A stretch of DNA of 48,412 bases from Macrostomum lignano (Eukaryota). Both the position numbers and the translations under genes were made by a program. The notes under the pieces are model-generated. The model made no database searches. It was not told the DNA's origin and was given only the letters and a program-made list of their open reading frames with translations. The stretch lies in contig NIVC01004365.1 in the NCBI GenBank assembly GCA_002269645.1, positions 1-48,412 of the forward strand, read 5' to 3'. This document shows, in pieces, positions 1 through 48,412 of this stretch (position 1 is the first letter of the stretch; the number at the start of each line of letters is the position of its first letter).

Positions 1-399
1 CATTTCGAGCGTTTGCGTCCGTCAATATTCCGTTCCAGGAAGCCATGTGGACTGCAGAACGCCTCGGCATTAATTGTTAAGCATTCCGTCTCTTTCGTTG
101 GCTTGCGAACCAGGAATCTACCTGCCAAGGGAGTGCACAGAAGAATGTAAAAAGTTGCGCGATGAACTGATCAGGTCGCTGAACCCTAGTTCAGAAGTGG
201 GAGAAACTTTACCACTGGATAATTTAGTATATTCGCGAAATTCCTGAAGCCATGTGGACTGCAGAACGCCTCAGCATTCATTGTTAGGCATCGTTTTTTC
301 TCTGTTAAGCGCAACTCGGCATCGCTTCTTCCCAGTTAGTTAGAGCTCGCTGTTTCACTTCTATTTATTTTTTATCTGCAAGGCTTAATCGGCGAGATT

Positions 400-785
400 G
401 AAGGGATGGGGCTGGAGGGGAGAAGAGGGTGGAAGCTGGAGGGTAGGGGGTGGGGCTAAAGGGTAGGAGGGTGGGGCTGGAGGGAAGGGGGTGGGGCTGG
501 AGGGGAGAAGAGGGTGGAAGCTGGAGGGAAGGAGGGTGGAGCTGGAGGGGAGAAGAGGGTGAGGCTGGAGGGGAGAAGAGGTTGGAAACTGGAGGGGAGG
601 GTGGGGCTAGAGGGTAGGAGGGTGGGGCTGGAGGGGAGAAGAGGGTGGAAGCTGGAAGGGAGGGCGGGGCTAGAGGGTAGGAGGGTGGGGCTAGAGGGTA
701 GGAGGGTGGGGCTGGAGGGTAGGAGGGTGGGGCTGGAGGGGAGAAGAGGGTGGAAGCTGGAGGGCAGGGCTGGAGGGAAGGAGGA
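400..785. repeat. G-rich minisatellite (about 21-25 bp degenerate units)
   Basis: Repeated GGGTGGGGCT(G/A)GAGGGTAGGA and GGGGAGAAGAGGGTGGAAGCTGGAG units; the overlapping 93-aa ORF merely translates the repeat. Confidence 0.9.
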
Positions 786-1479
786 TCTTTTGTAAATTTA
801 CTACTTAGTAGTAGTAAAAAAAGAATTTTTTATTCAGTACTCAGTAAAATTTGCAGATTCTGTAGGTTCCATTAAGTTTTTGCGACATAACAAAAATTTA
901 TCAAAGTTTCGAGATTAGATTAATAGAGATGAGAAATGAGAAATTAGCTTAGCCGCTGTCCATCGGGCAGAAGACGAAGAGGTGGTTGTTATCGATATGG
1001 TGCCAGAGCCTTAACAAATTTATTTGTTAATTAATCAGTTAGTCGAATTCCTTTCTTGCAGATGCGACCTGCTCTTCAAAGCGTGCCGAATTCTCTCCCT
1101 GTGCCGCAATTCTTTATTCATCTCACCTCAATGCACCAATGCACCACTCACAAAATTCAATAGAATATTTATTTATCGAACGCAAAACATGGGGCTCTAT
1201 TTTCTAACTGATTCATTTTATTATATATTTCACAAGCTGTTGAAACCCGCGGATTTTGAACCCGGGGAACTCCATTTCCTGGAAATTCCCATGGAATTAT
1301 TTTTGCATGTATTCTAAAATCCAAGGTCAAACTCAAACAAAAACTTGTTAATAGTTAGGATAGAGTTAAACGTAAAATAGTGTACATTCATGTAAAATTA
1401 GGATTTGAGGCAAACATTGCTAGTGTTGGCTGGGTTGCTGCGCAAAATGTCAGGCAAACTCTGGCCTCTACCTCTGCCT

Positions 1480-1552
1480 CTCCCTATGTCCTTTGCATCC
1501 TTTGAAACTTCCATCTTCTTTTCTGTTTCCTATCTTCTCTCTTGTCTCTTCT

Positions 1553-1619
<67 letters not shown>

Positions 1620-3560
1620 ATCTGTTATCTCTTCTTTCTTCTCTCCTCTGTCCTCTCTCCTCTCTCATCTCTTCTCTCGTCTCTTCCCTCTCCCCTCTAT
1701 TTTTTTTCTCTCTCCCCTCCTCTCTTCCCTCTGCTCTCTGCTCTCGCTTCCCTCACCTCTTTTATCACTCCTTACTCTACCCTCTCTCAACTCTTTACTT
1801 ATCTCTACTCTCTTCTTTTTCCTCTCTTCTCTCAACTCTCTCCTCTCTTCTGTCCACTCTCTCCTCTCATGTCTTCTATCGTCTCTTCCCTCACCTCCCT
1901 TCTTTTTCGTCTTCGCTCTCTTATCTCTCATTTCTCTTCTTTTATCTTCTCTCTCGTCTCTTCTCAGTCTTTCTCTCCTATTATCTCTTCTTTCTTCTCT
2001 CGTCTCTTCCCTCGTCTCTATTTTTTTCTCTCTCCTCTCCTCTTTTCTCTCTAGTCTCTGCTCTCTCATATCTCCTTTCTCCTCTTTTATCTCTTCTCAT
2101 TTCTCTCTGCTCTCTACTCTCTCTTCCCACTGCTCTCTGCTCTCTCTTCCCTCACCTATCTTCTCACTCCTTACTCTACCCTCTCTCAACACTTTCCATA
2201 TCTCTACTCTCTCCTCTCCTCTGTCCACTCTCTCTTCTCATCTCTCCTATCGTCTCTTCCCTCACCACCCTTCTCTCTCGTTGCTCTCCTATCTCTCATT
2301 TCTCTTCTTTTATCTTCTCTCTCTCTTATCTTTTATCATTTCTCTCTGCTCTCTCTCCTCTCCCCCCTCTCTCTCCCCTCTCATCTCTCTGCTCTCTCCT
2401 GTCCTATCTCTCTTCTCTCTAATCTCTCCCCTCTTTTCTCTCCTCTCTCGTCCTTTTCACCAATTTCCCCTGTTTTCTCGATTCTCTCCCTTCCCCTCCT
2501 CTCTCCTCACTCACTTCTCATCTCTCCTTGTCTCCACCTGTCATCTCTTATTTCTTATCTCTCCTCTTTTCTCTCTACTCTCCCATCTCTCGTCTGTTCA
2601 CTCTCGTTTCTGCTCTCTCATCTCCCCTCTCTCATCTGTCATCTTTACTCTCATATGTTCCCTCACCTCTCTCCCCTTGTACTCCTCTCTTTCCCCTTTT
2701 TGACTCAGGAGGACTCGATCTTTTCTTCTTTCTTCTCGTCTCTTCTCCTCTCTTCTATACTCTATCCCTCTCTTGTCTTCTCTCTTCTCTCTCTCCTCTT
2801 TCCTCTCTTATTTTCGTCTGTTCACTCTCATCTTCGCTCTCTCATTCCCCTCTATCTTCTGTCATCTCTACTCTCCTCTCTACTGTGTATTCTTCTATTT
2901 CCCCTCTTCTGACTCCTCTCTTTCCTTACTCCTCTCTTCTCTTCCCTCTTCTATACTCTCTCCCTCTTATTCTCTTCTCTCGTTTCTCTGCACTCTGCTC
3001 TCTCTTCCTTCATCTCTACTCTCTACTCTCTCGATCATCTTTTCTTTCATCTCTCTCATCTCTACAATCTCATCTCTTTCCTCTCTCCTCTTCCATTTAC
3101 TCTATTATCTCTCCTTTCTCCTCTCAACTCTTTCTCAACTCTCTCTTTTATCTCTTATCTCATCTTCTCACTCCTCTCTCCCCCCTCTCCCCCTCTTATC
3201 TCCTCTCTTCTCTATCCTTTCTAATCTCTCCTCTCGATCCTCTCTCATCTACCTCTCTGTTCTCTCATCTCTCATCTCTTCTCACTCTTCTCTACTCTGC
3301 TCTCTCATCGATCCTCTGTCTCTTCTCTCCCCTCTTCTCTCTCCATCTTCTCACCTCTACTATTTCATCTCCCCTCTTCTCTCCATCTTCTCACCTCTAT
3401 TATTTCCTCTCCCTTCTCTCTACCCTCCTCTCGCTTCTTCGTTCCATATTCTCTGCTCTCTCCTCAACCCCCTCGTACGTCTCTCCTGTTATCATCTATC
3501 TTTTATTTTACCCCCCTATCGCCCCTCCTCCCTTTCTAATAGTCTATTCCTTTTTCTTTT
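1480..3560. repeat. Pyrimidine-rich (CT) low-complexity block including a pure (CT)n microsatellite at about 1556-1613
   Basis: Plus strand dominated by C/T for about 2 kb; same texture as the CT blocks inside the tandem units. Confidence 0.9.
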
Positions 3561-4479
3561 CACTCTCATCTGGCCCGCAGCCATGAGCTGGATTCTTTAT
3601 CTGCATGGCCTTTGAGATAAAAATCTGCCGATCCCCGCTTCGAAAGCCAGTTTGTGGGACGTAGTACTATAATGGTTGTTATCATTTCTCATGCTTTAAT
3701 CACGTCATCTTTCTGGCCAATTTAGCAGCCCTGAGAGGAATTAGTGTATCTCCAGCTCCACGACCACCACCACAGTCTGCAGCAGTCTAACAACTAAGGA
3801 AATACGCATTTATTAGGAGGCCATTTATTTTAAAGTAACCTTATGCGAATCTTAATGTTTAAATTTTCATGGTGTAACTAATTTAGTAGGATAGGATTGC
3901 ATTGTAATCAGTTATTCATTAATTTTTCGTTATCACACATCGCCTTGACTTGCAATTGCCATCCTTGTTTAACTGCTGCAGACTTGTCTATACAGAGGAC
4001 AGTGGTTTGAATCTCTCGCTAAACTGTCTCTCCTCTCCACGCCTCTAGCTCTCCACTCGCGGGGTACAGAGAAGGCTATTAAAAAGTTATTCTAAAACAC
4101 TGTACATTCGCTATGTACATTGAGCCCTATCGCCTGACCCTTCGTCTGGCTCTGGGGGAATGAGTGAGTGAGTGGCACAAACAACAGAAAAAGCAGACAA
4201 ACTTCACATGTTTACAGTTTCTGTTCTGATTGAGTTAGAGAGTTGAAACTTTACATTTAGACAGAGAATGAGTCAAAGAAGAATTGTGTTAAATTTGAAG
4301 TCAATCGCTTTACGTGGAGCAAACTTATGGCAGCCGAAAGTTAGTCATTTTAAAACCTATTTACACTTTGCCCAGATCGGGAAAGAGAGGCAGGCGGGCG
4401 GAGGTTGGGGTGGTTGCAACGCTGAAAAAAACAGCCTAACTTTAAAATTGCACAGCGCCGTTCAGGATTAACTTTAAAA

Positions 4480-4786
4480 CTCGAAATTTTACACGATTGT
4501 GTCAAAATAGTTGAAGATTGAGTGTGTCCAATTTGAAGAGAATCGGTGGAAGTGGAGCGGCGCTATGGAGGATTTAGTGAAAAATCGCGCATTTTGAGCA
4601 GTTTTTTGCACTTTTAGGTGGGAAGACTCAAATTTAGGAAATTTTAAGGTAGCCTATGACACTTTCCGTAGTGAATTTAGGGTGGGTGCAATATTTGGTG
4701 TAATTTGGTTGAGCGGTTTGGGAGTCTATAGCGAAGTAATTTGTACACAGACAGACACACACACAGTTTTGATTTTTATAGTTAGA
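4480..4786 (-). mobile_element. 5' terminal region of a second non-autonomous Helitron-like subfamily
   Basis: Minus strand from 4786 reads TCTAACTATAAAAATCAAAACTGTGTGTGTGTCTGTCTGTG...CCCAAACCGCTCAACCAAATTACACCAAATATTGCAC. TC start, AT-rich stretch and TGTC microsatellite are typical of metazoan Helitron 5' ends. It abuts the CTCG end of the next unit. Confidence 0.6.
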
Positions 4787-6009
4787 CGAGTGGAACTCCT
4801 CCTCTGGAGGAGAAAGGGGAAGAACTCCCATCACCGGAATTCTGAAGGGGAAAAACTCCTATCAGCTGAAATTCCATGACTTGAATCCCATCTTCCAAAT
4901 CATCTCCAAATCCTCTACAATGCATTTCAATTACCGGATATATTGTTTTCCCTATTTGCAAAAACTCACTGGCATTGTCCAGACTCGGACTCTCACGTCT
5001 CTCATATCTCCTCTCTCCTCTTTTTGCTATTATCGTGACTCTCTTCTCTCTCCCCTCTCTCATCTCTACCCCTACTCCCTTATTTATCTCTTCTCCTTCG
5101 TCTTTCGTCTGTACCCTCTCCTGTCTCTTGTCTCCTCTCTTCTCTCATATCTCTCCTCTTCACTTCTGTCTCCTGTCTCCTCTTCTCTTTTATCTCTCCC
5201 TCTTCTCTCCTCTCTCATATCTCATCTCTACTCACTTATCTATCGTCTCTCTTAACCCTCTCTCTTCTCTTTTCTCTTCTCTCTGCTCTCATTTCTCATA
5301 TCTCATATACGCTCTCAGACTCTACTTTCTTGTCTCCCATCTTTCTTTCCTCCTTTCCACTATCCCCCGTCTCTTCTCTTCTCTCTTTTCTATCCTCTCC
5401 ATTCTCTCTTTTCTCCTCTCCTTGCTCCTTTCATCTTCTCCCCTCTCTTCTCTAATCTCTAATCTCTTCTCTCTTATGTTCTCACTCATCTCTTCTCATC
5501 GGATCTCTCATCTCTCCTCTCCTCACTACTTTCCTCTCTACACTCTCTCATATCTGATCTTTTATCTCTCTCCTCTCTCCTCTCTCTCTTCTCCTTTCGC
5601 TTCTCTCTCCTCTCTCTCTCTCATCTCTACTACCTTATTTATTTCTTCTCCCTGGTCTTTCGTGTGTACTCTCTCCTGTCTCCTTTCTCCCCTCTTTTCT
5701 CCTCTATTCTCTCTCCCCTCCTCTCTCATCTCTCATCTCTCATCTCACTCTTTCTTTCTCCTCTACTCTCCCCTCTCTTCTATTTCCTCTGTACGCTCTT
5801 ATCTCTCATCTATTCTCTCTCCTATCATCTCTCTTGTCTCCCTCTGCAATCTCATATCTCCCCTCTCATCTCCTCTCTCCTCTTCTCTTCTCTCTCCTTC
5901 GTTCCCGCCTTACTCCCCTCTTCTCTCCCATCTGTCATGTCTAGTCTCTCCTCTCATTTCTTCTATCTTTTCTTTTCATTCTTCTCTTTACTTTCTTCTC
6001 TGACTGATT

Positions 6010-6345
6010 GAAGATGCCAAATCCATCAAGATCCTTTCCGCGAAGCAGAAAAATCCTGTCCGTGCAACTGAAAGCTATCGAAATCCTCTCCGTGAAACTG
6101 GACTCCTTCGAAATCCTCTCCTTGAAACTTAAATCCATCAAAATCGTCTCCATAAAACAGAAATCAATCGTAAATTATCTCCGCGAAACAGAAATCCTCT
6201 CCGTGAAGCTGAACATCATCGAAATCCTCTCCGTGAAACTGAACACCATCGAAATCCTCTCCACGAAACAGAAATCCTCTCCGTCAAAATTAAAACATTG
6301 AAATCGTCTCCGCTAAACTGGACTCAATCGAATTTTTTCCGTCAA
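6010..6345 (+). repeat. 30/21-bp subrepeat block of the tandem unit (GAAATCCTCTCCGTGAAACTGAACACCATC-like)
   Basis: Tandem degenerate copies; homologous blocks at about 18980-19220, 20380-20650, 22890-23390, 25440-25690, 27540-27900, 30170-30670, 32715-32960, 34820-35180, 36860-36985. Confidence 0.85.
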
Positions 6346-6370
6346 ACAACTCAACTCTCCAGATTAATTA

Positions 6371-6393
6371 GTTAGGGTTAGGGTTAGGGTTAG
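6371..6393 (+). repeat. Interstitial telomere-type (TTAGGG)n cassette, one per tandem unit
   Basis: GTTAGGGTTAGGGTTAGGGTTAG here; same cassette at 19245-19268, 20679-20708, 23419-23442, 25714-25743, 27921-27954, 30695-30718, 32990-33019, 35201-35234; degenerate copy at 47571-47586. Confidence 0.9.
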
Positions 6394-6777
6394 AACTACG
6401 CACAGCTTCGTGTTAAAAGGCACTGATAAAAATATTGAACTAATTGAATCAATTCATTGCGCAACCGATTTCACAGTCAGTCAGTATCAGTCTCAGTTAA
6501 AGATAACAAAAGCATTGCGCAATCTAAATCAACCCTCCAATACACAGCAGCAGTGAGAAGTTGAACCCTCCCCCCAACTTTATCTATTACGTCTCGCAAA
6601 ACTGAGTACAATTTTTGCAGAAAGTTAAAAGTATGGAAGTAGTTTTTGATATGCTGTGCTTTTTCTTTTCATAATTTAAGCAAGCAACTTATATCCCCGA
6701 ACTCAGCGTTGCAAGATCTTTCCAGCAATATAAGTTTCTCCTCTCAAAGTTTAAAACTCGAGGAACAGTTAGCGTTT

Positions 6778-8998
6778 TGATGTAACCACGCTCTGGTCGC
6801 GGGATAGGGCATGGGAACTTTTTCGAAAGTGCCTCCTATCCCGTGCACCCTCTGCACAGAGCTGTCGAGACTCGGCCAGGTCTCCGACCGGGCCTGGAGA
6901 CTCCCGCTCTGCTGCACCCCTCCTGCTGCCTTGGTCCCGTCTCTCCTGCCGCCACACCTGCCTTTCCGGAGCCCCTACCCCTTTCTGTACCTCCCCCTCT
7001 ACCCTATCTCTTCTGTTCCCGCCCTATTCTTCCTGTACTTTCTCTACCTCCTCCTTTTTTTGTCTCCCTCTGCACTCTTTTCCTGCGCTGTCCCCTCTTT
7101 CCCTGTGTCTACTTACAGTACTTTGTGTGCTCACCGTCTCCCCATCCCCTCTCAAACTCCCAAACGGTGACGCAAGTCGTGTGACCCCTTCTCCCCCTCG
7201 GTGACTCATCGATGACTCATCCCCCTCTCTTGCGCAACCTTTTCTCACGCTATTGTTCTCCTTCCCAAATTTCTCATGTGACACCCACCCCACCTCCGCT
7301 TCTATTGTTCTGGTTTTTGCTTCTTTTGTTCTCTCGACCCCCACCAATTATCACATTTTCTCCGATTTTCTCTTTCTTTTGTTCTCGTTTTCGCACCTAA
7401 TTATCACCTTTTCTCCAATGTTTACTTTTCCATTGTTCTCAGTTTTCCCCAATTATCCCCGATTTCCAATTCCTTTGTTCTCGACCCCAGCCCTATTGTT
7501 CTCAATGTTTGCTTGCGCAACACTTTCGCGACCACCCGCTGCGCCAATTATCCCCCCACCCCACCTCCGGATTGCGCAATTTCCCGATTTCTCATGTTGC
7601 TATGCCGGTCTCATGCTTCTCATCATGACTCATTCTGACGTCATTCTGCCGGCAGCCAATCAGAGAGAGGGAGCCATGGTAACGACCTTGAGGAGGCGGC
7701 TGTGAGGTCTATAAAAGGAAGCGATTTCGGCATGAGAATACTCAACTGAGTTTATCTCTGTTCCTCTCCTCGTCCTTCTTTGGACTTGCTGTCAGATTGA
7801 GTTCTGACCCATTCGTCTATAAGACGAATCCCTGCCGGCCCGCGGTCTGTTACCGCCAAGTTATCCTTAGCTCCCCAAGTGAGCTCGCCTATCGGCCAGC
7901 GGTCTGATACCGCCCAGCATCATCAGCATCGCCTGATCTACATCAGCGCCTCGTCGCTCCAGCGCATCGCCGCTTCACCGTCTGCCTGACTGCAGCCTAC
8001 AGCCGCCCTCGGTCACTCCGTCTCTCTCTCTCTCTCTCTGTGCAGCTGCCGGTAAGTTCCTACTACTAATTTGTGCTCTAATTGCCTTTGCTTATCCGGG
8101 GTTTGCCTATTTTCCATTGTCTGATTAGAGAGCTGAGTCAATTGTGATACCGTATCTTTTGCTGTATTTTACTCAATAGTGAAGCCGCCTAATTGCCTGC
8201 TTATTTGCCTAAGGGCCTAATTATTAACTATTAACTAACTTCATCATTATTCAATCTTTCACCATCATTTCACTCATGGCTTGCTAAGCCTTTCTCCCGG
8301 GGTGGCAAAGCATAAGGAAGTTTGGGTAAGCTAATGGCCTCTCCCCGTGCAAAGCCCGCCTGTGAGTGCGTGCTGCGGGGCCGCGTGTGCGTGCAGTAGA
8401 GGGATTAGCGAGTCTTGGCACAGAATGGCAGTAGGAAGGTTGCAACCCCATGCTAACGCGTCCCTTCGCCCTGAGCAATCTAAACTGTAGACAGTACATG
8501 TTCGCCTCATACTACTCTTAGTAATCAAAGTCGCAAGTCAGCCTCGCTCACAGCCACAAAGGATCCCCTGCTGAGAAATCCTCCAGGATTGAGCCCAGAG
8601 TTCCCGATCATGCCCCAAGCAGAGTCCCTGTACTCGGCTGCATGCGTCTCCCCTGTTAGCCTAAATCCCCTGGTAACCAATCCAGGCGGGGCTCTAGCCT
8701 CGAGAGGTCTGGTAGAAAGATCCAGGTGCGCCAGGTCACATAGAGTGGTGGCAGCCACTCGGTCATACCATGACCGAGTGACCAACTATTGCACCTTGGC
8801 TACAGGTGGGGTCCATGTGGGTCCTTGGCCCTCTGGTCACGAAGCGCTACCAAAGCTACTAATCATGTGGGCGGGACAGTCTGGTGCTGGAGGTCCGTCA
8901 GGTCATTGCCCGGTCATAGGCAGCCTACGGTCATTGCCCCCTCTAGCCATGCGTTCGTCTCTCTACGGAGCGGACAGGCGACAAGGGCGGTTACATCA
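6778..8998 (+). repeat. 5' LTR (2221 bp)
   Basis: Begins TGATGTAACC and ends GGTTACATCA (10-bp terminal inverted repeat, TG...CA); direct repeat of 16098-18314. Confidence 0.95.
7202..7716 (+). promoter_or_regulatory. Putative LTR U3 promoter: AP-1, CRE, C/EBP motifs, CCAAT and TATA box
   Basis: TGACTCA at 7202, 7213, 7626; TTGCGCAA at 7230, 7513, 7572; TGACGTCA at 7636; CCAAT at 7656; TATAAAA at 7710; imperfect 50-bp repeats (TTGTTCTC...AATTATC) at about 7330-7510. Duplicated in the 3' LTR. Function inferred from motifs only. Confidence 0.6.
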
Positions 8999-9001
8999 AA
9001 A

Positions 9002-9019
9002 TGGTGGCAGCGGTGGGAT
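9002..9019 (+). other. Primer binding site, tRNA-Leu type
   Basis: TGGTGGCAGCGGTGGGAT, 3 nt after the LTR end; complementary to the 3' end (...ATCCCACCGCTGCCACCA) of eukaryotic tRNA-Leu(AAG/TAG). Confidence 0.85.
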
Positions 9020-10553
9020 TGTATCTCTGTAGGGTATCAGTGTGACTCAAAAATCTCGGGCTAAAAAAAGTGTCACCTCTTATGGAATACCTGCGATCAG
9101 CCCGGACCTGAATTCTGCGGTAACCCCTGGTGCCTTCATGGCTGGGATTCGATCCCAACGTGTCTGCTGACTCTCCCCACTGCATTGCAGACCCGGTAGT
9201 AACTGCTTTGGTTGCATTTGGGCTGGTGCAGTGGCTGGAAATAGTAGATCCCATAGTATCCTATTGATAGTGGAGTTCAGTGAGTATTGGAATGGTGTAC
9301 TGGAAGTCTGGTGGCCCCCAGTGATCTCGTAATGTTTCCTGCTGCATTCTCCTCCTTTAGTAATTCCTCCCCCCTGCTGTCAGTCTGATAGGGGAGGTGG
9401 GTGTGCCAATCAGCCCGACCCGGTAGAACGGCGCTCCTGCCCGACTTGTCAGCCTGGCCCAGGAAGGCGCTATTGCGCAACTCTTTTCCCCTCTGGCCAC
9501 TGCAGCCCACTAAGCGCTTAGACGCAGGGTTGCATGCAGTCCCCTAATGTAAAGCCCCGGTACATAGAGTGCCACCCAATGCCCCGCAAGGTCAATAAGA
9601 CGGGTTGACGTCTCTGGCAACTTGGAATAACCTAGATGGAGGTACCGCTGTCTCCTGGTAGAACCGGGCGTTCAAGTACAGTAAAGTGGAGAGGCTGACA
9701 ACTGTAGGACTTTCTCCGCCATCAGATAAAGGTCCCAAGTATGCTATTTCGAGCTGCAGCAAAGGTGGAGTATCGGAGGGGCAAGCATTTCAGGAAGATA
9801 CTCACTTAGGTCTGTTTATCCTAGGAAAGCGGGCGAGAGTTTCAGGCTTGTAATCCGCCTAACCTGAAAACTTCGGGGACAGTTTAGTCTGGACTCCCGC
9901 TGCGCGCCTTCGCTCTGAACAGAAGGGGGAGGTCTTGGTTTTTGTGGATTCTGCTAGACGTAGGGGAGCTGGATTCCCGCCTTTTGTGAAGCTGCGTGTA
10001 CAAGATTGGTAGTCCTGAGGTGGAAGCCCCACTGGACTCCGACGGTTTTCCGGCTGTGCAAGGGCAGTAAAGTGGGAGGACCTCCATGGGGATTGCTCCC
10101 GCCACTTGGGTTTTTGGGTCAGGCGCCAACGCTTCTTCGTAGTAGCTTTCTTAAGGAAATGGGGTCCGGCGCGCAACCCTAGGGGAGAATTTGTACAGGT
10201 GCCGTAAGTCCGTTTACGGTCGGCATTTGGGTTCCCTAGCATGGCCGCAAAATGAAGGTCAAGTCTCTCTGAATAGCCAATTTTTCCCTGTCAGGATGTG
10301 CCATAGACAACTGGTAGTGGTAGCCGCAGTTTGAGTCAGTGTGCTTTGCCGAGTGAAGCCGTTAGGACTGCCTAAATGGAATTATGTGGAGCCACCCGTT
10401 TTTCAATTTGTTTTCTTCGACGCCGCAAGTGTGTGAGTTTTGTCTGTGTTTGTGTGTTTCGGATCAACTTTTCGGTCTTTACCTGTAGTTGCCCCGGTTT
10501 TCTTTTCTTTTCCTTCCCGGTAGTGGGTACTCCCCCAGCTATCCGGCTTTCAC

Positions 10554-13500
10554 ATGTCACGGGCGCGTGGAGATAGGGTCGTAGAAGCTGTGTGCGCAGA
10601 CGCCCCTGGTCAACCACCCTCGGCCGCTGACACCCCAGCAGTTGCCGCCCCCGCAGCCGCAATGGCCGCAGCCGCTGGTAATCAGGCCAACCAGCCTCCA
10701 GATGCAGTAGTTACTGATGAGCCTGACATAGGAGCTGCCGCTCCTAACCCAGAATCAGGGGGGCATGTCGCCGTTGCGGCTCCTCCCGTTTGTCAACCTT
10801 CTTCAGTCATCGTCCTAGAACCGAAGGTACGCCCCCAGTTTCATCTCGACCCATTCAATGAGTCACGGGACAACATCTTCCTGTGGGTGGGGCGGCTCGA
10901 ATTCAAGTTCAAAGTGGAGGACATCAGCACCGATGCCGATAGAATCCTCACCCTAATCAGCCACCTACAAGGCGAACAGCAAGATATCGTCGTCGGCCAG
11001 GCGAGGCGGCTTGGCACCTATTCTCAGCTGCGTGACATGCTGGTGGAACGTTGCGTAAGTGTGTGGAGCCCCATGGCCCGACACTGCTTCAACCAGACGC
11101 TGGAGCAGGAGCCCGAGGAGAGTGACTTCCGCTTCGCGACCCGCCTGCTCCGCACCCTCCAGTGGACCATGCGTGGCCGGCCGCCGGACGAGATTGATCT
11201 GGAAGCGCAACTTGCCTATATGTCCAAGGCCCGGATGCCGCGAGATGTGCGAATTCAGCTCCTGGCGCAACGACAGTTCCCCGATGTGACCGCTCTCGTG
11301 ACTCGTCACCAGGAGCTGAGCGAAGCCGTACAGTTGGCGGAGGCCTTCGACACCGACTCGCCGGCCCAGCCAGAAGAAACCGAACCCGACCAGCCAACAC
11401 CGTCTCTACCTTCGCCACCGCCGCCGTCTCCTCCGAAGGCTTGGTGGGTGGCGACGGGAGGCGATATGGAACTAACACCGTGGTCGGAGACTACCGTCAG
11501 AGTGCGAGGGCGACCTTGGGAAGGCGACTGTCTGGTGGAGGGAGTCGACATGGAAGCCTTCCCGGAGATCGCGGTCAGTCGCTCGTTGGACCAAGCCGTA
11601 GACGGGTGGGTCCGAGTTCGCCTCATCAACTGGTCCGAAGAACCGGTACAGCTGCCCGCTGGCACGGTAGTAGCGCAGGCGAGCGCCTTAAAGGAAGTGG
11701 CCCTGGTCAACCGGATTACGCCAATGGGCAACACCGGGCCCGGCCCCACAGCCACTCCAAAGGATTCAACAGCTGCCAGGAAGCCGCCGGACTGGATGAA
11801 AGACCTGGAGATGGGCAGTCAACTCTCTCCCCAGGAGCGGCAACGGCTATTACGCCTACTCAACGACAACACCGATGTCTTCGCCGAGGAGGAGAACGAC
11901 CTGCGGGTCACCGACGTCGTCACACACGAAATCAAGTTGACGGACTCGAGGCCCGTCAAGATGCATCCAAGACGCCTCCCTCAGGCCTACCAGGAAGAAG
12001 TGCGGCACCAGGTGCAGGGCTGGCTGGAGACCGGCAAGGTAAAGGTCTCCAAGAGTCCTTACTCCTCCGCGTTGGTCTTGGTCCCCAAAAGCGATGGATC
12101 GTTACGAGTGTGCATCGATTTCCGGGAGGTCAACGAGCGCAGCGTGGCCGAGGTAACCCCTCTGCCTCGAATCGATGAGCTGCTGGCTTCGCTGGGCGGG
12201 TCGGCGTACTTCACGTCCCTCGATCTGCGGAGCGGTTACCACCAAGTGCCCATCCAGCCGGAATGCCGCCCCTACACTGCATTCGCTGTGCCCAATATGG
12301 GGCTGTTTGAATGGAACGTAATGCCGTTCGGACTGAAGGGCGCCCCAAGTACCTTCTCTCGGCTGATGAACCTGGTGTTGGCCGAGCTCCAACCCGCAAT
12401 CGCAATGGCCTACATTGACGATGTCATCGTGCATTCTCGCGATTTTAGCACCCACCTGAATCACCTGCAACTTGTCTTTAACAAATTAAGAACAGCAAAC
12501 CTGCGGCTGAAGCCGTCCAAGTGTGCTTTCGCCAAATCCGAGGTCACCTTTCTAGGATATGTGGTCTCGAGAGAGGGCGTCGCACCCTGCCCGCACAAGA
12601 CGTGTGCCATTGACACCTGGCCGCGGCCCCAGAGCGTCACGGAGGTCCGCCAATTCTTGGGGAAGGCCGGATATTATCGGCAGTTTATTCCCGACTACAG
12701 TGAGGTGGCCGCACCACTGCACGCCCTGACTAAGAAAGGGACGAAGGACATCCCGGGTCGCTGGGGGCCCGAGCAGGAACAAGCATTCGAGAAGTTAAAG
12801 CGCGCCTTGGTTACCGCCCCGGTGCTGCACCACCCAGATTTCGGGCCTCAGGCGGGCATCTTCGTGCTCGACTGCGACGCGAGCTTGAATGCCCTGGGTG
12901 CAGTCCTCAGCCAGAGGCAAGCGGACGGAAGTGAGCGGGTCATCGCCTACGGGAGCCGAAGTCTGGTGTCTAGTGAGCGTAACCACTGTGTCACCAAACT
13001 GGAGATGCTCAGCCTAGTGTTCTTTACGCGACAATTCCGGTATTACCTGCTAGGTCGCCGCTTCATCGTCCGCACTGACCACCGCTCTCTGACGTGGCTA
13101 AGAAATTTCAAGGAGCCGACCGGATTGATCGCTCGCTGGTTTACTCACCTCGCTGAGTACGATTTCGAAGTGGAATACCGCCCTGGGCGGCTACACACCA
13201 ACGCCGACGCGCTCAGTCGCCGGCCTGCACACCAGCATGGGGACTGTCCCATCTGCCGACCGCCAGAGGACGCCCGACCACCAGGGGAGCTGGACGAGGA
13301 CTTGCGAACTTTCCGAGTGGAGACAAAGAGGCGTCTGCTGGAACAGCGGGACCTCCTCAGCAAGGCGGAGCTCATGGAAGCGCAAAGGAAGGACCCTGCC
13401 TTGGCCTGGATCATGCGACGACTAGGAGAAGGTGCAGAGAAAGCCCCGCCAGCTGGGACGGAATTGTGCCCACCCTTGGTGCGCCGGGTGGCCCCTTTTT

Positions 13501-15225
13501 GGGGCTTGCTCAGTGTGGACGAGGGCGTACTAAGGATTGATGTGGAGGGGGTCGCGGCCAAGAAGAAAATCGTGTTGCCCGAAAGCTTGGACCAGAAGGT
13601 GTTCCGGTTGCTGCACGACGATCCTCTGGCCGGGCACTTTGGGCGAAGGAAAGTGGACGAGCGCTTTCGCCAACGGTTCTGGCGCCCCGGCCTGCACCGA
13701 CGGATCGCCGAGATGTGTGCGGCCTGCGAGTGCTGTTTGCGGTCCAAGCCGCACAAGCGGGCCAAAGCTTCGCCGCAATCTCTTGAACTTAGCGAGAAGT
13801 TCTCTCGCATTCACTTGGATTTTGTGGGGCCCCTGGGTCGAGGCCAGAAGTCAAGGAAGGGGAACACCAGTATCCTCACGGTGACGGACAGCTACACCGG
13901 CTGGGTCGAAGCTTACCCTACCCGGGACCAGACATCGAAGACCGTCATCCGTCTGCTGGTGCAGGAATACATACCGAGGTTCGGAGTACCTGACTGGATA
14001 CACACGGATCAGGGACAGCACTTTGAGTCCCGGGACTTCAGCGCTTTTGTGACTCTCTGGGTATCCGCAAAACCCGCACGACGCCATACCATCCTCAATG
14101 CAATGGGAAGGCCGAAGTCCAGCACCGCACGATCCGGGCCCTGTTGACGGCGCAGCTGGAACAGGACCACGACTTGTGGGATGAGAAGCTGCCGCATGCC
14201 TCCTGGCGATGCGTTCCAGCCTGAACCGCATGACGGGGTATTCCGCGTTCAGCTTAACGTACGGGCAAGAGGCTCGACTGCCCTTGGACGTCGCTCTCGA
14301 GCCAGCTGAGGCCGCTCCCGGGCATGCTGCCTACGCGGCCCGTCTGGCGGCGTATCTCGATCAGGCGCGCGCAGATATCGAGGAAAAGTTCGAGACCCGA
14401 GTTCAACACCAAGCGCGCCGACCGCAGAAGTGCCGCAGCCTGGACATCGGTGACATTGTGTTCTTGGCCAACCCTCATCTGGAAGAATGGGAGATTCCTA
14501 AGTTTCACAAGGCGTTCACCGGCCCCTGGAAGGTGGTGGCCCAGCCGTCCCAGGCCGTGTTCGACATCGCCCCGGTGCACCCCCAGCCAGGCAGGCCCGC
14601 GGTATACCGGACCCATCGCGATACGCTCCGTCCCGCGCCGGCCCAATATCAGCCCGAGGTGCCTCAGGCAGCTGCCCGCAAGTCTCCTGCCGGACCGGGC
14701 CGACCACCAGTTCGCCCAGCGCCTCGAGCCCCGGAAGCACCGCAGTGGTTCCCCGACTCCGATTCGGAGGAAGAAGAGGAAATGTATGTCAGATGGCCTC
14801 TGCGAAACCGGCTCCCTCCGGTGACGGTTCCCGCCGAAGTAGCATTGCCGCCGGCAAACCATCCAACCCAACCAGTTGACGTCCCAGAGCCCGCCGCCGA
14901 TCAGGAACCAGTAGAGCAGGGCCCGCCAGCCCCCGAACTGCCCACGCCCCCCGCAGCGGGAGAGCTCGAAGCCAACGAGGAACCGCTGGATGAGCCACCG
15001 TTGGGCCCCGTGTTGCGCCCTCGGGCTGCCCTGAGGCGCCCAGAACGTTGGGGTTACGAGGTGCGGCGGCTGGATTCGACCCAGGAGCAGATGACTCCGA
15101 CTACGACTGGGGCCCTCCATCGGACCCAGAGGACTGCTGGAACAGCAGCATCAGTGGGTCACTTGACTGGGATCCTCCCTGAGGTGCCACTCTTGCGGGT
15201 CAGCCCCTGGCCCCGTGGAGATTAG
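10554..15225 (+). CDS. Gypsy gag-pol polyprotein (capsid-like gag, dUTPase-like linker, RT, RNase H, integrase) with two 1-bp frameshifts in integrase
   Basis: RT LDLRSGYHQ...MPFGL...YIDD; RNase H DCDAS...EMLS...TDH; integrase H-H-C-C (LHDDPLAGH...CAAC), D (IHLDF), D (HTDQG), E (GKAE, in shifted frame), GPW/F module FTGPWKV. Adding one T at 14045-14048 and one C at 14199-14200 joins ORF 10554-14147 to ORF 14209-15225. Confidence 0.92.
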
Positions 15226-16080
15226 AATCATTATTAGGACGATGACTTCACCTTAGGCACTGTACCGTATGACAAGATATATTTTACTACTGCAATTGGC
15301 TCAGTTTGACATGAAAGGCATGGCGAATGGGTGGATCTCGCATAATGTACAGGTGAAAAGAAATCAGGTTGGTAATGGGATTTACCGAGTAGTTGTGCAG
15401 TTTGAAAGATCGCGCTGGGCGCCTTGGTTAGAAACTGCGACTCCGTGTAGGTTGCAGGCAGCCGGCTCCCGTCATCAGTGGCGCCTCTTATACAGTGGCC
15501 AGCGCACGGCGCGGCGCCTCCCAGCCTACAACCGATCGCCCCGAAGCCCTCTGACTGGCTGAAGCGGGGTCCGAGCCTTCAAGGACGCTAGGCCTCCGTG
15601 CGGTTGAACTCCCGGCGAAATTAGCTTATTAATTTACTGCGCTGCATTAGTATTTTCCCCTGTGTAATTGTCATTCTCCCCGCGGCTCTGCCCTTGGCTG
15701 TGTGCTAGCAACCCTTCCCCCCCTTCTTTTTCCCCACTTCCCTCACCCTTCCCCGTTTCCTCTCTTCCCCAGCTGCGCTTCTATTCAATTATGATAATTT
15801 ATTGTTGACAATTCGCTATTTTTCTCCCTACTATTGCGCTGTCTGTGTTTCCCCCCTCCCACTTTAGCCACAGCAACAGTTGAAAATTTCGAAATTCTAT
15901 ATTGTACTTCAACCTATGTATCTCGTTTTGTGAATTTATTACTATCTCCCCTATTTTTGCCTTTTTTTCCATTCCCGCTCGCGGTTTGTTAATTCTGTGA
16001 TTTCACGTTCGGTTGAGATCCCGCTCCCGTCTGTGTGGTTCCATGTTGGGCAGTGATGATGACGGAACCAGTTCCGTCAC

Positions 16081-16097
16081 AAAAGGCAGTGGGGGTG
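16081..16097 (+). other. Polypurine tract
   Basis: AAAAGGCAGTGGGGGTG immediately before the 3' LTR. Confidence 0.8.
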
Positions 16098-18314
16098 TGA
16101 TGTAACCACGCTCTGGTCGCGGGATAGGGCATGGGAACTTTTTCGAAAGTGCCTCCTATCCCGTGCACCCTCTGCACAGAGCTGTCGAGACTCGGCCAGG
16201 TCTCCGACCGGGCCTGGAGACTCCCGCTCTGCTGCACCCCTCCTGCTGCCTTGGTCCCGTCTCTCCTGCCGCCACACCTGCCTTTCCGGAGCCCCTACCC
16301 CTTTCTGTACCTCCCCCTCTACCCTATCTCTTCTGTTCCCGCCCTATTCTTCCTGTACTTTCTCTACCTCCTCCTTTTTTTGTCTCCCTCTGCACTCTTT
16401 TCCTGCGCTGTCCCCTCTTTCCCTGTGTCTACTTACAGTACTTTGTGTGCTCACCGTCTCCCCATCCCCTCTCAAACTCCCAAACGGTGACGCAAGTCGT
16501 GTGACCCCTTCTCCCCCTCGGTGACTCATCGATGACTCATCCCCCTCTCTTGCGCAACCTTTTCTCACGCTATTGTTCTCCTTCCCAAATTTCTCATGTG
16601 ACACCCACCCCACCTCCGCTTCTATTGTTCTCGTTTTTGCTTCTTTTGTTCTCTCGACCCCCACCAATTATCACATTTTCTCCGATTTTCTCTTTCTTTT
16701 GTTCTCGTTTTCGCACCTAATTATCACCTTTTCTCCAATGTTTACTTTTCCATTGTTCTCAGTTTTCCCCAATTATCCCCGATTTCCAATTCCTTTGTTC
16801 TCGACCCCAGCCCTATTGTTCTCAATGTTTGCTTGCGCAACACTTTCGCGACCACCCGCTGCGCCAATTATCCCCCCACCCCACCTCCGGATTGCGCAAT
16901 TTCCCGATTTCTCATGTTGCTATGCCGGTCTCATGCTTCTCATCATGACTCATTCTGACGTCATTCTGCCGGCAGCCAATCAGAGAGAGGGAGCCATGGT
17001 AACGACCTTGAGGAGGCGGCTGTGAGGTCTATAAAAGGAAGCGATTTCGGCATGAGAATACTCAACTGAGTTTATCTCTGTTCCTCTCCTCGTCCTTCTT
17101 TGGACTTGCTGTCAGATTGAGTTCTGACCCATTCGTCTATAAGACGAATCCCTGCCGGCCGCGGTCTGTTACCGCCAAGTTATCCTTAGCTCCCCAAGTG
17201 AGCTCGCCTATCGGCCAGCGGTCTGATACCGCCCAGCATCATCAGCATCGCCTGATCTACATCAGCGCCTCGTCGCTCCAGCGCATCGCCGCTTCACCGT
17301 CTGCCTGACTGCAGCCTACAGCCGCCCTCGGTCACTCCGTCTCTCTCTCTCTCTCTGTGCAGCTGCCGGTAAGTTCCTACTACTAATTTGTGCTCTAATT
17401 GCCTTTGCTTATCCGGGGTTTGCCTATTTTCCATTGTCTGATTAGAGAGCTGAGCAATTGTGATACCGTATCTTTTGCTGTATTTTACTCAATAGTGAAG
17501 CCGCCTAATTGCCTGCTTATTTGCCTAAGGGCCTAATTATTAACTATTAACTAACTTCATCATTATTCAATCTTTCACCATCATTTCACTCATGGCTTGC
17601 TAAGCCTTTCTCCCGGGGTGGCAAAGCATAAGGAAGTTTGGGTAAGCTAATGGCCTCTCCCCGTGCAAAGCCCGCCTGTGAGTGCGTGCTGCGGGGCCGC
17701 GTGTGCGTGCAGTAGAGGGATTAGCGAGTCTTGGCACAGAATGGCAGTAGGAAGGTTGCAACCCCATGCTAACGCGTCCCTTCGCCCTGAGCAATCTAAA
17801 CTGTAGACAGTACATGTTCGCCTCATACTACTCTTAGTAATCAAAGTCGCAAGTCAGCCTCGCTCACAGCCACAAAGGATCCCCTGCTGAGAAATCCTCC
17901 AGGATTGAGCCCAGAGTTCCCGATCATGCCCCAAGCAGAGTCCCTGTACTCGGCTGCATGCGTCTCCCCTGTTAGCCTAAATCCCCTGGTAACCAATCCA
18001 GGCGGGGCTCTAGCCTCGAGAGGTCTGGTAGAAAGATCCAGGTGCGCCAGGTCACATAGAGTGGTGGCAGCCACTCGGTCATACCATGACCGAGTGACCA
18101 ACTATTGCACCTTGGCTACAGGTGGGGTCCATGTGGGTCCTTGGCCCTCTGGTCACGAAGCGCTACCAAAGCTACTAATTATGTGGGCGGGACAGTCTGG
18201 TGCTGGAGGTCCGTCAGGTCATTGCCCGGTCATAGGCAGCCTACGGTCATTGCCCCCTCTAGCCATGCGTTCGTCTCTCTACGGAGCGGACAGGCGACAA
18301 GGGCGGTTACATCA
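16098..18314 (+). repeat. 3' LTR (2217 bp)
   Basis: TGATGTAACC...GGTTACATCA. By eye it differs from the 5' LTR by 2 substitutions (7312, 8864) and 3 small indels (7841, a TC unit near 8030, 8138) totalling the 4-bp length difference. Confidence 0.95.
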
Positions 18315-21300
18315 GTTTGAAATTTACCAATTTCCCGACTGCTTGCTAGAGAAGCTCGCAAGTTTATTCATTGAATTTCACTGCCAAACTAATACACAGG
18401 GCTGCCTATGGAAAAAGGCGCCAATAATAAAACCAATTGAATCTCGACACAGTCTATCTATTTACACTGTACAACTGCTATGTACACTCAGCCCAAGCCC
18501 AACCCCCCGTTCCGGGGGAAGCATTAAATTTAACTCAACCCCCAACACGCGGGGGGGGTTTATTTGCATTGAACCCAGAACACGCGCACCCACCACCCCT
18601 CAATACACAGCGGCCCGCGGGCGGAGGTTGGGGTGGCTATTTTTACAAACTGGCTGCAGCCCCAGGCAGAGTGGCCAAAGAAGGTTATTGGGGGTTAAAA
18701 AAGCAGTTTTCTGCTTTTCTAGGGATGTTAAAATGTGAAAATTAAAAATTAAAATAGCCTAAAGCCTGCTCCGGAAAATTTGCAGTTTTCCCATATAAGT
18801 TTCGACGCTGACTTGGCAGTATTGTAGAAGTTCACTTGCTACATACATACATACAGACAGACAAACATCGCGTCAGTTTTAGTATTAGGACGAGGCCAAC
18901 TTCTCCTCTGGAGGAGAAAGGGGAAGAATTCCCATCACCGGAACTCCATTCCCTGAAATGCTATTCCCTGAATCCCATCATCCAACTCCTCTCCGCGAAA
19001 CTGAACATCATCGAAATCCTCTCCGTAAAAGAGAACTCCATCAAACACCTCTCCGTGAAACTGACATTCATCAAAATCCTCTCCGAGAAACAGAAATCCT
19101 TTCCGTGAAACTGGACTCCATGGAAATCCTCTGCGTGAAACTGACATCCATCAAAATCGTCTCCGCGAAACAGAAATTCTCTCCATAAAACTGGACTGAA
19201 TTGAAATTTTCTCCGTCAAAAAGAATCAACTCTCAGGATTTAGTGGTTAGGGTTAGGGTTAGGGTTAGAGCTACAACGCAGCAGCGTGTTGAAAGGCGCC
19301 GATAAAAAATTGAACCAATTGAATTCATTGAATGCGCAACCGATTTCACAGTCAGTCAGTATCAGTCTCGGTAAAAGTTAACAAAAAGATTGCGCAAACT
19401 AAATCAACCCTCCAATACACAGCGACTGACCCCCTTCCAATACGCAGTGGCAATTAAAAGTTGAACCCCCCCCCCTCCCACCAACTGTTGGGGGGTTGGT
19501 CGAACCCCCATTGAACTCCTGAATGAGTACACTGCAGAAAGTTAAAAGTATGGAAATCGTTTTTTAAATGCTGTGCTTTTTTGTTTGCACATTTAAAGAA
19601 AACAACTTATATCCCCCGAACTGAGTATTGCAAGATCTTTCCAGCAATATAAGTCTCTCCTCTGAAAGTTTAAAACTCGAGGAACAGTTAGCGTTTGAAA
19701 TTTCCTGATTTAAAGCATTGAAGTATCGAGTGTACGTTCACTGCCTGCTAAAGAGGCTCGCAAGTTTATTCATTGAATTTTACTGCCCAGCAAATACACA
19801 TGGCTGCCTATTGAATGTCGCCGATAATAAAACCAATTAAATCTCGACACAGTCCTAGCTATCTCCTTACACTGTACAACTGCTATGTACACTCAGCCCA
19901 AGCCCAACTCCCCATTTCGGGGGAATCGTTAAATTTAATTGAACCCCGCGGGGGAGGGTTATTTGCATTGAACGCGGAACACGCGCACCCACCACCCCTC
20001 AATACACAGCGGCCCGCGGGCGGAGGTTGGGGTGGCTATTTTTACAAACTGGCTGCAGCCCCAGGCAGAGTGGCCAAAGAAGGTTATTGAGGGTTTAAAA
20101 AAACAGTTTTCTGCTTTTTAGGGATCTTAAAATGTAAAAATGAAAGATTAAAATAGCTATAAACCCAATCCGGAAAATTTGCAGTTTTCCCAAATAAGTT
20201 TCAACGCTGACTTGCCAGTAGTCTAGGAGAAAAATTGCAACACACAAACAAACATCGCACCAGTTTTAGTATTAACGAGGCCAACTCCTCCGCTGGAGGA
20301 GAAAGGGGAAGAACTCCCATCACCGGAATTCCATTCCCTGAAATCCACCAACTGAATCCCATCATCCAACTCCTCACCGCAAAACTGAACACCATGGAAA
20401 TCCTCTCCGCGAAACAGAAATCCTCTCCGTGAAACTGAACTCCAAGGAAATCCTCTGCGTGAAACTAAAATCCATCAAAATTGTCTCCGTAAAACAGAAA
20501 TACATCAAAATTCTCTCCACGAAACAGAAATCGTCTCCGGGAAACTGAAAACCATCGAAATCCTCTCCGCAAGACAGAAATCCTCTCCAAGAAACTGAAA
20601 ACCATTGAAATTCCCTCCGTGAAACTGGATTCAATCGAAATTTTCTCCGTCAAAGGGAATAAACTCCCAGGATTCAATGGTTAGGGTTAGGGTTAGGGTT
20701 ATGGTTAGAGCTACACACAGCAGCGTGTTGAAAGGCGCCGATAAAAAAATTGAACCAATTGAATCAGTTGAATGCGCAACCAATTTCATAGTCATTCAGT
20801 ATCAGTCTCGGTAAAATTAGGAAAAAAAATTGCGCAATCTAAATCAACCCTCCAATACACAGCGACCGACCCCTTCCAATACGCAGTGAAGGTTAGAAAT
20901 TCAACCCCCCCCCCCTAACTGTTGGGGTGTCGGTCGAACCCCCATTGAACCCGTAAAATGAGTACAATCTTTGCAGAGAGTTAAAAGTATTGAAATATCG
21001 TCTTTGCTTTTGCTTTGCTTTTTGCTTTCATATTTAAAGCAAACAACTTATATCCTCGAAGTCAGCATTGAAAGATCTTTCCAGCAATATAAGTCTCTTC
21101 TCTCAGAGTTCAAAACTCGAGGAACAGTTGGCGTTTGAAATATCCCAATTTAAAGCATTGAACTATCGAGTGTACGCATACGTGCACTGCCTGCTAAAAA
21201 GGCTTGCAAGTTTATTCATTGAATTCCACTGCCGCCCCAGCACCCTCAACACAGGGGGGTTTGGTTAAGTTCTCAGTGCACACAGTTGTGGCGCAATCGC

Positions 21301-21604
21301 TAAAAATTGATGTCAACCGGCCCAGCTTACACCCCTTCAGTTGAAAGAATACACTGCACAGATAGGCCGGCTGTTGTGGCGCAATCATTGCAAATTACGC
21401 AAGATGTTCATATTCCCCTATTGTTCTACGATTTCTGCTTTTTTAGGGATCTTAAAATTTGAAAATAAAAAATTTAAATAGCCCACTGCCATCCTCGGAA
21501 AATTTGCAGTTTTCCCATATAAGTTTCAACGCTGACTTGCAAGTCGTCTAGGAGGAGATGTGTATCACACAAACAGACAAACAACGCACCAACTTTAGTA
21601 TTAA

Positions 21605-24600
21605 CGAGTGGAACTCCTCCTTCGGAGGAGAAAGGGGAAGAACTCCCATCACCGGAATTCTATTCCCTGAAATATCCATCAACTGAAATTCCATGTCTTT
21701 AACCCTATCTTCCAAATCGTCTCCAAATTCTTTACAAAATCTTTCAAAGACCATAGCTCAAAGACTCTTACGTCTCTCATATCTACTCTCTCCTCTCTTC
21801 GCTATTATCGTGACTCGCTTCTCTCTCCTCTCTCTCATCTCATCTCTACCCCTACTCTCTTATTTATCTCTACTCCCTTATTTATCTCTTCTCCCTCGTC
21901 TTTCGTCTGTACCCTATCCTGTCTACTCTCCTATCTTCTATCTTATCTCTCCCCTTTTCTCTCCTCTCTCATATCTAATCTCTAATCACTTATCTATCGT
22001 CTCCGCTCTACTTTCTCTCTTCTTTTTTCTCTCTTCTCTCTACTCTCATTTCTCGTATCTCTTATACGCTCTCACCCTCTCCTTTCTTATCTCCCATCTT
22101 TCTTCCCTCCTTTCTACTGCATCACCTGTCTCCTCTCTTCTCTTTTCTCTCCTCTCCATTCTCTCTTCTCTACTCTCATCTCCCCTCATCTCTTCTCTAA
22201 TCTCTAATCTCTTCTCTCTCTTATTTTCTCACTCATCTCTTTTCTCATTGCATCTCTCATCTCTCCTCTCTCTCTCTCCTCTCATCTGTACTATCTTTTT
22301 TATCTCTTCTCCCAGGTCTTTCAAATTTACTCTCTCCTGTCTCCTCTCTCCCCTCGTCTTTCCTCTCTCATATCTCTTCTCTACTCACTTATATATTCTC
22401 TCTCCTCTGCTCCCCTTTTACACTTTCCTATATGCTCTCACTCTCACCCTCCCCTTTCTTATCTGCTGTTTTTACACTCCTTTCTACCACCTGTCTCCTC
22501 TCGTTTCTCTCCTCTCTGCACTCTCATCTTTACCCTCTTCTTTCTCCTCACTACTTTCTTCTCTTAAATCTCTGATCTCTGATCTTTCATCTCTCTCCTC
22601 TCACCTCTCACCTCTCTCCTCTCTTTCCTCTCTTCTATTGCCTCTGTACGCTCTTGTCCCTCCTTTCTTCTCCATCCTGTCTCCTCTCTGCAATCTCATA
22701 TCTCCTCTCTCATATCCTCTCCCTTCATCTCCTCTCTCCTCTTCTCTTCTCTCTCCTTCGTTCCCGCCTTACTTTCCTCTTCTCTCCCATCTGTCATGTC
22801 TAATCTCTCCACTCATTTCTACTCTGTTTTCTATCATCTCATCTCTCTTCTCTTTTCATTCTTCTCTTTACTCTCTTCTCTGACTGATTGAAGATGCCAA
22901 ATCCATCAAGATCCTCTCCGCGAAGCAGAAATCCTGTCCGTGCGACTGAAAACCATCGAAATCCTCTCCGTGAAACTGGACTCCTTCGAAATCCTCTCCT
23001 TGAAACTTAAATCCATCAAAATCGTCTCCATAAAACAGAAATCAATCATAAATTATCTCCGCGAAACAGAAATCCTCTCCGTGAAGCTGAACATCATCGA
23101 AATCCTCTCCGTGAAACTGAACACCTTCGAAATCCTCTCCGTGAAACTGAACACCTTCGAAATCCTCTCCTTGAAACTTAAATCTATCAAAATCGTCTCC
23201 ATAAAGCAGAAATCAATCATAAATTTAACTCCGCGAAACAGAAATCCTCTCCGTGAAGCTGAACATCATCAAAATCCTCTCCGTGAAACTGAGCACCATC
23301 GAAATCCTCTCCACGAAACAGAAATCCTCTTTGTCAAAATTAAAACATTGAAATCGTCTCCGCTAAACTGGACTCAATCAATTTTTTCCGTCAAACAACT
23401 CAACTCTCCGGATTCATTGGTTAGGGTTAGGGTTAGGGTTAGAACTACGCACAGCTTCGTGTTAAAAGGCACTGATAAACTATTGAACTAATTGAATCAA
23501 TTCATTGCGCAACCGATTTCACAGTCAGTCAGTATCAGTCTCAGTTAAAGTTAACAAAAACATTGCGCAATCTAAATCAACCCTCCAATACAAAGCAACT
23601 GACCCCCTTCCTATACACAGCGCCAGTTGGAAGTCGAAACCCCCAACTTTATCTCTCACCTCTCGCCAAAATGAGTACAATCTTTGCAGAAAGTTTAAAG
23701 TATGGAAATAGTTTTTGCAATGCAGAGCTTTTAGTTTTCATATTTGAAGCAAACAATTTATATCCCTGAAATCAGCTTTGCAAGTTCTTTCCAGCAATAT
23801 AATTTTTTTCTCTCAAAGTTAAAAACTCGAGCAACAGTTTGCGTTTGAAACTTTCTGATTTAAAGCATTGAAATATCGATTGTACGTTCACTGCCTGCTA
23901 AAGAGGCCCGCAAGTTTATGCATTGAATTTCAACGTTCAACAAAATCACAGGGCTGCCTATTGAAAATTAGAACACAAATCTTTGCGCAATTGTCTATAC
24001 AGTCAGCCAGTGAGCCAGGGTCCGATTGTACACAGGCAGCCATTTAGAACGCCCCATCCCCCCACTGGAGAGAAAATACACTGCAGAGATAGGGAAAAGT
24101 TGTGGCGCAATCACTTGAAATTCATGCAAATTTTCAGCTCCAAGCAGAAAGAGGGGACAATTAAGATTATCAAAGGTCAAGACCGCCGTTTTCTGCTTTT
24201 TTGAGGATTTTAGAAATTAAAATTTCAGAATTAAAATAGCCTATAGCCGACCTCGGATAATTTCCAATCTTCCCATATAAGTTTCAACGCTGAGTTGCCA
24301 CTATTCAAGGAGGAGTTGTCGAAATGACAGACAGACACACAGACAGACAGACAAACAACGCGTCAACTTTAGTATATACGAGTGGAACTCCTCCTTCGGA
24401 GGAGAAAGGGGAAGAACTCCCATCACCGGAATTCCATTCCCTGTAATATCCATCAACTGAAATTCCATGTCTTGAACCCTATCTTCCAAATCGTCTCCAA
24501 ATTCTTTACAAAACTTTTCAAAGACCATGGCTCAAAGACTCTCACGTCTCTCATATCTCCTCTCTCCTCTCTTCGCTATTATCGTGACTCTCTTCTCTCT

Positions 24601-27600
24601 CTTCTCTCTCCTCTCTCTCATCTCATCTCTATCCCTACTCCCTTATTTATTTCTTGTCCCTCGTCTTTCGTCTGTACCTTCTCCTGTCTCTTGTCTCCTC
24701 TCTTCTCTCATCTCTCCTCTTCACTTCTGTCTCCTGTCTCCTCTCTTCTCTCTTATCTCTCCCTCTTCCTCCTCTCTCATATGTCATCTCTACTCACTTA
24801 TCTATCAACTTATCTTATCTCTATATTCTCCCTTCGTTGCTCCTTTCATCTTCTCCCCTTTCTTCTCTAATCTCTAATCTCTTCTCTCTTATGTTCTCAC
24901 TCATCTCTTCTCATCGCATCTCTAATCTCTCCTCTCCTATCTTCACTACTTTCCTCTCTTAACTCTCTCATCTCTGATCTTTCATCTCTCTCCTCTCTCT
25001 CTACTCCTTTCGCTTCTTTCTCCTCTCATTTCTACTACCTTATTTATATCTTCTCCCTGGTCTGTCGTCTGTACCCTCTCCTGTCTCCTTTCTCCCCTCT
25101 TTTCTCCTCTCTTCTCTCTCCCCTCCTCTCTTATCTCTCATCCTTCATCTCATTCTTTCTTTCTCCTTTACTCTCTCTTCTCTTCTATTTCCCCTGTACG
25201 CTCCTATCCCGTCTCTCTTCTATCTCTTCTCATCCATCTTGTCTCCTCTCTGCTATCTCATATCTCCCATCTCATCTCCTCTCTCCTCTTCTATTCTGTC
25301 CCCCTCTTCATTCCCGCATCACTCCCCTCTTCTCTCCTATCTGTCATCTCTCCTCTCTAATTTCTACTCTCTTTTCTATCATCTCATTTCTCTTCTCTTT
25401 TCGCTCTTCTCTTTACTCTCTTCTCTGACTGACTGAAGATGCAAAATCCATCAAAATCCTCTGCGCGAAGCAGAAATCCTGTCGGTGCAAATGAAAACCA
25501 TCGAAATCCTCTCCGTGAAACTGGACTCCTTCGAAATCCTCTCCTTCAAACTTAAATCCATTAAAATCGTCTCCATTAAACAGAAATTAATCATAAATTA
25601 TCTCCACGAAACAGAAATCCTCTCCGTCAAAATTAAAACATTGAAATCGTCTCCGCTAAACTGGACTTAATCGAATTTTTTTCCGTCAAACAACTCAACT
25701 CTCCGGATTCATTGGCTAGGGTTAGGGTTAGGGTTAGGGTTAGAACTACGCACAGCTTCGTGTTAAAAGGCACTGATAAAAATATTGAACTAATTGAATC
25801 AATTCATTGCGCAACCGATTTCACAGTCAGTCAGTATCAGCCTCAGGTAAAGTTAACAAAAACATTGCGCAATCTAAATCAACCCTCCAATACACAGCAG
25901 CAGTGAGAAGTTAAACCCTCCCCCAACTTTATCTATTACGTCTCGCAAAACTGAGTACAATTTTTGCAGAAAGTTAAAAGTATGGAAATACTTTTTCAAA
26001 TGCTGTGCTTTTTCTTTTCATATTTAAAGCAAACAACTTATATCCCCGAGCTCAGCGTTGCAAGATCTTTCCAGCAATATAAGTTTCTCCTCTCAAAGTT
26101 TAAAACTCGAGGAACAGTTAGCGTTTGAAACTGTCTGATTTATAGCATTAAAGTATCGAGTGTACGTTCACTGCCTGCTTGCAAGTTGATGCATTGAATT
26201 TCAATGTCCAACAAATACACAGGGCTGCCCATTGAAAGGCAGGAAAACTTATCAGTAGCCATATCATTGCGCAATTATCTATAAAGTCAGCCAGTGAGCC
26301 AGGGTCCAAGTGTACACACGCAGCCATTTAGAACGCCCCATCCCCCCACTGGAGAGAAAATACACTGCAGAGATAGGGAAAAGTTGTGGCGCAATCACTA
26401 AAAATTCATGCATTTTTCAGCTCCAAGCAGAAAGAGGGGACAATTAAGATTATCAAAGGTCAAGATTCAAGTTTTCTGCTTTTTTGAGGATCTTAGAAAT
26501 TAAAATTTCAGAATTAAAATAGCCTATAGCCGACCTCGGATAATTTCCAATCTTCCCATATAAGTTTCAACGCTGAGTTGGCACTATTCAAGGAGGAGTT
26601 GTCGAAATGACAGACAGACAGACAAACAACGCGTCAACTTTAGTATATATAGATAGAGAAGTGGAACTCCTCCTCCGGAGGAGAAAGGGGAAGAACTCCC
26701 ATCACCGGAATTCTATTCCCTGTAATATCCATCAACTGAAATTCCATGTCTTTAACCCTATCTTCCAAATCGTCTCCAAATTCTTTACAAAATCTTTCAA
26801 AGACCATAGCTCAAAGACTCTCAAGTCTCTCATATCTCCTCTCTCCTCTCTCTCATCTCATCTCTACCCCTGCTCCCTTATTTATCTCTTCTCCCTCGTC
26901 TTTCGTCTGTACCTTCTCCTGTCTTCTGTCTCCTCTCTTCACTCTTATCTCTCCCTCTTCTCTCCTCTCTCATATGTCATCTCTACTCACTTATCTATCG
27001 TCTCTCTTAACCCTCTCTCTCTCTTCTCTTTTCTCTTCTCTCTGCTCTCATTTCTCATATTTCATATACGCTCTGACACTACTTTCTTGTCTCCCATCTT
27101 TCTTCCTCCTTTTCACTATCCCCTGTCTCTTCTCTTCTCTCTTTTCTATTCTCTCCATTCTCTCTTTTCTCCTTTCCTTGCTCCTTTCATCTCTCTCCTC
27201 TCTCCTCACTCTCTTCTCCTTTCGCTTCTCTCTCCTCTCTCTCCTCTCATCTTTACTACCTTATTTATATCTTCTCCCTAGTCTTTCGTCTGTACTCTCT
27301 CCTGTCTCCTCTCTCCCCTCCTCTCTCATCCCTCATCTCCTCATCTCACTCTTTCTTTCTCCTCTACTCTCCCCTCTCTTCTATTGCCTCTGTACGCTCT
27401 TATCCCTCATCTATTCTCTCTCCTATCATCTCCAATCTGTCATGTCTAATCTCTCCACTCAATTATACTCTGTTTTCTATCATCTCTTCTCTCTTCTCTT
27501 TTCAGTCTTCTCTTTACTCTCTTCTCTGACTGATTGAAGATGCCAAATCCATCAAGATCCTCTCCGCGAAGCAAAAATCCTGTCTGTGCAACTAAAAACC

Positions 27601-30600
27601 ATCGAAATCCTCTCAGTGAAACTGGACTCCTTCGAAATCCTCTCCTTGAAACCTGAATCCATCAAAATTGTTTCCATAAAACAGAAATCAATCATAAATT
27701 ATCTCCGCGAAACAGAAAGCCTCTCCGTGAAGCTGAACATGATCGAAATCCTCTCCGTGAAACTGAACACCATGGAAATCCTTTCGTGAAACTGAACATC
27801 ATCGAAATCCTCTCCACGAAACAGAAATCTTCTCCGTCAGAATTTAAACATTGAAATCGTCTCCGCTAAACTTGACTTAATCGAATTTTTTCCGTCAAAC
27901 AACTCAACTCGCCAGATTCATTAGGGTTAGGGTTAGGGTTAGGGTTAGGGTTAGAACTACGCACAGCTTCGTGTTAAAAGGCACAGATAAAAATATTGAA
28001 CTAATTGAATCAATTCATTGCGCAACCGATTTCACAGTCAGTCAGTATCAGCCTCAGGTAAAGTTAACAAAAACATTGCGCAATCTAAATCACCCTCCAA
28101 TACACAGCAGCAGTGAGAAGTTGAACCCTCCCCCCAACAATCTTTGCAGATTAAAGTACAATCTTTGCAGAAAGTTAAAAGTATGGAAATAGTTTTTCAA
28201 ATGCTGTGCTTTTTCTTTTCATATTTAAAGCAAACAACTTATATCCCCGAACTCAGCGTTGCAAGATCTTGCCAGCAATATAAGTTTCTCCTCTCAAAGT
28301 TTAAAACTCGAGGAACAGTTAGCGTTTGAAACTGTCTGATTTATAGCATTGAAGTATCGAGTGTACGTTCACTGCCTGCTTGCAAGTTGATGCATTGAAT
28401 TTCAATGTCCAACAAATACACAGGCTGCCCATTGAAAGGCAGGAAAACTTATCAGTAGCCATATCATTGCGCAATTATCTATAAGTCAGCCAGTGAGCCA
28501 GGGTCCAAGTGTACACACGCAGCCACTGAGAACGCTCCCACCCCCACTGGAAAGAAAATACACTACAGAGATAGGGAAAAGTTGTGGCGCAATCACTAAA
28601 AATTCATGCATTTTTCAGCTCCGAGCAGAAAGAGGAGACAAATAAGATTATCAAAGGTCAAGATTAGAGTTTTCTGCTTTTTTGAGGATCTTAGAAATTA
28701 AAATTTCAGAATTAAAATAGCCTATAGCCGACCTCGGATAATTTCCAATCTTCCCATATAAGTTTCAACGCTGAGTTGGCACTATTCAAGGAGGAGTTGT
28801 CGAAATGACAGACAGACATACAGACAGACATACAGACAGACATACAGACAGACAAACAACGCGTCAACTTTAGTATATATAGACGAGTGGAACTCCTCCT
28901 TCGGAGGAGAAAGGGGAAGAACTCCCATCACCGGAATTCTATTCCCTGAATATCCATCAACTGAAATTCCATGTCTTTAACCCATCTTCCAAATCGTCTC
29001 CAAATTCTTTACAAAATCTTTCAAAGACCATAGCTCAAAGACTCTTACGTCTCTCATATCTACTCTCTCCTCTCTTCGCTATTATCGTGACTCGCTTCTC
29101 TCTCCTCTCTCTCATCTCATCTCTACCCCTACTCTCTTATTTATCTCTACTCCCTTATTTATCTCTTCTCCCTCGTCTTTCGTCTGTACCCTATCCTGTC
29201 TACTCTCCTATCTTCTATCTTATCTCTCCCCTTTTCTCTCCTCTCTCATATCTAATCTCTAATCACTTATCTATCGTCTCCGCTCTACTTTCTCTCTTCT
29301 TTTTCTCTCTTCTCTCTGCTCTCATTTCTCGTATCTCTTATACGCTCTCACCCTCTCCTTTCTTATCTCCCATCTTTCTTCCCTCCTTTCTACTGCATCA
29401 CCTGTCTCCTCTCTTCTCTTTTCTCTCCTCTCCATTCTCTCTTCTCTACTCTCATCTCCCCTCATCTCTTCTCTAATCTCTAATCTCTTCTCTCTCTTAT
29501 TTTCTCACTCATCTCTTTTCTCATTGCATCTCTCATCTCTCCTCTCTCTCTCTCCTCTCATCTGTACTATCTTTTTTATCTCTTCTCCCAGGTCTTTCAA
29601 ATTTACTCTCTCCTGTCTCCTCTCTCCCCTCGTCTTTCCTCTCTCATATCTCTTCTCTACTCACTTATATATTCTCTCTCCTCTGCTCCCCTTTTACACT
29701 TTCCTATATGCTCTCACTCTCACCCTCCCCTTTCTTATCTGCTGTTTTTACACTCCTTTCTACCACCTGTCTCCTCTCGTTTCTCTCCTCTCTGCACTCT
29801 CATCTTTACCCTCTTCTTTCTCCTCACTACTTTCTTCTCTTAAATCTCTGATCTCTGATCTTTCATCTCTCTCCTCTCACCTCTCACCTCTCTCCTCTCT
29901 TTCCTCTCTTCTATTGCCTCTGTACGCTCTTGTCCCTCCTTTCTTCTCCATCCTGTCTCCTCTCTGCAATCTCATATCTCCTCTCTCATATCCTCTCCCT
30001 TCATCTCCTCTCTCCTCTTCTCTTCTCTCTCCTTCGTTCCCGCCTTACTTTCCTCTTCTCTCCCATCTGTCATGTCTAATCTCTCCACTCATTTCTACTC
30101 TGTTTTCTATCATCTCATCTCTCTTCTCTTTTCATTCTTCTCTTTACTCTCTTCTCTGACTGATTGAAGATGCCAAATCCATCAAGATCCTCTCCGCGAA
30201 GCAGAAATCCTGTCCGTGCAACTGAAAACCATCGAAATCCTCTCCGTGAAACTGGACTCCTTCGAAATCCTCTCCTTGAAACTTAAATCCATCAAAATCG
30301 TCTCCATAAAACAGAAATCAATCATAAATTATCTCCGCGAAACAGAAATCCTCTCCGTGAAGCTGAACATCATCGAAATCCTCTCCGTGAAACTGAACAC
30401 CTTCGAAATCCTCTCCGTGAAACTGAACACCTTCGAAATCCTCTCCTTGAAACTTAAATCTATCAAAATCGTCTCCATAAAGCAGAAATCAATCATAAAT
30501 TTAACTCCGCGAAACAGAAATCCTCTCCGTGAAGCTGAACATCATCAAAATCCTCTCCGTGAAACTGAGCACCATCGAAATCCTCTCCACGAAACAGAAA

Positions 30601-33600
30601 TCCTCTTTGTCAAAATTAAAACATTGAAATCGTCTCCGCTAAACTGGACTCAATCAATTTTTTCCGTCAAACAACTCAACTCTCCGGATTCATTGGTTAG
30701 GGTTAGGGTTAGGGTTAGAACTACGCACAGCTTCGTGTTAAAAGGCACTGATAAACTATTGAACTAATTGAATCAATTCATTGCGCAACCGATTTCACAG
30801 TCAGTCAGTATCAGTCTCAGTTAAAGTTAACAAAAACATTGCGCAATCTAAATCAACCCTCCAATACAAAGCAACTGACCCCCTTCCTATACACAGCGCC
30901 AGTTGGAAGTCGAAACCCCCAACTTTATCTCTCACCTCTCGCCAAAATGAGTACAATCTTTGCAGAAAGTTTAAAGTATGGAAATAGTTTTTGCAATGCA
31001 GAGCTTTTAGTTTTCATATTTGAAGCAAACAATTTATATCCCTGAAATCAGCTTTGCAAGTTCTTTCCAGCAATATAATTTTTTCTCTCAAAGTTAAAAA
31101 CTCGAGCAACAGTTTGCGTTTGAAACTTTCTGATTTAAAGCATTGAAATATCGATTGTACGTTCACTGCCTGCTAAAGAGGCCCGCAAGTTTATGCATTG
31201 AATTTCAACGTTCAACAAAATCACAGGGCTGCCTATTGAAAATTAGAACACAAATCTTTGCGCAATTGTCTATACAGTCAGCCAGTGAGCCAGGGTCCGA
31301 TTGTACACAGGCAGCCATTTAGAACGCCCCATCCCCCCACTGGAGAGAAAATACACTGCAGAGATAGGGAAAAGTTGTGGCGCAATCACTTGAAATTCAT
31401 GCAAATTTTCAGCTCCAAGCAGAAAGAGGGGACAATTAAGATTATCAAAGGTCAAGACCGCCGTTTTCTGCTTTTTTGAGGATTTTAGAAATTAAAATTT
31501 CAGAATTAAAATAGCCTATAGCCGACCTCGGATAATTTCCAATCTTCCCATATAAGTTTCAACGCTGAGTTGCCACTATTCAAGGAGGAGTTGTCGAAAT
31601 GACAGACAGACACACAGACAGACAGACAAACAACGCGTCAACTTTAGTATATACGAGTGGAACTCCTCCTTCGGAGGAGAAAGGGGAAGAACTCCCATCA
31701 CCGGAATTCCATTCCCTGTAATATCCATCAACTGAAATTCCATGTCTTGAACCCTATCTTCCAAATCGTCTCCAAATTCTTTACAAAACTTTTCAAAGAC
31801 CATGGCTCAAAGACTCTCACGTCTCTCATATCTCCTCTCTCCTCTCTTCGCTATTATCGTGACTCTCTTCTCTCTCTTCTCTCTCCTCTCTCTCATCTCA
31901 TCTCTATCCCTACTCCCTTATTTATTTCTTGTCCCTCGTCTTTCGTCTGTACCTTCTCCTGTCTCTTGTCTCCTCTCTTCTCTCATCTCTCCTCTTCACT
32001 TCTGTCTCCTGTCTCCTCTCTTCTCTCTTATCTCTCCCTCTTCCCTCCTCTCTCATATGTCATCTCTACTCACTTATCTATCAACTTATCTTATCTCTAT
32101 ATTCTCCCTTCGTTGCTCCTTTCATCTTCTCCCCTTTCTTCTCTAATCTCTAATCTCTTCTCTCTTATGTTCTCACTCATCTCTTCTCATCGCATCTCTA
32201 ATCTCTCCTCTCCTCTCCTCACTACTTTCCTCTCTTAACTCTCTCATCTCTGATCTTTCATCTCTCTCCTCTCTCTCTACTCCTTTCGCTTCTTTCTCCT
32301 CTCATTTCTACTACCTTATTTATATCTTCTCCCTGGTCTGTCGTCTGTACCCTCTCCTGTCTCCTTTCTCCCCTCTTTTCTCCTCTCTTCTCTCTCCCCT
32401 CCTCTCTTATCTCTCATCCTTCATCTCATTCTTTCTTTCTCCTTTACTCTCTCTTCTCTTCTATTTCCCCTGTACGCTCCTATCCCGTCTCTCTTCTATC
32501 TCTTCTCATCCATCTTGTCTCCTCTCTGCTATCTCATATCTCCCATCTCATCTCCTCTCTCCTCTTCTATTCTGTCCCCCTCTTCATTCCCGCATCACTC
32601 CCCTCTTCTCTCCTATCTGTCATCTCTCCTCTCTAATTTCTACTCTCTTTTCTATCATCTCATTTCTCTTCTCTTTTCTTTTTTTTTTTTACTCTCTTCT
32701 CTGACTGACTGAAGATGCAAAATCCATCAAAATCCTCTGCGCGAAGCAGAAATCCTGTCGGTGCAAATGAAAACCATCGAAATCCTCTCCGTGAAACTGG
32801 ACTCCTTCGAAATCCTCTCCTTCAAACTTAAATCCATTAAAATCGTCTCCATTAAACAGAAATTAATCATAAATTATCTCCACGAAACAGAAATCCTCTC
32901 CGTCAAAATTAAAACATTGAAATCGTCTCCGCTAAACTGGACTTAATCGAATTTTTTTCCGTCAAACAACTCAACTCTCCGGATTCATTGGCTAGGGTTA
33001 GGGTTAGGGTTAGGGTTAGAACTACGCACAGCTTCGTGTTAAAAGGCACTGATAAAAATATTGAACTAATTGAATCAATTCATTGCGCAACCGATTTCAC
33101 AGTCAGTCAGTATCAGCCTCAGGTAAAGTTAACAAAAACATTGCGCAATCTAAATCAACCCTCCAATACACAGCAGCAGTGAGAAGTTAAACCCTCCCCC
33201 CAACTTTATCTATTACGTCTCGCAAAACTGAGTACAATTTTTGCAGAAAGTTAAAAGTATGGAAATACTTTTTCAAATGCTGTGCTTTTTCTTTTCATAT
33301 TTAAAGCAAACAACTTATATCCCCGAGCTCAGCGTTGCAAGATCTTTCCAGCAATATAAGTTTCTCCTCTCAAAGTTTAAAACTCGAGGAACAGTTAGCG
33401 TTTGAAACTGTCTGATTTATAGCATTAAAGTATCGAGTGTACGTTCACTGCCTGCTTGCAAGTTGATGCATTGAATTTCAATGTCCAACAAATACACAGG
33501 GCTGCCCATTGAAAGGCAGGAAAACTTATCAGTAGCCATATCATTGCGCAATTATCTATAAAGTCAGCCAGTGAGCCAGGGTCCAAGTGTACACACGCAG

Positions 33601-36168
33601 CCATTTAGAACGCCCCATCCCCCCACTGGAGAGAAAATACACTGCAGAGATAGGGAAAAGTTGTGGCGCAATCACTAAAAATTCATGCATTTTTCAGCTC
33701 CAAGCAGAAAGAGGGGACAATTAAGATTATTAAAGGTCAAGACCGCCGTTTTCTGCTTTTTTGAGGATCTTAGAAATTAAAATTTCAGAATTAAAATAGC
33801 CTATACCGACCTCGGATAATTTCCAATCTTCCCATATAAGTTTCAACGCTGAGTTGGCACTATTCAAGGAGGAGTTGTCGAAATGACACACAGACAGACA
33901 AACAACGCGTCAACTTTAGTATATATAGATAGATAGAGAAGTGGAACTCCTCCTCCGGAGGAGAAAGGGGAAGAACTCCCATCACCGGAATTCTATTCCC
34001 TGTAATATCCATCAACTGAAATTCCATGTCTTTAACCCTATCTTCCAAATCGTCTCCAAATTCTTTACAAAATCTTTCAAAGACCATAGCTCAAAGACTC
34101 TCAAGTCTCTCATATCTCCTCTCTCCTCTCTCTCATCTCATCTCTACCCCTGCTCCCTTATTTATCTCTTCTCCCTCGTCTTTCGTCTGTACCTTCTCCT
34201 GTCTTCTGTCTCCTCTCTTCACTCTTATCTCTCCCTCTTCTCTCCTCTCTCATATGTCATCTCTACTCACTTATCTATCGTCTCTCTTAACCCTCTCTCT
34301 CTCTTCTCTTTTCTCTTCTCTCTGCTCTCATTTCTCATATTTCATATACGCTCTGACACTACTTTCTTGTCTCCCATCTTTCTTCCTCCTTTTCACTATC
34401 CCCTGTCTCTTCTCTTCTCTCTTTTCTATTCTCTCCATTCTCTCTTTTCTCCTTTCCTTGCTCCTTTCATCTCTCTCCTCTCTCCTCACTCTCTTCTCCT
34501 TTCGCTTCTCTCTCCTCTCTCTCCTCTCATCTTTACTACCTTATTTATATCTTCTCCCTAGTCTTTCGTCTGTACTCTCTCCTGTCTCCTCTCTCCCCTC
34601 CTCTCTCATCCCTCATCTCCTCATCTCACTCTTTCTTTCTCCTCTACTCTCCCCTCTCTTCTATTGCCTCTGTACGCTCTTATCCCTCATCTATTCTCTC
34701 TCCTATCATCTCCAATCTGTCATGTCTAATCTCTCCACTCAATTATACTCTGTTTTCTATCATCTCTTCTCTCTTCTCTTTTCAGTCTTCTCTTTACTCT
34801 CTTCTCTGACTGATTGAAGATGCAAAGTCCATCAAGATCCTCTCCGCGAAGCAAAAATCCTGTCTGTGCAACTAAAAACCATCGAAATCCTCTCAGTGAA
34901 ACTGGACTCCTTCGAAATCCTCTCCTTGAAACCTGAATCCATCAAAATTGTTTCCATAAAACATAAATCAATCATAAATTATCTCCGCGAAACAGAAAGC
35001 CTCTCCGTGAAGCTGAACATGATCGAAATCCTCTCCGTGAAACTGAAGACCATGGAAATCCTTTCGTGAAACTGAACATCATCGAAATCCTCTCCACGAA
35101 ACAGAAATCTTCTCCGTCAGAATTTAAACATTGAAATCGTCTCCGCTAAACTTGACTTAATCGAATTTTTTCCGTCAAACAACTCAACTCGCCAGATTCA
35201 TTAGGGTTAGGGTTAGGGTTAGGGTTAGGGTTAGAACTACGCACAGCTTCGTGTTAAAAGGCACAGATAAAAATATTGAACTAATTGAATCAATTCATTG
35301 CGCAACCGATTTCACAGTCAGTCAGTATCAGCCTCAGGTAAAGTTAACAAAAACATTGCGCAATCTAAATCAACCCTCCAATACACAGCAGCAGTGAGAA
35401 GTTGAACCCTCCCCCCAACAATCTTTGCAGATTAAAGTACAATCTTTGCAGAAAGTTAAAAGTATGGAAATAGTTTTTCAAATTCTGTGCTTTTTCTTTT
35501 CATATTTAAAGCAAACAACTTATATCCCCGAACTCAGCGTTGCAAGATCTTGCCAGCAATATAAGTCTCTCCTCTCAAAGTTTAAAACTCGAGGAACAGT
35601 TAGGGTTTGAAACTGTCTGATTTATAGCATTGAAGTATCGAGTGTACGTTCACTGCCTGCTTGCAAGTTGATGCATTGAATTTCAATGTCCAACAAATAC
35701 ACAGGGCTGCCCATTGAAAGGCAGGAAAACTTATCAGTAGCCATATCATTGCGCAATTATCTATACAGTCAGCCAGTGAGCCAGGGTCCAAGTGTACACA
35801 CGCAGCCACTGAGAACGCTCCCACCCGCCACTGGAAAGAAAATACACTACAGAGATAGGGAAAAGTTGTGGCGCAATCACTAAAAATTCATGCATTTTTT
35901 CAGCTCCGAGCAGAAAGAGGAGACAAATAAGATTATCAAAGGTCAAGATTAGAGTTTTCTGCTTTTTTGAGGATCTTAGAAATTAAAATTTCAGAATTAA
36001 AATAGCCTATAGCCGACCTCGGATAATTTCCAATCTTCCCATATAAGTTTCAACGCTGAGTTGGCACTATTCAAGGAGGAGTTGTCGAAATGACAGACAG
36101 ACATACAGACAGACATACAGACAGACATACAGACAGACAAACAACGCGTCAACTTTAGTATATATAGA
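21605..36168. repeat. Higher-order repeat: trimer ABC (21605-28883) duplicated as A'B'C' (28884-36168)
   Basis: Near-identical sequence and ORFs recur at offsets of 7275-7280 bp (22940/30216, 23505/30781, 25485/32761, 26746/34026, 27586/34866), while A, B and C differ clearly from each other. Confidence 0.92.
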
Positions 36169-37461
36169 CGAGTGGAACTCCTCCTTCGGAGGAGAAAGGG
36201 GAAGAACTCCCATCACCGGAATTCCATTCCCTGAATTATCCATCAACTGAAATTCCATGTCTTGAACCCCATCTTCCAAATCGTCTCCAAATTCTTTACA
36301 AACCTTTCAAAGACCATAGCTCAAAGACTCTTACGTCTCTCATATCTCCTCTCTCCTCTCTTCGCTATTATCGTGACTCTCTTCTCTCTCCTCTCTCTCA
36401 TCTCATCTCTACCCCTACTCACTTATTTATCTCTTCTCCCTCGCCTTTCGTCTGTACCCTCTTTTGTCTCTTGTCTTGCTTCTTCTCTCTTATCTCTCCC
36501 TCTTCTCTTCTCTCTCATATGTCATCTCTACTCACTTATCTATCGTCTCTCTTAACCCTCTCTCTCTCTTCTCTTTTCTCTCCTCTCTGCTCTCATTTCT
36601 CAAATTTTATATACGCTCTCACACTCTCACACACACTCTCTCTCACGCTCTTATCCCTCATCTATTCTCTCTCCTATCATCTCTCCTGTCTCCCTCTGCT
36701 ATCTCATATCTCCCCTCTCATCTCCTCTCTCCTCTTCTCTTCTCTCTCCCTCTTCATTCTCGCCTTACTCTCCTATTTTCTCCCATATGTCATCTCTAAT
36801 CTCTCCTCTCTCATATCTACTCTTTTCCATAATCTCTTTTCTCTTTTCTCTGACTGACTGAAGGTACCAAATCCATCGAAATCCTCCGTCAAATAGAAAT
36901 CCATCAAAATTCTCTCCGAGAAACAGAAATGTATCAGAATTTTCTTTGGGAAACTGAAAGCCATCAAAATCGTCTCTGTGAAACAGAACTTTATCAAATA
37001 ATACATTATATCTACATGACAAAAATATTAAGTTTTTAGTTATATTTATTACATAAATTACATTGTCACAAAACACAATCCACAGCAACCGTTGAAGTCG
37101 ATAAGCATTAGAAAGCTATGGTAGAGCATCGCAATACATGTTAAGATTGACATCGGAAATAATAGGGGAAGGCGGAAATGCTACACCAAAAGCGAAGGGC
37201 AACGCATTCACTGACGAATGACCAAAAAAGTGACTGACAGGCATGACCGAGAAAGATTACAAAAAGAGAAAGTGCGACTTCCTGGGAACCCTACTACAGA
37301 AGCAGGAGCTATAATTTTATCTTCTAATAAATCGTTTGCATCGTAGAAACTAATAATTCTGAATTAATTTTACCATGTTTGATTAAACTAACTAAACTAA
37401 ATAGCTATTAAATAGTATGGTTACATGTGGTCGCAAAAAAGAAAGAAAACAGAAAGTCAGT

Positions 37462-37893
37462 TCAGTTCGCCGCAGCCGGGTCCTCCTTGGGCGCCGCCGC
37501 AGACTCCTCAGCCAGGGTATCGCTCTTGTCGGGCTCGTCCTGGCTGTGGGGTCGCTTGGCTGGTGGTTCCAAATTGAGCTCGACGGTTGCGAACAGAACT
37601 TGCTCCTGCTCTTGCACCAGGGCTTCCAGTCGCTCGCACTCTCTCTTCTTGCGCTCCAGCTCAGCCTCGGTGTCTGTCAGTCGCTTCTTGTAGTCGTCCA
37701 GTTGCTGCCTTTGCTCAGCCACGACTTCGGCGAGTGATGCCTTGCTCTTCGATTCGTGTTGTAGTGTCTCGTGGTCCTCCTGAATTATTTCCGATGTCAA
37801 TCTTAAGAATGTATTGAAGTGCTGCTCCATGGCTTTCTTCTGCTTGTCGAATTTCTCCAGGTTGCTGCCGGATTGTGTTGTGTGATGAGCCAT
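37462..37893 (-). CDS. 143-aa coiled-coil ORF of unknown function (candidate cargo or captured exon)
   Basis: GC-richer island in AT-rich DNA; charged heptad-like stretch LAEVVAEQRQQLDDYKKRLTDTEAELERKKRECERLEALVQEQEQ; same strand as RepHel. No family recognised. Confidence 0.5.
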   Translation of the reverse strand: MAHHTTQSGSNLEKFDKQKKAMEQHFNTFLRLTSEIIQEDHETLQHESKSKASLAEVVAEQRQQLDDYKKRLTDTEAELERKKRECERLEALVQEQEQVLFATVELNLEPPAKRPHSQDEPDKSDTLAEESAAAPKEDPAAAN

Positions 37894-38346
37894 AAGTTAA
37901 TTAAGTTAGGTAAGTGAATAGAGTAAATTAAGAAAAAAATTTGGACGTTATTTGGGAACAGATATTTTTTCAGATGAATGGCTGCTGTCACATTTATCGG
38001 GCTAGATTTGCACAGAACTGGTTTAGAACTGGTTGGGGTAGCCAGCTAAAGGTTTTAGCACCTTGAAAAAAATTGACAAAAAGGCCTGTGTCGAGATCAG
38101 GTAGAAAGGTCTGTAGGATTTTTTCATTTACTCGTAGACATTGCAGTCATTGTGTAGGGTAGGCCTGCAGCTGTACACTGTGAGCGCATAGAGAAAATCC
38201 AAGAGTTTGGGGTTGATTGTTAGAGGGTTAAGCTTATTTACGCTATTGAGTCAATACACTGTTGTCGTGGTGGGGGCCGATAGTTATTGAGGTGTAAAGG
38301 TGCAGAGTGTCATTTTAAAGTTGATAGTTTAAAGTTTAAAGTTTGT

Positions 38347-38611
38347 TCTGTAGCCTACTGGGCATTCACTGTGTACACTGAACCCTATCACTTCACCGCT
38401 CGCCACCCCCGCCACCCCGGCCCCAACACGGGTTATTTGAATTGAATAGTTGTCAGAAAATTTAAAGAATGATTTTTTCTTGAATGCTGTGCTTTTTGTT
38501 TTCATGTTTAAAGCAAGAAACTTATATCCCCGAACTCAGCGTTGCAAGCTCTTTTCAGCAATATATAAGTCTCTTCTCTCAAAGTTTAAAACTCGAGGAA
38601 CAGGTTGCGTT
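38347..38611 (+). repeat. Direct repeat copy 1 (about 265 bp; matches 47622-47877)
   Basis: TCTGTAGCCTACTGGGCATTCACTGTGTACACTGAACCCTATCACTTCACCGC...GAACTCAGCGTTGCAAG...AAAGTTTAAAACTCG present at both places. Confidence 0.85.
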
Positions 38612-38981
38612 TGAAATTGCGTCTGTACTCTCTCCTGTATCTTTTCCCCCCTCTTTTCTCATATCTTCTCTCTCCTCTCTCCTCTACTCTCTCATCTCTC
38701 ATCCCTCATCTCACTCTTCTTTCTCCTCTACTCTCCCCTATTATCTATTTCCTTCCTATTAACTTTAACTTTAATAAATTATCTCTTGTAGACATTCTGA
38801 TCAATGCTTGGCAGTTAGTTGTTTTGATAACGGAGTCTAATTTTCTTTGCATTAACTGGTTTTTCGTACTCCATATCGCTTTCCCTACTGAGGAGCTTTG
38901 CAATATCCCCTCAAATCCCTGCACTCCTGTCACTCCCTCACCATTTGAAATATCCCATCAGAACTCTGCACCCCTGTGACC

Positions 38982-39140
38982 CAGGGGCGTAGGGAGGGGG
39001 GAGTTAGGGGGGATGTATCCCCCGAAGAGCCTGACCAAAACTTTTTTGTTGCCCTTTGTTGCTATACATTATCACGCGACTGTGCATAGCACTTTTACCT
39101 TGGTGTATCCCTCCGTAGGAAATTCCTGGCTACGCCCCTG
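38982..39140. mobile_element. 159-bp MITE-like element, superfamily unassigned
   Basis: 11-bp TIRs CAGGGGCGTAG / CTACGCCCCTG; flanks CCCCTGTGAC(C) and CCCCTGTCAC resemble an imperfect 10-bp target duplication. Confidence 0.65.
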
Positions 39141-40059
39141 CCCCTGTCACGATCCCTCACCATTTGAATATCTCCAAGGAAGAAATTCTCATTCGCTAAG
39201 TAATTTCGTGTAAATGATTTAGGCAAGTCGGAGACGAAAGTTAATTAATTGAAATTTATTAGAAAAGGCCTCAACACGTGTAAGTTTGAAGATTTCCTGC
39301 CCTTCTGTGCCTCATTTCACGAAGCCACATGTGTTCAGTTATGACTTAAAAAGGCGTTTTGACATTGTGTAGAAGCAGGTATTAAAGTTTAGCAATTGAT
39401 TTGAGATTTAGTAATATATAGTGATGATATAAGCTGTAACAATCATACATTGAAGGAAATTTGTGAAGAGGCCTTTTTCATATAATTACTATTTGTATTT
39501 ACATTGAAAAATTTAGAATTGTACATTATTTTACTTTAGTGACGCAGAAAAGTTAAAAAGCATAATAAAAATAGCAGTAGAAGTATCGAGCTGGGATTTT
39601 TATATAGGAAGTGAAAAATATTAAAGTGCTTAATTGTAGCAACTAAATTTTAATAACAATTTTCCATCGCTTAGTTCTACTGATAGAAAATTTTGGCAAA
39701 TAGCTATTTACAACCTGGGGAATGTATTTGTACGCATGATAATGGAGGGCATCGTGAAAAGAAGAATTTGTAGAAAAAGGATAAAGTGAATTTGATAAAT
39801 TAATCGACAATTCTATGTGGCTGATAGAATCCCCATATGGAACAGTTAATTGACAGTCTTGAATAGCTAGCAGCGAATTTTTCTAGCTTAGCGGGAATTT
39901 TCACAAAGGAGCCAAAATTGCCGAGTTTCGACACGGCGTATGTAATTTTTGATGCCCTGAATTATCAAAGGGAATATTTGAATGGGTGAAATACAAATGT
40001 ATGAGTAATATACAATAAATGAAGGATGACATGCAGAATTCATGAGGCACCCGATCAGG

Positions 40060-40345
40060 GCAAGCACGATAAAACACTTGATCAGATTGAAGCAATGGCA
40101 CGGAGCTGCAGCTGGGCGCAAATTGGTCACAGCTTGGGCTTCAGCGACTCCGAAGGCTGTCCAGGGGACTCTGGCCGGTGGCGTCCTCAGCTACCGGCGT
40201 GTCGACCCTCAGATCCCTGAGCAGCAACGGGCCATTGGGACAGCAGCAACGGGCGGGCTGATGGCACATTCAGCTCGGGTCGATGTTGAGAGGCCAGTCG
40301 TTGAAGTCAAGTTTGAGCAGCTCCGGCGGGAAGGAAAATGAGGGG
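40060..40345 (-). pseudogene. Decayed duplicate of the RepHel helicase C-terminal region (distal copy)
   Basis: Minus-strand fragments FPPELLKLDFNDWP, LLLRDLRVDTPVAEDATG and CFNLIK are collinear with FPPELLNRLDPNGLP, LLLRELRDNVLLAEVATG and CFAMTIHK of exon 9. Confidence 0.6.
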
Positions 40346-40744
40346 AGACTTTAAAGCATGAATCAAGTGTTCTAGGGCTATAAAAATCTTTTAATGTTTT
40401 AATATTAAAAAGCAATAAAAAAGTGGGGCTTGATCGGGTGCAAATAAATTAATAGAAAGTGCGAAATATCAGTCTAGCCTGCAGCAGGGCGTTTCAGATG
40501 TTAATCTTAATTTCAAAATTTCATTATTTACTCGTATACTGCACGTGAAGCATTATTTGCTGTTAAATTTTTAGTTTGAACTTGCAAATTATAGCTTAAA
40601 TAGAAATTAAGTTATAGATATTTTACTTTTGGCTGAGCTGCAGCCCAGACTTATTATTTACAATGATAAATCCGGCAAAAGAAGGACACGAACCCGGTCA
40701 CCTCGGCGCGCTGCTTTGCCTGCGAGGGAGCTGTCGCAGGTCAG

Positions 40745-40878
40745 TGTTGCGCGCCGCGGGATGAAGGCCGACCGCCTTTGAAACTGGGCCGCAGCGACCA
40801 CGGCGACCAGTTCATTGTCCCGCAGATCTCGATGAAGTAACCGGGCTCTATGTCAGCGGCGAGGTCAGAAGTTGCGTG
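40745..40878 (-). pseudogene. Decayed duplicate of the RepHel helicase C-terminal region (proximal copy)
   Basis: RLLHRDLRDNELVAVVAAAQFQRRSAFIPR aligns ungapped with RLLLRELRDNVLLAEVATGIYRGRQVFIPR of exon 9 (about 17 of 30 identical by eye). Confidence 0.7.
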
Positions 40879-43800
40879 CTAGGGTGAGAAAATAAAAATT
40901 TAGCAGTCAAATTGAGTATGAAAATTAGAGTCAATTTCCCTTATAGACTCCCTAAGCATCTATGTCGGCTACCTTCAGACTTAAATTTTTACTTCTAATT
41001 TCTATATTGCCGGTATTGCCAAATTTATATTTCGGGTCACCCAAAAAAGTACAGGCTGAAATACACTAAATTCAGCTGACGACACTAAAATATGTATTTA
41101 GGGATTGAACAATTGAACTTACCAATGAGCTGCCGCAGTACGATGTTCTGCGTCCGACCGCCTGGGGCGCGCACCTTGACGCCCGATGCACTCCGCGCAC
41201 GACTCAGAGCCACGTAGAGCTGGCCGTGCTGAAAGCAGCCCGTCGTCAGGTCGACGGCGTAGGTGCTCAGCGATTGGCCCTGGCTCTTGTGGATGGTCAT
41301 GGCGAAGCATGGCCGGATTGGAAACTGCAGGCGGCGGAACGTGAAGGGCAGCTCAGCAGGACTCGGCTCCTGTGGGATTCGCGGGATGAACACCTGTCGC
41401 CCACGGTAGATGCCAGTGGCGACCTCCGCGAGCAGCACGTTGTCCCGCAGCTCACGCAGCAGCAGCCGGGTTCCGTTGCACAGCAGCGGTGGGTCGAGGT
41501 TCCGCATCATCATGACCGGCATGCCGACCTTGAGCTCCAGCCGGTGATGCGGCAGGCCGTTGGGATCAAGTCGGTTCAGCAGCTCCGGTGGAAAATTGGT
41601 AGCTGCCACATCGTCGTTCGGAATTGAATCGACTGATAGATAGGCCCGACTGTCTCCAGGAAAGAGCGCCAGGCAGGCGGCGTTGGTCTCGTCTACCGTC
41701 CTGTTGAGCGGCGACAGAATGCTCCGCTCCGCGAACATCTGGTCACGGTGCGGGCTTGGCTCGAACGACGGGTAGACGCGCCGGATGAGCTGCTCAGTGG
41801 TTGTGTCATCAGGCATGAGAATCTCGCTAGGTAGGGAAACCATGCCCTCTTCGTCCTCTGGTAGCTCTCCGTTGCCAACCTAATGGAATTGAGGAATAAA
41901 AGAGACATTTCACGTCATAGAGTTATTTATTTAGTCTCTGTAAGCATGCAGAAATCGATTTAGAAGAATATTGCACATATTTTGAAATTTGTTTTGGAAC
42001 GTAGCTTATGAATGAAAAGCATTAATTTGAAAGTTCGTGCAAAATAGTGAAGGAATTATTTTCTCACCTGCATAAGAAAATCTGCGTAGCTTTTGGCATC
42101 AGAGTCGCTCTCGAGCCGCAGATTTCTGGTCAAGTGGTGCTGCTGGAAATGCGGCCACAAAGCCGACTGAGTCAGGCAGGCGTCGATCGTGTTCGCCTGC
42201 GTTCCTCCGGGCACTACAGCCAGCAGCTGGCGGAAGTCGCCGGCTAGCACCAGCAGCGCTCCTCCGAACGGCTGCTCGACCCGCAGCAGATCTCGCAGAG
42301 ACCGGTCCACGATCTCCAGGTCCTTGCGGTGCGTCATCGGTGCTTCATCCCACACGATGATTCGCGCATTCCGCAGAATTTCTGCGAGCTTGCTCCGCCT
42401 GCCGATGGAGCAAAAGGCATTGTCTTGCCGAACTGCGCAGACGGGTATCTTGAACCTGGGCGGAGAGGATGAAGATTCGGGTTGAACAGCAAAGCTCGAT
42501 ATGAATTGATTAGGAAACGGAAGCCGCTAAAATATGCAAGCAAAAGTCACAAAAAGTGCCAGCAAAGCAGAAATAAAATCAAAAAGGGCGGCTCACGTTG
42601 AATGTGCGGTCCTTCCACCGGGAAGAATGGTCGCCGCAATTCCAGACGATGCCACCGCTACAGCAATTTGACGCTTCGCTCGAGCAGAATTAAGCAGAAG
42701 CGTCAGCAAGAATGTCTTGCCCGTGCCGCCGGGAGCATCGATAAAGTACAGACCGCCACCGCCGGCCTGCATGCTGGACTGAATGGCGTCGAAAATGGCC
42801 CGCTGCTCGCCAGTCAGGGTGCCGATTTGCGCCATGACTTTTGCCTGGAGCTCAACTGCTTCTTCGTTTGTCGGCAGGCAGTCAGTAAGTCGGTGGGTCT
42901 GGGAAAGAGAAAAGAAATTGCTTATAGAAGATTTTGTTTATCAGTTCTGCATTAAAGCTGCACTCTATAGCCTTCCTCAATAGTAAAATTTTCATATTAC
43001 GTGATTATTTTTTCCGCATAAAGAGTACTCGTAAGAAATGAAATTACAGAAATAATGCTTTCATAAGAATAAGTGCACTTACCTGATCCGGCTCTACCCG
43101 TGGCTTAGGCAGGCCGTAGGCAGGCAGCTCGGATCCTCCCATGGTCTCCAGAAAGTTCTCCAGTTGCCGCAGCACTTCCGACTCGGCAGCTTCGGTGCTG
43201 TAGCCCTGGTGCAGCAGGTCGCCAGCCATGTCACTGGAGAACTCGCGCCACAGCTTCGGTGGATCGCTGGGGTCACCATGGGTGAGAATTGCCGCGAAAA
43301 GCCGGCGCAGAGCTGCTGGCAGCCGCGTCTCCACAGCCTCGCGCATGCACAGCTGCCAGTGCTTGTCGTCTTCCAACAGCCCTCTCGCCTGGCAAGCGGC
43401 CTTGAAGGTGGGCAGCAGGACGCCGTCAACAGTGCGCAGCGCCTCGAATGACGTCGGGCCGCGCACGTTCACCAAGAGCAAGCGCAAGTAGAAGCAGTCG
43501 CCCATTCGAGGACTGACTGTGTAATGCGGCCGATATTGCCGGTCGTCACAACGCCAGCTGGCTGACCGGCAGTCTCTCGGCCGCGACCTGCGCGATGCCA
43601 GGTGTGCGCCCTGTTGTCCCAGGTGAAGTGCCGGGGCACCTCTTGGTAGAGAAGGCCGCGCGCGACTTCATCTTGGCGACAGAGCTGGAAAGGTGTATGA
43701 ATGTGTTATGATAAGAAATATTATAATAAAAAAGCGGAGTAATGTTGACTGCTTTAATTAACTTGAAGCATTCTAGTATAAGCATTGCCTATAGTACACA

Positions 43801-46800
43801 GAGATATATGCAGAAGCAATAGTTGGCTGAAAGACTTACATCAAAGAAGGCGGTCAGAGTCGTGTCTTTAGGCCGAGCAGCAACAGCCTGGGCCGTCTCG
43901 CGAGTGAAGAAGACCCGCTGCTCGTCCTTCAGATGAACGGCGAGTCTGATCACAGGGGGGTATCGGCTGTGCACTTCAAAGCCCAGGATCGTATTGACCG
44001 CTTCCATTGGACCGATGTACCTGCCCAGAAGGTAGTCCTTGATCTCGTCAACCATCTTGCCGTGCGCCGACTGACCGACAGTAGGGGCAGTAGTGCTGGC
44101 TGACGCAGATGCAGCCTCTTGTCGGACTTGATAGGCAGCCATGTCGCTACCCTTGGTGATGTACTTGACGACATACTTGATCGCCTTGACTGTCGCGCAG
44201 ATCTCGACATTAAGGTGACAGCGAAACTCGCGCAGCAGCGCTGGGCAGTACGGAACCACCCAGCGGTTGTCGAAGGTGAAATTCGCCTTCTGACCGCCGC
44301 GCAGCTTGGCCATCTTTGTCACCGAAAAGCCGCCCATCTCGACAGATCTGCGGCAGTAGTGCGGGTAGCCGTCTTCTTCAACCCTAGTGGCTGCTAGGAA
44401 TGCTCTCGGGTAGCGTTTGCTGCAGACCCCGTTCTCCATGCACGGCGCTCCCGGGTTGAGCTGCTGGCCACACGGACCATGCAGCAGATTCTCGGCGACC
44501 AGCTTGTGCAAGTCCGCGTCGGCAACTGGGTCCGGGATCTCGGCGCTGATGATTGAGTCGTACTGGTCCGGCTTCAGCTTGTCGGCCAGCCACAGCAGAG
44601 CGTGCACGTGGGGAAGACCTGGATGTGGATAAAATTTAATTTTATTACAATTAACGAAATTTTGGAGGCGACAGATAATGCTACAGTTTAAAGCTTAAAT
44701 GTACACTTGCCTCGCTTCTGGTACTCCAGCGAGCAGACTCGAGCCAGAGTATCTCCGAACAGACTCTTCAGCCTGTTTAGGAAGGCCTTCTTCTTCAGCT
44801 CGAACACCCGGGCGGTGATGTCCGGCCGATCGACGGCAGTCTGGCCCGGAAGTAGCTCAGCCAGAATCTCGGGCCACTTTGGGTTACACGTCATCGTCAG
44901 AAACAGGTCTGGGCGGCCGTAGGCGTGAACGTATGCCATGGCATCCTGCTGACGCTCAAGACGGTAACGTGGCCCTCCGACGTAGCTGGAGGTCAGGATG
45001 ATATGCTTCCCGACTTCTTCCGGGTTGCCGTCGTCCTCGTGCAGCGCGTCTCGGAGACCGCGAAGACTCTCGGACTGCAGGTCTTTCTGGTGCTGCCGAA
45101 TGTACGTAAGTCGCTCGGACTCGATCTTGGCAGCCTGGTCCACCAGGTACTGCTGGAAGAGCCGGCGACCGTACAGCAGGCTGTTGAACTGGCCTGGCCG
45201 CACCTGAATCATGAAGGCGTAGAACTTCATGTTGGTGATGCCGCGATCCTGCTTGAGCCCAATGTGCCAGCCGTCCTCACCGAAGGGGAATAGGAGCACA
45301 TACTCCAACGGATCATAGGAGCGGTGGGTCTCGCAGATATCTTGCAGGCCTGCGAATGAGTAAAAATAGAATTAGGAAGTAATAGAGGAGATAATCAAGA
45401 ATCTGGAAATATTAGCTCTAGGGGAGAATAAAATTTTACGGCTCCTATAAATTAATTGCAGCTACTTCATATAAGCCATAATTGCAGTAAATTAATAATG
45501 TGCCTGTCGATGCCATAGAACTCACCACCATCTCTCAGACGCAAGATCACATCCCGTCGCTGCGCCTGAATTACGCCTTCATCATCGCCAAGGTCCGTTA
45601 GGATGCCAACTTCACTGCACTCGGGCAAGTTGAAGCGCCGGACATGCTCCCCAGATGGGCGGGCATCTGAGTTAATCACGACCTTGGCGTTCTGCAGCTG
45701 CGGATCGCTGCGCAGCAAGTCGACTGCGGACTTGAAGCTGCGCACGTAGCTGTTGCAGTCGTGCAGAGTTGCCTGCAGTTCCGCCAGCAGACGGCTGTTC
45801 AGCCCGGTGGCCCACTGTAGTCGAGTTTGCAGCTCCTCGTCTACAAAGAAGACCTGGCAGAACCGAGCCGGGTCCTCCGGGTTCGGCAACAGGCTGCCGA
45901 TCCGATGGTGCATCTGACCATGGAGGATGAAGCTCGGGTTCCAGCCGGGCTGCTCTCGCTGTGCGGCACCGAGAGATGTCATGTGGAGGGCGCCGTTGTA
46001 CTTCCGAATGTCCTTGAGGAACTGCGAGCTGTCCGGATGCTCGCCAGTCAGCAGTCGCTTCAGGAAATCGGGCGGATCACGGCGCGGCTCCAGGTGGGTC
46101 TGCCGGTTGGGTTTAGAAAACTCCTCATCTTAAACAGGTTATTAAAATTACGGCATGGCAATCAGTAAAAAAACTAAAAAATGTAGCATTTGCATGCTCT
46201 TGCTAGGGTACTCATTAAGTTTCTAAAGCTTCATGCCATTGATAAAGTATTCAATAAAATGATCAATAAAACTAATTAAAAAAACTGGACTCACCTTGCC
46301 AGAGTGGCAGCAGATGCTGGCTGGCTCGTCATTCCAGCGTAGCGCGCCGCAGTGGGGACATTGACGGTCCATGCGGCCGAGGACATGTGGCTGGTGTGCC
46401 AATTCCAGCAGTCTGAGAAGCAAAAAACGGGAAATGTAATTATGAGGATCATTTAAGTAAAGATGCTGAATGTGGATATAAAGTCCTATTACGCTAGGAG
46501 CCTTCTACGTAAAGGTTGTAATGTATGGGCTACAAAAATATACATTATAAAGGTTATAATCTATCTTCTTATATACTAATTTTCACGTGTTGTTTGTCCG
46601 ATAAGAAGTAATAGTAAACTAATTTTAATATTAATAATAAGAACTTATAAAAAAGAACTAATAATACTTATCATAGAATATTATACACAGTAAAAGCATT
46701 GATGTACATTGTAAAATAAAATGAGTGAAACGCCTACCTGTCTCGGCGCCGGTCTGCTTGCGCATGCAGACGCAGGTCGTGCTCATCAGCGGCCTCAGCC

Positions 46801-47216
46801 GTGCGACGCTGACTCTGTCGCTGCCGCTGCACGTCAAGGCGATGCATGTGGACCGTCTGCGATTCACTCGCGCGGCATTCCGCTGTGTGCTGCCGGTCTA
46901 GCTCGCGGCGATGCTGGCGCTCGGCTTCGCCCTCAGCTGCGCGGTCTTCAGCTGTTCGCAGCCGGTCCTGCTCGAGGCGATGCTGGCGGTCGGCCTCGTC
47001 CTCAGCTGCGCGGTCTTCAGCTGTGCGCAGCGGTTCTGCTTGAGGCGATGCTGGCGCTCGGCCTCGCCTCTCAACTGCGCGTCTTTCCGCCTGGCAAAGC
47101 CTATTCTGCTCCAGGCGTGCTGCATGCTCCTCTGGTGTCTCGGAGTCCCTCCGCTTCTTGGCACCAGATGCAGCGCGTGTAGAGCGGGACAAATTGCCTC
47201 GACCGCGTTTAGGCAT
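40865..47216 (-). CDS. Helitron RepHel transposase (STPR-like repeats, Cys cluster, HUH/Y2 Rep, PIF1-family SF1 helicase), 10 exons, about 1550 aa
   Basis: Exons 47216-46738, 46412-46295, 46099-45526, 45349-44711, 44618-43840, 43684-43083, 42898-42597, 42455-42068, 41879-41123, 40878-40865. Splice phases are all consistent once one base is restored at 43523-43524. Rep motifs FLTMTCNPKW, EYQKRG/LPHVH, KYVVKYITK. Helicase motifs APGGTGKT, WDEAPM, GDFRQ, TIHKSQGQSL, HGQLYVALSR. CPHC...CC cluster. The last exon is least certain (unspliced stop at 41085). Confidence 0.92.
46770..47130 (-). repeat. 69-bp (23-aa) tandem repeats in RepHel exon 1, STPR-like
   Basis: RAAEDEADRQHRLEQDRLRTAED / RAAEGEAERQHRRELDRQHTAEC preceded by SETPEEHAARL; 23-aa period as in STPR repeats found at Helitron N-termini. 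Confidence 0.7.
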
Positions 47217-47621
47217 TACAAAAAAAGGAATATATTTGAAGAAAATATTTTAAAAAATATTGAGAGGCGATTGAAACAATCCGGCCAAGTGTGGATCGGT
47301 GGTATCGAAACAAAACGTGACTTTATATAAAGCAATTAGCTGTCCCGTGCCTGCAGCTTTGCGTCACTAAATCTCCACTTCTCTACACCAAGTGTACAAA
47401 CATCGCTTTGATGAGTAAAACTGCTGCCTAACCAACCAATCAGCGGACAGTTCTCTGTGGACTAAATTTTATCTTATCTTCAATGTACATACAGACAATC
47501 GATTTAATTTAATAATTTAGAATTCACCAATTACAATGCACGAAAAGGTGTGAATTCTTCATTGGGCCGGGGGTTGGGGTTAGGGTAACCATAATTTCAT
47601 CGTTCTTTCATTTCATTGCTA

Positions 47622-47877
47622 TCTGTAGCCTACTGGGCATTCACTGTGTACACTGAACCCTATCACTTCACCGCGGCCCGCCACCCCTGGCCCCAACACG
47701 GGTTATTTGAATTGAATAGTGTCAGAAAATTTAAAGAAAGATTTTTCTTGAATGCTGTGCTTTTTGTTTTCATGATTAAAGCAAGAAACTTATACCCCGA
47801 ACTCAGCGTTGCAAGCTCTTTCCAGCAATATAAGTCTCTTCTCTTAAAGTTTAAAACTCGTGGAACAGTTGCCGTTT
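47622..47877 (+). repeat. Direct repeat copy 2 (matches 38347-38611), start of the unit-type 5'-half modules running to the window end
   Basis: Direct sequence match; 47980-48412 matches the post-TTAGGG modules of the tandem units (TTGCGCAA...GAGTACAATTTTTGCAGAAAG...GAACTCAGCGTTGCAAGATCT...GAGTGTACGTTCACTGCCTGC). Confidence 0.85.
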
Positions 47878-48412
47878 CTAATTTCCCAATTTCCCGACTG
47901 CTTGCCTGAGAGGCTCGCAATTTTGTACATTGAATTTCACTGCCAAGCTAATACACAGGCGATAATAAAAAAGTGAACCAATTGAATCAATTGATTGCGC
48001 AATATATTTCTGTGTTAGTCAGTATAAGTCTCAGTTAAAGTTAACAAAAAGTTTGCGCAATCTAATCAACCTCCAATACAAAGCAACTGACCCCTTCCTA
48101 TACACAGCGCCAGTTAGAAGTCGAAACCCCAACTTTATCTATTACGTCTCGCAAAACTGAGTACAATTTTTGCAGAAAGTTTAAAGTATGGAAATGGTTT
48201 TTTTTAATGCTGTGCTTTTTCTTTTTATATTTAAAGCATACAACTTATATCCCGAACTCAGCGTTGCAAGATCTTTCCAGCAATATAAGTCTCTCCTCTC
48301 AAAGTTTAAAACTCGAGCAACAGTTTTGCGTTTGAAACTGTCTGATTTATAGCATTGAAGTATGGAGTGTACGTTCACTGCCTGCTTGCAAGTTGATGCA
48401 TTGAATTTTTAA

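Follow-up and report, generated by a model that had tools for sequence, protein, structure and literature searches.

The minus strand of positions 4787–48412 of the window (the whole 48,412-nt stretch of Macrostomum lignano DNA analysed) carries a head-to-tail array of ten Helitron-type units that fall into two size classes: nine gene-less units of 1.3–2.8 kb, and a tenth of ~12.7 kb, U10, that bears a RepHel gene. Ten junctions were located with a regular expression for the 3' terminus, at plus-strand positions 4787, 18891, 20276, 21605, 24379, 26658, 28884, 31654, 33938 and 36169. The first unit, U1, spans 14104 bp because an LTR retrotransposon lies inside it. The array up to U10 is laid out as follows:

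4787–6777, minus strand: 3' portion of U1, with the 3' terminus CTCG at 4787–4790, a CT-rich block, subrepeats and (TTAGGG)3 at 6372–6389
6778–18314, plus strand: Ty3/gypsy LTR retrotransposon of 11.5 kb, inserted in U1
18315–18890, minus strand: 5' portion of U1, up to the junction of U1 with U2
18891–21604, minus strand: short units U2 (18891–20275, 1385 bp) and U3 (20276–21604, 1329 bp)
21605–28883, minus strand: U4 (21605–24378, 2774 bp), U5 (24379–26657, 2279 bp) and U6 (26658–28883, 2226 bp), the first copy of a 7.28-kb three-unit higher-order repeat
28884–36168, minus strand: U7 (28884–31653, 2770 bp), U8 (31654–33937, 2284 bp) and U9 (33938–36168, 2231 bp), the second copy of that repeat

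On the minus strand the junction reads ...CTCCTCC-GAA-GGAGGAG-TTCCA-CTCG^(TC)TATATATACTAAAGTTGACGCG... (^ marks the joint), so that the hairpin and CTCG that end one unit abut the 5' end of the next (T(C)TATATAC or TTAATAC, then TAAAG...). The 28-nt 5'-end motif has four exact occurrences against none expected in shuffles. TC opens the unit at five of the nine internal junctions in the window and the remaining ones open directly with TATATAC or TTAATAC. U1 is the last unit of the array in the element sense, and non-array DNA extends from 4786 downward, its first base being T. U2 and U3 have a terminus of the type ...GGAG(G/A)AGTTGGCCTCG and lack the long CT-rich block. U7–U9 are ~99.6% identical to U4–U6, and the left boundary of this 7.28-kb duplication, which is the youngest event in the array, falls exactly at a unit junction. 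The locus thus has the ten consecutive head-to-tail units and the higher-order repeat of a satellite, with a heterogeneous unit length (1.3–12.7 kb).

Ordinary units are non-coding and consist, in order, of a 5' region, a telomeric (CCCTAA)2-5 cassette, present in every unit and in one fixed orientation, 30-nt subrepeats, a GA-rich block and the 3' end; the termini are their most conserved parts. At the family 5' end, a variable TC/TA microsatellite leader precedes T(T/A)ATACTAAA(G/A)NTG(A/G)(C/T)GCG. The 3' end is a conserved stretch of ~100 bp that closes with CTCG and a 7-bp hairpin, CTCCTCC-NNN-GGAGGAG, which ends 9 nt before the terminus in every copy. The loop occurs as GAA, AGA, GGA, AGC or ATC, and the stem is constant; this invariance means that covariation lends the hairpin no support, and folding recovers the stem at z = -0.7 to -1.5, thermodynamically unexceptional in its 60-nt context. 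CTRR, the canonical Helitron 3' terminus, was absent: CTCG closes eight of the ten window units and all 19 junctions found at three other loci (L003–L005, below), and CTTC closes the other two window units, CTCG/CTTC being a non-canonical variant of the CTRR motif. Comparison of the 5' 60 nt with the 3' 200 nt found no inverted match of 8 nt or more, and hence no terminal or subterminal inverted repeats. Borders with unique DNA read A^TC (L004) or CTCG^T (window position 4786, L001 and L002); for A/T insertion without target-site duplication, the sample of solitary copies is n=1.

U10 was resolved into the following parts:

36169–36194, minus strand: 3' terminus, with CTCG at 36169–36172 (CGAG on the plus strand), a 5-nt spacer, stems at 36178–36184 and 36188–36194, and the loop at 36185–36187
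36195–36990, minus strand: unit-like 3' part, 81–91% identical to other units
36991–41084, minus strand: 3' interior, unmatched in every other RepHel locus examined
41085–47216, minus strand: RepHel gene of nine exons (47216–46738, 46412–46295, 46123–45526, 45349–44711, 44618–43840, 43684–43083, 42898–42597, 42455–42068, 41879–41085)
43522–43524, minus strand: uncompensated 1-nt deletion (~43523) in RepHel exon 6, window GGCCGCAT-TACACAG versus L003 GGCCGCATCTACACAG
47217–47555, minus strand: putative promoter and 5' UTR of RepHel, where CCAAT-like and TATA-like boxes were picked out by eye
47556–47590, minus strand: right-hand breakpoint of the interior, made up of 'attcattgg' and a degenerate telomeric cassette (gggttggggTTAGGGtaacc)
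47591–48412, minus strand: unit-like 5' part, interrupted by the window end

The unit-like 3' part holds the conserved subterminal ~100 bp, a CT-rich block (GA-rich in the element sense) at ~36300–36860 and a 30-nt subrepeat remnant at ~36860–36990. The interior as a whole (36991–47555, 10.56 kb) stands in place of the ~40 bp that separate the last subrepeat from the TTAGGG cassette in ordinary units, and the counterpart of its right breakpoint in those units is 'attcattgg(TTAGGG)3-5'. Its 3' section carries a 143-aa coiled-coil ORF (37462–37893, minus strand) followed by AATAAA, and a displaced unit-like piece (38450–38753) made of a ~130-bp unit segment and a CT-rich run; the ORFs of 37000–41080 yielded neither an endonuclease nor any other domain. 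In the 5' part, 47965–48408 is colinear with the units (84–94%), and 47591–47964 is extra sequence that includes a second copy of the ~130-bp segment (47744–47877). From the alignment to the units, the 5' terminus of U10 is expected ~480–485 bp past 48412, outside the window; the initial annotation had predicted it roughly 0.5–1 kb past that point. An initial annotation, made from the letters alone, had described a head-to-tail Helitron array with hairpin-CTCG fused to the next 5' end and a RepHel gene embedded in one more copy of the unit, and the ten junctions and U10, a further link of the chain, bear this out. Its assignment of 36169–36985 to unit 3' parts agrees with our alignment (36169 to ~36990), as does its placing of the coding interior between the subrepeat block and the TTAGGG cassette. 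For 47560–48412, which it gave as unit 5' parts, the identity held and the simple layout did not, given the extra sequence.

The RepHel product combines a Rep/HUH nuclease with two catalytic tyrosines and a PIF1-like SF1 helicase, with one frameshift between these halves in the window copy. Pfam matches on the minus strand were to Helitron_like_N (E=7e-53), PIF1 (E=1e-26) and Pif1_2B (E=5.5e-17), and the HUH (LPHVHAL), Y-Y (KYVVKYITKG), Walker A (APGGTGKT) and Walker B (VWDEAP) motifs are all present in the translations; seven introns are GT-AG and one is GC-AG. The ORF ends right after the helicase, with no APE endonuclease there or in the ORFs of 37000–41080. The closest relatives are M. lignano proteins (76–92% identity), and at a dN/dS of ~0.11 (625 codons, window versus L003 copies, whose introns have diverged) RepHel has been under purifying selection between lineages. 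The deletion in exon 6 shifts the frame within IGRIYTVSP and leads to a stop at codon 942 of ~1566, upstream of the helicase, and the autonomy of the window copy is therefore unproven; the initial annotation had called it autonomous, which does not hold for the gene as assembled. We read the window copy as one link of the chain that lost its function recently or was mis-assembled, and its neighbours as not descended from it. The putative promoter region is unconserved in the L003-type RepHel lineage and missing from ordinary units.

Five other RepHel loci in the M. lignano assembly GCA_002269645.1 (L001–L005) were compared. L003, L004 and L005 hold a 9.1-kb RepHel element, 99% identical across three array contexts, that begins on the base following either the preceding CTCG or a truncated 5' end and finishes in ...GGAGGAGTTGGCCTCG, followed by three different unit 5' ends; its borders hence coincide to the base with unit-type termini. 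TC follows CTCG at most of the 19 junctions of these loci, and the L004 array starts as A^TCTCTCTCTTAATAC. Serial truncated 5' ends occur in local patches only, in L004 (5090–5320) and L005 (~2470–2610). At the level of tblastn alignment, the L003-type copy showed no frameshift. L002 consists of units, CTCG^TAAATACTAAAG..., a RepHel ATG 1.18 kb downstream, an internal deletion and hairpin-CTCG^T, and L001, 3.6 kb long and solitary, opens with that same 5' end, its RepHel coding sequence being joined to ...AGTTCCACTCG^T; by their sequences, both are RepHel deletion derivatives ending in the same 3' terminus. The earlier proposal that units and RepHel copy form one Helitron family is thereby upheld: none of the five loci has private ends beside the coding region, and the outer boundaries of all five are unit-type ends. 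Between the two RepHel lineages, the sole conserved non-coding sequence is that of the unit-type terminal regions, and the second (L003-type) lineage meets the unit backbone at different breakpoints.

The window units comprise five or more 3'-terminal clades, with two types of terminus (TTCCACTCG and TTGGCCTCG), and differ among themselves by 2–25%. Each clade and terminus type has near-identical members on other M. lignano contigs, interleaved with the window units in the 3'-terminal tree. Mixed arrays with embedded RepHel copies lie on at least four other contigs, with different neighbours, and the same unit subfamilies recur at different loci in different orders. The shared clades and termini and these arrays together make the window array an established, genome-wide trait of the family.

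The M. lignano family resembles canonical Helitrons (Helitron1 type, Helibat/Helraiser; Kapitonov & Jurka 2001 and Grabundzija et al. 2016, cited in PMC12628747) in its intron-containing gene for a RepHel with HUH, two tyrosines and a PIF1-like helicase, the 3' subterminal hairpin ~10 nt from the end, the lack of TIRs, the A^...^T borders where arrays meet unique DNA, and the non-autonomous relatives that share only ends or carry internal deletions. It differs in its CTCG/CTTC 3' end, in a 5' TC that belongs to a variable TC/TA microsatellite and that some junctions lack, and in the arrangement of nearly all observed copies in head-to-tail chains instead of at dispersed sites. Of the Helentron hallmarks, neither an APE endonuclease nor asymmetric terminal inverted repeats are present, and the call of canonical Helitron1 over Helentron/Helitron2 was made by domain content and end structure. 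In work on Helraiser, Helitron circles reportedly carry a 3'-to-5' joint, equal to the window junctions.

Tandem Helitron arrays are on record for plants, frogs, cnidarians, flies and oysters (PMC12628747, PMC11934779, PMC12001565, PMC7492417, PMC8268682), and the window array is a clear new example of this known kind of repeat, not a satellite caught at birth. Plant arrays have been attributed to rolling-circle amplification and their serial truncated 5' ends to rolling-circle re-initiation (Xiong, Dooner & Du 2016, the former as summarised in PMC12628747 and PMC11934779, the latter via PMC12628747). Those of M. lignano share with them the head-to-tail Helitron repeats that rolling-circle replication can explain, the serial truncated 5' ends of L004 and L005, and a range from few to many units. 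Plant arrays, however, are built from truncated elements and show many 5' ends but only one 3' end, the concatemer pattern of Xiong et al., whereas almost all M. lignano units keep both ends, serial 5' ends being confined to the L004 and L005 patches, and the chain mixes several subfamilies with full-length RepHel-bearing copies as links. Xenopus arrays have 2–7 repeats or are internal 166-bp minisatellites (PMC12001565), unlike the ten-unit chain of the window. In the satellites associated with Helitrons and Helentrons (Drosophila DINE-TR1, oyster Cg170 and Helentron HINEs; PMC7492417, PMC8268682, reviewed in PMC12628747), transposons with conserved ends likewise contain internal tandem repeats that feed satellite-like arrays, here a 30-nt subrepeat and a low-complexity block, but there the monomer is the internal repeat and in M. 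lignano it is the whole element, end to end. Helitron derivatives are also tied to tandem arrays, minisatellites and telomeric repeats in the subtelomeric arrays of Hydractinia and Nematostella (PMC11934779) and in Paramecium, with Helitrons inserted in telomeric repeats and an LTS-minisatellite-RTS structure (PMC13085455); the telomeric repeat flanks those chromosome-end Helitrons, whereas it is internal to the M. lignano element.

Units and RepHel elements share termini, the junctions are exact and the same mixed arrays recur at other loci. We consider it probable that the window holds a head-to-tail array of one canonical-type Helitron family with shared cis-acting ends, built by RepHel-catalysed joining followed by recombination, in which U10 is not the parent. 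RepHel would act in trans to nick the 5' and 3' ends, and the 3' CTCG of one copy would be ligated directly to the 5' end of another, giving the Helitron-circle joint. This could proceed through terminator read-through or multimeric rolling-circle products, or by use of the 3' cleavage site of a resident element as the integration point; either route would yield chains of complete, heterogeneous elements, in which ordinary recombination (unequal crossing-over or segmental duplication) would amplify blocks such as the three-unit duplication. CTCG/CTTC in place of CTRR, TC at only five of nine internal junctions, and the thermodynamically unexceptional hairpin with its invariant stem speak against this explanation. 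The data, including the three-unit duplication, also fit rolling-circle or terminus-directed joining and unequal crossing-over within the conserved termini alike. Whether units derive from a master or a master from the unit backbone, either direction is compatible with the data.

More tentatively, the family may be self-homing, integrating preferentially, perhaps obligatorily, at resident termini, with CTCG^T cut and an incoming single-stranded or circular 5' end joined to it; arrays would then gain whole elements of any subfamily, autonomous ones included, and the telomeric cassette would hint at a chromosome-end origin or role. Recombination alone, with unequal crossing-over, gene conversion and ectopic exchange between arrays multiplying and shuffling a handful of neighbouring insertions and with no rolling-circle role, seems unlikely. 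The ~99.6% identical higher-order repeat is a classic product of recombination, for which the most conserved parts, the termini, would be hot spots, and the reordering of the same subfamilies between loci is also in its favour. Yet all 29 junctions (10 in the window, 19 in L003–L005) lack host DNA and have the circle-type joint CTCG^T(C) (two window ends being CTTC), the first of which ordinary Helitron insertion (A^TC...CTRR^T) cannot make; serial truncated 5' ends are likewise hard to obtain by crossing-over.

The initial annotation had favoured a strict master model, in which the 1.3–2.8 kb units are internal-deletion products of the adjacent 12–13 kb autonomous element, amplified beside it as a newborn satellite. 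All modules of a unit do occur in U10, in the order of the units and interrupted at one clean breakpoint, internal-deletion RepHel derivatives do occur in the family (L001, L002), and the 3'-terminal 220 nt of U10 differ by only ~3% from those of U4, U5, U7 and U8. Over the shared parts, however, U10 is 6–19% diverged from its neighbours, whose closest relatives are on other contigs (94–96%), U2 and U3 have the other terminus type, and no trace of coding, promoter or 3'-interior sequence survives in the units. The gene in U10 carries a frameshift, four or more other loci have equivalent mixed arrays, and the LTR retrotransposon was already inserted in the array. Divergence, other-locus arrays and the 3'-terminal tree largely refute this model on sequence grounds, and we regard it as very improbable; deletion derivatives are real for RepHel elements, while the neighbouring units are not offspring of U10, and local birth of the satellite is contradicted by the recurrence of such arrays and by the other breakpoints of the second RepHel lineage.

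Insertion of one or more unrelated Helitrons into a pre-existing complex satellite, the shared flanks being just an interrupted unit, would account for an interior at one point of a unit and for the 4-kb 3' part private to U10, but is highly improbable and was rejected because RepHel elements and derivatives at other loci end exactly in unit-type termini, in L001 outside any array and to the base for the 9.1-kb element at three loci, while no TC...hairpin-CTRR ends lie beside 47555 or 36991 and gene-adjacent non-coding sequence is unconserved between RepHel lineages. Equally remote is a collapsed or chimeric assembly of dispersed copies: the region is highly repetitive and the lone 1-nt deletion may reflect an error in the consensus, but four contigs of the assembly show the same organisation with different neighbours and the window units differ enough to be assembled unambiguously.

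The preferred reading, RepHel-catalysed joining of whole elements, makes this an unusually clean natural case, with complete Helitrons, coding copies included, linked 3' to 5' by the kind of joint that a rolling-circle or circle intermediate should leave, in a regenerating flatworm model amenable to transgenesis. Should intact copies, for example of the L003 type, prove active, the family could offer a test system for terminator bypass and the passage from transposon chain to satellite DNA. Such arrays would be better annotated as Helitron concatemers than as anonymous complex satellite, and they account for part of the repeat-rich, hard-to-assemble Macrostomum genome.

The Ty3/gypsy element in U1 lies outside the Helitron system and had not been mentioned in the initial annotation. 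Its LTRs (6778–8998 and 16098–18314) are 99.73% identical, begin with TG and end with CA, its pol ORF spans 10554–14147 and its target-site duplication is GTTT; as it sits inside U1, the array is older than the insertion.

Base composition, ORFs and self-comparison were used to partition the 48.4 kb into five parts.

Parts of the window
1-4786: non-array DNA
4787-36168, minus strand: array of related 1.3-2.8 kb units
6778-18314: insertion carrying a pair of 2.2-kb direct repeats (99.73% identity)
21566-29587 versus 28841-36850: 7.28-kb higher-order repeat, from self-comparison
~37000-47560: GC-richer 10.6-kb block with unit-like sequence on both sides

Read on the minus strand, which is the element sense, a unit of the array (U1-U10, head to tail) ends ...CTCCTCC-GAA-GGAGGAG-TTCCA-CTCG, and the next abuts this CTCG directly, opening (TC)TATATATACTAAAGTTGACGCGTTGTTTG(TCTG)n. 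Ten junctions were located by the 3'-terminus pattern (4787, 18891, 20276, 21605, 24379, 26658, 28884, 31654, 33938 and 36169), the units between pattern-defined junctions being 1329-2774 bp long, and the 28-nt 5' motif of the initial annotation had four exact occurrences, versus zero in shuffled sequence. That annotation had described the units as having a typical Helitron 5' end, and a hairpin plus CTCG fused to the next 5' end: the exact joints and the hairpin stand, but the ends are less typical, as the terminal four bases are CTCG in 8/10 window units and CTTC in 2/10, neither of which is the textbook CTRR, and the textbook 5' TC sits in a length-variable TC/TA leader and is missing from four of the nine junctions inside the array. 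The 3' hairpin is small, and was recovered by DNA folding at values unexceptional against shuffles (z = -0.7 to -1.5); it is supported because of its conservation, with a constant stem and variable loop in 29/29 junctions (window and related loci), and not by the folding z-score.

The RepHel (Helitron transposase) gene lies, as initially proposed, in one more copy of this unit (U10, from 36169 to beyond 48412), of which 36169-~36990 matches unit 3' parts at 81-91% identity and 47965-48408 matches unit 5' parts at 84-94%; 47591-47964 is rearranged and contains an additional copy of a 130-bp unit segment, and a further unit-like fragment lies in the interior at 38450-38753. The placement of the coding interior between subrepeat block and TTAGGG cassette was also borne out, with 36991-47555 standing in for the ~40 bp that in ordinary units separate the final 30-nt subrepeat from 'attcattgg(TTAGGG)n'. 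Searches found no private Helitron ends near 36991 and 47555, the borders of this interior, and no inverted repeats in the U10 3' interior. The U10 5' terminus is predicted ~480-490 bp past 48412, as ...ACAACGCGTCAACTTTAGTATA(TA)nGA and then either the CGAG of another unit or unique DNA. Between 37000 and 41080, where an endonuclease or a second gene of another kind was looked for, the sole ORF is a 143-aa coiled-coil with no recognisable domain (37462-37893, minus strand, then AATAAA), within the 3' interior that is specific to this copy. Databases yielded a single relative, an ORF likewise of 143 aa and 92% identical, carried by a 595-bp contig from an ENA metagenome (L006); the window ORF may be a captured gene, a second gene or noise.

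In the GC-rich block, the minus strand matched the Pfam domains Helitron_like_N (E=7e-53), PIF1 (E=1e-26) and Pif1_2B (E=5.5e-17). Homologous proteins aligned to the region, together with a check of splice sites, gave a RepHel model with a 4700-nt CDS in nine exons, of whose eight introns seven are GT-AG and one is GC-AG; an exon 3 acceptor 5 nt away from that of the model was rejected as leaving exon 3 out of frame, its replacement giving a single frameshift overall. The HUH, two-tyrosine, Walker A and Walker B motifs form a complete set. The frame changes at ~43523, where homologues, M. lignano proteins included, are all continuous and where DNA alignment revealed one missing C (window GGCCGCAT-TACACAG versus paralogue GGCCGCATCTACACAG), the sole uncompensated indel in the conserved RepHel exons. 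As assembled, RepHel meets a stop at codon 942, upstream of the helicase; apart from the frameshift, the 924 codons before and 643 after it are open. The ORF terminates directly after the helicase, with an endonuclease domain absent, and no inverted repeat common to the 5' and 3' ends was found when looked for; the window element has the architecture of a canonical Helitron rather than that of a Helentron or Helitron2. Between the window and L003 copies dN/dS was ~0.11 (625 codons, three exons), and RepHel has been under purifying selection.

The nearest RepHel protein relatives are from Macrostomum lignano itself (76-92% identity), and five loci of the public assembly GCA_002269645.1 (L001-L005) served for comparison. 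All five clearly have unit-type ends, rather than ends of their own near the gene without unit sequence, an arrangement that the initial annotation held to be at odds with its reading, and we assign the unit-type termini to the RepHel family. A RepHel element of 9.1 kb is present in each of L003, L004 and L005, at 99% identity between these loci; its common segment opens at TTAATACTAAAACTGG..., directly abutting the CTCG of the preceding unit in L003 and L005 and preceded in L004 by a truncated 5'-end fragment; it finishes ...CTCCTCCAGCGGAGGAGTTGGCCTCG, followed by three different unit 5' ends. In L002 several units precede CTCG|TAAATACTAAAG... (the bar marks the joint), the start codon of RepHel follows at a distance of 1.18 kb, and after an internal deletion the element closes with ...GGAGGAGTTGGCCTCG|T. 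No array surrounds L001, a solitary RepHel derivative of 3.6 kb with its 5' end as in L002 and its RepHel coding sequence joined to ...AGTTCCACTCG|T. Boundaries between array and unique DNA read A|TC in L004, and CTCG|T at window position 4786, L001 and L002.

Exons of the window and L003 copies are 82-88% identical, and their introns, promoter and 3' interior have diverged past detection; a search of this pair for non-coding blocks kept between RepHel lineages found none beyond the unit-type terminal regions, the sole non-coding sequence they have in common. The L003-type element meets the unit backbone at other points than U10, so RepHel interiors and backbones were joined on more than one occasion; units may have come from a master, or a master from a unit backbone. 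It has no telomeric cassette, subrepeats or GA-rich block, and instead its own minisatellite, of ~30 nt (gagtgacaaattatgagagt-like, L003 12190-12890, directly after the stop codon) and unrelated to the 30-nt subrepeat (GAAATCCTCTCCGTGAAACTGAAAACCATC) of window units. Each non-coding unit, by comparison, has one perfect cassette, (TTAGGG)3-5 on the plus strand and CCCTAA in element sense, fixed in position and orientation and the same in L002-L005 units; that of U10 is degenerate (47565-47590).

Telomeric cassettes (TTAGGG on the plus strand)
Units U1-U3: 6372-6389, 19247-19264, 20681-20698
Units U4-U6: 23421-23438, 25722-25739, 27921-27950
Units U7-U9: 30697-30714, 32998-33015, 35201-35230

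Contrary to the initial view, the array did not arise locally from U10 as a nascent satellite beside its master. U10 differs by 6-19% from its neighbouring units over common parts, and window units have 92-96%-identical relatives on other contigs. A tree built from the 3'-terminal 220 nt interleaves window units with those of L002-L005, in at least five clades with two terminus types (TTCCACTCG and TTGGCCTCG); the unit closest to U10 is on another contig (1.8% distance), and the termini of U2 and U3 are of the type seen in the other RepHel lineage. The 6778-18314 insertion in U1 is a Ty3/gypsy LTR retrotransposon (RVT_1, RNase H and integrase in Pfam) with 2221-bp LTRs 99.73% identical, TG...CA ends and a 4-bp target duplication, GTTT, and since element and duplication sit inside a unit, the array is older than this insertion. 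The latest change in the window duplicated exactly three units (U4-U6 versus U7-U9, ~99.6% identity, left edge at a unit junction), and fits either unequal crossing-over in conserved termini or the copying of a composite of three units. The array is real and well explained, but is not a newborn satellite next to its master. The retrotransposon looks complete, with a 1197-aa pol ORF (10554-14147) and, downstream, a 338-aa ORF (14209-15225) without Pfam hit.

At the level of sequence, our data establish that the termini are common, that the 3'-to-5' joints are exact and free of host DNA, that the architecture is trans-complementable, that deletion derivatives exist and that mixed arrays recur. 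Normal insertion would yield A|TC...CTRR|T and hence could not make a CTCG|T(C) joint, which would be expected from ligation of a 3' cleavage product to a 5' end. Such ligation could come via Helitron circles, could follow when the terminator is read through on a circular template or a sister template, or could arise with a resident 3' end as integration site, after which recombination would amplify blocks of units. The heterogeneity of neighbouring units argues for repeated additions or inter-array exchange over a single burst from one circle. In L004 (5090-5320) and L005 (~2470-2610), truncated 5' ends stand in series directly upstream of a complete element, each a 5' terminus plus 50-125 bp, with TC-rich filler between some; they resemble the rolling-circle signature of plant arrays as outlined in PMC12628747 (citing Xiong et al. 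2016). Terminus-directed 'self-homing' integration, with a link to chromosome ends, is possible.

Tandem Helitron arrays and Helitron-derived satellites are already established as a kind, to which the Macrostomum array adds an example: they are known from plants (reviewed in PMC12628747 and PMC11934779), Xenopus (PMC12001565), subtelomeres of Hydractinia and Nematostella (PMC11934779), Drosophila, with DINE-TR1 as a Helitron-derived satellite (cited in PMC6581046), and oyster, with satellites borne by Helentrons (PMC7492417 and PMC8268682), and Helitrons occur within telomeric repeats in Paramecium (PMC13085455). In open-access and bioRxiv text we found no published description of Helitron arrays in Macrostomum. 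Here, unlike in those known cases, the repeat unit is a complete element with both ends, one chain links several subfamilies and full-length RepHel copies, and every non-coding unit has a fixed-orientation (CCCTAA)2-5 cassette (window and other loci).

In the DNA beside the array, the flank just past the last CTCG (4740-4786, minus strand) opens TCTAACTATAAAAATCAAAACTGTGTGTGTGTCTGTCTGTG, resembling a degenerate unit 5' end; that the DNA from 4786 downward is a diverged unit was rejected, as it has no significant overall similarity to units and its resemblance is confined to a stretch of ~45 nt at its start plus a single motif of 28 nt. This DNA also holds a G-rich 21-nt minisatellite (AGGGTGGGGCTGGAGGGGAGG, ~17 copies, 402-770) and a ~1.9-kb TC/GA low-complexity tract (1528-3383), ~71% like the CT-rich block of the units, which may be mere low complexity. 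A ~240-bp near-perfect palindrome, foldback/MITE-like, lies directly upstream of the solitary RepHel derivative (L001 ~8000-8240), and in L002 the deleted RepHel element is followed, directly past its 3' end, by an annotated gene of 226 aa (11454-12134, minus strand) that weakly matches DNA_pol_B_2 and may be a Polinton/Maverick-type fragment.
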